Source of the DNA: an uncultured Hormoscilla sp.
GTDB lineage: Bacteria > Cyanobacteriota > Cyanobacteriia > Cyanobacteriales > Desertifilaceae
Direction: 5' to 3'
Length of the DNA stretch: 64,000 nt
Assembly: GCA_963921275.4 (NCBI GenBank)
Contig: OZ001293.3
Location: forward strand, 3,456,001-3,520,000
Part shown: one piece after another, positions 1 to 64,000 of the stretch
Layout: every line of letters begins with the position of its first letter
How positions within the stretch are numbered: the first letter of the stretch is position 1
Notes under the pieces: generated by a model
Databases searched by the model: none
What the model saw: only the letters and a program-made list of their open reading frames with translations
What the model was told of the DNA's origin: nothing
Made by a program: the position numbers and the translations under genes

Positions 1-260
1 GCGGTAAATATATTATCGGAACACCAGGATTGGGATCCCGGCATGGGTTGGAAAAATATTATTAATAACTGTCGATTAATTCTTGCTCCTTGGCTATGCT
101 TGAATCAGATTAAAAATTGGTATAAAGTCTTTCCTATTCCACAGTTAATTACCCCCTTGACTAAATTAATAAACTTCATGAATATCTTTCCTGGCATGCT
201 TCCAAGTACAGAATGTCATGGAGATTTAAACTTTTCTTCTGCCTAGAGTGACAGAAGAGC
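1..260 (+). mobile_element. 3' end of an IS701-family-like transposase gene and its right end (runs off the window start)
   Basis: ORF 43..246 (GWKNIINNCRLILAPW...FSSA*) resembles cyanobacterial IS701 transposase C-termini. It is followed by GAGTGACAGAAGAG, which recurs at 603-616. Confidence 0.6.
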
Positions 261-261
261 G

Positions 262-488
262 ATAGTCACTTGCTCGACGTTAACCGATTTAGGCTATCAG
301 TCATTGCGCCTTCTATTCCCGCTTTACCGATTGATGCCAAGTCGCTACCGTAGGGAATATGCTGTCACTCCTGCACCTGGAGGGGTGGACTTTCACCACC
401 ATCATCTGTAAGTTGTCGGCGACTATCGTCGCCTCTAGCGGTCCCCAAATTGACTTGTGTCAACTGGTTTACACTAAACGAATCGCAC
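262..488 (-). mobile_element. 5' fragment (start of domain I) of a group II intron, truncated by the IS end
   Basis: The minus strand starts GTGCGATTCGTT at 488, the same 5' end as the full introns in this window, followed by a GGTGAAAGTCC-type hairpin. Confidence 0.6.
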
Positions 489-618
489 CGCAAGACCACA
501 CCCATAATCATCTATAAATTTGACCGTCAGGTTAGCTTTTCTTGGCGCAACCATAGACTACTCCTTGGGAAGAAGCGTTTGCTTTCGACCATTGTACCAC
601 AAGAGTGACAGAAGAGTG
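489..618 (+). mobile_element. Second IS701-like right end
   Basis: GAGTGACAGAAGAGTG at 603-618 nearly duplicates the end at 247-260. Confidence 0.4.
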
Positions 619-672
619 CTATTTCAAAAGATAATCACCAGCTGAACTCAACTACACGAGGCAATATGAAAG

Positions 673-1940
673 GTCGGTCTTGGCCCGGTTGTATAATATA
701 AAAAGTATAAATAATACAGAAATACTTGAATTACGCGAGTTACTTTGTAGTATAATAGTCGGCCTTGGCCTGGTTGTAGGGTGTCGTCAAAACCAGTTGA
801 TAATAAAAAGTAATATATGATTATTTAATCATTTGATAAGCGGCTCCCGCCCGGTTTATACTACTAATGATTACTCATAACACGCCAATCTAGGGTGTGT
901 CATCAATCAAATTGCTTGACAGAAATAGATGGATACGGTATGGAGTCCTTATCCAGCAATAACAATCAAGAGGGCATGATATGAGACACTATGGCTTGCG
1001 AGACGACCAGTGGGAACGGATCGAACACCTTTTACCTGGTAAAGAGGGTGACCCAGGCGCTACAGCCAAGAACAAGAGATTATTCGTGTTCTGCCGTGTT
1101 ATATCGATATCGTGCTGGCATTCCCTGGCGGGATTTACCGGAGTGTTTTGGGGATTTTCGGGTTGTTCATACCCGCCATACCCGTTGGTCTGAAAAGGGA
1201 GTTTGGAAGCAGGTATTCGATGTCTTGGCCTCAGACGCCGATAACGAATACGCCGCGATTGATGCCACCATCCTGCGTGCCCATCAACGAGCGTGCGGGT
1301 GCAAAAAAAAACACCCTCAGATACGTGCGAAACCCAAGCCATAGGCCGTAGTAAAGGGGGACTATCGACAAAGATTCATGCCACTTGCGATTGCCCAAGG
1401 CAATCCCACAGGATTTCATCTTACCCCTGGCCAAGCCCACGACGGGAAAGGCGCTGATGTGCTATTGGATAAAATCGGTGAGATTGGCGCGCTGCTTGCA
1501 GATAAAGCCTATGATGCGGAACAACGTGTGCTCGAGCGCCTGAAAGAGGCGGATTGGATGGCTGTCATTCCTCCAAAAAGTAACCGCACAGAACACAGAG
1601 AATACGATGAAGAAATGTACAAGTGGCGGCATCTAATTGAAAATCTATTCCAAAAACTCAAGCAATACAGGGCTCTGGCGACACGCTACGATAAAACGGC
1701 TCGCAATTTCTTGGGTGCCATCTACCTCGCGGCAGCTGTAATATGGCTTAATTGATGACACGCCCTAGTATAACGTGCGCTACGCTGTAATCTGCCAGGG
1801 TTGATCGCGTAGCGAAGCGTGTGCGCGCAGCGCAATCCTTTTGGCCAGGATATCAACTGCTTTTGACCACTGGTTGTATAATACAAAAAGTATAAATAAT
1901 ATAGAAATGCTCGAATTACACGAGTTACTTCATAGTATTT
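673..1940. repeat. Diverged ~85-bp tandem units plus a TIR-bounded element (779-1870), interrupted by IS5
   Basis: GTCGG(T/C)CTTGGCC(C/T)GGTTGTA occurs at 673 and 758 (period 85) and the unit resumes at 1871. TIR-like ends are GTCGTCAAAACCAGTTG (783) and CAACTGCTTTTGACCAC (1854-1870). TGGTTGTA flanks both sides. Confidence 0.55.
893..1765 (+). mobile_element. IS5-family element, frameshifted transposase, copy 1
   Basis: TIRs GGG(T/C)GTGTCATCAA with TA duplication. Transposase pieces [14 protein letters not shown] and LADKAYD...RYDKTARNF. Confidence 0.93.
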
Positions 1941-1999
1941 GCGAGAGGTGCTCGCCCGGAGGTCTGGTCAGAAGTAGTTGATGGAGTAGAGGATATATT

Positions 2000-2470
2000 T
2001 TGTCGCGCAGACGCCTAGGCAATGTCTGACGACGGCGGGAAATTCTTCAGGAACGGATTATTCGCGACCCTCTCACCGATCTATGCAATCGACGTTGCGT
2101 GGAAGAGTACCTGGAACGGGAGTTGAAACGGCGCGATCGCAACGGGCAACCCCTCTGAGTATCATATGCTGGACCTTGACCACCCTCAGGGCTTCCATGA
2201 TGCTTTTGGCCGCGAGGCCTCGGATGCGGTACTGCGAGAGTTGAGCATGTTTTTGCAAGAAAATAGTCGCTACGGAGGTGACGGGTTCATGCTAATTCTG
2301 CCAGAAGCCTCCCTAGATAGCACCGGGCAGCCAGCTGAGCAGCTCCGGGAAGGAATTAAACATCTGCGCGTACAATGGCGACAGTATCTGTGGGAGTAGC
2401 CCGTTTCCCAGAACGCGGCTTAAGGAGGGATGGGGCGATCCAGACCGCTGACTTCGCGCTTTACCGAGCT
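2000..2470 (+). pseudogene. Degraded GGDEF (diguanylate cyclase) domain remnant
   Basis: MLDLDH...DAFG...DAVLREL...RYGGDGFMLILPE, fragmented across frames. Confidence 0.65.
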
Positions 2471-2781
2471 AAACGGTCAGGGTGCGATCGGGTGGTTGGG
2501 GCAAGCGATGCTTTATAATTGGGTCTGTAGCATTCAGCCCGAACAGTAGGATCGTAGCCTCTGCAAATAGCGACCGGACAGCAATTTTAGGGAATTTCGA
2601 TCTTGGCGATCTGCTGATGCACGGTTGTAATTGGGCCCTTCGAGGTGGTCTGAAGCACAACCCTAATGTTGATGAGGCCGCTCGCGCCCTCTGGGACGGA
2701 ATAGGTACGCAATCTCCTCCCTTCCGGCGTAGCCCAGAAACCCGGCTTCCTGTCAAAACCGGGTTTCTGATTTCAAATTAA
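2471..2781 (+). pseudogene. C-terminal remnant of a WD40-repeat protein
   Basis: SVAFSPNSRIVASANSDRTA...DLLMHGCNW...HNPNV resembles the C-terminus of cyanobacterial WD40 proteins. Confidence 0.55.
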
Positions 2782-2922
2782 TAGCCCATGCCGAAATTTA
2801 ACCATTATAATAAGCTGTCGCGCATCGAAATTGCTACGGTCGAAAAGCCGAGATCCCTATTCTCAATTGGTTTCCGGATTTTGAATGAGAAAGAAAGAAT
2901 TTTGAATTGCTTAGTAGTGACC

Positions 2923-4803
2923 GTGACAACCCCTACCCTACCACTAGTCCAAGACCCAGATCGCCTGTCAAGGCGCCTCCAGGAAATTCCCCAAGAACCA
3001 GGAGTATATTTGATGAAGAATACTCCAGATCGCCTGCTGTACATCGGCAAGTCCAAGAAGCTGCGATCGCGGGTCCGTTCCTATTTCCAGGAGGGACAAA
3101 AACACAGCCCCCGCATTCAGCTAATGGTGCGCCAGGTGAGTGAGATAGAATTCATCGTCACGGACACGGAAGCGGAAGCATTAGCATTAGAAGCAAATCT
3201 GGTCAAGCAGCACCAACCTCACTTTAACGTATTGCTGAAAGATGACAAGAAATATCCCTACCTATGCATTACTTGGTCAGAAGATTATCCCCGCATCTTT
3301 ATTACCCGCAAACGCCCCATGGGTAACCGGAAAGATAAATACTACGGTCCTTATGTAGATGTGAAGCTATTACGGAATACATTAGATATAGTCAAGGGCA
3401 TTTTCCCTCAGCGCCAACGTCCCCAACCCCTGTTTAAGGACCGGACTTGCTTGAATTACGATCTGGGCAAATGTTCGGGAGTCTGTCAGCAGCTAATTTC
3501 TCCGGAAGCATATCACCAAACTATGCAAAAAATTGCCATGGTGTTTCAGGGCAGGACCGGAGAACTGGTGGATCTGCTGACCGCACAGATGCAACAAGCA
3601 GCAGCAGAGTTGCACTTTGAAACCGCTGCTAAACTGCGAGACCAAATTGCTGGAATTAAATCTCTGAACGCCGAGCAGAAAGTATCCTTACCAGATGATA
3701 CCATCTCTAGAGATGCGATCGCCCTCGCGGCCAAGGACAAACATTGCTGCATTCAGCTATTTCCAATGCGTGGGGGGAGACTGGTAGGCAGGTTAGGATT
3801 TAATGCTGACCCTCAGTCTGGCACAGTCGGGGAAATTTTACAACGGGTATTAGAAGAACATTATCAAAATGCCGACGCCGTGGAAATTCCTGCCGAGATC
3901 TTGGTGCAGCAGGAATTACCCGATGCAGAAATGTTAGCAGACTATTTGAGCGCCAGAAAAGGTCGCAAAGTCAGTATCATCGTGCCCCAGCGGCAAAGTA
4001 AAGCTGAACTGATAGAAATGATAGCCCGAAATGCCCAATATGAAGTGGAACGGATGGCAAAGGCGGGAGAACGAAACAAGCAAGCATTGCAAGACTTAGC
4101 TAACCTGCTGGACTTGCCAGCATTGCCCGATCGTCTAGAAGGTTACGACATCTCCCACATCCAAGGTGCGCATGCCGTCGCCTCTCAAGTTGTGTTTATT
4201 GACGGATTGCCCGCCAAGCAGCATTACCGTCATTATAAGATCGAGAATCCCGAAGTCAAACCAGGCCATTCCGACGACTTTGCCAGTCTCGCCGAAGTCA
4301 TCAGACGCCGCTTCCGCAAGTTTGTCGAAGACCCAAAGTTGCAGCGCCATGGCAATCCCGACTTTCCCGATCTAGTTATAATAGATGGTGGGAAAGGACA
4401 ACTCTCAGCCGTAGTATCAGTATTACAAGAAATTAACTTAATGGCAGAACTGCCTGTTATCAGTTTAGCGAAACAGCGAGAAGAAATATTCCGGCCCGGA
4501 GAATCTGCACCATTAGCGACAGATCCAGAACAACCGGGACTACAATTGTTAAGGCGACTGCGGGATGAAGCTCACCGGTTTGCCGTCAGCTTTCACCGAC
4601 AGCAACGAAGTGAGACAATGAAGCGATCGCACTTAGATGAGATTCCCGGATTAGGGTTTGGGAGACGAAAACAACTACTAGCACATTTTCGGTCAATTGA
4701 CTACATCCGCGCGGCCACGCCCCAACAGTTGGCAGAACTTGACGGCATTGGATTCCGTTTAGCCCAGTCAATCTACAATTACTTCCATCCGGAAGCGGAA
4801 TAG
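2923..4803 (+). CDS. uvrC: Excinuclease ABC subunit C (start uncertain; ORF open from 2788)
   Basis: GIY-YIG motif (PGVYLM...[16 protein letters not shown]), [25 protein letters not shown] and a C-terminal HhH. Confidence 0.97.
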
Positions 4804-5073
4804 ATACTATAATAGGCTAGTGTCAGCGATCAGCGATCGGTTACCAGTACCAGTCCGATACCAGTGCTATAAGATCAGTTCTTGATGTTGCACAGCGCCT
4901 GGGGCCTGCTAGTCAAAAGTTGGCTAAATTGTCGGTCCATTGATAAAACAAGACAAATGAACAACTCTTAGCATCTACGGAAAATCCCTCTGAGATCCTC
5001 TCCGCACTCTACCCTTCTCGATCTATGGCCCTCATCATTTTATCTAAAATTGGACTCTCTAGGCTTTCGCGCC

Positions 5074-5193
5074 CCGGAAGCACTAAAGTGCTTACTACGA
5101 ACGCCGGAAGCACTAAAGTGCTTACTACGAACGCTGGAAGCACTAAAGTGCTTACTACGAACGCCGGAAGCACTAAAGTGTTTACTACGAACG
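5074..5193. repeat. Four tandem 30-bp REP-like palindromic units
   Basis: CCGGAAGCACTAAAGTGCTTACTACGAACG x4. The reverse strand reads GTAG followed by the hairpin AAGCAC-TTTA-GTGCTT. Confidence 0.9.
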
Positions 5194-5230
5194 TAATTAT
5201 TGGCTTAAGTATTGATATTCAAGGGGATAT

Positions 5231-5765
5231 AGTGATTCAGAAAGTAAAAGAAAAATTGAGGTAAGCGGGAGTAAAATTTAACTGGTTAGGGGCTGCACCA
5301 GAGGGCGAGTTGCCAGAAACACCTAGCCAACTGCCCCCAGAGATCGTCAAGAGTCTGCATCTGGCGATCTCCTCCTTACCCAATCATCCTACTTGATCAG
5401 AAACTTTACAATCAGCCTTGGCTCAGGCTGTGAAAAATTAACGCGATAATCGCGACAATGAAAATATTTAAGGGATTAATAGTCTAGTAGTCTTAGCAAG
5501 TCCTGTAGAATCTCTGTCAGATCTGCTACGCGCTGCTGTGAGTCAGTGGGAACAGCAAACAGATTCTGAAAAGCAAATAGAACAGCCACTCCAGGTGCGA
5601 TCGCAGAAATGGCCATATCGTCCCCAGGACTACACCCATATTCCTAACCAGCTACAGGCCCTGTTCGATGAAACAGCACCAGAAAAATCTGTCCAATCCT
5701 CTGCTTCAGAAGACTTGATCGCTATTCCCCGTTTGGAGTCCTGTTTTTTACGCTGTATTGGCGGT
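5231..5765 (+). pseudogene. Degraded conserved hypothetical gene (possibly ATPase-like), truncated by the TIR element
   Basis: Protein-like reading with internal stops (NSLVVLASPVE...IAIPRLESCFLRCIGG). Confidence 0.4.
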
Positions 5766-5962
5766 GGTCAAAACCAGTTGGTAAAGAAAAGGTAAAATTA
5801 TGACGATTTCACCGGTTGATAAGCGACTCCCCCTCCTTCTTGTATTATTGATGATTATATGTAACACTAAATCCCGATATTACCTTCGCTACGATGTAAT
5901 CTGTCAGCAAGGCTCCCCCTCCTTCTTGTATTATTGATGATTACATGTAAGATTAATTCCTA
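5765..5962. repeat. Second copy of the TIR-bounded element, with 86-bp tandem units
   Basis: GTGGTCAAAACCAGTTG at 5765. CTCCCCCTCCTTCTTGTATTATTGATGATTA at 5827 and 5913 (period 86). Homologous to 783-892. Confidence 0.65.
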
Positions 5963-6835
5963 GGGCGTGTCATAAATTAAGCCATATTACAGCTGCCGCG
6001 AGGTAGATGGCACCCAAGAAATTGCGAGCCGTTTTATCGTAGCGTGTCGCCAGAGCCCTGTATTGCTTGAGTTTTTGGAATAGATTTTCAATTAGATGCC
6101 GCCACTTGTACATTTCTTCATCGTATTCTCTGTGTTCTGTGCGGTTACTTTTTGGAGGAATGACAGCCATCCAATCCGCCTCTTTCAGGCGCTCGAGCAC
6201 ACGTTGTTCCGCATCATAGGCTTTATCTGCAAGCAGCGCGCCAATCTCACCGATTTTATCCAATAGCACGTCAGCGCCTTGTAAGTCGTGGGCTTGGCCA
6301 GGGGTAAGATGAAATCCTGTGGGATTGCCTTGGGCAATCGCAAGTGGCATGAATCTTTGTCGATAGTCCCCCTTTACTACGGCCTATGGCTTGGGTTTCG
6401 CACGTATCTGAGGGTGTTTTTTTTTGCACCCGCACGCTCGTTGATGGGCACGCAGGATGATGGCATCAATCGCGGCGTATTCGTTATCGGCGTCTGAGGC
6501 CAAGACATCGAATACCTGCTTCCAAACTCCCTTTTCAGACCAACGGGTATGGCGGGTATGAACAACCCGAAAATCCCCAAAACACTCCGGTAAATCCCGC
6601 CAGGGAATGCCAGCACGATATCGATATAACACGGCAGAACACGAATAATCTATTGTTCTTGGCTGTAGCGCCTGGGTCACCCTCTTTACCAGGTAAAAGG
6701 TGTTCGATCCGTTCCCACTGGTCGTCTCGCAAGCCATAGCGTCTCATATCATGCCCTCTTGATTGTTATTGCTGGATAAGGACTCCATACCGTATCCATC
6801 TACTTCTGTCAAGCAATTTGATTGATGACACACCC
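5963..6835 (-). mobile_element. IS5-family element, copy 2
   Basis: Near-identical to 893-1765, inverted, with TA duplication. Confidence 0.93.
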
Positions 6836-7003
6836 TAGGCAATTAAATGCATCACAGCTTAATTATCTTTCTTGCATTTTCTGCTCATATGACTTAATAA
6901 TTCGTCATAGGCAACCGTGCGAGCACTTTTTCCTTCTAATATATAATTCAAACACAACCCAATACTTTTCGGTCAAGCAGCCACAGTGCGAGCACTTATT
7001 TCC

Positions 7004-7518
7004 TCACCAGGGGCTACTAATCATGGTAAAGGCTGCCCAATAGTAGGGATGTCCTAGATTTTCGTTCCCCAGCCTTACCAGTGCGGGTGGCAGAGACAGG
7101 CCCCGGTTGGAACCTCGTAACTCACCCCCTTCCAGACGTACCTTCCCCTCGATCATGGCTATTTGAGCCTGCCGCAGGGCCTCTGCTTTGATGGGGGCTG
7201 TCTGCAAATGCTGATAAAATTCCGTCATCAGCGCTAAAGTCCCGGCATCGCTGACCTGCCAAAGACTGGCTATGGCTGACTTAACGCCAGCCTGTAGCGC
7301 TAATCCGGCAAAGCCTAACTCGGCATCTTTATCCCCCACAGCAGTTTTACAGGCACTGATGACTAACAACTCGACTGGCCTCCTGTTCCAGTCGATCGAT
7401 CTCATTTGAGCCAATTGCAGCTTACTGTCCCAAAATTGAATGAAGGAGTTGCTTGGGGCCCCGGGTTTAAACTCGGCATGGGTGGCCAGGTGAACAATTT
7501 TATAGTCCTGGGAGGCCA
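7004..7518 (-). pseudogene. Duplicated 3' part of a CHAT-domain gene
   Basis: IVHLATHAEF...LLVISACKTAVGD...SLWQVSD...HPYYWAAF. Inverted near-identical copy of 14329-14843. Confidence 0.85.
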
Positions 7519-7689
7519 AATCATAGTTTTTGCAGTATGTGTACCCCACTCCCAAATTTTTGCGCAAATGATTTAGACGCAATATAACAACAGACAACTG
7601 ACAATCTCTACCATCGTAGTGCCCGGGTTGGCAATGCGGTGGCCCGATCGTCCTCAACTGGCTTGGAGAAGAAATATCCCTGACCATGC

Positions 7690-7731
7690 CGTGTCTCCGG
7701 AGAGCGCTATTCGCACTACTCCGGAGACACG
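7690..7731. repeat. 42-bp hairpin mini-element
   Basis: CGTGTCTCCGGAG-AGCGCTATTCGCACTA-CTCCGGAGACACG, identical to 36150-36191 in reverse. Confidence 0.85.
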
Positions 7732-7990
7732 GCCACCGCATTGCCAACTCCATAGTCGCACCAGTTGTTCCTCTGCGTCGCCATCCATCCCCCAAACTAT
7801 CCTTAATTAAAAAATGATGCTTGAACTGTTGCTGCAGCTCCGTTCGCGGGCTAAGGTTTTGGTGAAATCGGGAAGCCGTGAGTGGTGATGAGATTAAGGA
7901 GTCAGAATTATGAATGAAATATGAAAGATCGCAGTTCATGCCGTTCGCGTAGCGGCTGCGCAGCAGCATCGCCACTCACTCTAGCAGAAG

Positions 7991-8332
7991 CTATTCGCCT
8001 GGGACCGCTACTTGGGGTAAACCCATGCTATAATTAAGGACGCGACTGTTGAGGTTGTAGCAGATCTTACCTTGTTCGAGGAGCGATCGCACAAAATGCT
8101 CCAAGTCAGATCCGATGCGGCGTAAGTTATACTCCGTCAGATCTGCCCCGGCGTAGTCTGACACCAACTCCCCGAATTTTCCGTATACCTGCTGTAAGGC
8201 TCGATCGTTCCAGTTCAACTCATTATCTGGATCTACATCTATGGTTAAGACATTGTCGCTAGGCTTGAGTTCGTTGTTCTCTACTCGGGCTGTAAAGATG
8301 CGGATGTGACGGGTGGTAGACTTAAGCAGCAT
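7991..8332 (-). CDS. ndhM: NAD(P)H-quinone oxidoreductase subunit M
   Basis: MLLKSTTRHIRIFTA...DVDPDNE...YNLRRIGSDLEHF...VLNYSMGLP. Confidence 0.95.
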   Translation of the reverse strand: MLLKSTTRHIRIFTARVENNELKPSDNVLTIDVDPDNELNWNDRALQQVYGKFGELVSDYAGADLTEYNLRRIGSDLEHFVRSLLEQGKICYNLNSRVLNYSMGLPQVAVPGE

Positions 8333-8407
8333 GGGTTAATCTCATATACTCTGACTTTTATTATCTTACGCCACAGAAGTGATCTGTGTGTTTTTACAGC
8401 ATTAACG

Positions 8408-8953
8408 CTACTGGTACGCTATCATGCCAGTTTGGCGAGCATAGGCGAAGATGCCCCCAGCATCAATCACTGGTCCCACTTCTCCCAGGGACTGGAGTTG
8501 GTAAGTCTGGCCCAGGGTATGGTTGTGAAGCTGATTTCGCTCAAAGTCAATGGTTGCTTCCTGACCGGTCTTAAATAGGTCGCAGAGGCGTTCCGTGCAT
8601 TCCCAAGGGTACAGTTCTCCGGTGGCCGAACAGTTGCGGAAAAAGATCCGGGCGTAAGACTGGGCCACTACGGCCTTTACGCCGGATGCACCCAGGGCAA
8701 TGGGCGCATGTTCCCGGGAAGAACCACAGCCGAAATTTTCTCCACCGATAATGATGGGATAGGGTGTCTTCATCTCCCTAGGGAGGATAAATTGGCCGTA
8801 GCGGTCTGGCAACCCACTGAGGGCGTAGCTTCCTAGTTTTTCATACTCTTCTGGTTTGGAAGGAACTAGAGTCAGATATTCTGCTGGAATGATTTGATCT
8901 GTATCGATATTGTCATCGACCACAAAGATCTGCCCCCGAATTACTTTGCCCAT
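8408..8953 (-). CDS. leuD: 3-isopropylmalate dehydratase small subunit
   Basis: DNIDTDQIIPA, NFGCGSSREHAP, SYARIFFRN. Confidence 0.95.
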   Translation of the reverse strand: MGKVIRGQIFVVDDNIDTDQIIPAEYLTLVPSKPEEYEKLGSYALSGLPDRYGQFILPREMKTPYPIIIGGENFGCGSSREHAPIALGASGVKAVVAQSYARIFFRNCSATGELYPWECTERLCDLFKTGQEATIDFERNQLHNHTLGQTYQLQSLGEVGPVIDAGGIFAYARQTGMIAYQ

Positions 8954-8978
8954 GATTATCTGTTTACTATTGGTTTTC

Positions 8979-9896
8979 TCACTGTACCATTCCTTGGTTT
9001 AGTAAGGTGGCAGCCACTAAAGAGTCTAGTTCTAGTTGCATCTGGGCACGGACTTCTTCATAGCAGGCATCCACGTAAGCTCGATCTACGGCCGCTTCCC
9101 TACCATAGCGTGGAAAGACGATCGGGGCACAGACGCGAGTGTAAATCTGTACTGGCGGTGGTATATTAGGTAGGGGACCAATTGCTAAACCCCAAGGCAA
9201 CCCTAAAAACACGGGAAACACGCCGATGTCGGGACCAAATATCCACGGCAGGCCCCATGCATGCAGTTGCTTTACCTGTGGGTAGATATCGCCGAGTACG
9301 ATCATGGTATCGTGAGCACCAATGGAGATCAGCGGTACGATCGGGGCATTTTCCCGCAATGCTAGCTTGATAAAGCCTTTGCGTCCCGCTAGGTTAATTT
9401 TCTGCCGATCGCTGTGGGGGCGGAACATATCCTCTGCCCCTCCCGGATACACCAGTACTGCTGCCTCCCGGCGCAGGGCGGCGATCGCCATTTTCGGATG
9501 GGCCACAAGGGCCCCGGCCTGTACTGCCAGCTGGGCGATGTCAGGAAAAGTCCAAGCCGCTGGATGCATCAGTCCATAGCTTAAGCGATCGTAACCAAAT
9601 CTGCGGAACCAGTCATACATAAACATGGAGGTATCTGGCGACGCGAAGCCCCCATTATGGGAACCCACGAACAAGATCTTCCCTTGTTCGGGAACGTGAT
9701 GCCACCCTGATGTTGTGACCCGAAAGTAGTTGTGATACAGCCATTCTGCCACTGGCATCCAGGATTTGATAAATGTGGGGTCCCGATCGTCTAAGGACCA
9801 GCCATCAAACCGCTGGCGAGATGTGACGCGGGAGGCACCCCGTAAGTCAGTGAAAGCATTAAAACTATTAAACAATGTTTTTCCCACCTCTAACAC
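8979..9896 (-). CDS. Lysophospholipid/DGAT2-like acyltransferase
   Basis: LFVGSHNGG, VLVYPGG...D, RKGFIKLAL and PIVP acyltransferase motifs. Confidence 0.8.
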   Translation of the reverse strand: MLEVGKTLFNSFNAFTDLRGASRVTSRQRFDGWSLDDRDPTFIKSWMPVAEWLYHNYFRVTTSGWHHVPEQGKILFVGSHNGGFASPDTSMFMYDWFRRFGYDRLSYGLMHPAAWTFPDIAQLAVQAGALVAHPKMAIAALRREAAVLVYPGGAEDMFRPHSDRQKINLAGRKGFIKLALRENAPIVPLISIGAHDTMIVLGDIYPQVKQLHAWGLPWIFGPDIGVFPVFLGLPWGLAIGPLPNIPPPVQIYTRVCAPIVFPRYGREAAVDRAYVDACYEEVRAQMQLELDSLVAATLLNQGMVQ

Positions 9897-9938
9897 ATTA
9901 CCTTTTTTAACATAATTGGTAAAATCGACGAAGGATGA

Positions 9939-10482
9939 TTAATCTTCAATATTCTCTATTGGATATCGCATTGGGTAGGCTATTGAGGATTTTCCCAAGG
10001 CTGGCTTTGCCCGCTTCAGCAAGTCCGTCTTATAAACATCCTCATTTCGGGCATCCATCGGATCGGATTTGAGTTGGAAATGTGTTCCCCAAAGGGTTTC
10101 TGCTATATCCACGACGAGCGGCAGCTTTAATTGTATTTGCTGGTGTATGCTGCCGATAATTTTTGTCACTAGATATACATCGACGTTATGTGCTAAGTAT
10201 AAATCCGTGAATACTAATGCTTCCAGTTGACCATTATTAGAATTAGATATTGGTTCTGTCCAAATTTTGTTGTGGGGAATGAATATTAGATTGTCTGGTT
10301 TGCAAGGGAAGGCCACGCAGTCCGTAGTTGACTATTTCACCATAATGTTCCCCTATTTGCACCCGATCGCCCACTCGATAGAGCCCTTCAAATAGGGCGA
10401 CGACTCCGGCAATTAATGAACTGGCATAGTCTTTGAAGGCAAAACCCAAAGCAACGGCTACTGTTTCTGTCAGTGCTAACAG
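9939..10482 (-). pseudogene. MscS-family mechanosensitive channel, frameshifted and 5'-truncated
   Basis: AVALGFAFKDY...RVGDRVQIGEHYGEI continuing into IPHNKIW in another frame. Confidence 0.75.
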
Positions 10483-10987
10483 AGGGATTGGATAGCCAGA
10501 AAGTATTGGTCTTTAGGAGAAGATAGGAAATGGCGATTCCGGTATAAGACTGAAGATGGTGAAATAAGATTATTTCTGCATAAAAGTGTAGAAATAATAA
10601 GGCACGTAAATGTGAAAGGGCCAGCTAGCCCATATGACGGGAATCTTACATATTGGAGTACAAAGTTGGGAAAAAGCCCGGAGTTAAACAACAGAGTAGC
10701 CATGCTACTTAAGAAACAGAAGGGGAAATGCCAACAATGCGGACTAACATTTAGGAACGAAGACAGTTGAGAGGTAGACCAGATCAAGCCAGTATCATTA
10801 GATGGTAAAGATAGATGGGATAACCTACAACTGCTACACAAGCATTGCCACGATGTAAAAACTGCCAGCGATGGTAGTTGCTGTATCCATGACAAGGATG
10901 GCATTGTCGAGGAGCCGAATGAGGTGAAAAGCAGATCTTTCGGTTCTGAAGACTCCTCTCCGAGGTGACTCTCTGGCTTAGTTTAAC
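10483..10987 (+). mobile_element. 3' remnant of an ORF-containing group II intron (IEP C-terminus with HNH, degenerate DV, DVI)
   Basis: Frame from 10483 gives KYW...HVNVKGPASPYDG...LLKKQKGKCQQCGL...(stop)...NLQLLHKHCHDVKT. Then GAGCCGAATGAGGTGAAA...CGGTTC (DV) and an end at GTTTAAC. Confidence 0.85.
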
Positions 10988-11106
10988 CTGGCAGTGCCAA
11001 GAAGGTCAACTGAGAGGTGTACCTCACTAGGGTGAAATCCGCTATATTGCTAGTTTGCCCTAGAAAAATGCCTGCATTTGCCATCAAATGGCTCGGGTAA
11101 TACATA

Positions 11107-11697
11107 ACTCAAGTTGCTACCTATTAAAAAAAAATGGATTACCCACTTAGAGATTTCCGATATTTTTGGTAGTCTAGTAGGATACAGAAATATATTATTT
11201 TTATGCTACCAGTAGCCATCCCTGTTTATAGGTTATAATGTACTAAAATAACAGTTGATTGCTGGTAGATTATGGAAAATATGATTATAACAATTTTTGT
11301 TCTTGGCGATGAACTGCTAAAAGCACTCAATATCAAAGAAGATCCACAAGTAAAAATGAATAATGCGGAGGTGATGACAGTAGGATTAGTTGCTGCTTAT
11401 TTTTTGGGAGGGCGATAGAGCTTGTCAATTTATGGCAGAACATAACTCGATCAAAAATTTGTTAAGTAAAAGTAGGTTTAATCGTCGAAAACATAAGATT
11501 GATGAAACAATTGTATGGGAGTTTATTTCAAGCAATGGCTCAATCATTCGCTAAATCCGAGTCAAGAATATATTATCGATAGTTTCCCTATGCCAGGATG
11601 TGACAACATTAGGATCGAGCGATGTAAAATTTATACAGAAGAAGAATATAGAGGATATATCGCCAGCAAAAAACGTTATTTTTATTGAGCGTAATAC
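11107..11697 (+). mobile_element. Degenerate IS982-family element truncated by IS5
   Basis: Left end ACTCAAGTTGCTACCTAT. MENMIITIFVLGDELLKALNIKEDPQ is homologous to the ORF at 14925-15749, with frameshifts. Confidence 0.85.
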
Positions 11698-11699
11698 TA

Positions 11700-12572
11700 G
11701 GGCGTGTCATCAATTAAGCCATATTACAGCTGCCGCGAGGTAGATGGCACCCAAGAAATTGCGAGCCGTTTTATCGTAGCGTGTCGCCAGAGCCCTGTAT
11801 TGCTTGAGTTTTTGGAATAGATTTTCAATTAGATGCCGCCACTTGTACATTTCTTCATCGTATTCTCTGTGTTCTGTGCGGTTACTTTTTGGAGGAATGA
11901 CAGCCATCCAATCCGTCTCTTTCAGGCGCTCGAGCACACGTTGTTCCGCATCATAGGCTTTATCTGCAAGCAGCGCGCCAATCTCACCGATTTTATCCAA
12001 TAGCACGTCAGCGCCTTTCCCGTCGTGGGCTTGGCCAGGGGTAAGATGAAATCCTGTGGGATTGCCTTGGGCAATCGCAAGTGGCATGAATCTTTGTCGA
12101 TAGTCCCCCTTTACTACGGCCTATGGCTTGGGTTTCGCACGTATCTGAGGGTGTTTTTTTTTGCACCCGCACGCTCGTTGATGGGCACGCAGGATGGTGG
12201 CATCAATCGCGGCGTATTCGTTATCGGCGTCTGAGGCCAAGACATCGAATACCTGCTTCCAAACTCCCTTTTCAGACCAACGGGTATGGCGGGTATGAAC
12301 AACCCGAAAATCCCCAAAACACTCCGGTAAATCCCGCCAGGGAATGCCAGCACGATATCGATATAACACGGCAGAACACGAATAATCTATTGTTCTTGGC
12401 TGTAGCGCCTGGGTCACCCTCTTTACCAGGTAAAAGGTGTTCGATCCGTTCCCACTGGTCGTCTCGCAAGCCATAGCGTCTCATATCATGCCCTCTTGAT
12501 TGTTATTGCTGGATAAGGACTCCATACCGTATCCATCTACTTCTGTCAAGCAATTTGATTGATGACACACCC
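11700..12572 (-). mobile_element. IS5-family element, copy 3
   Basis: Near-identical to copies 1 and 2, with TIRs and TA. Confidence 0.93.
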
Positions 12573-12574
12573 TA

Positions 12575-14843
12575 GCAGATGTTCGGAAGGTAAAAGCTTT
12601 TCCAGCGAAGCCCAGAAGATGGCAAAGAGGCATATTTGCGGCTTTGCTGTTGGCGGCGGTATTATCGAGCCCGATCGCCCACTCTATTACCCCAGAGAGT
12701 ATATCGGGCGGCACCCCCCGGGAACTCCCATCTAGAATCAGACTCAGTCCGGAAACTGCTGTTAAGTGTATAGCAGAAGAAGTCGAGCCAAAATTTGAAG
12801 GACAGTACGAGAATTACCTTGGGACCAACCTGGCAGAGAGATCCATGACCCCCGACCAGATGGCCGTCAAGCTGTCGCTTCTAGGTATCCAGACCGGCAA
12901 AAAGCCAGCAGTCATTTGGGTATTTCCCCAACCCGAACAGCTGAGACTCATGTTAAGCACCCCTGGCAGCAAACCAGCTGCCTGGAACATCCCACGCGCT
13001 AATCCCCGAGCTCTACTACGGGAAGTTAACAGGTTGCGCCGTGCAGTCGCCAATCCCAGAAAGATCAACACTAACGCCTACCTGCAACCAGCCCAGCAAC
13101 TATATCAATGGATGGTGGCCCCGATCGCCGACAAACTGGAAGCTGAAAACATCGACACGCTACTGTTTTGCCTGGGAGATGGTCTGCGCACGCTACCACT
13201 GGCAGTATTGCATGATGGGGAGCATTTTCTGGTGGAAAAGTACAGCATCTCGCGCATCCCCGCTTTCAACCTGATTGAGACGGACTATGACCCGATTAAA
13301 AAATCACCGGTGCTGGCGATGGGAGCATCAGAATTTACCGAGATCAATCCCTTGCCAGCTGTGCCAATAGAATTAGAAACGATCGCCCAGGAACTAGGGC
13401 GTGTCATCAGTTAAGCCAGACGACAGAAGCAGCCAGATAAATCGCCCCTAAAAAGTTACGGGCTGTTTTATCATAACGGGTAGCAATAGCGCGATACTGC
13501 TTGAGTTTGGCAAAAAAGTTTTCAATTAGATGGCGAGCCTTGTAGAGGTGCTTGTCATAAGGATAAGGAACTTGGCGATTCACCTTGGAGGGAATGACCG
13601 CTGTGCAACCTTGAGCTTGGAGTTTTTGACGGACCCGCTCATCAGCATCATAAGCTTTATCTGCCAGGATTGCCTCAGCTTCAAGGTTTTCAAGGAGGAC
13701 ATCTGCGCCATCTTGATCGTGGGCTTGTCCTCCCGTCAAAAAGAAGCCTGTGGGATTCCCCAGAGCGTCACAAGTGGCATGAATCTTTGTACTTAATCCT
13801 CCTCGACTTCTACCAATGGCTTGAGCGTTACTCTCTCCACTCATTGTCCTCTCTGTCCTCCCCGGACTCTTTTTTTTGCGCCCCAGCACTGTGTTGATGC
13901 GCTCGCACGATTGTCGAATCAATCATCCCATACTCGTTATCTGCGTCTTGCGCCAACAGCTTGAATATCCTTTCCCACACTCCACTTTTATTCCATCGGC
14001 TAAATCTTGTATGTACTACTCGAAAATCTCCAAACCTTTCAGGTAGGTCTCTCCACGGGATTCCCGCTCTATATCGATACAACACTGCTTCAACAAACAG
14101 TCGATTATTTTTGGCCGTTCCTCCTACATGGCCGTCTCTCCCAGGTAGCAAATCCTTGATTTTTTCCCACTGGTCATCTCTAAGTGCATATCTACGCATT
14201 TTTCTCTGTGTTTCTCTCTCTTCGGTTTATCTATTCTATCCTTTCTTTCTCTAACTGATGACACGCCCTAGGGCAGGGGAAATTTTTCCTGAACCGAACC
14301 TTTACCCTAGAGAATCTCAAGGCCCAACTGGCCTCCCAGGACTATAAAATTGTTCACCTGGCCACCCATGCCGAGTTTAAACCCGGGGCCCCAAGCAACT
14401 CCTTTATTCAGTTTTGGGACAGTAAGCTGCAACTATCTCAAATGAGATCGATCGACTGGAACAAGAGGCCAGTCGAGTTATTAGTCATCAGTGCCTGTCA
14501 AACCGCCGTGGGCGATAAAAATGCCGAATTAGGCTTTGCCGGATTAGCGCTACAGGCCGGCGTTAAGTCAGCCATAGCCAGTCTTTGGCAAGTCAGCGAC
14601 GCCGGAACCCTAGCGCTGATGACAGAATTTTATCAACATTTACAGACAGCGCCCATCAAGGCAGAGGCCCTGCGGCAGGCTCAAATAGCCATGATCGAGG
14701 GTAAAGTCCGTCTGGAAGGGGGTGAGTTACGAGGTTCCAACCGGGGCCTGTCCCTGCCACCCGCACTGGTAAGGCTGGGGAACGAAAATCTAGGACATCC
14801 CTACTATTGGGCAGCCTTTACCATGATTAGTAGCCCCTGGTGA
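12575..14843 (+). pseudogene. CHAT-domain protein gene split by IS5 (5' end cut by IS5 copy 3)
   Basis: The reading frame joins across the IS at 13397-14268 (QEL|GQGKFFLN...HLATH...SAC...HPYYWA). Confidence 0.85.
13397..14268 (-). mobile_element. IS5-family element, apparently intact two-ORF transposase (13828-14199 and 13407-13922)
   Basis: TIRs GGGCGTGTCATCAG with TA duplication. A7G slippery run in the orfA/orfB overlap. IDSTIVRAH, CDALGNP and LADKAYD motifs. Confidence 0.92.
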
Positions 14844-14910
14844 GGAAATAAGTGCTCGCACTGTGGCTGCTTGACCGGAAAGTATTGGGTTGTGTTTGAA
14901 TTATATATTA

Positions 14911-15922
14911 ACTCAAGTTGCGACCTATAAAAATTGGATACAAAAAGCTATGATAAAGAGAATTATTTTCAACTCTAATCCCTTAGATGTAACAGCATGA
15001 ATTGACTTGGGAAACAAATTTGTGATTCGACTAAAACAGGTTTCAACTTGTTTTCTTGTTACTTTTTGTATATATTCAAAACAAGAATATTCTTTTCTTT
15101 TTGAGTTCTTTTTTCGCAAAGGTTTTAACATTATACTTGACGACTCTTTTAGTAAATCCTCTAATTGATAATCATTATAAGCTTTATCTCCATAAACTAT
15201 TGAATTTGATGGTAAGTCAAAGCCAAAAGATTGCAAAACTTTAACATCATTATAACTACCAGGATCTAGATAAAATTCTATTGGCTTTCCATTTTTGTTT
15301 ACCAACATATGAACTCTTAATCCATAAAAATAACGTTTTTTACTGGCAATATACCCTCGATATTCTTCCTTGTTATAAATTTGGCATCTATCAATCCTAA
15401 TATTATCACATACTGGCACCGGGAAACTATCAAGAATATATTCTTGACCCGGATTGAGCTCTTTAAATGTTTGAGCTATAACTTGGAAGAAAAACATCCA
15501 AATTGGTTCCTCAATATTGTGTAATCGACGATTGAACCTACTTTTACTTAACAGATTTTTTATATACTTGTGTTGGACCATAAATTGACAAGAGCGATCG
15601 TGGTGTCCTCCGAAAAAATATGCAGCAACTAATCCGACTGTCATCACTTCGGCATTGTTCATTTTTACTTGTGGATCTTCTTTTATATTTAACGCTTTTA
15701 GTAGCTCGTCACAAAGAACAAAAATTGTTGTAATCATATCTTCCATCATCTACATCCCCCAGCAATTAACTATTATTTTAGTACATTATAACCTATAAAC
15801 AGCCAACCCGCCGTATAGCACAAAAAAGATATAATTTTGTATCAAAAGCTACGAAATATTCCAAATATCTGTAAAGTCTAAGTGGGTAATTCATATTTTT
15901 TTTAATAGGTCGCAACTTAGGT
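14911..15922 (-). mobile_element. IS982-family element
   Basis: TIRs ACTCAAGTTGCGACCTAT / ATAGGTCGCAACTTAGGT, 7-bp TSD TATATTA. The empty site is visible in the duplicate near 6936-6946. Confidence 0.93.
14925..15749 (-). CDS. IS982 transposase
   Basis: LDSFPVPVC, YFYGLRVH, YGDKAY and RKQVET DDE motifs. Confidence 0.9.
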   Translation of the reverse strand: MMEDMITTIFVLCDELLKALNIKEDPQVKMNNAEVMTVGLVAAYFFGGHHDRSCQFMVQHKYIKNLLSKSRFNRRLHNIEEPIWMFFFQVIAQTFKELNPGQEYILDSFPVPVCDNIRIDRCQIYNKEEYRGYIASKKRYFYGLRVHMLVNKNGKPIEFYLDPGSYNDVKVLQSFGFDLPSNSIVYGDKAYNDYQLEDLLKESSSIMLKPLRKKNSKRKEYSCFEYIQKVTRKQVETCFSRITNLFPKSIHAVTSKGLELKIILFIIAFCIQFL

Positions 15923-16048
15923 TATATTAGAAGGAAAAAGTGCGAGCACTTTTTCCTATGACGAATTATGAAGTCATATGAGCAGAAAGTGCAAGGGGGA
16001 AGCTCCCCAGAGGGGGCCAGAAACTGTATAAAAGGAGGGATATTTAAC

Positions 16049-16870
16049 ATGGGGACATCAAACTATAAACAGTCAAGGGGTATCATTACCTTTATACTCT
16101 CAACGGCAGTGGCAGTGGCTGCGGGCTTGCCATCGCAGCTGCTGGCCCAGTCATACCCCGAACGGGTGGCAGTGAAATTTCCGAAAACGGAAGACAGAGG
16201 GGCAACTAGCGTAACAGCAGGGGGAGGGTCGCGCGGTGGCAACGAAGCTTGCGAACTGGCCCAGAACAAAAGGCCCCTGAGGGCGTTGATGCCGACATCG
16301 AATCCTGGGCGGGTGGAGGCTACGATCGACCCAAATCCAGCGATCTATGTACATGTTCCCAAAATGACAGATGAAGCAACTGTTATGGAGGGAGAATTTT
16401 TGGTAGCCGACGAACAGGGGAAGATAGTTTACCTGGCCGAGGTGGAACTGCCAGGGAACAACTCTGGCATATATAAACTGAACATCCCGAAAAAAGCGAC
16501 TCTGGAAATGGGTAAGGATTATCTGTGGCAGTTTGCCATCTATTGCGACCAAGTGGATCCTGCGCAGGATGCGTTTGTGGAAGGGCGGTTGCGACGCACG
16601 GAACTGAGTCCAGAACTGAATAGGCGGCTAGAAAAAGCTGAACCGGAACAGCGGGCTCAAATATATGCAGATGAGTCGATCTGGCACGAGACTCTGAAGC
16701 TGACGGAACAGTTGCGGAAGTCCGATCCAGGAGAATGGCAAGAGCTATTGAGCTCGGTAGAACATCTGCGAGAGGTAGCTTCCGAACCGTTGTTAGAATG
16801 CTCGGCACAACCATTGGCAAATGAGGCGGCTGTAGATGAGCCAGCAAAATTAATATGTGGGCAGTCTTAA
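16049..16870 (+). CDS. DUF928-family protein (start uncertain; ORF open from 15968)
   Basis: AGGGSRG...LRALMP...YLWQF...IWHETL. Typical position between CHAT and CHASE2 genes. Confidence 0.8.
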   Translation: MGTSNYKQSRGIITFILSTAVAVAAGLPSQLLAQSYPERVAVKFPKTEDRGATSVTAGGGSRGGNEACELAQNKRPLRALMPTSNPGRVEATIDPNPAIYVHVPKMTDEATVMEGEFLVADEQGKIVYLAEVELPGNNSGIYKLNIPKKATLEMGKDYLWQFAIYCDQVDPAQDAFVEGRLRRTELSPELNRRLEKAEPEQRAQIYADESIWHETLKLTEQLRKSDPGEWQELLSSVEHLREVASEPLLECSAQPLANEAAVDEPAKLICGQS

Positions 16871-19132
16871 AATCCAGTAGCGGCAGAGTAAGAGATTTTT
16901 TAATCGGTCTCAAGGGACCCGACAAGCCGTTTTGGTCAAACCGTTGTGTGTGGATTACTGCTCCGTCGGTGGCGGGAGCAGTAATCCTACTGCGCTTTGC
17001 AGGTCTATTGCAGATGCCGTGCTGGCATGTTTTCGATCGATATATGGGTTGGCGACCCCAAGCACCCCGGGACGACAGAATCGCGATCGTGGGCATAGAT
17101 GACGCCGACGTGCAAAAAATCGGGCAGGCGATTATTCCTGATGGTGTCTATGCCCAGTTACTGGGAAAATTGCAGGGGATGCAGCCCCGGGCGATCGGGC
17201 TAGATATCTATCGCGATATCCCAGTAGAACCAGGTCATCAGCAATTAGTCGAGATATTTGCTCAAAGCGATAAGATAGTTGGCATCCAGAAAGTGGTAGG
17301 GTCTAGTCCCCGGGAGGTGGTAGCGCCGCCTCCGGTGCTAAAGGAGAAGGGGCAGGTGGGTGCAAATGATTTGATAGTTGATGCAGATAGCAGGGTGCGG
17401 CGGGGCTATTTGTACATGACTAGCGGTGGAAAAACAGTTTTCAGCTTCGGGTTCTATCTGGCATTGCTCTATTTGGACGCAGAAGGGATTATCCCCGAGG
17501 ATCTCGATGGGGCAAGATTTAAGTTAGGCAAGCAGGTATTCGCTCCCTTTGAAGCCAATGACGGTGACTACGCGCGATCGGATGACCGTGGATTTCAGCT
17601 ATTGTTGAACTACCGGGGACCGAGCCAATATTTTGAGACAGTCTCTCTGACGGATATCCTAGAAGACAGGGTACCGCCGGATTGGGGGCGCGATCGGGTA
17701 ATCTTGATTGGCACAGTGGGGGAGAGTTTTAACGATTTGTTCTATACTCCCTACAGTGGCAGCGCCCTGATGCTGCCCAGACCGATGTCAGGAGTAGAGA
17801 TCCATGCTAATATTACCAGTCAAATTATCAGTGCCGCCCTAGACGATCGCCCTCTGTTCCAGAGTTGGTCAGAACCAATAGAGTGGCTGTGGATCCTGCT
17901 CTGGTCTTTTGCGGGTGCTAGCCTAACTTGGAACTTGCGCGGTAGCAGGCGGCTCCACTTACAAAGGGTGAGTGTGGGAATTATCTCGATCGGTGTACTG
18001 TGGGGTAGTACATATGGGGCTTTCTTGGCAGGCTGGTGGCTCCCAGTGGTGCCCCCCTTGGTCGCGATCGCTAGTTCGGCGATCGCCGTCACCAATTACA
18101 TTGCCAACAGCGCGGGAAAGATTCGCAAGACCTTTGGGCGTTACCTGACTGATGAAGTGGTGGCCAACTTGCTGGAAAACCCCGAAGGCTTGAAACTGGG
18201 CGGCGAACGTCGGAAAATAACTATCCTGACCTCTGATTTAAGGGGTTTCACCGCTACATCAGAACGATTGCCCCCCGAAGAGGTAGTAAAGATTCTCAAC
18301 TTCTATCTATCCCATATGGCAGATGCCATTACATCATACCAGGGAACGATCGATGAATTCATGGGATGGGATTTTGGTGCTCTTTGGTGCTCCCACCGCT
18401 AGAGAAGATGACCCACAGAGGGCGATCGCCTGTGCCATAGCCATGCAGTTAGCTATGGTCAAAGTGAACGAACAGATGAAAGAGTGGGGATATGCGCCTC
18501 TGCTCATGGGCATTGGCATCAATACTGGCAAAGTAGTGGTAGGAAATATTGGCTCCGAGAAGCGGACTAAGTACGGTGTAGTAGGCTCTCAGGTAAACTT
18601 GACTTACCGGATCGAATCCTATACTACCGGGGGACAAATTCTGATTTCCGAGCCAACTTTGCATGATGCAGATCCCTCTATTATTAATATTAATTCCGAA
18701 AAGCAGGTCAAACCGAAAGGGGTGAAGAATGAAATTACCATCTATGATATTGGCGGGATCGAGGGAGATTATAATCTGTTTTTGCCTCAGAAAGAAGAGG
18801 TGTTTAAATGTCTAGAGTCCGACTTAGCCCTGCAATACGCCTTTCTGGATGGCAAGAATGTCAGTGACACCAGCTTCTCAGGAAGTTTAGTCCAGCTTTC
18901 GGAATTGGGTGGTTTGGTGAAATGCGATCCAACAGGAGACCCTGTGGTTGTCTCTCCCATGTCTAATATAAAGCTCAATTTTGTTACCGCTCCCGGGTCT
19001 GTCAGCGAAGATATCTATGCTAAGGTCACGGAAAAAGAAGCGGAGGAGAAGGGCTATTTTTACATTTATTTCACCGCTAAACCTCCCGATATCCAGGCGA
19101 TGTTTGAGAAACTCTATAGATCTTTAAAGTAA
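16855..19132 (+). pseudogene. CHASE2-domain adenylate/guanylate cyclase, frameshift near 18365
   Basis: CHASE2 (PRAIGLDIYRD, GVEIHA), TM helices, SDLRGFT...DEFMG|GILVLFG...VGNIGSEKR split over two frames. Confidence 0.85.
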
Positions 19133-19206
19133 TGTTGCACAATTTACAGGGTGTGGTCAAAAGCAGTTGCATTAGTGGAGAATAATATCCTCTCCGGGTA
19201 ATTCAC

Positions 19207-19380
19207 AGCGAAGCCGAACCCTTGTATATAGAAGCCTTGCAGATGAGCAAACGCCTGTTGGGTGACGAACATCCCTCTGTGGCTAGCAGTCTGCATAATT
19301 TAGCAGTATTATTAATATGTACAGTATGTACAGGTCGTCCTGCTGAAGCCCTAGCAAGGATGACTGAAGCCACTCAAGTT
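19207..19380 (+). pseudogene. Tetratricopeptide-repeat gene fragment
   Basis: EAEPLYIEALQMSKRLLGDEHPSVASSLHNLA is a kinesin-light-chain-type TPR. Confidence 0.65.
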
Positions 19381-19908
19381 AGGATGAGAAGTACTGAAGG
19401 CAGAGATGGGAGTAAAAGAACTGAAGTCCGATGCGGAGTTACCGTGGGATGATGACGTGCGACTGCTAGAGCATCCCCTATTATTGGGGTGCCTGGGTAT
19501 GTCAGGGGGAGACGAAACCAATGGTGACTGGTCCTGATGGGGCGACATGAGCACTCAAACGCTTACTAGATAAGGCTTTGAGGCTAATTGGCTCCTACTT
19601 AATACAGTCGCCAATTGACCATTCTTTCATTTTTATGAAGCTCAAACCCTTATAAATACGTCGTCTGTCGGCTCAAAACAGCATGGATCTTGTTGGAGAT
19701 TATGGGCTGGAATCCTTACGCTCGTAAGGATTTCAGCAGGCATGTTGCCCCCCCAGTGACTGGTCAATTGTGAATTGTCAATTGTCAATTGTGAATGGAT
19801 GTATCCAGTCGGTAGGGGCACAGGGTCGCGCGTATCAATCAATTATCGTGTGATATCGTCAATTAACTCATGCCGAGCCCCTACCTGCATATGTACGCAC
19901 CCGCCCTT

Positions 19909-19995
19909 CGATGTCTCGGGAGAGCTCGATGTCTCCTGGGAGCGCTAATCGCACTACCCAGGAGACATCGTATTCGCACTACTCCCGAGACATCG
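19909..19995. repeat. Self-nested hairpin mini-elements
   Basis: A 44-bp inner copy (19927-19970) lies within the loop of an outer copy. Same family as 7690-7731. Confidence 0.8.
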
Positions 19996-20284
19996 TTGCC
20001 AGATGTCCAATGACATTCTTTATTGCCCCAAAAAGCGCAGTTTCTGATAGTCGGTTTTCAACCGACTTGAGCTATTAGCCTTTGGGTTTGAACCCTCGGT
20101 GTATCGTGGGTAATGCGATCGCGCTCCCACGATACACCGAAGGCGGGCCATGAGACAAATCGAGAATCTGTATTGACAGTAGGAATTTTCCATGCTAGAC
20201 CAGAGATAGCTCGGCTTGAGTAACAAGTACGGAAAGGCAGTATAGTATAATATTATAAGTTACGGGACATCTACGGATAAAGTT

Positions 20285-23123
20285 ATGTCAGTCAACCATA
20301 GTAACAAGCAACCAAAAAGCTCAAGCGCCAATAGTACCAAAGAGTTGGAAGAAATACTCACTAGCAGGATGGTTTGCGCTCGCCAGGAAGAGTCCACCCT
20401 AGAGTCCGGTGCCCCAGGGGATATCAGTAGCGATCGCATAGGGGAGAGTGAGGAACTGCTGATGAAGTTGCGGTCGGTGCTGCTACCGTCGGAAGTACCG
20501 GAACTGAGTTCAGAAATAGAGCAACTGCAACAGAGAGTGACAAGTATCGAACGTCAGATGCCAGATCCAGGTGAGTTAATCAAGATCATGGTGCCTCTGA
20601 TCGCTCAAACTCTCAGTCGCAAGCTAGTGGCATCAGAAGAAATGCTCCAGGTGTTTGCTTTCGCCCTCGACCAGATCATCGTCAAAAGAACCCAGCGGGA
20701 CAAAGGGGCCATGAGTGCAGCGATCGCCCCCTTAATGTCAGAAGCGATCGCCCGTAGCGTCAGAGCGGCCCCGAATGAAATCGCCCGGGCGATCGCGCCC
20801 GAAATTGCCAGAGCGATCGAGGAGCAAACGCGCCTAGACAAGGAAGCAATAGTGAGGGCCCTGGCCCCAATTATCGAGGCGGTCATAGATGATAAAATCC
20901 GGCAAGCGAAAGCGTTAATCGATCGGTCCCTGTCAGACTTTCTCAACCAGGAAATAGCCGCATATATCAGCAACGGGTCCGCCGAACTAGCCTCTGCGAT
21001 CGCTCCCGAACTGGCCAATGCTATTACTCAGCAGCACGAGCTGGACTCAGAGGCAATGGTAACAGCTATAGCTCCCATCATAGCAGGAGCGATCGGGCAA
21101 AGCATCCAGTCAGACAAGCAGTCAATAGATGCGGCACTATCCCCTGTCCCGCCATATCCGCATATATCAGCAACGGGTCCGCCGAGATAGGGCAGGCGAT
21201 CGCGCCAGAAATAGCCAACGCCATCAGGGAACAAACCCGCCTAGACAAACAAGCAATGGTGAATGCCATAACCCCCAGCGTAGAGTCATTAATAGAGACC
21301 AAAATAGCGGATATCAAGGAAGTAGCCCATCGGTCGGTAAAAGAAGTGCTAGGGTCGGCAATAACGGAATATATTAACAACTCACCAGAGCAACTAGCAG
21401 AGGCTATCGCCCCGAAACTGGCCAGGGCCGTCAAGAAGCAAAACCAGCTAGACTCAGAGGCAATGGTAACAGCATTATCTCCCATTATAGCAGGAATAAT
21501 TCAGCAGAGCATTCAATCAGATAGGCAAGCAATAGATGTAGTGCTATCCCCAGTTTTAAAAGATGGAATAGCGGAATATATTAAAGCCTATCCGAGAGAA
21601 GTAGTGCAGGCGATCGCTCCAGAAATATTTAAGGTAATTAGGGAGCCAAATCTGGTGGAACAAGAGGAGCTAGTGAAAACACTGTATCCGGTAATAGATA
21701 GAATGATTGAGAGCAGGACAAAAGAGGATAAACTGTCCATGGGTGCAGCTTTTGCCCCAGTCATACCGCCAGCAATATCCAAAAGGATCGAAGAAGAACC
21801 GGAAGAAATAGTGATGGCGATCGCGCCAGAAATAGCAACAGCGATCAAAGAGCAGATCAGACTAGAATACCCAGCAATGGCGTCCGCCCTCTATCCAGTA
21901 ATTCAACCCTCCCGAGAAGAGAGACTAGAAGCAGAGATGGTAGCGGGAATGCTAACAGCGATCCGCAGCTTTGTCAGCGAATACCTGCCCCAGTCAGAAC
22001 AGATTTCCGAGATAGATGAGATTAACTATGGCAAGAACAAAATTATCCTAGAAATGGCAGGATACTGCTACCTAGCAGTAGTCATTGATGGAGAACCATC
22101 GGGTCATTTCTATGACCCGATGCGGCAAACATTTTCCCAGATCGTCCAAAATCACAGTAAACCTATTCAGTCCTATGAAGGAGACCCCGATAGCATCCCT
22201 CAGCCAGTGCATCGACTCCTAGAAGGGTTAATGTCAACAGACCCAAGCGTAACAAAACGTAACAAATATCCTTGGGCGCTGATGACGATCGGTTTAGTCC
22301 TACTAGGAATAATTACCGTGCCCTGGGAATTTACGAACATCGCAATAGAGTCGATCGCCGTCTGGCGGCCCGAGTTACCGAAGCATTAGCAGCAGCGCCA
22401 GAGTTATCTATTTATCGCCTGGATGTGGGCGTGCATCGCGGGAAGGTGAAACTAACAGGACGAGTGCCTTCCGAGTATTTACTAAATAAAGCTGAAGAAA
22501 TCGCCCTGTCTTCTGCTGGCAAGCTAGAATTAGAAAACAACATCATCGCAGTGGAAATCCCCCCAGATCCGGTAGAGGTAGAACAGGAAGTGCGTCGAGT
22601 CGCCGCCACCCTTAATTAGATGGATAGCATTACCATTAGCGCTGAGTATCAAGGAGGTAAAGTTACAGTAACAGGAGAAGTAATTTTCAAAAGCGACGCC
22701 CAGAAAATTACGCAAGCATTTGAGCAAATACCCGGAGTCAAGTCGATCGCCAACAGGATCCAAGTCAAACCTCTGACGATCGCCACCAGACTTTACTTCG
22801 TCAAAGGTTCTGCGAAGATCAGACCCGTGGATGTAAGTATAAAAATCGCCCCCATCAATTCCTTGATGATGCGATATCCCCAAATGCATCTAAGGATCGT
22901 CGGTTATATAGATAATATCAAGGATTCTGGAGAAAAGCAACAATTAGCAAAGCAGCGGGCCTTGGGGGTGAAAAAGATCCTAGAGACTCAAGGCATCGAT
23001 CCCAAACGCCTGCAAGCAGTGGGCAAAACCCATTCCCCTTTAGATGTAGATAGTTCCGGGCCAGTCTGGTTGAGAAGGGCTGTAGTCTTTTATCCGATAA
23101 TCCCTGATGAAAACAAGCAATAA
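20285..23123 (+). pseudogene. Large membrane protein: AIAPEIA helical repeats, TM, BON domains and OmpA-like domain (three frameshifts)
   Basis: ORFs 20285-21190, 21256-22389, 22272-22619 and 22620-23123 form one architecture. BON (VKLTGRVP...NNI), OmpA (LRIVGY...RA...GIDPKRL). Confidence 0.8.
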
Positions 23124-23207
23124 TCAGCCCCTCTGGTTGCCAAGCGCAAAGGGTATGTTATCCTAGAATCAACAGGTGAATGCAGGTAGTTAGAGGCAGC
23201 AGCAAAT

Positions 23208-24600
23208 ATGGGGAATGATCGGCAAGAACCAGATAATATCGTCAATCCGCTGGCACAGTTGCAGCAGCTGATAGTTCCGGCGGAAATGTTTGAGTTTGAA
23301 AAAGAAATTAAACTACTGCAACAAAACCTTGCCAGGATAGAACAGAAGATTTATAATAGAAAAGAGTGGCTCTCGAACATGGAGAGTTTGATGGCTGAGA
23401 TGGTCAAAAGCCAAGTAGCCATTGAGGGTTCGGAAATTAAGAAGGCGATCGCATCCATAGTTGCAGAGGAGATATCCTCAAGAAAACAAGGAGATGAAAA
23501 GGGCGATCGCCCCCATGATAGCGGCTGTAATCAAAAAAAATGTGAGGGAGTACCCAGGAGAAATAGTAAAAGCTATCGGCCCAGAAATAGCAGGGGCCAT
23601 AGAGGCCAGTACGAGGCAAAATAAGGAGGAAATGGAGGCGGGAATAGCACCGCTAGTTAGCAGAGCAATAGGAGAGTATATCAAAGAATCGCCAGTCGAA
23701 ATAGTGCAGGCGATCGCGCCAGAAATAGCCAAGGCCGTGCAAGAGCAAAATCGGTTGGATCGGGAGGAAATGGTGAAAGTGCTGTCTCCCATGATCGATC
23801 AAATAATTCACAATAAGACCGAACAGGATAAAAAATCGATGAGTGCAGCGATCGCGCCAGTAATATCGCCAGCAATTACCCAACAGATAAAAGTGGCCCC
23901 AGAAGAAGTAGCAAATGCGATCATGCCAGAAATAGCAACAGCGGTGAAAAAGCAGATCAAACTGGAGCGCACGGCGATGATAGATGCCCTCTATCCCATA
24001 ATAGGGAATACAATCGGGAAATACATCGGCGAAACAATTCGGGACATCAATCGGAAGATAGAAAATGCCTTAACCCTAAAAGGGATAAAACGGAAGATCC
24101 GGGCGATCGGGTTAGCGCTAGCGGCATTAATTGCCCTCCCTTGGGGAATTCATCAATATCGCAATGGAGTCGATCGCCGCCAGGCCACCGTCGTTGCCGA
24201 TGCCTTAGCAGCAGCGCCGTCCCTATCAGTTTATCGCCTGCATGTGATAGTGGATCGCGGCACACTGAAGCTAACAGGAAGGGTACCTTCCGAGCATCTG
24301 TGCGGGCAAGCAGAAGCGATCGCCAGGGCCGCTGCACCCACCTTAGAGTTAGAAAATAACATCATTGCCGTGGAAGTCCCGCCAGATCCGAAGCAGACAG
24401 CAACAGAACTGCATCGAGTCACAATCATGCTCAATCAGATAGATGGCATTACCATTACCACTAAGTATGTAGACGGACAAGTAACAGTGACCGGAGTTGT
24501 AGTGGTTCAGAACCGAGGCCGAGAAGATAGTCCAAGCATTACAGCAAATACCCGGAGTTAAGTCTGCGATCGTCGATCTTTCGATCTCCACTCAGAGGTA
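23208..24600 (+). pseudogene. Paralogous AIAP-repeat/BON protein, frameshifted and internally deleted
   Basis: ORFs 23208-23624 and 23461-24561 are homologous to the upstream gene. The OmpA domain is absent. Confidence 0.75.
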
Positions 24601-24672
24601 GATTCAGATATACAAATATACTATACTCGTGATAGTATATCCGCTCGCGCCGGGAGCAACCAGTAGATAATC

Positions 24673-25188
24673 ATGGAAACAATAACACAAAAAATCTGCT
24701 TAGTAGGGGACTACGGGGTCGGCAAAACAAGCCTAATTCGCCGCTTTGTGGAACGTCAGTTCAGGGACGAGTATCTGTCCAACGTGGGGGTAAAAATTTC
24801 CCGCAAGACCCTGGAATTAGCAGAAGCGAACGTCCGCATGCTAATCTGGGATTTAGAAGGCAGTACCAAATTTCAGACGATCGTCCCCACCTATTTACAA
24901 GCAGCAATGGGAGCTGTAATTGTTGTCGATCTTAGCCGTCGGGAAACTCTGGAGAGGCTAAGGGAGCATATTGAGCGCTTTTTATCAATCAATCCCCAAG
25001 GGTTAATTATTATATCATTGAATAAGTCAGACCTGTTTGACCCCTTAGAAGTTGGCGAACTGGTTGACAGAATCCAGTTTAAGGATCAGCAGCAAGTCTT
25101 AGCCACCTATGCAACCTCTGCCAAAACAGGCCAAGACGTAGACCTAATGTTTGAAACCTTAGCCGATCAGCTGATAGAACTCACCTGA
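24673..25188 (+). CDS. Rab/Ras-like small GTPase
   Basis: G1 GDYGVGKTS, G3 WDLEG, G4 NKSD, G5 TSAKTG. Confidence 0.92.
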   Translation: METITQKICLVGDYGVGKTSLIRRFVERQFRDEYLSNVGVKISRKTLELAEANVRMLIWDLEGSTKFQTIVPTYLQAAMGAVIVVDLSRRETLERLREHIERFLSINPQGLIIISLNKSDLFDPLEVGELVDRIQFKDQQQVLATYATSAKTGQDVDLMFETLADQLIELT

Positions 25189-25325
25189 ACTGACAATAAT
25201 ACCCCCTTGTGGCCAAAATTGTATCTCAAAGCGACATGGAACACTTAAAAGTAGATCGGTCCTTAAGGATTCTAGAAATCTCATCAGGACTGAAACTATT
25301 AGCAGACAACTCAAGGGACTGTGTC

Positions 25326-25457
25326 AGGAATAAATAACCGTCTCAAGTTAATCAAATGTAAGGGATATGGATTCAGAAATCTGGAAAATTTTCGCTTGCG
25401 TAGTCTCCTTTCCTGGTGCTTTTAGCCTCAATCTAGCATACTAGATTGAGAAGAGCC
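25326..25457 (+). mobile_element. ISL3-family 3' remnant
   Basis: GINNRLKLIKCKGYGFRNLENFRLR* followed by the end GAAGAGCC. Confidence 0.75.
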
Positions 25458-26857
25458 AGAAATAGAACTGGGAAAAGATGTCAGAGAAGGCTTCCCAGAA
25501 CTATTCGGGTTAGAGAAGTCCCTGGAAGAGGTCATGTCAGGACAGCAGATGAGTTTTGAATTACAATGCATTTCCCGTCAGGGAGAGCGGGACTCTCCGG
25601 TCTATTTTGACATCTTCGTGCTGAAAAACGATAGAGAAGGGGGGCTGATGGTCTTATTTAATGATGTTACAGAAAACATGGAGATGAAACAAAAATTAGT
25701 CCAAAGTGCCAACCGAGCTAATTTATTACTGAGTACCATTACAGCTAATCAAAATTACATAGAAAAACTGATCCGGTCAATGGCAGATGCTTTATTAGTG
25801 ACCAGTAGATCGGGAAATATCAAAACAGTCAATCAAGCAGCGATCGGGATGTTTGGCTATAGCGAAAAGGAATTACTTAGACAGCCGATTTCCTCGCTCA
25901 TTACTGACCGGAAATTTCTCCACAAAGTCAGCTATAGTGAAGGGGAAGAGCAATATGTAGAAGTGCTTTGTCGGAAAAAAACAGGAGAAGAAATTTCCGT
26001 AGCTTTTTCTTGTGCTATCATAGACAGTGACATAGCCGACTTAAAAAACTTGCTCTATATCGGTCGAGACATCACCGAACGCAAGCGGATGGAAGCAGCA
26101 TTACAACAGGCCAACAGACAACTCACCATCTCAGTCAAGCAATTAGAACAGCGCAACCGGGAGATGCAGCTACTAACGGAACTGTCTCAGTTACTGCAAG
26201 CATGCTTCACCTGTCGGAAGCCTACGGGGTCATTGCCAAAAAATGTCACCCTTGTTTCCCGATTCAGTTGGTGAAGTATTTGCGCTCTGTGCCGAAAAAA
26301 ACCTCATTGAGGTGGTGGCCACTTGGGACAAAGCACCGATCTCCAACCAGAAGCAGTTTTCCCTGAAGGGGTGGTGCTCTCAAGATCGGCATGGAACAAA
26401 TGAAGAACTGACAAAATTGCTCTGTCAACATCTACACCCATCATCCGATGGTCGGCAACATTGCTGCTTACCGATGACGATGCAGAAAGAATCCATTGGT
26501 CTATTATATTTGAGTTCCCTAGAGTCGGGGCAATTAACCCCCGACACTGAGCGGTTAGCAGTCAGCGTAGCCAAACACATTACCCTAGCATTGGCAAACT
26601 TGAGACTGCGGGAAACCCTGCGCACCCGCTGCACGGGAAATCCAAAGAGCCTCTAGTTCCCAACATTCTTTAGGAATGATCCTGCTGGATGTTGACCATT
26701 TTAAGCGATTTAATGACACCTTCGGTCACCTGGGGATACCGTGCTACGAGAAGTGGGGCAGTTTTTGAATCGGAATATCCGGGGTAAAGACTTGGCTTGT
26801 CGCTACGGCGGTGAGGAGTTTATCGTCATCATTCCCGAAGCAACCCTAAATTATACC

Positions 26858-26970
26858 GGCGTTGCACAATCACGGGATGATGAGCATAGTTGCAGAAGTT
26901 TTAAACTTAGACTACAAGCTATTTTCAGTTATGTGCAAAAAATAGTATCATCCCCAAAATGTACAACGCC
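26858..26970. mobile_element. 113-bp MITE (GGCGTTG TIRs, 8-bp TSD; IS1595-like ends)
   Basis: GGCGTTGCACA...TGTACAACGCC flanked by ATTATACC on both sides. Homolog at 33711-33828. Confidence 0.85.
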
Positions 26971-27425
26971 ATTATACCATACAACGGGTACATCTCAGTT
27001 AGGCGATGAGTAATTATACTTAGTGCTTGTCTCCCTCAAAACGGTACATAATTTAGGCACTGTTGACCACCCTTGACCCATGAACTCCCAAAAGCAGGCT
27101 GAACTCCAGCAACATCTTGACGCGATTGCCGCGATTCTCTACCAGGAAGCCGACCCCACTGAACTCACCACCCTTGAAGGCATTGAGAAAAACGTTCGTG
27201 CGCTTGCCCAAGAACACGTCTGGCCTCAACTAGGAATTTTTTTATCAACACGGCGACTTCCCGCCGCACCGGAAAACAGCGCACCCTGACCAGTATCCTG
27301 GGCAAACTAACCCTCACCACTGCTCAAGCCCAACAACTGCAAGTTAAACCGGGAACTCGTTGGAGTCCGTATGTGGAAAAATGTTGTTGGGTCGTCAGTG
27401 CCAATGCCTCTTACCAGAGAGCCGA

Positions 27426-29168
27426 TTTTTCGGGCCGTCCGCGGACCGTACAAGATCTCGCGATGCTGACTGGGGTGAGCATCTCCCACAGTACGCTCCA
27501 ACGCTTTGTTCAACGAGAGGACTGGTCTGAGGTAGTGCGATTCGTTCCGGCATAAGCCAGTAGGTGAAAGTCGGGTCTGGCTCTATCAGCCAGATAACTC
27601 TGGTTATCATGGGGGTTAAATTCCCTTTCCCCAGGTACGGGGGTCGAGGGTACTACCGGTCGGAGGTGCTACGGAGCCACATCGCCGTGGTACCTCCCGA
27701 GGACTTAAATGTAGGATAACTGGCAGCCTAAGCCGGTGACGCCGCTAGGAAAGATGCTAATGGTTAGAACAAGCGAACCTATGTAAACCTCGTTAACCAG
27801 AACCAGCGGAAGAAGGCTTATGCGCTTGCCCAAAAAGGGAAATGGTAGTTAGTATTAGCTCTTGCCTCTGGCTAATAACGTACTCAAAGAACTCCCGGGG
27901 TATAGTAGGAACCTAAAAGCATCGTGAAATGATACTAGGGAACGAAGTAACCTCTCGTGAGCTATCCCCATTTGGACAAGTTAGATGTAAAGCACAAGCC
28001 ACGAAGAAGAAGGATGTCCTAAGAAGCTAACGCCCAGGGTAATGCCTGTGGATATGCAGACGTAGGACGGATATGGTAAGACACCCTTGGGAAAAGTAAC
28101 CTTAATGTCACAGAACTAGGGAGAAATTCCGAAAGTACGAATTTTGGATTCAAATCTTAGCCAGGTAAAGTTCAGAGCCCTTACGAAAAGCGGAAAGCAG
28201 AATGGGGAAGATGTTAGTAAAGAGCGGCGAGTATGGTTTGCTGAACTATCCTCCGCGAACCTTCCGCAGCTCAGTACTTAAACGGTCCAATAGGATTGAC
28301 CATAAGGGGTAAAATTTCAAAGGGTAAGGGACAACGGGGGTAACCCCCAGTAATCCTACTGATGACAACAGCTTACCAACCAGTAGCCGTGTGCGGTTCC
28401 AGTCGCTCTTCAGGTTTCGCTCTTGGAGGGTTGGGGAGTGATTCCCAGCTCGACCCCGACCGAGATAGCTGAACCGATTCAGGAGCTCAGCTTGGATGGC
28501 GGCATGATTCGCCTTCGTACCGATTTTTCGGGCCGTCCGCGGACCGTGGAGGGTCAACCTGGTGAGTGGCGAGAATACAAAGCCTTAAATGTCCATGAGC
28601 AAGGCAGTGTGGCTTTCTTCAAGGATAATCAAGGGCTGCTTGAGTGGGTGAATGCCCAGCCCCTCGGGGCGCAGTTCACCGGTCTCGGAGATGGTCATGA
28701 TGGGGTGTGGAACATTTTCAGTGGTATCGGGACACCAGAACAACGTATCGAAGTGCTCGATTGGTATCACCTAATGGAAAATGCCAATAAGGTGCAAGGG
28801 ACACCGGCTCAATCCGATTTTTCGGGCCGTCCGCGGACCGTGCAGATCCGATTTTTCGGGCCGTCCGCGGACCGTGCACTCCTGTGGCGAGGGGAGACCC
28901 AGAGGGCGATTAGTTATCTGCGCCAACAGCAATGTCGGGGAGCCACAGGGTTGATCAACTACTTGAAGCACCATCAGACGCGCATCATTGACTACCAGGC
29001 TAGCCCTCCTGGCGTCGGGCCGCTGCGCGAACGGGCAGGCAGCTCGGCACTCGATTGGCTCTGGTCGGGTTGAGTCCCTGGTGAAACAAATTGGGTTAAG
29101 GGTGAAATTACCGGGGGCACAATGGCGAGCCGAGAATGTGCCGATTTTTCGGGCCGTCCGCGGACCGT
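27426..29168 (+). repeat. Five identical 24-bp inserts TTTTTCGGGCCGTCCGCGGACCGT
   Basis: At 27426-27449, 28524-28547, 28818-28841, 28852-28875 and 29145-29168, each directly after CCGA. Confidence 0.95.
27535..28461 (+). ncRNA. ORF-less group II intron (927 nt), DV degenerate
   Basis: Starts GTGCG and ends CTCGACCCCGACC. EBS1 TGCCTC (27863-27868) pairs with exon GAGGTA. Removal restores WSEV|EIAEPI. Confidence 0.9.
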
Positions 29169-29642
29169 AGGTGTTGAAGCATCGCTGTGCCTACCTGAAT
29201 GGCGCATTAGTTGCCTAATCAGACTCAGTAAATCCACTTTTGCTGAGTAAATATACTCATCGCCTAACTGAGATGCACCCCATACAACGAGCCTCTTATC
29301 TGCGATCGGGAATCAAGTCTCTGCGGATCGAGCATGACGGTCAGCTGCTGGGTAGCATCACCAGTTCCTTTGGCGTCGCTTGCTTCCCAGAACACGGTCA
29401 AACCCTACAGGCAGTCATCGCAGCCGCTGATGCGACACTTTACCGCGCTAAAGCCTCCGGGCGCGATCGGGTGATCTCAGCTTGAATATAACCATAAGTA
29501 GTCATCTATCCAATTAACAATTTTCAATTGGCAATTAACAATTTTCAATTTTCAATCCGATTAGTTGTATCGACGGGTACAAAAACAGATTTCCGACTGC
29601 GCTAAAGTCATAATAAATCGATGTAGTTCAGGCTACATAACC

Positions 29643-32524
29643 ATGCGAGTTGAGCAATTACAAGCTTTTTTAGCTGTTGCCGAAACCGGTAACTTTCAGC
29701 AAGCGGCGAGAAATTGTGGAGTGACGCAATCGACCATTAGCCGCCAAATCCAAGGACTAGAAGAGTACTTGGGAATGCCACTGTTTCACAGGGGATATTC
29801 GGCCAAATTAACTATAGGAGGAGAAATGTTCTTTAAGAGGGTCTGCAAAATCTGTCAAGAGTGGGATTCTGCCACCACCGAATTAGCTCAATTATTAGCA
29901 GGAAAACAACCAGAACTCTGTGTAGGAGCGATTCCTTCAGTTTGTGCCCATGCTTTACCGCCAGTGTTGCTCTCCTTTTGTCGAGACTACCCTCAAGTGC
30001 AGTTGCGAGTCACGTCCTTAGGGAGCGATCGGGCGCTGAAAGTGCTCAAAGACGGCATGGTTGATCTGGCGATCGTCATGCCAAATCGCTTCTTAACCGT
30101 CAGTTCCGAGATCGTAGTAGATCTGCTATTGTCCGAGCCGATCGAAGTATTAATGGCCTCGAATCACCCTCTCACCCAGTACGAACATCTGTCCTGGAAT
30201 TTATTAGCCTCCCAATCGCAAGTAGTATTTAAGGATGGCTATGGTATGGGACGCCTGGTGCAAGAAGCCTTTTTGATACAAAATCTCACCCTCAATGCCG
30301 TTTTGGAGTTAAATACCCTCGATGCCTTTCAAGCCTACATTCCGCACGACAAGTGTACTACATAAATAAAACATCGGTCTTTTTAACTCTTACAATATCA
30401 CAAATATAGGCAAATATCCAGTGCAGCGTCCCTTAAAATACCCAAAAAATTATACCAACCAACAACAACAACTTACTTGACATAAAATTACTAAAATTTT
30501 TCTATTATTGCTCAATATCAAGCTACTCAGAGGTGAAATATCTCTAAGTTATACTCATTATTGAATGTGTTTTTACATAATTTACCCTCTTGAATTTTAC
30601 GCCAGTAAATAGTACCGCGCTCCATGCTGGGGGAAAGAATTTCAGAAAGTGCAAACGCTCCTCATTAATATTTGAAATCTGTTTGTTACCGCCTGATATT
30701 TAGATAGGGATTGACTGAAAACATTTAAATATCCAAGGTAGGGTCGGTCTATCCGTCAGCGGACCTAACTGATTTTTTACTCCTGAACCTGTTCCTTTAA
30801 GTGTTTGCCTTATCTGTCGCTTTGCTACTTTATACACTAACAAAGATCAAGCCATAATTAAACCTAAAACTTCAATTCGTTTTGGAGATTTAATAAATAC
30901 ACTATCCGCAAAAAACATTGGGTCTTTAACAAACTTAAAACAACGCTCCACTTCCTGCTGCTCTATTTTATATATGTGGAGCATTTTTTCTGAATTTAGC
31001 GCTAATTTATCAAGTTGATTAGTTGCTAAAACAAAGGGTCCTGCCTGATTTTTTTATGTTGCACTTGCTCATTGACGCTCTTGTTGCTTGGACTTGATAG
31101 TGGCAAGAAGATTCTCCACTCGTGGAAATTGATTGAGTTGTTATGTCCGTTAGTTCATGATATAATGATTTTTTTAATAGCTTCTTTGCCCCTACTATAG
31201 CATCCGGGGCACAAGCAAATTTCCGACAACTTAATTCTTTTAATTTTTTTTGAGCAACACCTAAATCTTTGTCGATTTTATTCGACAAATTTTTTAGGTC
31301 TAATTCCCGACGACATCACTAGCCATCTTTGCTCTATATCTCCATAGTTTTGCTTTACTTCTAGGTAACGATATCCAAAAAGCTGATATAAAATTCTCTG
31401 TATCCGCCTCCGTGACTAACTTCTTGGCTGCTTTAATAGTAAGTGGAACTCGCCATAACCACTTAACATCACCGTTGCAAATTTTCTTGAGTATATAATG
31501 CTGCATCAGCTACCATTAATCCTGAAAAGTTGTTTTTGATGCTGAAGGAAGTTCTTTTTGGTCTGATGCATTTCCATCTCCCATTTTCATCCATAAGGGA
31601 ATACCTCCTGAACAAATCAACTGCATTGTATATTGTTTCAAATCTGGTCTCTGGTCTCTAGAGTTATTTTTATCGGGTTCAATAACTTCCACCTCTACTT
31701 CTGATGTTTTGTACTCGAACATGAAATGAACTTGAATCCTGCTGTTTCCTTTTTGATTTGAGATTTTTTTAATACCTCTAACAGGACCTCGACAAATATT
31801 TTTCCTATTGCATATAAATCATCCATAACTCTACCCAATTTATCATCATTCAAATATTCCGGTTTTACTCCAACTCCAATCAAGTGTTAAGCATGCTTTT
31901 CCCTCAAAAAATCTGGCAAACAGGTATAGCTGACACTAACCCATTAATTATCATCGCTTTAACAACTTGACCAGAGCTAATTTTCTCTGATGAGTGTTTT
32001 TCCAATCGCCGGTTAATTATCTCTTCTATTCCTATTTCATCGATGATTCCGGCAACTAATCCCAGATGATCTAGATTGGTAATTTCCATGTGCAAGTATC
32101 TGAACTTCTTTGACTTTCAATTATAACTCAATTTTGTGATTTTGAGACAGATTTTTTCAGCATCCTGAGTATAAATACTCAGAAATGCCTAAAGGTACTA
32201 CATTTGTGTTGCAAGATCAGATCGTAATACATAGCAGATTACAATTTGTCGTGCGGAATGTGGGTTCAAGGGGTAGTCCACCAAGGAGAACTGATCGCCC
32301 TGTTACCCCGATCGGCATTAATGCAGGCACGCCTTGACCCGACCCTGGCCGTCAGAGCGATCGCCTCGGGCAATCAAGAGCATATATCATCTCCACCCTT
32401 GACGAGTCAAGTGGTATTGGTCACCACCCGCGATCGACTCCAGATTCCCCCAATTGGCCATTTCCGCCAACTGGTCAAAGGGCTTTACCCACAGTTTCAA
32501 CCTCAGCTATCAGCAGTCAGCTGA
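29643..32524 (+). pseudogene. ntcB: LysR-family regulator (NtcB-like) split by IS1634
   Basis: MRVEQLQAFLAVAETGNFQQAA...VTQSTISRQIQ. The frame rejoins across the IS as LDAFQ|GVVHQGELIALLP. Orthology is assigned from recalled NtcB N-termini. Confidence 0.65.
30334..32264 (-). mobile_element. IS1634-family element, transposase heavily frameshifted
   Basis: TIRs CCTACATTCCGCACGACAA / TTGTCGTGCGGAATGTGGG, 6-bp TSD TTCAAG. NLDHLGLVAGIIDEIG, LNDDKLGRVMD and RPDLKQ motifs. Confidence 0.9.
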
Positions 32525-32649
32525 AAATTGTCAATTGACAATTGCGCGATCGTAAGTGCGGATTGCTTCGTTCAGAGCAACACAGGCGAGCGAGCGCTAT
32601 AAATATGAATAAATAAATCTACCTTCCTCAATTCTCAATTAACAATTGC

Positions 32650-33477
32650 TCAATTCTCAATTTCCAGACTCATGCCTTCCCTGGCTAGCAAGCTATCAGG
32701 AAAGACTGATTTTAATTTGGCTTCCATAAGTTCTAGAAACCGATCGTTGTGGCAGGGGTCGTGGTGACAAATTACCAGCTTCTGAACCCCAGCCGCCTTT
32801 GCCACTTCAATCCCCGTCTTCCAGATAAAATCTTTCCAGTCAGTGTTAAAGGATGGAAACCTTACGCTAACCGACTCTATTGTTGCATCGTAAATCAGTA
32901 TATTCGCGTTCCGGGCTAAATGCAGCAGACTTTTATCTAAGCGATCGGGGCGCAGTAATGTATCCGTAGCGTATACTGCTGTATTTCCCTGACAACTCAC
33001 CCGGTAGCCAGTAGCGCAATTAGTTGGGTTGAGACAGACCGTTTCAATCGCCACCTCCCCTAGGGCCAGTTCCGACTCCGGTTCCAGATCGTAAAACTTC
33101 ATATCCGACCCCATGATCCCAATTGGCACTGGGAAATTAGGCGGCAGCATCTGCTCGAACAGGCGCTGTTCCATCGAAGCCCCATTAGCTGCCGACGCCC
33201 CGTAAATGTGAAAACGATTTATCGGAATAAAACCTGAGACAAAAAACGGGAATCCTTGAATCCGGTCCCAATGACAGTGAATCAAGAATAGATGGGCTTC
33301 CACAGGCATCTGGCTGAGTAGATGCTTTCCCAGCACCCTCACACCGGTGCCCGCATCAAAGATCAAGAATTGATTAGCCACCCGCATTGTCACACAGGAG
33401 GTATTACCCCGTAGCCCATTGTCTCCCTGCCCGGGGTGGGAATCTCCCCTCGGACGAACTGGACAGTAAATTCGCAA
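32650..33477 (-). CDS. MBL-fold metallo-hydrolase (5' end appears damaged; possible pseudogene)
   Basis: GNTSCV, DAGTG, HCHWDRIQGFPFF and HHDP motifs. Confidence 0.75.
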   Translation of the reverse strand: MRIYCPVRPRGDSHPGQGDNGLRGNTSCVTMRVANQFLIFDAGTGVRVLGKHLLSQMPVEAHLFLIHCHWDRIQGFPFFVSGFIPINRFHIYGASAANGASMEQRLFEQMLPPNFPVPIGIMGSDMKFYDLEPESELALGEVAIETVCLNPTNCATGYRVSCQGNTAVYATDTLLRPDRLDKSLLHLARNANILIYDATIESVSVRFPSFNTDWKDFIWKTGIEVAKAAGVQKLVICHHDPCHNDRFLELMEAKLKSVFPDSLLAREGMSLEIEN

Positions 33478-33532
33478 TCAGCGCTCATAACATTCTTCGC
33501 CTTTTCTGGTGAAGATTTTGGCAATGCGGCTA

Positions 33533-33619
33533 CGATGTGCTCTGCGCGCTCGATGTCTCCGGAGTAGTGCGATTAGCGCTCTCCGGAGACATCGTATTCG
33601 CACTACCCATCGCACATCG
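33533..33619. repeat. Self-nested hairpin mini-elements
   Basis: Inner 44-bp copy at 33551-33594 within an outer degenerate copy. Confidence 0.75.
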
Positions 33620-33710
33620 TGTGATGGTTCATTATCTGAGCCTGCCAGTTGCTTCCTACCCGCACCCCAGCATGCTCAGACTACCGCCAGTTACTATTTT
33701 TAGCGTAGCG

Positions 33711-33828
33711 TGTTGCACATTTTGGGGATGATGCCATTGTTTGCACCAGCAAAACGTTACTGAAAGTGGCTTATAGTCTACGTTTAAGACTTATGCAAAG
33801 AGACCCATCATCCCGTCCGAAGTGCAAC
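33711..33828. mobile_element. Diverged second copy of the 113-bp MITE (opposite orientation)
   Basis: GTTGCACATTTTGGGGATGAT...CATCATCCCGT...GTGCAAC aligns with the reverse complement of 26858-26970. Confidence 0.7.
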
Positions 33829-34340
33829 TATTTTTGTGCCGCGTCAATACATTTTTTCACCAGAGGCCTCACCTCTGATATATCTTTCCAGCCGAGTATT
33901 TCAGTAACTTTTTTCTCTAAATTTTTGTAAGTTCTGAAAAGTTCGGCAATTTCATCCAACCGATGGGGTGCCACATCTTGGAGGGATTTTACCTCAGCAT
34001 AGCGCGGGTCATCGTCGGGCACGCAGAGAATTTTTTCATCCCGATCGCCCCCGTCAATCATTTCCAACATTCCTATTGGCCGCGCCGCTATCACGCAACC
34101 CGGGAAAGTGGGCTGATCCATCATCACCATACCATCGAGGGGGTCGCCATCGTCGGCTAGGGTATTGGGGACAAAGCCGTAATCGTAAGGATATTGTACC
34201 GAAGCATAAAGCACCCGGTCTAGGATCAAGGCTTGCATATCCTTATTATACTCGTACTTATTTTTGCTTCCGGCTGTGATTTCGATCAATACGTTCAGCA
34301 AACCCGGTTTTGGTTGGGCTGGTATCCGCGATAAATCCAA
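33828..34340 (-). CDS. ppa: Inorganic pyrophosphatase
   Basis: [29 protein letters not shown] and DEK motifs. TTG start after GAGGAG. Confidence 0.95.
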
Positions 34341-34621
34341 TTTAATACTCCTCGCTAACAGTAACATTCCGACCCGCGTCAGTTCAAGGCAGTCCGAGTC
34401 GGGTTTGGGGTGTCGATCTGCATGGGGTCTCGGCACCCCCAAAGCTAATTGTAGGGGAATACGTTTAACTCGAACAGGTCAAAATTCTTTCTTCAAATTC
34501 TTTCTTCAAAATTGACCACTGACTTAATATATTTTAATAGTTATATATCTTATTATTGATTAATCGATTATAAAGGGACGGGTGGTCAGGACTTACACGG
34601 CGGACATCGCTACATCTTGAC

Positions 34622-34673
34622 CACCAGTCACCAGTCACCAGTCACTAGCCACCAGTCACCAGTCACCAGTCAC
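34622..34673. repeat. Heptamer tandem repeat (CACCAGT)n, STRR-like
   Basis: About 7 units. Other heptamer arrays lie at ~19765-19797, 29510-29556, 32628-32662 and 56201-56224. Confidence 0.85.
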
Positions 34674-35299
34674 TTGATCCGTTGGTAAAGTCCCTTGGCG
34701 ATATCCAGCAGGTTGATTAATTGCTGCCATTCTGGAGCATCAGGATGGTGGCTGTTGGCCCATTCTATCTTCAGGCTTTTTTGTAGCAGATCCAGCAATA
34801 AGTCTGGAGATTGCAATTGGCCAGTCGAAATGGCCTTTTGCGGCTCCTCTGTTGGCGTTGACTCTGTGGGATCAAAGGTAGTTGACTCTGTGGGCTCAAA
34901 AGTAGTTGATTTTGTTGGTTCAAAGGTAGTTGACTCTGTCGGTTCAAAGGCAGTTTCCTTGATTTTCTGTCCTTGCTTAGCCAGATCCAGAGCCTTCTGA
35001 GATACAAGGTCTGGTAGCTTGGGGCGATCGGATAAAGAGATGCGAGATAGTTCGCCCAACAGGGAGATCACCTGCTCTACCCACTCCAGAGATGAGGACT
35101 GCCAAGCATTGGCACCACTTTGGCTGTTACCTTCCTCTTGGATGCTCTTTGCCTTTTTAGCTAGTGGTATAGCTCTTATAGAGATATTTTCTGGTAATTT
35201 GGGGAGATCTGACAGACCTGCACGAGCGATATCCCGTAACAGTTGAATCACCTGCTCTACCCACTCTCTCTCTTCTTTCTGCTTCTTCAAGTCATTCAT
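34670..35299 (-). CDS. Hypothetical protein with an internal duplication and FEPTESTT repeats
   Basis: 209-aa ORF. EWVEQVI...SD.PKLP occurs twice, followed by four 24-nt repeats. Confidence 0.65.
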   Translation of the reverse strand: MNDLKKQKEEREWVEQVIQLLRDIARAGLSDLPKLPENISIRAIPLAKKAKSIQEEGNSQSGANAWQSSSLEWVEQVISLLGELSRISLSDRPKLPDLVSQKALDLAKQGQKIKETAFEPTESTTFEPTKSTTFEPTESTTFDPTESTPTEEPQKAISTGQLQSPDLLLDLLQKSLKIEWANSHHPDAPEWQQLINLLDIAKGLYQRIK

Positions 35300-35795
35300 T
35301 TTTCACGCTAGTAGTTTTCAATATCTCAGACTCGGATATTAGGTAACTTCTCCCGACTCCACTCCAGACTGTCAGGGGACTCCAGAGCATAAAATCTTCA
35401 TTAAATCTGCTTATAATACCATTTTGAAACAAGATTGCTACAGATGGGGAGTCTGGAAGTCCCCGATGGTCCAACGGTTTCTCCGGAGTAGTGCGTAAGA
35501 GCGCTCTCCGGAGACACCGAAGATTTTGGCAATCTCAGATCGTTGCATCTCTTCAAGGTATAAGCTGTTTTTGGGATCCACCGGGCAGGCATGGGATAAA
35601 CCCTTTATTTCGGTTTGTTTGGACACCGACCCACAGCTGGCCAATAGGTGAAGGGCCGCAGTTCGATATCCTCCAGAGGGGACGCGCTACTCGCACTACC
35701 CCAGAGATATCGCCGCCTCCCATACGCTGATTTTTAATCCCATCGCGTTCCGTCTAGCCTCCCGATAGCGCTGCGCTGGGGGCGCAGCCATAGCG

Positions 35796-38700
35796 TTATT
35801 TTTCCGTCAGCTTCCAGACTCCATCCCAAGTTTCATTGGGTGGTTGGTCTTCAAACAGCATACAACGCTGTATGTGTAATTTAGCCGCCTTATTCTTCGG
35901 ATCGATGTCCAGAACTGCTTGAAACTCACCCTGGGCGTTCTCAAACGCTTTCTTCGCCTTATCCGTAAACTGCTGCTTGGCTAGCCCGATCAGTTTCCAG
36001 ATCAGAGCTTGTGACATTTCCTTGGCCTCATCGGATAACATCTGTTGGTCTTTTTCTTTAGCGCAGAACTGAAGAAGCTTAGCGGTCAACAGCTTCTTGA
36101 TCTCCCGGGGGGGAGTAAGCTTGATCTCCCGATCTGCCAAGGACTTTGTCGTGTCTCCGGAGTAGTGCGAATAGCGCTCTCCGGAGACACGGCGGGCTTC
36201 TGAAGAAGGCATCTGCTTGAGTTCCTCTAATGACAGCCGCTTGATAGCATTGGACCCTAAGATTTGCTCTAGTTGAGCTAATGACAGCTGCGAGATCGTA
36301 TCCCGTAAAATTTTATCCTTACGATCGGCAAACTCCTTCTCCTCGGACTCTGATACCTCTTCTGGCAGCTGTTCTAACAAAGATATCATCTCGTCTGAGG
36401 ACAATTTTTCCCTTGCCGGTTGTAGGTAATACTCGCGCCCTTTGTGATAGTGGTCGATCGCCTTCTGCTTTTCCTCTGGAATCGGTCGAGCCAGCGTGCT
36501 CCTGCCTGGCTGGATCCCCACCAGTTCGTATATTCTCACCGGTTCGCTTTTTCCCTTCACGGTAATAAAGTCCAGCTCCCTGACTATTAGCCGCCTCGCA
36601 TAGGGTTTATAAGTATTTTCGCTGATGACTATGTCTGTGCCATATTGCTTGCTCGTCCCTTCCAGACGAGAGGCCAGATTGACACCATCACCAATAGAAG
36701 TCAGTTCCATGCGTTTGCTGGAGCCAATATTGCCACTCACGACTTCATCGGTATGGATCCCCATGCCAATGCCGATCGCCATCTTACCCTCTGCAATCCG
36801 AGCCTCATTGAATTTCTCCAATCGCTGGCGCATGGCGATCGCCGTTTGCATCGCATACCAGGCATGATCGTTGAGGGGCGCTGGCGATCCAAACACCGCC
36901 ATCAGGGCGTCACCTATATATTTATCAAGAGTGCCCCCGTAGTGCAAGACCGCGTCCACCATTTCTTCAAAATAGCTGTTGAGCATCACCACCACTTCTT
37001 CGGCTTGCATTTTTTCCGTCAATGTGGTATAGCTGCGAATATCTGAAAACAGCACGGAGACATGCTTGCGCTTGCCTCCCAACCCCGTATCGCCACTTGC
37101 TAGCAATGCCTCTGCCACTTCTGGCGTCATGTAACGATACATCAGATTTTTGACCTGCTTCTCATCGGAGATATCTTCCATGACCACTAATGCCCCGTTT
37201 ACTTTGGTGGGGTCGCTAGCATCGGACATTGAGTTAATCGATAGATTTATACTCTGCTGTACCGTTCCGGAAAAATAGGAGTCTTTAGACAACAAAGTTT
37301 GATCTGGGTAATACTGTTGCCGTTCTTTTTCATCTAGGGGTGAGAGGGCTGCGTCAAACCATTTGCCAAAATCACCTTCCTTGAGTTTCAGCAAGTCCCG
37401 CATCAACTTACCCTCTATGAATTCGTTGGAGCCATACCCTAATAATTGCTTGGCCGATTCGTTGGCGGCCATAACGATACCCTTTTTATCCGTGGAGATC
37501 ACCCCATTGGTCAAGCTGCGCAGGATATCCTTCTGAATTTGCTCCTGCTGCTTCACTTCCGCAAACAGCTTCGCATTTTGCAGGGCTACACCGGCTTGAA
37601 TGTTAAACGCCTGCATGAATTCTTGGTCAGAACGATTAAAGCTCGCCTTCCACTGTTCCGGGGCTTTGGGCCAATCATTTGGGTCATAGGGCGGGTACTC
37701 TCCCTGTTTCTTCTTGTTGATTAACTGCGTCACCCCGATCAACTCGTCATTGGCGTTAAACACGGGCATGCACAACATACTGCAAGTGCGATAGCCTGTC
37801 TTCTGATCCGTTTGTTTGGAAGTTTCCGAACGCCCATCTTCATACAGGTCAAAGGGAATCAGCAGGGGCTGATGAGATTCCGCCACCATGCCTGCGAAGC
37901 CCGCTGTCCTGGGGATGCGGATTTCTGTTAACTTGCCTGCGATCGGGATTTTCGTCCACAGCTCATCTTTTTCGTGGTCTATCAGCCACAGGGTGCTGCG
38001 ATCAGCGTTCATCAGTTCCTTGGCCTGATCCATCACCTTTTTCAGGGTGTCTTCTAAGTCCAAACTGCTCTTGGACAGGGAGTTTACCGCGTTCATCAGG
38101 GCTGCCGCCGCCCGTTGTTTCTGGGTTGCTGCATAGAATGATTTAGAGGACTCCAGTATGAGGAGAATGGATGGGGCAAACTCTCTAAAAACTTGTTCGT
38201 CTTCTGATGTGAACCCCTCTATATCGATTTTTTCTGCCAATTCTGCGTAGGGGTACTTATCGTGCTTTAATTTATTTATCAGTTGCACAACCGCCACCAA
38301 CTCTCCTGTCTCCTCATTCAACAGGGGCATCGCTAGCATGGTGTAGGTGCGGTAGTTGTTTTTTTTGTCAAATTCCTTGGCCGCCACTGAACGGGGATCA
38401 TCATAAAAGTCGTAGGGGATATTGACCACTTTTTTCCATGTGGCCACTTCTCCGGCAATCCCTTTATCTGCTGGAATTCTAATTTCTAGAGCATTCCCAT
38501 TGTCATCCTTGGCTACAATTGTAAACAGTTCATTTTTTTCTTCATCGAACAGAAAAATGCTGCTGCGATCTGTATTTAGCAGTTCCCCCGTTTTCATGGT
38601 GATGGAACGCAACATCTCATCCAGAATTGCGTCAAACACCTGATTTTCCAGATCCAGCATCGACAGGGTTTGATTGACCGTTTTTAGTTTATCTTCTACG

Positions 38701-39005
38701 TCGGTGACAACTTGTTTGAATGTGTCCTTTTTCAGCGAGGCCATAAATTCTGAGAAACTGCCCTTGGCTGTGACTAAGGCACCCCCAGAGGATGCTTTTA
38801 GGGGCGCTGTTGAGTTTTCTACCACTTCCGGACTTTCCCTATCTATCACTGTGCCAGTCCCCTGCCCAAGGTCGCCCTGGTCTAGATGGTTGTAGTTTAC
38901 CTGTTTGGGGGCATCTTCATCAATTATTATAGTGGCAGTAGCATCCAAAGTCTGCTGATGCTGAGATGAAGCTTTCATAGATGTCACCAAGGCTTTGATT
39001 GACAA
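35796..39005 (-). CDS. GAF-GAF-PAS class III adenylate cyclase (CyaB-like)
   Basis: Two GAF domains (DKKNNYRT, DQKTGYRT), PAS, FSDIRSYT, DKYIGDALMAVFG, GDGVNLASRLE and C-terminal WDGVW. Confidence 0.93.
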   Translation of the reverse strand: MSIKALVTSMKASSQHQQTLDATATIIIDEDAPKQVNYNHLDQGDLGQGTGTVIDRESPEVVENSTAPLKASSGGALVTAKGSFSEFMASLKKDTFKQVVTDVEDKLKTVNQTLSMLDLENQVFDAILDEMLRSITMKTGELLNTDRSSIFLFDEEKNELFTIVAKDDNGNALEIRIPADKGIAGEVATWKKVVNIPYDFYDDPRSVAAKEFDKKNNYRTYTMLAMPLLNEETGELVAVVQLINKLKHDKYPYAELAEKIDIEGFTSEDEQVFREFAPSILLILESSKSFYAATQKQRAAAALMNAVNSLSKSSLDLEDTLKKVMDQAKELMNADRSTLWLIDHEKDELWTKIPIAGKLTEIRIPRTAGFAGMVAESHQPLLIPFDLYEDGRSETSKQTDQKTGYRTCSMLCMPVFNANDELIGVTQLINKKKQGEYPPYDPNDWPKAPEQWKASFNRSDQEFMQAFNIQAGVALQNAKLFAEVKQQEQIQKDILRSLTNGVISTDKKGIVMAANESAKQLLGYGSNEFIEGKLMRDLLKLKEGDFGKWFDAALSPLDEKERQQYYPDQTLLSKDSYFSGTVQQSINLSINSMSDASDPTKVNGALVVMEDISDEKQVKNLMYRYMTPEVAEALLASGDTGLGGKRKHVSVLFSDIRSYTTLTEKMQAEEVVVMLNSYFEEMVDAVLHYGGTLDKYIGDALMAVFGSPAPLNDHAWYAMQTAIAMRQRLEKFNEARIAEGKMAIGIGMGIHTDEVVSGNIGSSKRMELTSIGDGVNLASRLEGTSKQYGTDIVISENTYKPYARRLIVRELDFITVKGKSEPVRIYELVGIQPGRSTLARPIPEEKQKAIDHYHKGREYYLQPAREKLSSDEMISLLEQLPEEVSESEEKEFADRKDKILRDTISQLSLAQLEQILGSNAIKRLSLEELKQMPSSEARRVSGERYSHYSGDTTKSLADREIKLTPPREIKKLLTAKLLQFCAKEKDQQMLSDEAKEMSQALIWKLIGLAKQQFTDKAKKAFENAQGEFQAVLDIDPKNKAAKLHIQRCMLFEDQPPNETWDGVWKLTEK

Positions 39006-39264
39006 TTAATTTTATTTATATTTATTTATCGACAAATCTACTATTTGTCAAGGGTGAATGAGCTGGCTGACGACAGACTCTTCCTTAGTTTACTCTGTAA
39101 GAGTTATTTGAGTATGGGTATTAGTGTGATTTTCTGGGTCCAGATAAATGGGCTCGTTCGTGATTTTGGCATTAAAAGCATATTTATATGTGTTGTATTT
39201 TACCAGGAAGAGCCGATCTCGGCTGATGATTTAATAATTTGGCTTGCCCCCGATCGGGCAAAAT

Positions 39265-41019
39265 TTACACGCTGCCTTGGGTTAAGCTCAAGGATTGACG
39301 CAATTTGGCGGCTTCAGCTAGGAGAGATTCGGCAAAGGCGTAGGCTTGAGTGGCTGATTGTCCCCCTGTCAGCTGTGCTAGTTCGGCGCAGCGCTGCTGG
39401 TTGTCGAGTTCTTTAACTCGGACAACGGTGCGTTCTGCTTCCCTTGGCTGCGGTATGACTTGTTTGTTGACGTGGAAGTGATGGTCGGCCATCGCTGCCA
39501 CAATGGGTTGGTGGGTGACACAGAGGACTTGGTGCCGTCCGGAGAGTTGATGCAGCTTGGAGGCGATCGCCCCTGCAATTCGACCAGAAACTCCGGCATC
39601 TATTTCATCGAACAGGAGTGTCCCAGCGCTGTCTACCTGGGAGAAACAGGCTTTCAGGGCTAGGAGAAAGCGGCTCATTTCACCTCCAGAGGCTGTTGCT
39701 GCTAAGGGTTGTAAGGGTTCTCCTGGGTTGGAGCTAAACTCAAATACGACCCGATCGGATCCGGTGGGGCTGGGGGAACTTGGTGTTAAAGTTACCTTAA
39801 ACTGTACTTTGGACATTGCCAAGGGTTTGAGCTGTTCTACTAGATGGGTTTCTAATTTATCTGCTGCTGCTCGCCGCTGCCAGTGTAGCTTTGAGCAGGC
39901 GTCATTCAGGTTTTGCAGCGCCTCTTGATAGCTTTTTTCTAGCAGTTCCAGGGTCTGAGTGTCACCAGTTAGTTCTTCTAGTTCTGAAGAGATGCTCTGG
40001 TAATGGGCGATCGCCTCTGCTAATGTGGGTCCATACTTGCGGGCTATCAGCTTGAGTTGCTGTATTCTCGCTTGTATTTCTTCCAGTCGTTGGGGGTCAC
40101 TTTCCAGGGCCGTGCTATAGGAGAACAGCTGTCTGCCTGCTTCGGTCACTTGAATATAGGCCTGAGAAACCATTTCTAGAATTCCCTGCAGTGAGCGATC
40201 GTAGCCGATCATCTCGGACATTATTCTCTCGGCTTTACCCAGCAAGTCTGCTGCTGCCTCGGAGTCCCGATCGCTTTGGTATATTGCTTGATATACCTGA
40301 TAGCTCTGCTGCTGCAATTCTACGCTGTGAGCGAGTCGCTGGCTTTCTTTTTCTAGCACCTCCAATTCGTCAGGGCTGTCTAGGTTGGCGGCTGTTAGTT
40401 CCTGTAGTTGGTATTCTAGCTGATCTATTCTTTGTAGCCGCACCTGCTCCGATGTCCGCCGCTGTTCTAGAGTCTCTCTGGCTTGTTCGCAAGCATCAAA
40501 GGCGGCGGCCACCGAATCGCGCATTGACAGCACTGCCTCCCCGCCGTAAACATCCAGCCATTCCCGCTGGAGTGATGGTTGCCCTAGTTGTACCGTTTGA
40601 CCTTGAGCTGTGATTTCTACTATACGAGAGCGCAATTGCTCCATCTGCTGCCGGTTTACTACTATGCCATTCAGTCGCGATCGCCAACGTGATCGCCGGT
40701 TCTCTTGATTGCTGGCCAGTTCTCGGCTACAAACTAGGAATATCCCATCTAGCGGTTCTATCTCTTGGTCTTTCAGCCATTGGACCCCATTGGCATCCAG
40801 TTCAAAGGTTGCTTCCACTACCGAGCGATCGGCACCCGCACGGATGGATCTACTGCTAATTTTGCCTCCTAAGGCTGCATCTATTGCTTCTAATATGATT
40901 GACTTGCCAGCACCTGTTTCTCCTGTGAGCACTGTCATACCGGCACCAAATTGCAAATCTAGACTATCTATCAGAGCAAAGTTTTCTATCCGCAGTCCGA
41001 CCAGCATGGATTCGCTCAT
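39265..41019 (-). CDS. recN: DNA repair protein RecN
   Basis: TGETGAGKS, ASGGEMSRFLLALK, FDEIDAGVSG, CVTHQP. Confidence 0.97.
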   Translation of the reverse strand: MSESMLVGLRIENFALIDSLDLQFGAGMTVLTGETGAGKSIILEAIDAALGGKISSRSIRAGADRSVVEATFELDANGVQWLKDQEIEPLDGIFLVCSRELASNQENRRSRWRSRLNGIVVNRQQMEQLRSRIVEITAQGQTVQLGQPSLQREWLDVYGGEAVLSMRDSVAAAFDACEQARETLEQRRTSEQVRLQRIDQLEYQLQELTAANLDSPDELEVLEKESQRLAHSVELQQQSYQVYQAIYQSDRDSEAAADLLGKAERIMSEMIGYDRSLQGILEMVSQAYIQVTEAGRQLFSYSTALESDPQRLEEIQARIQQLKLIARKYGPTLAEAIAHYQSISSELEELTGDTQTLELLEKSYQEALQNLNDACSKLHWQRRAAADKLETHLVEQLKPLAMSKVQFKVTLTPSSPSPTGSDRVVFEFSSNPGEPLQPLAATASGGEMSRFLLALKACFSQVDSAGTLLFDEIDAGVSGRIAGAIASKLHQLSGRHQVLCVTHQPIVAAMADHHFHVNKQVIPQPREAERTVVRVKELDNQQRCAELAQLTGGQSATQAYAFAESLLAEAAKLRQSLSLTQGSV

Positions 41020-41291
41020 GTCAATTTTCCAACGGTCCTACCGTTCCGGAAAAATCGGACTGCGACTGGTCAGCGGGACAATTCGCGGTCGGTAGTCCGA
41101 TTGGATCTAGTACGCGGCTTCTATTGTACCACATTTTTGGCCAATTATCTCTGACTTCAGTCTAACTTCTGTACCGCTAATTTCCGCAGATCCCCAAAGT
41201 TGAAGAAAAAGTTAAGCTGCTCATTGTATTGAACATTAGCAACTTGTTACAATTGTTAACAATTGTAGCTGGCAGAGTAGATAAATATCCC

Positions 41292-43358
41292 ATGAATGTG
41301 ACAAAGCCATCCCGAACAGACGACCCGACGATCTCGCTTGGAGCGAAACCAATATCAAGGATAACAGCTTCGAGTATAACCCTAGAAAAGGATTTAGTGA
41401 CCAGAAACCATGGAGAAGCTATTGCACCGGCGCAGAGGAACGAGGCGGAACCGGAAACTGATATAATCCGTTACGATCCGGTGCAGTTGATGGCACAGTA
41501 CCGCAGCTGGCCCCTAAAGGTGTGGGGGAGATGTTTGACAATTGTCTGGCCATTTATAAGGTTTGCGACTGGCTTGTGGTGGGATCAGTATGGGGGCCGG
41601 AGGGAAAAAAATGAAGTGAAACGGGCGGTCCAGTTGCGGGAGTTGCTGACCTGGTTGGGCCCAGCTTATATTAAGGTGGGACAAGCCCTATCGACGAGAC
41701 CGGATTTGATACCGCCGGTTTATCTGGAAGAATTGACAAAATTGCAGGACCAGTTGCCGCCGTTCCCAAATCAGGTGGCTTACCGGTTTATAGAAGAAGA
41801 GTTGGGCGATCGCCCGGAGAATCTGTATGCGGAACTAAGCCCGGATCCGGTAGCAGCGGCGTCTTTGGGACAGGTCTATAAGGGAAAGCTGAAAACTGGC
41901 GAGATTGTGGCGGTGAAGGTGCAGCGACCGGATTTAAGGGAAAGGATCTCTTTGGATCTATATATATTACGCAGCTTGGCGGTTTGGGCGAAAAAGAAGA
42001 TTAAACGGGTGCGTAGCGACCTGGCGGGGATCATGGATGAGTTTGGATCGCGCATCTATGAGGAAATGAACTATACCCAGGAAGGACGGAATGCGGAACG
42101 GTTCGCTGAACTGTACGGCCATTTTCCCGATATTTACGTGCCCCGGATCTACTGGGAATATACTGGCCGTCGGGTGCTGACGATGGAGTGGGTGACTGGT
42201 ACTAAATTAACTCAACTGGAGGCGATCGCGGCCCAAGGTCTGGATGCCCGTTATTTGATTGAGGTTGGGGTGCATTGTTCTTTGCGGCAACTGCTAGAAC
42301 ATGGGTTTTTTCACGCGGATCCGCACCCGGGTAATCTGTTGGCATCGCCAGAGGGGAAGTTGGTTTACCTGGATTTTGGCATGATGTCTCAGGTGAAGGA
42401 TTACCAGCGCTATGGACTGATTGAAGCTGTGGTCCATCTGGTGAATCGGGATTTTGAGGGTTTGGCGAAGGATTATGTGAAGCTGGGGTTTTTATCTCCG
42501 TCCACTGACCTGTCGCCGATTATTCCGGCCCTGTCAAATGTGTTTAATAATGCTTTGGGCGCTAATGTGGCGGAACTGAATTTTAAGAGCATTACTGACC
42601 AGCTATCGGCTGTGATGTATGAGTATCCTTTCCAGGTGCCTGCTTACTATGCTCTGATTATTCGCTCTCTGGTAACTCTAGAGGGGATTGCGATTAATGT
42701 CGATCCGAATTTTAAGGTGCTGAATAAGGCTTATCCTTATGTGGCTAAGCGGCTGTTGACCGATCCGGCTCCCGAGTTACGGGCTTCTTTGCGGGATCTT
42801 TTGTTCCAGGATGGCAGTTTCCGCTGGAATCGTTTGGAGAATTTGTTGCGTAATGCTCGTGATAGTCAAGATTATGACCTGGATATGGTCCTGAATCAGA
42901 CGATCGACTTTTTGTTCTCCGATCGGGGCGCTTTTATTCGCGATCGCCTGGTTGATGAGATTATCAAAGGGGTGGATACTCTCGGTCATAATGCTTTTGC
43001 TAACGTCACTTATCAACTGCGCCAACGGGTGGGTATGAATGGTCATAAACCCCCTGCACTGACAACAACTGAGACGCCCGAGCAGAAAAGTATGGAGCAT
43101 ATCGGGCGAATTTGGGGCATTCTTCAGGAAACTCGTGGCTTTGACCCGATGAAGATTTTACCTTTGATTCCCGAGCTGTTGATGAAGCGGGAAACTCAGG
43201 ATATGGGTCAGCAAATTGCTAGTGGTTTGGCTCAAAGAGTGGTGGCCCGTTTTATTCGTGAGGTCCTATTAACTGAAGAACCTGCTGACTTTGAGCAAAA
43301 TGGTCATAAACCTATCTCACCTGTGGAGTTACCCATAAAGTCAGTTTCAACCGACTAG
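41292..43358 (+). CDS. ABC1/AarF/UbiB-family kinase
   Basis: LGPAYIKVGQALSTRPD, AAASLGQVY, VAVKVQRP, FFHADPHPGN, LDFG. Confidence 0.93.
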   Translation: MNVTKPSRTDDPTISLGAKPISRITASSITLEKDLVTRNHGEAIAPAQRNEAEPETDIIRYDPVQLMAQYRSWPLKVWGRCLTIVWPFIRFATGLWWDQYGGRREKNEVKRAVQLRELLTWLGPAYIKVGQALSTRPDLIPPVYLEELTKLQDQLPPFPNQVAYRFIEEELGDRPENLYAELSPDPVAAASLGQVYKGKLKTGEIVAVKVQRPDLRERISLDLYILRSLAVWAKKKIKRVRSDLAGIMDEFGSRIYEEMNYTQEGRNAERFAELYGHFPDIYVPRIYWEYTGRRVLTMEWVTGTKLTQLEAIAAQGLDARYLIEVGVHCSLRQLLEHGFFHADPHPGNLLASPEGKLVYLDFGMMSQVKDYQRYGLIEAVVHLVNRDFEGLAKDYVKLGFLSPSTDLSPIIPALSNVFNNALGANVAELNFKSITDQLSAVMYEYPFQVPAYYALIIRSLVTLEGIAINVDPNFKVLNKAYPYVAKRLLTDPAPELRASLRDLLFQDGSFRWNRLENLLRNARDSQDYDLDMVLNQTIDFLFSDRGAFIRDRLVDEIIKGVDTLGHNAFANVTYQLRQRVGMNGHKPPALTTTETPEQKSMEHIGRIWGILQETRGFDPMKILPLIPELLMKRETQDMGQQIASGLAQRVVARFIREVLLTEEPADFEQNGHKPISPVELPIKSVSTD

Positions 43359-43483
43359 GAAGTAAAAAATGAATTAAGAATCTAGGTTTCGCCTGAGCGC
43401 CCGTTTCTCATTCCCGGCGACCCCGTTGGGAATGAGATTATAGAGGCAGAGCCTCTAGTTGACAATTTGGAGGTAAAATTAGT

Positions 43484-44143
43484 ATGGTGACAATAACATA
43501 TCCGACTATAGCTAAGCCAGTTGACGCGGAATCAATCTTTACATTAAGAGGCGTGACTTGGCCAACTTATAAAGCTTTGATGGCGGACGTTGGCGACGGT
43601 CGCCCTTGGAGAATTGCTTACGATGGGGAGATATTAGAACTGAGAATGCCATTACCAAAACATGAAGAACCTAAACGAATGATAGAGAGTTTTGTCGAGG
43701 TAATTGTTGATGAGCTAGAAATAGAAATCAGAAGTCTTGGGGCCCTAACTCTCGATCGAGAAGATTTAACCAGTGGGATCGAACCGGATACTTGTTTCTA
43801 CATTCTTGAAGAGCGTCGTGTTAGAGGTAAAGAGAAAATTAATTTGCCTTCCGATCCGCCACCTGACTTAGCTATGGAGTCCGACTATACAAGTTCTTCT
43901 CTGAATAAGTTTAACATCTATTCGTCTTTGCAGGTTCCTGAACTTTGGCGCTATCGCAACGATAAGCTGGAAGTTTATCATTTGGTCCAGGGAAAGTACG
44001 AACAGCGTGATCGTTCTTTAGCTTTTCCTTTTTTGCCGATCGCAGAAGTTCTTAATTTCATCGAACAAAGTATAACGATCGGACAAAGGGCGGCGGTGCG
44101 GTTGTTTCGGCAACGAATTCGAGAAATTTTAGCTACTGGGTAG
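43484..44143 (+). CDS. Uma2-family endonuclease
   Basis: YDGEILELRMP...HE, GIEPDTCFY, PPPDLA.E.D, VPELWRY. Confidence 0.9.
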   Translation: MVTITYPTIAKPVDAESIFTLRGVTWPTYKALMADVGDGRPWRIAYDGEILELRMPLPKHEEPKRMIESFVEVIVDELEIEIRSLGALTLDREDLTSGIEPDTCFYILEERRVRGKEKINLPSDPPPDLAMESDYTSSSLNKFNIYSSLQVPELWRYRNDKLEVYHLVQGKYEQRDRSLAFPFLPIAEVLNFIEQSITIGQRAAVRLFRQRIREILATG

Positions 44144-44244
44144 GGACTCTGAAGCGATCGCTCGTTTCTCATTCCCGGCGTCCCCGCAGGGAATGAGATT
44201 ATAGAGGCTCTGCCTCTAGTTGACAATTTGGAGGTAAAATCAGT

Positions 44245-45280
44245 ATGGTAATAATAAATTCTCCGACTGTAGCTAGGGCGTGTCATCAATTAAGCCATAT
44301 TACAGCTGCCGCGAGGTAGATGGCACCCAAGAAATTGCGAGCCGTTTTATCGTAGCGTGTCGCCAGAGCCCTGTATTGCTTGAGTTTTTGGAATAGATAT
44401 TCAATTAGATGCCGCCACTTGTACATTTCTTCATCGTCTTCTCTGTGTTCTGTGCGGTTACTTTTTGGAGGAATGACAGCCATCCAATCCGCCTCTTTCA
44501 GGCGCTCGAGCACACGTTGTTCCGCATCATAGGCTTTATCTGCAAGCAGCGCGCCAATCTCACCGATTTTATCCAATAGCACGTCAGCGCCTTTCCCGTC
44601 GTGGGCTTGGCCAGGGGTAAGATGAAATCCTGTGGGATTGCCTTGGGCAATCGCAAGTGGCATGAATCTTTGTCGATAGTCCCCCTTTACTACGGCCTAT
44701 GGCTTGGGTTTCGCACGGATCTGAGGGTGTTTTTTTTTGCACCCGCACGCTCGTTGATGGGCACGCAGGATGGTGGCATCAATCGCGGCGTATTCGTTAT
44801 CGGCGTCTGAGGCCAAGACATCGAATACCTGCTTCCAAACTCCCTTTTCAGACCACGGGTATGGCGGGTATGAACAACCCGAAAATCCCCAAAACACTCC
44901 GGTAAATCCCGCCAGGGAATGCCAGCACGATATCGATATAACACGGCAGAACACGAATAATCTCTTGTTCTTGGCTGTAGCGCCTGGGTCACCCTCTTTA
45001 CCAGGTAAAAGGTGTTCGAACGCGTAGCGTGCGCGCAGCGCAATCCGTTCCCACTGGTCGTCTCGCAAGCCATAGCGTCTCATATCATGCCCTCTTGATT
45101 GTTATTGCTGGATAAGGACTCCATACCGTATCCATCTATTTCTGTCAAGCAATTTGATTGATGACACACCCTAATCAGGAGATCGCCGAATCTATCTTTA
45201 CATTAAAAGGCGTGACGTGGCCAACTTATCAAGCGTTAATGGCAGAGGTGGGAGACGATCTCGCTTGGAGAGTTGCTGAC
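44245..45280 (+). pseudogene. Tandem Uma2 paralog, interrupted by IS5 and truncated
   Basis: The upstream region and 5' coding sequence repeat 43402-43620 (ESIFTLKGVTWPTYQALMA). Confidence 0.75.
44276..45171 (-). mobile_element. IS5-family element, copy 4, with a 24-bp insert at 45020-45043
   Basis: Near-identical to the other copies apart from the insert, a 1-nt deletion and a few substitutions. Confidence 0.93.
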
Positions 45281-45686
45281 GCGAGGTGTCTCGTGGGAGA
45301 TACCTCGCCCCAGGAAACATCGAACTCCCCGGGGACATCAAGCGCGCAGAGCACATCTGACTGTGGTAGTTCCCATGAGAGAGGGTATCTTTCAGTTGTA
45401 TTGCAAATGATATCAAGTATTACCCTGAATATTTTCTCCTGCATCTCTTCATCTATAGCAGAATTACAAACCCTAGGATATTCGTAGTAATTGAGGGCGG
45501 TGTAGCTATCAGCGAGAGTTTCCATTGGGCTATATCAGAACTCAACTAATTCCAATAAGCCCCAAATAACTCCCCGCAGGTGCTGACTGCTGACCACTAG
45601 GTCGGCTGTCCTCGCGAAAAGCTCTACCTTACCCCGATTTTCCCTGACCATAGCCTACTACTACAGTGGCCGATCTCGAAACTGGC

Positions 45687-47132
45687 CTACCCTTCGCCCG
45701 TCAGGGCCTGTTGCAAACGCGGGAGATCGAGTCCCCGTTGTGCCAGCAGCAACCAAGATTCGATCAAGTCAGGGCCATGGACGTCACCAGTCAAGGCGGC
45801 GCGGAGACTGCGCATGACAAACCCCTTCTTCGCCTTTTTCTCCTTAGTGATTTTTTTAATTATGTCTTTGGCGTCAGTTTCCGTCAGCTGCTGGTTATCG
45901 GTAGCATCCAGAATAGTTTGAATTACATCAGTTACACCCTCTTGCTGTAACTGGTCCCGCCCCGCCTCTGTTAGTTCAACAGCAGGAATAAAGAACATCT
46001 GACTCATAGACACGGCTTCTTCCAGACGAGTCAGACTCGGACCGATCAAAGCTGTCAGCTTTTCTAACCAGGGGCGATCGCTCTCTACATTAAACTCATA
46101 GCCCGCCCCTTGCCAATAGGGAATCAGCTGGTCGCACAACTGGTCAGCAGCTATCCGATGGATATACTGACTATTGAGCCAATTGAGCTTATTCCAGTCA
46201 AACTTAGCACCCGCCTGGTTCACCCGATCGAAGTCAAACTGCGGGGCCGCCTTCTCTAAAGTAAAAATTTCCTGAGTCGCATCCGGTGGCGTCCAACCCA
46301 GCAGAGTCATGTAATTAGCCAGGGCCTCCGGTAGATAACCCATCTTCTGGAAATCAGAAATAGAAGTGACCCCATCCCGCTTGGACAACTTGCGTCCTTC
46401 CTGATTCAAGATCAGCGGCGTGTGGCCGAACTCTGGCACAGTCGAGGACATCGCTTCGTAAAGCAAAATCTGTTTGGCCGTATTAGCGATATGGTCCTCT
46501 CCTCGGATCACATGGGTGATCTGCATGTCTATGTCATCCACCACCACCGCCAGGTTATATAGAGGTTGACCGACTTCCTCGGCCTCAGAGGATCTGGCGA
46601 TTACCATATCGCCGCCCAAGTCGCTACCGCGCCAGGTAACCGTTCCCCGCACCAAATCCTTCCAGACAATTTGTCTGTAGTCATCGATCAGAAAGCGAAT
46701 CACCGGTTTGCGCCCTTCCGCCTCAAAGGCCGCTTGTTGTTCCGGACTCAAGTTACGATGACGGTTATCGTAGCGGGGCGCTTGTCCTCTGGCCTTTTGG
46801 GCGGCCCGCATTTCCTCTAACTCCTCGCTAGTACAGTAGCAACGATATGCCAATCCTTTATCTAAAAGTATTTGCACTGCCTGCTTGTAGAGATCCAGGC
46901 GTTGAGACTGGAAAAATGGACCTTCATCCCAGTTCAGACCCAGCCATTTGAGGCCCGTTGTGATATTTTCGGTGTATTCGGGGCGCGATCGCTCTTCATC
47001 GGTATCTTCAATGCGCAGGATAAAGGTACCGCCATGATGATGAGCAAACAACCAGTTAAAGACAGCCGTTCTAGCGGTACCGATATGTAAATTTCCCGTC
47101 GGACTGGGGGCAATGCGGACTCTGATAGTCAC
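45687..47132 (-). CDS. gltX: Glutamate--tRNA ligase
   Basis: [32 protein letters not shown]. Confidence 0.97.
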
Positions 47133-47173
47133 TTCTTCTGCGTCTCCTAATCAACTATGCACTGACAAATATA

Positions 47174-57373: not shown

Positions 57374-58558
57374 ATGAAGTGCCCGAAGTCAACCTCCCTC
57401 ACAACATCGAGTCCCAGTCTGGCATCCCTGCGGTGCGATCGCGCCTGGGTTGAAATTGAATTAACTGCCTTAGCACATAATACGCGAAAAATCAAGCATA
57501 TTTTATCACCAGGGACAGATATAATGGCCGTAGTCAAGGCAGATGCCTACGGTCACGGGGCAGTGACCGTAGCCGAGACTGTGCTAGCAGCCGGTGCTAG
57601 CTGGCTGGGAGTAGCAACTATTCCAGAAGGAATAGAACTGCGAGAAGTAGGCATTAAGGCTCCAATTCTGATATTAGGGGCTGTCAACGCTCCTAAAGAA
57701 ATCCAGGCGATCGCCCATTGGCAACTGCAACCAACCCTGTGCAACCCCAAACAAGCCTTAGTATTTTCAGAGACTTTAGCAGCAGTAGGTAAAAGTATAC
57801 CCGTACATCTGAAACTGGATACAGGGATGTCCCGACTGGGGACAGCATGGCAGGAAGCAGCAGAGTTTGCCAGACTTGTAGAGCGATTGCCTCATTTAGA
57901 AATAGCGAGCGTGTATTCCCATCTGGCCACAGCTGACAGTCCAGATCCGAGGATAATGAACCAGCAGCATCAGCGGTTCCGCCAGGCGATCGGGCTGCTG
58001 CGTGCAGCTGGCATCACCCCACCCAAGCTACATATTGCCAACTCAGCTGCTACCTTAAATGACCCCAGCTTGCATTACGATCTGGTAAGAGTCGGTTTAG
58101 CACTGTATGGTTTACATCCAGCAGCCCATCTCCAACCAGTGCTCTCACTCAAACCAGTAATGCAAGTGAAAGCGCGAGTAACGCAAATAAAAGAGATTGC
58201 TACTGGAACCGGTGTCAGCTACGGTTATCAATATATCGCCCCACGGGATATGAAGCTAGCAGTAGTGGGTATTGGCTATGCAGACGGCGTCCCCCGTAAG
58301 CTATCTTCCAAGATGCAGGTTCTTATCCGAGGTAAGCTGGTACCGCAAGTGGGAGCAATTACAATGGATCAGCTGATGCTGGACGTGAGTGCTATTAATG
58401 ATTTACAGATAGGAGAAGTGGTCACCCTCTTAGGGCAAGATGAATATATAGAAATCTCAGCAGATGACTGGGCTACCATGCTGGGGACTATTTCCTGGGA
58501 AATTCTCTGTAGCTTTAGACATCGGCTACCCCGGGTCGCCCGAGTTAGCGTCAGCTAA
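57374..58558 (+). CDS. alr: Alanine racemase
   Basis: AVVKADAYGHG, HLKLDTGMSRLG, ANSAA, GYADG, MDQ. Confidence 0.97.
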   Translation: MKCPKSTSLTTSSPSLASLRCDRAWVEIELTALAHNTRKIKHILSPGTDIMAVVKADAYGHGAVTVAETVLAAGASWLGVATIPEGIELREVGIKAPILILGAVNAPKEIQAIAHWQLQPTLCNPKQALVFSETLAAVGKSIPVHLKLDTGMSRLGTAWQEAAEFARLVERLPHLEIASVYSHLATADSPDPRIMNQQHQRFRQAIGLLRAAGITPPKLHIANSAATLNDPSLHYDLVRVGLALYGLHPAAHLQPVLSLKPVMQVKARVTQIKEIATGTGVSYGYQYIAPRDMKLAVVGIGYADGVPRKLSSKMQVLIRGKLVPQVGAITMDQLMLDVSAINDLQIGEVVTLLGQDEYIEISADDWATMLGTISWEILCSFRHRLPRVARVSVS

Positions 58559-58589
58559 AATGAGACCAGCAGGATGGCACTGCACTGCT

Positions 58590-59744
58590 ATGACTTATAT
58601 TAATCCGACATTGATAAACGAAGTCAGAGGTTTAAGACTGACTAGCGAGGAGAAACAGTACATTCTCAGTAAAATGCATCCGGCAGCCCCAGACGGTTAC
58701 AGATATGCTGATGCCGTGTTTGAAGGGGGGGCATAAAAGGCATTGCCCTGTTAGGGGTAATGCGCTGCTGCGACGATCTAGGTCTGCGCTGGCGGAAGCT
58801 AGCAGGCAGTTCTTCCGGTTCCCTCACCGCCGCCCTGCTAGCAGCCAACTTTGCCATCGATCGGCTAGAACAGGAACTGGGTGAGTTGGACTACATGCAG
58901 TTCCTCTCTCAGAAAACTAGCCCCCTGATTTTCTGTGGCGATCCACGAGATGACATGAAGTTTCCTTTCTGGATGCTGTTTTTCCTCTTAGTGACCAGAA
59001 GTTTGGGACAATATTCCTCAGAACCCTTGCACTCTTGGGTAGCCTCAACCCTGAAGTCCCGTAAGATAAAAACCTTTCGTGACCTGGAAAAGGGCGAGAG
59101 ACAACTCAAGGTAGTAGCTTCCGATATCAGTCGGCGGGAGATGCTGCTGTTACCCGACGACCTCAACCCCGCAGCGCCCAACTTGGAGAACCAACAGCGG
59201 ACTGTTCGGGAAAAGATCCTCAGATCTTACTGCCTGGAAAGTTATCTTGACTATCGCTGAAGCAGTGCGACTGTCACTGAGCATACCTCTGTTCTTTGAG
59301 CCGGGAAGACTCGGTGACTACATGATTCTGGATGGAGGGCTATTGAGTAATTTCCCCTTATGGATATATGATGTCCAGCCACAGTCCGGTCAACCGGCAC
59401 GTTTCCCCCGCTGGCCGACCTTTGGTTTCCGCTTACTGGACAATTCAACTGGACGACAATCCCAGATTAAGGGGGTGTTTGACATTTTTTCCGCCTCCTT
59501 GAGAACTATGGCCGAAGCGAGAGACAGATATCACCTGCGAGAGATCGATCGGGGCCGGACGATCGAGATAGATGTCACCAATGCTGGGGTGACCACCACC
59601 CAGTTCAACGTTAAGCCGGCGGAAAAAGCCACACTCTACCGACTGGGATACGAGTGCACGAAAAAATTTTTTCTCTCCGATTGGAATTGGTCAGAACACT
59701 TGATACAGCGTGGTTTCAGCCGTCCGATCGCCCAGGTGGCGTAG
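58590..59744 (+). pseudogene. Patatin-like phospholipase, two frameshifts
   Basis: VFEGG|KGIA, AGSSSG, SLSIPLFF and DGGLLSNFP in three frames. Confidence 0.8.
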
Positions 59745-59827
59745 CCATGGGAAAAAATTTTTAGTGAAGACCTGCCCAATTTACGATCTCGGAGCTAGAA
59801 TCTGTTATAGTAGTAATCGATAGACCT

Positions 59828-59917
59828 GGAGAGGTGGCTGAGTGGTCGAAAGCGGCAGATTGCTAATCTGTTGACGGAACTAGATTCCGTCCGAGGGTTC
59901 AAATCCCTCTCTCTCCG
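59828..59917 (+). tRNA. trnS: tRNA-Ser (GCT)
   Basis: GGAGAGGTGGCTGAGTGGTCGAAAGCGGCAGATTGCTAATCTG, a long variable arm, then GGTTCAAATCCCTCTCTCTCCG. Confidence 0.96.
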
Positions 59918-60255
59918 TTCAATCCTAGGCAAACTCTGGTCAGGGCGATCACATTTGCCACCGGCAGGCGATCGCCCTGATTTGAGATGCTGTGCTCAAG
60001 ACATACTTCACAAAATTACAAGGGTGCCCTGTAAAATTGTATGATACCAAATCAGATTAATTATCCATGTTGAGGCGGAGAGCTGATACAAGCATGGGCA
60101 GAGGCAACGAACAGCTGCGATACTTGTTAGAGGGCGCGAGTGACTTATTTGGGATTATCGATCTCGATGGAAAACTGCTCTATGCCAATCAGGTATGGCG
60201 AGAGGTTCTAGGCTATAGTGAAGCAGAACTGTCGGGGATTTGCTTTTTTGACCTA

Positions 60256-62344
60256 GTGCTATGACCATTGGTAGTGATAAACATGTAATGATGGCACAAC
60301 TAACCCGACAAGCATTTGTTGTAATCATGCACAAAATACCAAATCGCGTGATTTTCTTCTTAGAGAATGATAATGTTTTCCGAACCAAGCGACTAATTCT
60401 TTGCCTCGTTGTTTAACCTTTCAATATGATTAGTTTTTCCAGTTTCTTTACCTACCGCAATAGTAACGCTTTTTCGGTATTGTTATATGCTTCCCAAAAA
60501 GTAAAAAACCTCGTCGATAAACAGGAAGTAAATATTTTCACAATTTTTTTGCAGAGACTGCGATCGCCCAACTCCTACAATTGTTTTTGTATCAAGTGCC
60601 AATGTTTGTTTTCTTTATTCCCAAGACCACATTTCATCACAAGTCAATTTTCCTTTGGGCTTGTCTGAAACCTTTAGATCACGGCAGATTTTTTATTAAC
60701 GTTTGTGAAACCTTTACTCGACGCGCAATACCTGCCTATTCTTTCAAGTAATAGCTCATCTATATTCTTTTTCTTTTCGGACGATACCGGCTGTCGGGTT
60801 TTTAATTTATTGCCGATTTTTTACATATTTTTGCTTTTTATTATGAGTACTACCATTTTTTACTGTTCGCTCACAATTACAATAAGGGCAATTGGGTCGC
60901 GACGATGATGATGTGTTCATAAGTCTATACTCGCTTTTGACTAATAACATAAGAGCATTTTTCTGATGAGCTATACATGAGAATATTTTATCATTGCTAT
61001 CAATTTGGCTAAGATAAAGAGCTGTTATATCATTCCTAAGAAAAGTAAGGATTAATACAGGGATGGAATGTTCTATCACTACATATTTTACCAATACCTG
61101 ACCATTTTTATTTGACGGATAGACATAAAATAGATAATATAGAGATTTGCCCCTCAAATGACTTGCCAGTCCCATGCCAAAAAAGAAGTACATCGTCACG
61201 CTCACTCCGTCGGAGCGTGACGCATTGTCCCAACTGACTCGTTCAGGTAAAGCAGCTGCCTATAAAGTTAATCATGCTCGGATCGCGGTTGTTAGCAGAT
61301 ATCAACCAAGACAACGGCGGTTGGACTGATTGCCAGATTAGCGAAGCCCTAGATATCAGTCAGGCCACCATTGAGCGGGTACGGCTTCGTGGAAGAAGGT
61401 GTGGAAGCCGCATTAAATCGCCAACCTCGTAGTCAGAACAAAAAGCGTCGCTTGGATGGAGAAAAAGAAGCTCACCTCCGGAGCTTTGGCCTGTTCATCT
61501 CCCCAGAGGGTCATGCAGGCTGGACTATAAGATTGTTAGCCGATAAACTGGTGGAATTAGAGTTAGTTGAATCTATTTCCCCTGAGACAGTGCGACAGAC
61601 ATTAAAAAAAAACGCTCTTAAGCCTTGGCTCAATAAGTCATGGGTGATTCCACCAGAAGTAAATGCGGAGTTTGTTTGTCAGATGGAGATGTGCTTGATG
61701 TCTACACTCGTCCCTACGACCCTGACTATCCTGTAATTTGCGGGAGATGAAACAACTAAGCAATTAGTTTTTGAAATCAAACAGCCTCTGCCACCAGACA
61801 AGAGCCAATATAACCGAAAAACTCCTGGTCAGATAGAGCGATATGACTAGGAGTACAAACGTGAAGGTGTTTGCAATTTGTTCATGGTTTTTGAGCCTTT
61901 TGCGGGTCAAGGTCATGTTACGGTTACAGACCAACGTACAGCTATTGCGGCCCGCCCATATTATGCAGAATGTAGTAGATGTTTTCTATCCTGATGCTGT
62001 CAAAATTATTGTTATTCAAGATAACCTTAACACTCATACGCCCGCTTCTCTTTACAAGGCTTTTAAGCCAGCTGAAGCTAAACGCATTCTGGAAAAGTTA
62101 GAGTTTCACTATACCCCCAAGCATGGCAGTTGGCTGAATATGGCTGAAATTGAGTGAGCGTGTTTTAGCGAGGCAATGCTTAGATTGTCGAATTCCAGCC
62201 TCTGAAAACTTTACTTCAAGAGGTGGCCGCTTTTCAACAGCGCCGCAATCAGGATTCTGGTCCTGTTAACTGGCGTTTCACCACTGAAGATGCTCGGATC
62301 TTACTGTTACGGCTCTATCCATCAATATAAAGTGGTCAAAGCAC
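60256..62344 (+). mobile_element. IS630-family element, degraded transposase
   Basis: Ends TA-GTGCTATGACCA / TGGTCAAAGCAC-TA. WTIRLLA, QDNLNTH and TPKHGSWLNMAEIE motifs. Confidence 0.9.
60270..61098 (-). mobile_element. Degenerate IS1-family element inserted in the IS630 left TIR
   Basis: Near-identical to 55270-56083, with 8-bp TSD TGACCATT. Confidence 0.88.
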
Positions 62345-62457
62345 TAGTGCATTGGGAAAGTCGCCCAGGTTTCCTCGAAGCATTCCAGTCTGTGCAAGCT
62401 AGCGATGGGGGTCATCACCTGGAACTGACCCTGATGGCCTCCGATGGGAAGCAGATT

Positions 62458-63359
62458 GTGCGATTCGTTCTAGTCTAACGTGGTCAAACACGGAACGCTA
62501 GCCTAAGAAATTAGGAACTCTGGTAATCATGGGGGTTGAATTCCCCTTCCCCAGGTACGGGGGTAACACCGGTCCTCAGTGCTGCGGAGTTACATCGCCG
62601 TGGTGTGGAGCGAGGACTTAAATGTAGGATAATTGGCAGCCTAAGCCGGTGATGCCACTAGGAAAGATGCTAATGGTTAGAACAGGCGAACCTATGTAAG
62701 CCTCGTTATCTCAAACCAGCGGAATAAGGCTTATACGCTGGCCCAAAAGGGAAATGGTAGTTAGTACTAGTTGTATTTTGTGGCTAATAACGTACTCGAA
62801 GAACTCCCGGGGTAAAGTAGGGGCCTAAAAGCATCGTGAAATGATACCAGGGAACGAAGTAACCTCTCGTGAGCTGTCCCCATTTGGACAAGTAAGATGT
62901 AAAGCGTAAGCCACGAAGAGGAGGGATGTCCTAAGAAGCCAACGCCCGGGGTAATACCTGTGGATATGCAGACGTAGGACGGATATGGTAAGAAGTCTTT
63001 GGGAAAAGTAGCCTTAATGTCGCAAAACTAGGGAGAAATTCCAAATAGTAGGAATGTTGGATTAAAATCTTAGCCAGGTAAAGTTCAGAGCCCCTACGAA
63101 GAGCGGAAAGCAGAATGGGGAAGATGTTAGTAAAGAGCAGTAAGTATGGTTTGCTGAACTATCCTCCGCGAACCTTCCGCAGCTCAGTACTTAAACGGTC
63201 CAATAGGATTGACCATAAGGGGTAAGGGACAACGGGGGTAACCCCCAGTAATCCTACTGATGACAACAGCTTACCAACCAGTAGCCGTGTGCGATGAAAG
63301 TCGCATGCACGGTTTCGCTCTTGGAGGGTTGGGGAGTGATTCCCAGCTCAACCCCGACC
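62458..63359 (+). ncRNA. ORF-less group II intron (902 nt), intact DV/DVI
   Basis: GTGCG start, DV AGCCGTGTGCGATGAAAGTCGCATGCACGGTT, end ACCCCGACC. EBS1 ATTTTG (62775-62780) faces exon CAGATT. Confidence 0.92.
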
Positions 63360-64000
63360 TTAGTAGAAGGAAGGTTAAGTTATCAAGTCCAAGCTGGTTG
63401 TGAACCAGAAATCTGGAGTCTCTGGCGCAACAATAGCGATCGCGATCGGACAAAAGACGGAGTTGCCAATGAGTCGGATGGTAACCGGTCACATCTTTAC
63501 GAAAGCGTATATCGCTCACAGCCTTTCCAGCAGATGATGTGGTCCCAGAGATTTTTGCATAATATCCTCAATGCCATTGCTGACCCAATTTTTGTCAAAG
63601 ACTCTCAACATCGGTTTGTGATTGTCAACAATGCCTTGTGTCGGTTTTTGGGGTACAGCAGGGAGGAACTAATTGGCCGGAGGATTATGAATTATTCCCC
63701 AAAGAGGAAGCGGATGTATTCTGGTCCAAAGATGAACTGGTTTTTACCACAGGCAGGGAAAACGAAAATGAGGAATCATTGACTGACGCTGAAAGTCAGA
63801 TTCATGTAATTTCTACGAAAAAATCTCTGTTTGATGATGGGGCGGGGAATAAAATGTTGGTGGCGGTAATCAGAGACCTAACCTTACGCCACCAGGCAGA
63901 AGAGGCGTTACGGAAAAGTGAGGCCCGCTATCGGTTGCTGGCAGAAAACTCAACGGACATGATTTCCAGACACTCGCCAGATATGAAATTTTTGTATGTT

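Follow-up and report, generated by a model that had tools for sequence, protein, structure and literature searches.

ORF-less IIB2-type introns with an 8-nt spacer between bulged A and 3′ end, copied precisely into hundreds of sites of a cyanobacterial genome

All five group II introns of the window, a stretch of 64 000 nt (G000:C1:3456001-3520000) in the 7.03-Mb cyanobacterial genome G000, end in CC, 8 nt downstream of a bulged A, and belong to an ORF-less family that has been copied precisely into hundreds of sites of this genome. Because of this 8-nt spacer and of a GGG/CCCC pairing at the base of domain VI they are a variant of IIB2 rather than a canonical member, and it is the spacer, not the CC end, that departs from what is in print. 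The rules in print are GUGYG...AY and a spacer of 6 or 7 nt (PMC9294222, PMC4649490, PMC8643678, PMC6224600, PMC4748821, PMC4424553, PMC4028801, PMC8919778, PMC2882425, PMC3669008, PMC12584367, PMC4476101, PMC13026550, PMC3245105), and the only exceptions described in the cited portions of these papers are the Bacillus extensions and B.a.I2; boundary variants are also mentioned for Ulva, without specification (PMC13026550). Literature searches gave no paper on an 8-nt spacer among the matches listed, and no match at all for introns in Hormoscilla, in the records of which lie the 28 loci that are the nearest named relatives of a resident intron protein. That 8-nt CL2 introns already sit unremarked in the boundary figure of Abebe 2013, in Simon 2008, Costa 2016 or Toor 2001, or in the intron database, strikes us as possible though rather unlikely.

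The original prediction, that all five introns end in CC rather than AY, was borne out by empty alleles, which fix every one of the five junctions with 0 bases between the flanks and with no C or CC kept in the exon. Empty orthologs of the I2, I3 and I4 sites lie at locus L061 and that of I5 at L069 of a congener (G001), while the flanks of I1 gave 7 empty and 5 filled matches within G000. The end motifs are found where they had been placed, CCCCGACC at 28461, 52672 and 63359 and CCCCATCC at 54300 and 50046 (minus strand), the next base being G, G, T, A and A, respectively, and the empty alleles reproduce the expected protein joins: WSEV/EIAE (I1), LWSSSHQG (I2), AD/VTRVRQIL (I3), GLYN (I4) and QI/LVEG (I5). 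I2 lies antisense to its host gene, so that at this site the restored frame reflects insertion precision and not splicing.

The same boundary emerges genome-wide. Of 313 distinct sites in G000, 43 had an exact 12+12 empty join; the spacer was 8 in every case, and spacers of 5, 6, 7, 9 or 10 gave no join (about 6 of the 43 are joins between tandem introns, not independent empty sites); shortening the flanks to 10+10 gave 54 joins at spacer 8 and 2 at spacer 9. In a BLAST search with 40+40 joins at spacer 8, a spanning homolog was obtained for 112 of 311 copies, gap-free in 108 cases and with a gap in 4. Among these 311 copies, reading frames with 100 codons or more in each flank were restored 29 times at spacer 8 and 26 times at the in-frame spacer 5, against 1, 0, 1 and 0 times at spacers 6, 7, 9 and 10. 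Near-identical copies of the I2/I4 family end in ATCC in 137 of 138 cases (ATTC in the other), followed by a variable base. No family showed use of an alternative 7-nt site; two copies that had lost one C were seen. Chance and target-site duplication as sources of the end are ruled out by the empty alleles. Both the boundary of the element and the precision of its insertion are established at the DNA level.

Table 1. Positions, in the numbering of the window, of the five introns, of the elements that define their 3′ ends and of a comparison intron end
Feature	Positions	Strand	Description
I1	27535..28461	+	927 nt; ORF-less; end A-CCCCGACC; 16-copy family; mispaired domain V; within a repeated IS-like element
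I2	50046..50916	-	871 nt; ORF-less; starts GTGTG (C>T variant); end A-CCCCATCC; 138-copy family; antisense in a hybrid histidine kinase gene
I3	51737..52672	+	936 nt; ORF-less; end A-CCCCGACC; domain V 5′ strand degenerate; between HisKA and HATPase parts
I4	53430..54300	+	871 nt; ORF-less; end A-CCCCATCC; 138-copy family; sense in the same kinase gene as I2
I5	62458..63359	+	902 nt; ORF-less; end A-CCCCGACC; single copy; sense in a PAS-domain gene
Bulged A and 8-nt spacer, I4	54292..54300	+	A at 54292; basis includes homology with 7-nt relatives
Equivalent bulged A, other introns	28453 (I1), 50054 (I2, minus), 52664 (I3), 63351 (I5)		
Gamma, I4	53899..53899	+	G, pairs with terminal C
Gamma, other introns	28012 (I1), 50447 (I2), 52217 (I3), 62924 (I5)		All G
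EBS3, I4	53793..53793	+	U, pairs with first exon base A
EBS3, other introns	27903 (I1), 50553 (I2), 52108 (I3), 62815 (I5)		EBS3/exon base U/G, U/A, U/G and A/U, respectively
EBS1, I4	53753..53758	+	AGACUC; complement of the family target consensus GAGTCT over 120 sites
EBS1, other introns	27863-27868 (I1), 50593-50588 (I2), 52068-52073 (I3), 62775-62780 (I5)		
Empty target site inside I4	54186..54209	+	Junction 54197/54198; other members of the family carry a nested copy here; no CC kept
RT-type intron 3′ remnant	10909..10987	+	A at 10980, 7-nt spacer, AAC end; canonical-looking comparison; end placed by the RT-type consensus

The window introns carry further marks of IIB2. The 5′ consensus GUGCGAUUC (PMC4649490) is exact in four of the five, I2 having GUGUGAUUC. 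In all five, the predicted fold of the first 110 nt includes the pair of additional stem-loops that IIB2 introns have at the domain I base (PMC8643678). Scores exceed the RF00029 gathering threshold for I2, I4 and I5 and fall below it for I1 and I3, in which domain V is mispaired. Families f2 and f3 show this damage, domain V being either mispaired, as in I1 (28376-28420), or without its 5′ strand, as in I3 (52590-52630). The Rfam alignment ends the window introns 1-2 nt short, so that any host gene annotated from it would be frameshifted. The kinase gene that holds I2 to I4 contains an antisense intron and a stop at 53170 and is probably dead, and the 3′ piece of the IS-like element around I1 has no Pfam match (the name ISKra4 comes from the original prediction). 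A repeated stretch with high contig depth was noted near 55176-55300, involving 55176-55790 and 60200-60800 of the window, with similar sequence near 55304 and 60304.

A D5-D6 profile search of G000 gave 442 matches, and motif counts gave 410 domain VI ends of the 8-nt type and 75 of a second type. Four endings account for 370 of the 410: ATCC (146), GACT (109), GACC (71) and TAAT (44). Pairing of intron starts and ends yielded 354 introns, of which we analyzed the 311 uninterrupted copies of 780-1010 nt, grouped into 45 families at 97% identity. These copies end in CC (197), CT (93), AT (19) or otherwise (2) and all fall within one clade. CC is consequently not the lineage mark that it had been taken for, the same lineage ending in CT or AT in 112 of 311 copies; the AY consensus is nonetheless missed, AT being found in only 19. 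Contig depth in X1 reached ~400-980 in the intron against ~4 in its flanks (four contig runs over 51000-55300), which indicates that the copies are not an assembly artefact; no intron-skipping joint was seen in these four runs, which are uninformative on splicing. Head-to-tail joins ATCC/GTGCG occur three times in G000. We also observed head-to-tail arrays of up to three copies and self-nested twintrons (G000:C1:5448518, 5449388, 826675 and 1326652); a single CCCCAT/GTGCGA match proved not to be an intron join.

We then asked what sets the 3′ site. By mutual information, gamma (J2/3) pairs with the last intron base in 45 of 45 families (G-C in 21, A-U in 22, G-U in 2); for the pairing of EBS3 and the first exon base the figure is 42 of 45 (U-A in 25, A-U in 9, G-C in 7, G-U in 1), with a mismatch in the remaining 3. 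The families are related and mosaic, so these covariation events are not independent; two more columns, which do not behave as pairs, follow the last base no less closely than gamma (MI 0.78 and 0.77), which shows that relatedness inflates the signal. The ATCC family has a gamma G-C pair although its markers are those of the T-ending group, which points to a separate change behind its G-C state. EBS1 pairs at 6 of 6 positions in I1 and I3, 5 of 6 in I4 and I5 and 4 of 6 in I2 (for I2 and I4, EBS1 is the loop matching the target consensus, the automatic pick having given spurious 6-mers). The proposed shift of the 3′ site does not take it off its determinants: gamma-gamma′ and EBS3-IBS3 pair exactly across the junction that follows the A at −9. 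The site is therefore chosen by the normal contacts, and the altered part is the stretch from the branch A to the end.

The non-AY ends are themselves not new. We checked 4 of the 21 curated IIB2 introns at the coordinates of Monachello 2021 Table S3 (PMC8643678), using RefSeq records in which the 5′ ends fall exactly on GTGYG. N.sp.I4 (L178:2000-4486, Nostoc pCC7120delta) ends in A-GGCATC, two A. variabilis introns in A-CTTCATC (7 nt) and an A. marina pREB6 intron in A-GGTTAAC (7 nt). The spacer of N.sp.I4 at its published coordinates is 6 nt, against the 7 nt given for IIB2. Non-AY ends are already implicit in the IIB2 catalogue, with AUC in three of the four introns, so an earlier doubt about prior cataloguing was right on this point. 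Judged by these introns, an AY end is no strict mark of a group II intron. The better-kept base in IIB2 is the A at −3, which is lost even so in the ATCC family.

CC ends and the 8-nt spacer also occur apart from each other in other cyanobacteria. Judged by gamma and EBS3, four IEP-bearing introns from outside the genus (L138, L142, L158 and L162) combine an ACC end with a 7-nt spacer, as may L139, for which 6 nt fits too. Conversely, boundaries predicted from gamma and EBS3 give an 8-nt spacer with an AAT end in IEP-bearing introns of other genera (L145, L148, L151, L153 and L154). The combination of 8 nt with ACC, ACT, TCC or GCC was seen only in genus g1 (G000, G002, G003 and G004) among the matches listed. 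A strict D5-D6 pattern matched 0 of 400 other genomes of the phylum, being too tight to show the range, and a looser one matched 30 of 400 other genomes of the order. Two introns of G022 (L040 and L052) have the domain VI end TCGACTCTTCTAA, possibly with a still longer spacer, and three from other genera (L140, L141 and L147, 5′ ends not found) end in A-CTCTAACC, possible further 8-nt CC ends.

Copies in sense orientation interrupt zwf (GACC), eno and prfC (TAAT), and gltB, metH, recJ and ectB (GACT), these seven named genes and a chromate transporter coming from 12 sense pieces scanned; 8 antisense pieces gave a baseplate protein and pstS as named genes. Searches with tblastn found one locus each for zwf and prfC. 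Sense copies in such genes favour splicing indirectly. Insertions in long ORFs are nearly as often antisense (27) as sense (29), which argues that selection for splicing is weak overall.

Mobility of the ORF-less family probably depends on a borrowed protein. None of the five window introns has an ORF for a CL2 intron-encoded protein in domain IV. The group II RT family has 123 matches in G000, 44 of them above the cut-off, and the genome contains 62 long ORFs with a YADD-like motif, 39 of which have D5/D6 nearby. In 38 of these 39 the ending is of the second type (A-GTTTAAT, 7 nt), and an 8-nt domain VI was found beside none of the 39. A ribozyme tree of 30 rows, built without domain VI (L012 was dropped because its 5′ end came from a nested intron; L004 and L020 were left out), confirmed that the ORF-less introns form one clade (100/99). 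A single clade uniting them with the RT introns of the genus was rejected (AU p 0.018), and with it their derivation from a resident RT intron by ORF deletion, as for TeI3; a single clade with the outside 8-nt introns was neither shown nor rejected (AU p 0.195). As the family lacks its own ORF and has inserted precisely and recently, it probably borrows the protein of the resident 7-nt RT introns, and as the two do not form one clade, the partners acting in trans would be distant. The ATCC family also inserts, often antisense, into the RT genes of introns that may mobilise it. A broken RT-type intron remnant at 10400-10987 of the window retains an HNH-like C-terminus.

With about even confidence, we propose that these are non-autonomous IIB2 introns that gained one C 3′ of the branch A, that the resulting 8-nt spacer is accommodated by a slip of GGG along CCCC that absorbs the extra base, and that RTs are supplied in trans. 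The bulged A at −9 is present as predicted and would be the branch point; its CUCGA motif is common to the 7-nt relatives, which points to homology with their branch A, and an A at −3 or −4 was rejected, being not conserved across families. The extra C would let the basal GGG pair with C1-C3, leaving a 1-nt bulge for branching, or with C2-C4, leaving a 2-nt bulge for exon ligation, and the shifted register would leave 7 nt past the bulge in step 2, the usual IIB2 value. The extra base is confined to the 3′ strand, as the 7-nt relatives L037 and L179 share the GAANGGG 5′ strand and have CCC where these introns have CCCC, and the two registers differ by 1.2 kcal/mol in I4. The second bulged base would be that 3′ of the A. 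According to Costa 2022 (PMC9294222), domain VI of introns with a 7-nt spacer moves by one base from one step to the next, which gives a 2-nt bulge, and IIB2 introns are incapable of this shift. The contact between G1 and the penultimate base (PMC3669008) cannot need an A in the 8-nt introns; if it is relaxed in IIB2, the last four bases could have drifted to TAAT, GACT, GACC, ATCC and AGCC, with gamma following. On the model of TeI3/TeI4 (PMC2882425), excision and retrohoming would rely on RTs that the resident 7-nt introns supply in trans. Further observations weigh against this explanation: families in which no more than two G's precede the A (I1 and I5) adopt another fold, which counts against the slip, and families f2 and f3, with damaged domain V, still fill 14 and 12 distinct sites.

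Boundary and branch A could be the same with no slip at all, the extra base being looped out in a tolerant linker and the junction placed by gamma-gamma′ and EBS3-IBS3 alone. We regard this as the serious contender, short of even probability: the register slip is our best guess from the sequence, the passive loop being nearly as likely. Boundary and covariation data fit it equally, there is free variation at positions −4 to −2, spacer length differs even among published IIB2 introns (N.sp.I4 has 6 nt and two others have 7 nt), the 8-nt relative L155 has four G's facing four C's, and Bacillus introns tolerate far longer spacers (PMC9294222). However, the added base is a C in ~370 of 410 ends and likewise in the 8-nt introns of other genera, for which a neutral loop gives no reason, and when the O.i.I1 helix was lengthened by one base pair, ligation was almost lost and surrogate sites came into use (PMC4748821). 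It is unlikely that the A at −9 goes unused and the introns leave as linear or circular RNA, by hydrolysis or circle formation, a route on which the spacer rule would not bind. Several families do have a mispaired domain V, and in Trichodesmium an IIB1 intron yielded circles but no lariat and its IIB2 host intron neither (PMC4649490), but the A is kept in all families and both junctions are precise (108 of 112), as full lariat reverse splicing predicts (PMC12584367). Splicing at canonical AC or AT, with the C or CC added or kept during mobility or belonging to the target, has very little probability left and is already contradicted at the DNA level: GAC and AT do look canonical at 7 and 6 nt and RT-added C's have been seen at a circle junction (PMC4649490), but no C's are present in the empty sites, each family has its own terminal base (C or T), which covaries with gamma, the base that follows this one is matched by EBS3, the three head-to-tail joins include ATCC, and a kept base would frameshift zwf, eno and prfC.

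Mechanism papers and boundary prediction alike take a spacer of 6 or 7 nt and an AY end as standard. High mobility in a family that keeps to neither rule shows which contacts really set the 3′ site, namely gamma-gamma′ and EBS3-IBS3, and the presence of matched 7-nt and 8-nt introns in a single genome, along with five natural end types, opens the strand-shift model of step 2 to direct testing in vitro. We advance only tentatively, as doubtful when taken whole, the wider reading that an IIB2 lineage gained branch-helix strand shifting through one C insertion, shed the need for a penultimate A and became among the most prolific bacterial introns on record, served by RTs of another clade with another domain VI; the record copy numbers in print are 101 (PMC8919778) and at least 150 (cited in PMC4649490), in Arthrospira. 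If the gain of strand shifting is true, these introns would be a natural test of nucleotide counting by the second-step site and a step toward the free branch-to-3′-site distance of spliceosomal introns.

Among known systems, the window introns most resemble the cyanobacterial IIB2 (CL2) introns (PMC8643678, PMC9294222) in their 5′ start, the two extra domain I stem-loops, EBS1, EBS3 and gamma, the CUCGA branch motif and the occurrence of non-AY ends (AUC in N.sp.I4 and the two A. variabilis introns). They differ in having a spacer of 8 nt, where 7 is stated (6-7 in the 4 of 21 entries checked), in being ORF-less with ACC, ACT, TCC or GCC ends, and in reaching ~370 copies. The ORF-less TeI3 of T. 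elongatus, driven by TeI4 IEPs (PMC2882425), offers a parallel in spread by retrohoming with borrowed IEPs (probable here), in EBS-defined families and in twintrons. In contrast, the TeI introns are IIB1 with 17 copies and TeI3 arose by ORF deletion from a resident intron, whereas in G000 the ORF-less introns form a clade apart from the resident RT introns, with another domain VI. Bacillus class B introns with a 3′ extension (domain VII) and B.a.I2, with its second site 4 nt downstream (PMC9294222, PMC4424553), likewise exceed 6-7 nt while gamma-gamma′ and EBS3-IBS3 still set the site. Those introns have folded inserts of 53-56 nt or two sites; the folded insert of 50-70 nt past domain VI that marks class B is absent from the window introns, which have one extra base, one site and high recent mobility.

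Follow-up and report, generated by a model that had tools for sequence, protein, structure and literature searches.

Why should one gene carry the same short sequence five times, always behind the same four bases? The question arises in the window, the whole 64,000-nt stretch of Hormoscilla DNA that was analyzed, in which a 24-nt element (A24) occurs as five exact copies, all on the plus strand and all 3′ of CCGA, within a single insertion sequence (IS); 100 shuffles of the sequence gave 0 matches.

Five identical inserts in one ISKra4 copy

Insert 1 (27426..27449) splits CCGA^AC (the caret marking the junction), insert 2 (28524..28547) splits CCGA^GG, insert 3 (28818..28841) and insert 4 (28852..28875, 10 bases past insert 3) each split CCGA^GC, and insert 5 (29145..29168) splits CCGA^AG; together they occupy all three codon phases of the transposase gene. 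At sites 1, 2, 4, and 5, the IS copy of the congener G004 reads CCGA|N, with no base gained or lost and hence no target duplication, and site 3 is likewise empty in G004, its nearest empty allele having GGAGA in place of the TCCGA of the window. Site 1 is also empty in outgroups, and in five genomes of other genera, seven ISKra4 copies lack an insert at every A24 site that they cover. The filled state is also present in contigs assembled from reads: one such contig (X1, from study P1, which may be the source of the assembly) spans inserts 2 and 3 with no difference from the window, and another from a second study (X6, record 30) matches 28507-28745 with 0 differences, extending only 17 letters to the left of insert 2. 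The artefact that the preliminary description would have read from an absence in the reads is thereby refuted, and its account of five identical, precise, SDR-like 24-mers behind CCGA was confirmed: the five A24 inserts are real micro-elements without target duplication. As a mobile element, A24 is a non-coding hairpin whose insertion behind YCGA is exact and leaves its target unduplicated.

The same description called the element frame-preserving. All five inserts do keep the frame, but insert 5 creates CCG TAG, an in-frame stop 13 codons short of the gene end, and the frame is lost at a sister insert of 29 nt. This sister, E29 (29002..29030, minus strand), is a module with a one-T tail and a CGC-GCA-GCG mini-hairpin inside the same ISKra4 copy; it adds a net 31 bases relative to G004 (29 nt and 2 extra flank bases) and causes a frameshift of the transposase ahead of the GSGRVES motif. 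A second IS copy in G004 carries a different 27-nt insert, 13 bases past site 1.

The host element (26986..29280, plus strand) has 22-bp inverted ends and is bounded by an 8-bp target duplication, CATACAAC, with its left copy at 26978..26985 and its right copy at 29281..29288 (both plus strand). The pieces of its broken transposase match the profile NF033572 with E values of 4e-25 and 4e-14, each piece falling under the whole-protein cut-off. By transposase family, inverted ends, and target duplication, the host is an ISKra4 element. It interrupts a GGDEF-type (diguanylate cyclase-like) reading frame, recognized by translated motifs only (26741-27013 and 29240-29485 of the window), and genes near the IS also appear broken.

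A genome-wide search for exact matches, as the preliminary description had proposed, identified 53 copies of A24, of which 51 follow CCGA and 2 follow CTGA; 48 sit in copies of the window's ISKra4 and 5 elsewhere. Both ends are kept in 12 IS copies of the genome; 11 of these are each bounded by their own exact 8-bp duplication, and in 1 the duplication is offset by one base. Of the 60 A24 sites in these copies, 54 are present and all of those are filled, the other 6 being gone through internal deletions. With every present site filled in all 12 IS copies, the five insertions must have happened once, in a founder, before the IS spread; most exact A24 copies lie in IS DNA because the IS itself was duplicated. 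The founder's transposase was dead, given the stop in insert 5 and the E29 frameshift; with separate 8-bp duplications around the copies, the IS likely spread with a transposase from elsewhere, the dead copies probably being moved by the enzyme of another copy. Of other ISKra4 elements, only fragments with 28-60% identity were seen.

An ORF-less 927-bp insert that starts GTGCG (27535..28461, plus strand) is present in 4 of the 12 IS copies, and a joint in a read-derived contig skips the 927 bases; the insert is likely a group II intron. Rfam returned no match for it, and three Rfam group II intron matches lie elsewhere in the window. Hundreds of stretches in the genome are related to this insert, which together with 93 reverse transcriptase (RT) matches amounts to an unusually large group II intron load. 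There are also repeats of ~450 bp (for example C1 1295-1731, and hundreds more) that differ little among themselves and match the front half of the intron-like insert at 81%, possibly a short intron-derived mobile element.

A family of T-tailed hairpins and its target

A24 shares a general plan with B15, C15, and D50, consisting of five T residues (T5), a C-G-closed hairpin, and one last base, either T or A; members with T5, hairpin, and final T have sizes of 15, 24, and 50 nt. A24, with 74 copies at 30 sites when variants are included, folds into T5, a 7-pair stem with a G.A mismatch, a TCCG loop, and T (-7.2 kcal/mol as DNA), and in a subfamily the G.A of the stem is swapped to A.G. B15 (CCG-GNA-CGG) is represented by 209 copies at 171 independent sites and C15 (CGC-GNA-GCG, as in TTTTT-CGC-GCA-GCG-T) by 113 copies at 85 independent sites; a further hairpin variant reads CGG-GAA-CCG. 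D50, found at 10 sites, has a perfect 20-bp stem; its building block is a GTAG-type REP of the same family as the repeats around a RAYT gene in this genome. Forms of 32 and 42 nt exist too, and the stems of D32 and D50 measure 10 to 20 bp.

Further members lie elsewhere in the window. What had been described as a diverged relative of A24 at 41032-41058 turned out to be a separate 15-mer, TTTTTCCGGAACGGT, followed by ordinary flank; it is a B15 (TTTTT-CCG-GAA-CGG-T; 41040..41054, minus strand) after CCGA. A second B15 (37261..37275, minus strand) follows CCTA, and G24 (52456..52479, plus strand), a double mini-hairpin sister with a one-T tail, follows GCGA. G24 and F22 are composed of GTAG or GCAG, two bases, and a short stem.

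Across the family, the shape of the hairpin is maintained while its sequence changes, with paired changes in the stems. Among one-change variants, the middle loop base is altered in 21 of 43 for B15 and in 11 of 35 for C15 (with the last base altered in 18 more), and the loop A is changed in none from either class; loops vary only as G-N-A. C15 contains GCGNAGC, which excerpts of PMC13037366 describe as an unusually stable, nuclease-resistant DNA hairpin whose tested RNA counterpart is much weaker; a related mini-hairpin is described there as binding SSB poorly. Since the G-N-A loop rule is a signature of DNA mini-hairpins, it suggests that the element acts as DNA.

When the congeners were compared with this genome without bias as to element, clean insertions were listed (188 repeats retained out of 390 indels), and extra modules with a single leading T were found at the same site (22, 23, 24, and 29 nt, with one or two mini-hairpins). 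The T-ending copies among the 188 have precise ends, with an ambiguity of 0, and the A-ending form has 4-5 bases of ambiguity. Several GTAG-type REP families in the list are polymorphic as well, and so is a family of 42-66 nt (CGATG...CATCG hairpin, often 45 nt) that lands 5′ of GA and hence follows another target rule. At C1:4740092 and two other loci (L066 and L078), D50 and A24 occur as double-tailed T5-hairpin-A5 copies, and the D50 loop is found in either orientation; palindrome correction is the likely source of the double tails and the flipped loops.

The target of the family is Y-C-G-A, the cut, and then R-S or TCG. In the 171 B15 sites, position -4 is C in 160, -3 is C or T in 166, -2 is G in 168, and -1 is A in all 171, and position +1 is never C; CCGA accounts for 132 of these sites, CTGA is second with 22, and CGGA occurs once. 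D50 follows CCGA at 9 of its 10 sites, and the sister modules with a one-T tail have the same target, YCGA^(R-S or TCG). The final base of the element is tied to the site, as A-ending A24 precedes TC in 76 of 85 cases and T-ending A24 in 2 of 50. Outside TC sites, T-ending C15 follows GCGA in 22 of 36 cases, part of which are within one repeated element.

Filled and empty alleles differ at -3 in 15 of 76 pairs and at -4 in 10 of 76, compared with 151 and 55, respectively, of 2,113 controls, an excess that is significant in bulk. Two or more flank changes were observed in 8 of the 76 filled/empty pairs (2 of the 8 look misaligned or hold another insert) and in 30 of the 2,113 controls. The dozen bases upstream of the inserts are about twice as variable as controls, and for three sites with rewritten flanks that were compared in more genomes, the direction of change was not polarized.

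Spread, age, and local bursts

A24 is present in all four congeners (12, 34, 178, and 66 copies), at different places, and in 0 of 36 further genomes; a scan limited to one genome for each species returned at least 110 A24 stretches, and the 80 matches listed were all from Hormoscilla. Congener loci amounting to ~2 Mb, picked for holding elements, were compared with this genome. Of 115 congener A24 insertions looked up here, 40 sites were empty, 6 filled, 14 unclear, and 55 without ortholog, and for 183 congener B15 insertions the corresponding counts were 49, 46, 9, and 79. The mostly empty orthologous sites indicate that A24 is young and lineage-specific, and the many filled ones that B15 is partly older. 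Hundreds of family copies differ between Hormoscilla genomes.

Of 301 genomes of the order, 11 contain B15: Hormoscilla has 29-175 copies, and six genomes from three other genera have 1-2 copies, which sit in ordinary genes after CCGA or CTGA. The general T5/GNA pattern has 297 matches in this genome and at most 9 in any of 400 other genomes of the phylum, and loosening the tail pattern brought out no further high-copy genome among the 400. The one-T module occurs in 134 of the 301 genomes and reaches 130-342 copies, after CYGW, in five genomes of two other genera. Viral contigs contained no A24 and no B15. B15-like modules with GTA or GCA loops were seen at 1-9 copies in ordinary genes of seven genomes from three other genera (loci L105-L142); one of these genomes (G224) has three such modules within 5 kb, and in G033 a form with a TTTAT tail lies nested within a different repeat. 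The genome studied here has a 6.88-Mb main contig with 47% G+C and 4,738 HIP1 sites. Contig C3 of the assembly (31.4 kb, 17.6% G+C) is unlike the rest and is probably foreign to Hormoscilla.

With its inserts removed, the window's IS has 8 CCGA on the sense strand, and all 5 that are followed by R-S are filled; the opposite strand has 2 CCGA^RS sites, both empty. Of the 9,859 CCGA^RS sites that lie outside the IS, 3 hold a T-ending A24, and genome-wide the filled share is about 0.04%. With the R-S rule borrowed from B15 sites, the chance of 5 of 7 sites being filled is p ~2e-16, or 1e-9 at the B15 rate. The local serial copying proposed in the preliminary description agrees with these counts, and the 15-mers cluster too: B15 has 22 neighbors at <1 kb versus 3.5 expected (maximum of 11 in 2,000 simulations), C15 has 6 versus 0.6 expected, and in six hand-picked clusters 15-33% of CCGA^RS sites are filled versus 0.9% genome-wide. 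The window's IS is an extreme case of a local burst, and clustering is general to the family. Neighbors at <20 kb share their orientation in 18 of 22 cases for C15 (p 0.002) and in 38 of 80 for B15 (p 0.74). No genome-wide strand pattern of the elements was found; GC skew was too weak to place replication arms.

Among single-flank B15 copies, 71 of 156 are in long ORFs, as are 51% of control sites, which, with the IS copies attributable to duplication of the IS, argues against the preference for mobile DNA that had been suggested. B15 copies in genes comprise 32 sense and 39 antisense insertions (control 414:349), and this lack of sense bias speaks against RNA-level or transcription-linked targeting. 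The reading frame stays open through every one of the 106 inserts located in long ORFs, and many proteins are lengthened in this way by 5 or 8 residues.

Movement of the elements and comparison with known systems

For the movement of the family, we favor single-strand cut-and-join by an HUH enzyme (Y1/RAYT-type) acting in trans, to which we assign a probability of about 0.5. The proposal arises because the insertion pattern matches that of IS200/IS605 TnpA and TnpA-REP, which, in the part of PMC8266576 available to us, insert folded single strands precisely 3′ of a short motif without duplication. The element would move as folded single-stranded DNA, cut out and joined by a nuclease that would recognize shape (the T tail, the C-G-closed stem, and the final T or A) and not sequence. 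One nick would fall behind CGA in the target and the other behind the last T of the element, and the released piece would be closed as a dumbbell with a T6 loop; an excised REPIN is described in passages of PMC3116915 as a hairpin with a single-stranded 5′ tail. The piece could then be ligated into DNA that is exposed as a single strand, for instance at a replication gap, and copy number would grow since the other strand, or displacement synthesis, would retain the donor. A TnpA 3′-OH may also prime replacement synthesis, according to an excerpt of PMC8266576. In the founder IS, one exposed strand would have been struck in a short burst until all preferred sites were used.

A home-built Y1 profile applied to the 56,660 six-frame ORFs of the genome gave 7 matches, comprising one intact-looking RAYT (C1:2007194-2007730) and several broken Y1 genes; this RAYT and the RAYT-flanking REP family carried by D50 are points in favor of an HUH enzyme. 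Y1 loci framed by family modules numbered 0 of 20 in five Hormoscilla genomes and 0 of 40 further loci, mostly from other genera and including five high-copy genomes. The RAYT tied to the REP of D50 does not track the elements, being present in 8 of 27 genomes that have them versus 7 of 23 that lack them, and three congeners yielded no copy of it. A search for an autonomous partner among longer elements starting YGA^TTT returned only D50. One of the five genomes rich in the one-T module has a RAYT gene with an array of ~26 REP units of 37 bases on one side. Against an HUH enzyme stand the lack of GTAG in A24 and B15, the junctions A^T and T^R (or A^T), and the orientation of neighbors, which is shared only in C15 and not in B15. 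To our knowledge, 15 bases is far under any known Y1 substrate. TnpA-REP cleavage is known to occur at C|T or CA and to be guided by GTAG, as stated in the accessible text of PMC8266576. The assembled contigs over the stretch, from which rare forms drop out, show no joint skipping a 24-mer or 15-mer.

The -3/-4 differences between alleles are not predicted by clean strand transfer, and rival explanations are therefore kept. The best surviving of them, which we regard as unlikely, is host recombination or repair, in which a nick or gap at a CGA-type site (the HIP1 core CGATCG, or the site of a methylation-linked nuclease) would be repaired with a nuclease-resistant single-stranded hairpin, copied or annealed from an element elsewhere, at times with changes to the adjacent bases. 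The surplus of -3/-4 flank differences and the 2 extra flank bases that arrived with E29 fit such a process, as does the concentration of A-ending A24 before TC, a form that resembles crossing over in a shared CGAT core; in excerpts of PMC4390886, SDR5 is likewise precise in HIP1, with directed cutting at HIP1 proposed for it. The T-ending copies, however, have no core in common with the target, and between copies the left flank shows no linkage to the right (57 pairs versus 51.6 expected, p 0.24), which leaves the carry-over of donor flanks unsupported; the three rewritten sites could not be polarized, and the upstream bases are about twice as variable as controls in any case.

That a reverse transcriptase copies a short RNA (the hairpin, then A5) onto a nicked CGA end, like target-primed retroposition and by way of group II intron enzymes, seems to us distinctly unlikely. 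The RT matches and intron-like repeats of this genome are in keeping with it, and the opposite strand, hairpin-AAAAA-TCGG, might anneal to a primer ending in CCGA-3′; CTGA, which would involve a wobble, is the second commonest site. Nevertheless, the G-N-A loop rule fits DNA on the T-first strand, the tail has a fixed and not a variable length, and sister modules with a single T hit the same target; moreover, the element load does not follow RT number among draft genomes, which may collapse repeats (the congener with 178 A24 copies has 8 RT matches).

Targeting by pairing of the element's own TCGG with CCGA, joined to a preference for IS DNA, was the version of the preliminary description, and it is now very improbable. 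A24 is able to pair in this way, and the GCGA excess of T-ending C15 is what pairing by TCGC predicts, but B15 starts TTTTTCCGG, which predicts CGGA, and D50 starts TTTTTCTG, which predicts CAGA, and both use CCGA without complementary bases. The -5 base gave no signal of guide pairing, being independent of the A24 G/A swap, and many copies lie in ordinary long ORFs. An adapter, assembly, or polishing artefact, which has nothing in its favor beyond the oddness of five identical inserts, is practically inconceivable given the read-derived contigs of two studies, the decaying inheritance through IS copies, and four other assemblies with elements at different places and some orthologous sites in common.

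We raise tentatively that a shape-reading single-strand DNA integrase is widespread in filamentous cyanobacteria, inserting any C-G-closed, T-tailed hairpin of at least 15 bases scar-free into YCGA, in bursts that can saturate one exposed strand. If this were true, the hairpins would be about the smallest replicating DNA known, SDRs would be explained, and short tags could be inserted scar-free with the integrase as a natural tool. For the question of how repeats of the SDR type move, which dates from 2008, the present family supplies exact substrates, with both junctions, a two-sided target, a variable hairpin part, and many filled/empty pairs; its 15-base members, full target rule, and saturated strand make the enzyme directly testable. 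The one-T sisters, with their high copy numbers in two other genera, may permit work in cells of culturable strains.

We found no paper on these Hormoscilla elements, which subscription papers and supplements may describe; a Hormoscilla genome paper (PMC6520454) contains no passage on such repeats or insertions. The family resembles the REP/REPIN-RAYT systems, as presented in excerpts of PMC3116915, PMC8266576, and PMC3733652, in its short hairpins, clustering, and single-stranded 5′ tail, in the stem mismatch of A24, which is like the REP bulge, and in the GTAG-type REP inside D50 and the GTAG of G24. It differs from what those excerpts describe in that a GTAG tag is missing from A24 and B15, cutting is at junctions other than C|T, the units are single and not doublets, copies are often within genes, and none of the RAYT genes searched is framed by the modules. 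Non-autonomous IS200/IS605 elements are similar in the lack of a target duplication, the insertion 3′ of a motif of 4-5 bases, and an orientation set by the target; in contrast to their left- and right-end subterminal hairpins, each with a guide that pairs with its cleavage site, the family has one hairpin, no guide in the element predicts the target, and no cognate autonomous IS was found. Unlike MITEs, which have the terminal inverted repeats of an IS and a target duplication, the family has asymmetric ends and duplicates nothing.

By description, the closest likeness is to SDR1-8 of Nostoc punctiforme and its relatives, above all SDR5, reportedly described by Elhai et al. in 2008 in Genome Res 18:1484. 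SDRs range from 21 to 27 nt, can be nested, and form hairpins with paired changes (SDR4-6). Both groups are tiny dispersed repeats of HIP1-rich cyanobacteria with precise insertion, and A24 has the size (24 nt), the dispersal with empty sites, and the structure with compensatory changes of an SDR. B15 and C15, at 15 nt, and D50 lie outside the 21-27 nt range, and the host genus is non-heterocystous. SDR5, with 21 nt, inserts between bases 3 and 4 of HIP1 in the available parts of PMC4390886 and PMC13756078, and its function is still given as unknown in the text seen of the latter, a 2026 paper. A-ending A24 and C15 at CGA^TCG fit HIP1 position 3/4, whereas a HIP1-only rule does not describe the T-ending copies, most of which are at CCGA^R-S and seldom before TC. 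By this analogy, the family appears to work like the Nostoc SDRs.

Follow-up and report, generated by a model that had tools for sequence, protein, structure and literature searches.

The closest described systems to the elements considered here are the group II introns of Thermosynechococcus elongatus. Mohr, Ghanem and Lambowitz (2010, PMC2882425) showed experimentally that TeI3 introns, which lack an open reading frame (ORF), are mobilised in trans by the proteins of TeI4 introns. According to the accessible text of that report, 17 of the 28 intron copies in the genome are ORF-less, the copies fall into six families and take up 1.3% of the genome, and high temperature was one factor in their proliferation. 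An even larger number has been counted in Arthrospira platensis, whose 101 group II introns are given as the published maximum for a prokaryotic genome in the available part of Miura et al. (2022, PMC8919778). Trichodesmium erythraeum is a further cyanobacterium rich in group II introns, some nested inside others, as in its twintron (PMC4649490, as far as its accessible text goes).

Here we describe five ORF-less introns in a 64,000-nucleotide stretch of DNA (the window) of a 7.03-Mb cyanobacterium-like genome. They are very probably group IIB (chloroplast-like, or IIB1) introns of a genome-wide swarm, which are retargeted through their guide sequences and moved by a helper acting in trans. 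The proposed mechanism matches that of TeI3/TeI4, and the likeness, in the portions of PMC2882425 at hand, covers several features: those too are IIB introns in which ORF-less copies outnumber ORF-bearing ones, with families defined by diverged exon-binding sequences (EBS), a good fit between EBS and intron-binding sequences (IBS), insertions into other introns and IS elements, and a helper with RT, X and En domains. The swarm shares with A. platensis an explosive increase of chloroplast-like group II introns in a cyanobacterium, ORF-less ones included, as described in the part of that paper available to us. Guide divergence and the spread of ORF-less copies are thus already known; it is the scale that is unusually large here. 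The genome contains at least 289 full-length ORF-less copies, about 17 times the 17 reported in the accessible T. elongatus text, and they occupy 5.0% of the genome as against 1.3%. Nothing so far marks the present host as a thermophile. The ORF-less copies alone are about three times the 101 of A. platensis, a comparison that is not strict since the counting methods differ and the source was available in part, and T. erythraeum has far fewer, 24 per chromosome in the same partial source (PMC8919778). The literature searched yielded no paper on a bacterium whose group II introns number in the hundreds.

The five elements and their boundaries

Alignment, a repeat search and empty sites all confirm five homologous elements at the coordinates where they had been predicted (Table 1). 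As anticipated, the 5' end GUGYG is kept in all five; it reads GTGCG in four copies and GTGTG in the minus-strand copy 50046. Genome-wide, GTGCGATTCGTTC is the most frequent 5' end, with 338 exact matches.

Table 1. Coordinates of the introns, their guide elements and domains V, and the split kinase gene in the window
Feature	Position	Strand	Remarks
ORF-less group II intron, 927 nt	27535..28461	+	family C, 16 genome copies
Guides of copy 27535	EBS2a 27794; EBS2 27796-27800; EBS1 27863-27868; EBS3 27903		
Aberrant domain V of copy 27535	28385-28416		
Hybrid sensor histidine kinase	49770..55211	+	HisKA, HATPase_c, REC, REC, Hpt; start approximate
ORF-less group II intron, 871 nt	50046..50916	-	family A, 137 genome copies
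Guides of copy 50046	EBS2 50656-50660; EBS1 50588-50593; EBS3 50553		
Canonical domain V of copy 50046	50090-50121		RF00029 44.4 bits
ORF-less group II intron, 936 nt	51737..52672	+	EBS2 ATAAG / EBS1 ATTTGC family, 6-7 genome copies
Guides of copy 51737	EBS2 52002-52006; EBS1 52068-52073; EBS3 52108		
Aberrant domain V of copy 51737	52596-52627		extra private change
ORF-less group II intron, 871 nt	53430..54300	+	family A; at least 11 other identical genome copies
Guides of copy 53430	EBS2 53686-53690; EBS1 53753-53758; EBS3 53793		
Canonical domain V of copy 53430	54225-54256		RF00029 46.4 bits
ORF-less group II intron, 902 nt	62458..63359	+	guide pair unique to this copy
Guides of copy 62458	EBS2 TCTCA 62709-62713; EBS1 ATTTTG 62775-62780; EBS3 A 62815		
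Canonical domain V of copy 62458	63283-63314		RF00029 44.3 bits

The 3' ends lie 4 nt past a conserved ACCCC, as fixed by empty paralogous sites and by a sister-species orthologue that is not interrupted. The window copies terminate in CC (GACC or ATCC), and other families in GACT or TAAT. An A followed by a pyrimidine, with a bulged branch A 7-8 nt upstream, does not describe the window copies, in which the candidate branch A is 9 nt from the 3' end; the CC, CU or AU ends of this genome also differ from those of T. elongatus, uniformly A plus pyrimidine in the available text (PMC2882425). With GAC or AT taken as the 3' ends, as the end of the Rfam model suggests, all five copies seem intergenic, but the empty sites overruled this placement. 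With the boundaries taken from the empty sites, four of the five excisions restore a reading frame. At least one candidate empty paralogous site was found for 90 of the 289 genome copies, and these sites, together with the sister-genome comparison, show that insertion is precise and without target duplication.

Copy 27535 has at least seven empty paralogous sites, which fix its boundaries exactly. It lies in the sense orientation in an ISKra4-family transposase gene, and its removal joins 116 aa and 203 aa in frame; on the NF033572 profile, the exon halves correspond to positions 53-159 and 181-369. The site of copy 62458 is either upstream of a PAS-domain ORF or within its 5' part.

Pairing between guides and targets

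The original prediction held that two hexamers differ between the copies and that each mirrors the copy's own 5' exon. Its EBS1/IBS1 counts reproduce at 6, 6, 5 and 5 of 6, and copy 50046, which it left unscored, reaches 4/6. Across the window copies EBS2/IBS2 comes to 5, 4, 5, 5 and 5 of 6. This second pairing is real, but not as a hexamer at -13 to -8: it extends over 5 bp (-13 to -9), and the first letter of the proposed hexamer is a spacer. By way of comparison, guides and targets of mismatched families pair, with G-U allowed, at 2.7/6 for EBS1 and 2.2/6 for EBS2.

The covariation holds for the whole genome. At the 247 unique insertion sites among the 289 copies, EBS1 pairs with its own target at 5.1/6, against 2.7 for the guides of other families, and EBS2 at 4.1 against 2.2; in family-balanced permutations over 35 families, none of 10,000 reached the observed value in either case. 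The target consensus sequences of the families are the complements of the family guides. The positions of the guides also favour the prediction. EBS1 sits in a hairpin loop that is 9 nt long in 34 of 37 representatives. The loop is closed by a stem of 8 bp; each of the eight pairs varies, yet pairing is kept in 34-36 of the 35-36 cells examined per pair. EBS2 is unpaired, on the 5' side of a conserved hairpin.

Two further contacts emerged from the alignment. The column 40 nt downstream of EBS1, in domain I and outside the EBS1 loop, behaves as EBS3: it forms a Watson-Crick pair with exon position +1 in 29 of 35 families (G-C 6/6, T-A 18/21, A-T 5/8), the next-best column reaches 20/35, and none of 100,000 permutations equals the observed value. 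Two positions upstream of EBS2, EBS2a forms a Watson-Crick pair with exon position -14 in 26 of 34 families, and among the 14 families with an EBS2a other than T the pair is present in 10; neighbouring exon positions score 8-14 of 34, and again the observed value was reached in 0 of 100,000 permutations. The subgroup IIB assignment is supported by these contacts, namely an EBS3 in domain I that pairs with +1 and an EBS2-IBS2 pairing accompanied by EBS2a-IBS2a at -14. RF01999 (group-II-D1D4-2) gives a weak, sub-threshold match in three window copies (22 bits, where the cut-off is 36).

The same EBS2a-IBS2a Watson-Crick pair at -14 is described for IIB1/IIB2 introns in the accessible text of Monachello et al. 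(2021, PMC8643678), where it is required for DNA integration and dispensable for splicing. Its conservation here therefore points to selection for mobility. The rule is looser here than in the EcI5 selections in the available part of that study, because only 125 of 229 single sites of the large T-bearing families have an A at -14.

The intron swarm

The 289 or more copies carry about 35 guide variants, which fits the description of these elements as readily reprogrammed. The density that the original prediction drew attention to is indeed high, but it is not unique to the window: the genome averages one full-length copy per 23.8 kb, and among spans of equal length that start at a copy, 15 of 289 hold at least five. 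Family A comprises 137 copies with 114 distinct flanks and a mean pairwise identity of 99.8%, and 61 of its copies are identical; the 71 copies of family B are 99.7% identical. The closest family A relative from a sister species has no more than 92% identity, so the burst postdates the origin of the species. The family of copy 53430 is present in all four other species of the genus that were compared, and outside the genus a short, weak match was found in one of nine genomes from other genera of its family. In family C, 12 of the 16 copies are in unrelated sequence, and the other four, copy 27535 included, share one flank in a multicopy ISKra4-family element.

Out of 246 sites, 71 span an ORF in sense, 49 span one in antisense and 140 do neither. 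About 43% of sites therefore span an ORF on either strand, whereas few introns lie in genes in T. elongatus according to the accessible text (PMC2882425). The orientation bias is weak, so splicing is not obviously under selection. The idea that insertions concentrate near the 3' ends of genes stemmed from wrong boundaries and does not hold.

Domain V in the window and in the genome

A shared DV/DVI was claimed for all five elements, and this is true of three. RF00029 scores above its gathering threshold (40 bits) at 54222-54298, 50048-50124 and 63280-63358, that is, in copies 53430, 50046 and 62458; it finds no match in copies 27535 and 51737 at E values up to 10. The latter two can be aligned from end to end with the other copies but carry block changes in domain V. 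Their domains V fold no better than shuffled sequences (z +0.4 and +0.9, respectively), as against z -3.6 for copy 62458 and -3.2 for copy 53430. Copy 62458 is the closest relative of family C, yet its domain V is intact. From their sequences, copies 53430, 50046 (minus strand) and 62458 look splicing-competent, and copies 27535 and 51737, with their catalytic domain V altered, are probably not.

Genome-wide, with classes assigned by energy and motif, domain V is canonical in 245 of 289 copies, takes one of two aberrant forms in 41 and is truncated or deleted in three; RF00029 has at least 151 matches in the genome, a lower bound as 150 of 867 candidates were scored. Copies 27535 and 51737 both belong to the aberrant lineages, a point of difference from TeI3/TeI4 as described in the available T. 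elongatus text (PMC2882425).

Candidate helpers and a model of movement

As predicted, the elements contain no RT ORF: of the genome's 75 GIIM and 93 RVT_1 matches, none is inside the window. The expectation that an RT is encoded elsewhere is also borne out, by 20 RT-X-D-En ORFs of nearly full length, which lie in ORF-bearing introns outside the window and align to one 590-aa RT-X-D-HNH protein. They are part of a set of 48 helper ORFs with at least 380 aa aligned, and many helper genes are truncated or interrupted. Among solved structures, the helper is best matched by 6me0 chain C, entitled 'Maturase reverse transcriptase' (E 2.5e-109), which we take to be from the T. elongatus complex. The free-standing HNH ORF at 56584-57081 was considered as a helper remnant and discarded, its similarity being confined to 52 aa of the HNH motif with 33% identity.

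Several dozen ORF-bearing introns accompany the ORF-less copies; the window elements are 871-936 nt long, compared with about 2.5 kb for an ORF-bearing relative. When compared by blastn with one 2,506-nt ORF-bearing intron, the five copies show short stretches of 72-88% identity, confined to domain I and DV-DVI, and no ORF remnant. Among the 48 helper loci no close ORF-bearing parent of the ORF-less families was found. Strong matches in the parent search turned out to be ORF-less copies nested in ORF-bearing helper introns; family B occupies one identical site in at least eight of these introns.

By analogy with the Thermosynechococcus experiments, the helper proteins would be permissive and would mobilise the ORF-less copies in trans. 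In such a model, each ORF-less copy would be transcribed and excised as RNA, and the RNA would be bound by the reverse transcriptase-maturase-endonuclease of an ORF-bearing intron elsewhere in the genome. It would then reverse-splice into DNA wherever a target pairs with the four guide elements (EBS1 with -6 to -1, EBS2 with -13 to -9, EBS2a with -14 and EBS3 with +1) and be copied into DNA. Mutation of the guides would give rise to the roughly 35 lineages with new target preferences, and tolerance of one or two mismatches within a lineage would open many ectopic sites, including genes. We infer both the splicing and the mobilisation by a permissive helper.

A histidine-kinase gene split by three introns

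Three of the window copies, together with a +1 frameshift near 51611-51620, interrupt one hybrid sensor histidine-kinase gene. Its orthologue in a sister genome is a single intact ORF of 929 aa in which all three sites are empty and the flanks exactly adjacent. Copy 50046 lies antisense in the N-terminal part of the gene (flanks adjacent at 681|682 in the orthologue). Copy 51737 is in sense just before the ATPase N-box, and its excision restores an open frame of 47 aa plus 165 aa that spans the HATPase_c motif. Copy 53430, also in sense, lies between the two receiver domains, where excision joins 86 aa and 303 aa in frame. Judging from the sequence, the three insertions, one of them antisense, have inactivated the gene.

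The region 52700-55200 was also compared with four sequencing runs, of which X1 is an RNA library and the other three are of unknown kind; the depths in those three are sums over contigs and do not stand for copy numbers. An X1 contig joins 53429 to 54301 and skips 871 nt with the ends GT..CC, and X1 gives no cover over the intron at 53430-54300. The contig differs from the window by about 4-6%, so it comes from a relative (about 95% identical) and may represent an intron-free allele; for this reason it was not counted as evidence of splicing.

Alternative explanations

It could be supposed that the guides of the five window copies match their exons by chance. Hexamers that tolerate G-U do pair at 2.2-2.7 of 6 at random, and two to three of the ten scores in the window do not exceed 4/6; however, the permutations never reached the genome-wide values and the family targets agree with the guide complements, which refutes this reading. 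Spread at the DNA level, with the introns as passengers of other repeats or products of recombination or segmental duplication instead of reverse splicing, has some observations in its favour: 289 copies have only 247 unique flanks, four family C copies share their flank in the ISKra4-family element, and family B recurs at the identical site in ORF-bearing introns. As an account of the swarm, however, it is very unlikely and largely refuted by those 247 distinct flanks, each of which fits the guides of its own copy, by exact junctions with neither target duplication nor common flanking DNA, and by the 12 family C copies in unrelated sequence. A different proposal would do without a helper RT altogether. 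HYER ribozymes, which reportedly derive from ORF-less group IIC introns, are protein-independent and RNA-guided, and the elements here are likewise without an ORF, have reprogrammable guides and conserve a ribozyme core in most copies. Against this, new DNA copies need reverse transcription, the genome that holds them is rich in helper genes, and the introns are IIB with EBS2 and EBS3, not IIC. The conserved EBS2a/-14 pair is moreover tied to an RT-stabilised integration complex in the accessible text of PMC8643678, and we regard a HYER-like mode as highly improbable.

Somewhat more weight, although still little, can be given to the view that the swarm is a fossil: the copies would be relics of a past burst, and those in the window and their families would no longer splice or move. 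The disrupted domains V of copies 27535 and 51737 and the many broken helper ORFs fit such a history. So do the kinase gene, which is dead anyway through its antisense copy and frameshift, and the X1 data, which give no splicing in the strain itself. We nevertheless consider this quite unlikely in view of the near-identity within families A and B, the much more distant family A relative in the sister species, the canonical domain V of most copies and the 20 near full-length helper ORFs. Movement of guide-retargeted IIB introns by a helper in trans is the reading that we prefer.

Implications

The novelty is one of scale, with about 290 ORF-less and several dozen ORF-bearing copies set against the maximum given in the accessible text of PMC8919778. 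Around 250 independent integrations with known guides make a natural data set for targeting rules, one that could refine targetron design with respect to EBS1, EBS2, EBS2a, EBS3 and mismatch tolerance. That a bacterium tolerates an intron load that splits ordinary genes also bears on how an early eukaryotic genome might have been overrun by introns.

The aberrant domain V lineages pose a concrete and testable question about trans-acting catalytic RNA. The first comprises 26 copies with 23 distinct flanks and 10 guide variants, and the second 15 copies with 14 flanks and three guide variants; in the copies inspected, all 15 of the second lineage and the 16 of family C, the flanks match the copy's own guides. 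It is conceivable, if unlikely, that both lineages kept spreading and retargeting after the lesion, with the function of domain V supplied in trans. Should the lesion truly abolish catalysis, that function would have to come from the pool of over 240 intact relatives or from their helper protein, and this would amount to a bacterial step towards shared, trans-acting splicing and mobility machinery. Such a trans-acting role has been attributed to U6 in proposals for how the spliceosome arose. On a tree of 37 family representatives, effectively unrooted and without support values, the first aberrant domain V type is scattered over several branches.

Identity and Boundaries of the Window Introns

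Repeat finding and a five-way alignment recovered five elements, each roughly 0.9 kb long and homologous to the others (mean column identity 74%), including the three places where the Rfam group II domain V/VI model passes its gathering score. The minus-strand copy 50046 and copy 53430 are 99% alike. The 3' boundaries were fixed by comparison with unoccupied paralogous sites, of which at least one candidate was found for 90 of the 289 copies in the genome. These sites place the intron end 4 nt past a conserved ACCCC, and the window copies end in GACC or ATCC; they overruled the 3' ends suggested by the Rfam model, under which all five copies would look intergenic. Once the boundaries are corrected, removing the intron leaves a continuous open frame in four of the five cases, and the five coordinate pairs of the original prediction are exactly reproduced, as is its GTGYG start (GTGCG in four copies, GTGTG in one). 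Its claim that the elements lack an RT ORF also holds, for none of the RVT_1 or GIIM matches of the genome falls inside the window; all five are therefore ORF-less. The common domain V/VI it described stood for copies 53430, 50046 and 62458 and failed for 27535 and 51737, in which domain V is aberrant. In a metatranscriptome contig, 53429 is followed directly by 54301, and the 871 nt that are missing have the ends GT..CC; since its source organism is about 95% identical, it confirms the boundary and not the splicing.

Coordinates of introns, repeats and broken genes (window numbering unless marked C1, the main contig, or as script offsets)
Feature	Position	Strand	Rfam domain V/VI (gathering score passed)
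Intron 27535	27535-28461		
Intron 50046	50046-50916	-	50048-50124
Intron 51737	51737-52672		
Intron 53430	53430-54300	+	54222-54298
Intron 62458	62458-63359	+	63280-63358
Kinase +1 frameshift	51611-51620		
886-nt insertion sequence, four copies	890-1775, 5960-6838, 11690-12575, 44273-45173		
Same, diverged copy	near 13393-13823		
30-nt tandem array	5046-5223		
69/138/207-nt periodic repeats	20777-23956		
0.8-kb repeat, two copies	55269-56074, 60269-61088		
PAS-GAF-GGDEF gene	25534-27013		
Patatin-like gene	58760-59744		
Triple family A array	C1:5447656-5450268		
Family A pair (script offsets)	6052391-6054133	-	
Family B twintrons, examples (C1, script offsets)	1057197, 2406916, 3087390, 4451357		

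An Intron Swarm across the Genome

The genome holding the window, which lies at C1:3456001-3520000, has 7.03 Mb, 47.4% G+C and 4,738 GCGATCGC sites on the main contig. It gave at least 151 matches to RF00029, with 150 of 867 candidates scored. Pairing of family-specific 5' and 3' end motifs yielded 289 ORF-less copies that are full-length, not nested and 780-1010 nt long. When representatives of all guide variants were used, 352,598 bases in 492 loci, or 5.0% of the genome, were covered, all on the main contig; this figure counts sequence of the ORF-less type alone. The copies carry 35-37 combinations of the guides EBS1 and EBS2, by which the families are defined. Family A, to which 50046 and 53430 belong, has 137 copies in 114 distinct 20-nt flanks, and the next-largest families have 70-71, 15-16, 8, 8 and 6. 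Mean identity is 99.8% in family A (61 copies are identical) and 99.7% in family B, against a divergence of 25-29% between families. Relatives of copy 53430, up to 92% identical, occur in 4 of 4 further species of its genus, and nine genomes from other genera of the family gave one short weak match.

Genes are only slightly under-represented among the insertion sites, and sense orientation is weakly favoured, as judged from 246 unique sites at which an ORF of at least 40 aa was required on each side. A sense ORF spans 71 of them, an antisense ORF 49, both 14 and neither 140; of random positions, 32% are spanned when a single strand is considered and 55% when either may count. Three family A introns stand head to tail in one place and two in another, with no base between; such arrays would be consistent with an intron re-inserting at a site that is already filled, where the first G of the resident intron can wobble-pair with T at EBS3. 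A 13-nt word starting with GTTCG and resembling the intron 5' end occurs 155 times and may mark a further family of repeats or an altered start of the intron.

The swarm is the TeI3/TeI4 situation of Thermosynechococcus on a larger scale. The two share IIB introns that lack ORFs, guides that have diverged, helper proteins, and copies nested in other mobile elements; PMC2882425 describes 17 ORF-less introns among 28 copies in six families, making up 1.3% of that genome. The present genome belongs to another cyanobacterial genus and holds about 17 times as many ORF-less copies by that count. PMC8919778 puts the published maximum per prokaryotic genome at 101, in Arthrospira platensis, and the literature searched contained no report of hundreds of group II introns in one bacterium. 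The interest lies in this scale, in about 250 integration events that serve as a natural data set, and in the puzzle of domain V described below.

Guide-Target Pairing

The 5'-exon consensus of every family is the complement of that family's EBS1 and EBS2. Over 247 unique sites, EBS1 pairs with exon positions -6 to -1 at 5.1 of 6 bases for a copy's own guide and 2.7 for the guides of other families; 99 sites score 6, 107 score 5, 24 score 4 and 17 score lower. For EBS2 and positions -13 to -8, the own and other values are 4.1 and 2.2 of 6. None of 10,000 balanced permutations of 35 families reached the observed value for either guide, and the covariation expected by the original prediction thus extends to further copies. 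The predicted EBS1 hexamer does lie in a folded loop, one of 9 nt in 34 of 37 representatives, on an 8-bp stem which shows several pair types at every pair and is paired in 34-36 of 35-36 cells. The EBS2 hexamer pairs with the exon as proposed, though the true pairing is 5 bp (-13 to -9) and the hexamer's first letter is a spacer.

Two single-base contacts were also found. EBS3, 40 nt downstream of EBS1, is Watson-Crick with +1 in 29 of 35 families, where the best of the other columns reaches 20, and EBS2a, two positions upstream of EBS2, is Watson-Crick with -14 in 26 of 34 (neighbouring exon positions, 8-14 of 34), with 0 of 100,000 permutations reaching either result. According to PMC8643678, the EBS2a/-14 pair of EcI5 is essential for DNA integration and not for splicing. 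Its conservation here argues that the ORF-less copies are, or recently were, selected for mobility.

Copies with an Aberrant Domain V

Domain V is canonical in 245 of the 289 copies. In a first aberrant type of 26 copies, to which 27535 and the whole of family C belong, the lower helix keeps only four base pairs beside the AGC triad because of a six-letter block in its 3' strand; besides this lesion, family C carries UCCA instead of the GAAA loop. A second type (15 copies) has an altered 5' strand and includes 51737, where a further private change leaves the triad unpaired. In the remaining three copies, domain V is truncated or deleted. The domain folds no better than its shuffles in 27535 (z +0.4) and 51737 (z +0.9), and better in 62458 (z -3.6) and 53430 (z -3.2).

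From these sequences, the lesions seem to predate further spread, because the first type occurs in 23 distinct flanks with 10 guide variants and the second in 14 flanks with three, because own guides match the flanks in the copies inspected (16 of family C and all 15 of the second type), and because just 4 of the 16 in family C are carried along by the ISKra4 element. Such spread could be explained by a variant that remains functional when aided by protein, by complementation in trans, or by patchy gene conversion among copies.

Candidate Helper Reverse Transcriptases

The original prediction had placed the RT elsewhere, and in the rest of the genome the profiles match 75 (GIIM) and 93 (RVT_1) times. 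ORF pieces similar to a 590-aa ORF number 104; in 48 of them the alignment covers at least 380 aa, and in 20 it is near full length. Two ORFs of 590 and 588 aa, examined in full, have RT, maturase and an HNH motif, and the best solved relative is 6me0 chain C, "Maturase reverse transcriptase" (E 2.5e-109). ORF-bearing and ORF-less introns have the same 5' end motif. The ribozyme parts, compared for one ORF-bearing intron of 2,506 nt, are 72-88% similar in short stretches only, and no close ORF-bearing parent was found among 48 helper loci. The strong matches proved to be ORF-less copies that sit inside helper introns and in many cases truncate them. By analogy with Mohr et al. 2010, we infer that the ORF-less copies are mobilised in trans by the helpers. 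A family B intron sits at one identical site in at least eight ORF-bearing introns, forming twintrons, and several helper ORFs are interrupted by family A copies, giving truncated reverse-transcriptase genes.

Host Genes and Other Repeats

Copy 27535 interrupts an ISKra4-family transposase gene, the halves of which match positions 53-159 and 181-369 of NF033572, and at least seven paralogues of its site are empty. A single gene for a hybrid histidine kinase (HisKA, HATPase_c, REC, REC, Hpt) holds both 51737 and 53430 in sense orientation, the former directly before the ATPase N-box and the latter between the two receiver domains, while 50046 is antisense within the N-terminal part. In a sister-species genome, the four kinase pieces are exactly adjacent in a single 929-aa ORF (79-87% identity), so all three insertions took place after the two species separated. 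The gene is dead, given the antisense intron and a +1 frameshift about 110 nt upstream of 51737. The frameshift coincides with a short HIP1-like GATCGCGCGCGATC palindrome, where the sister orthologue has unrelated letters, one fewer. A PAS-domain ORF follows copy 62458; on the upstream side of this copy, an open frame of 84 aa matches no family.

Several other repeats share the window. The insertion sequence of about 886 nt (four copies 99% identical) has two short ORFs matching DDE_Tnp_1 and DUF4096, an IS4/IS5-type transposase split in two frames. The tandem array consists of about six units, each with a small palindrome, and lacks spacers. The long periodic series carries the GCGATCGC (HIP1) site in every unit and looks like an internally repetitive coding region. 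The two 0.8-kb repeats, 96% identical and 5 kb apart, flank alanine racemase, patatin-like and tRNA genes, and a weak match to an IS1/IS1595-type zinc motif is all that their ORF gives. The PAS-GAF-GGDEF and patatin-like genes are each frameshifted into two or three overlapping ORFs, and may be pseudogenes or assembly indel errors. Outside the window, a 31.4-kb contig (C3) has 17.6% G+C, compared with 42-49% in the other six, and may be foreign DNA or contamination.
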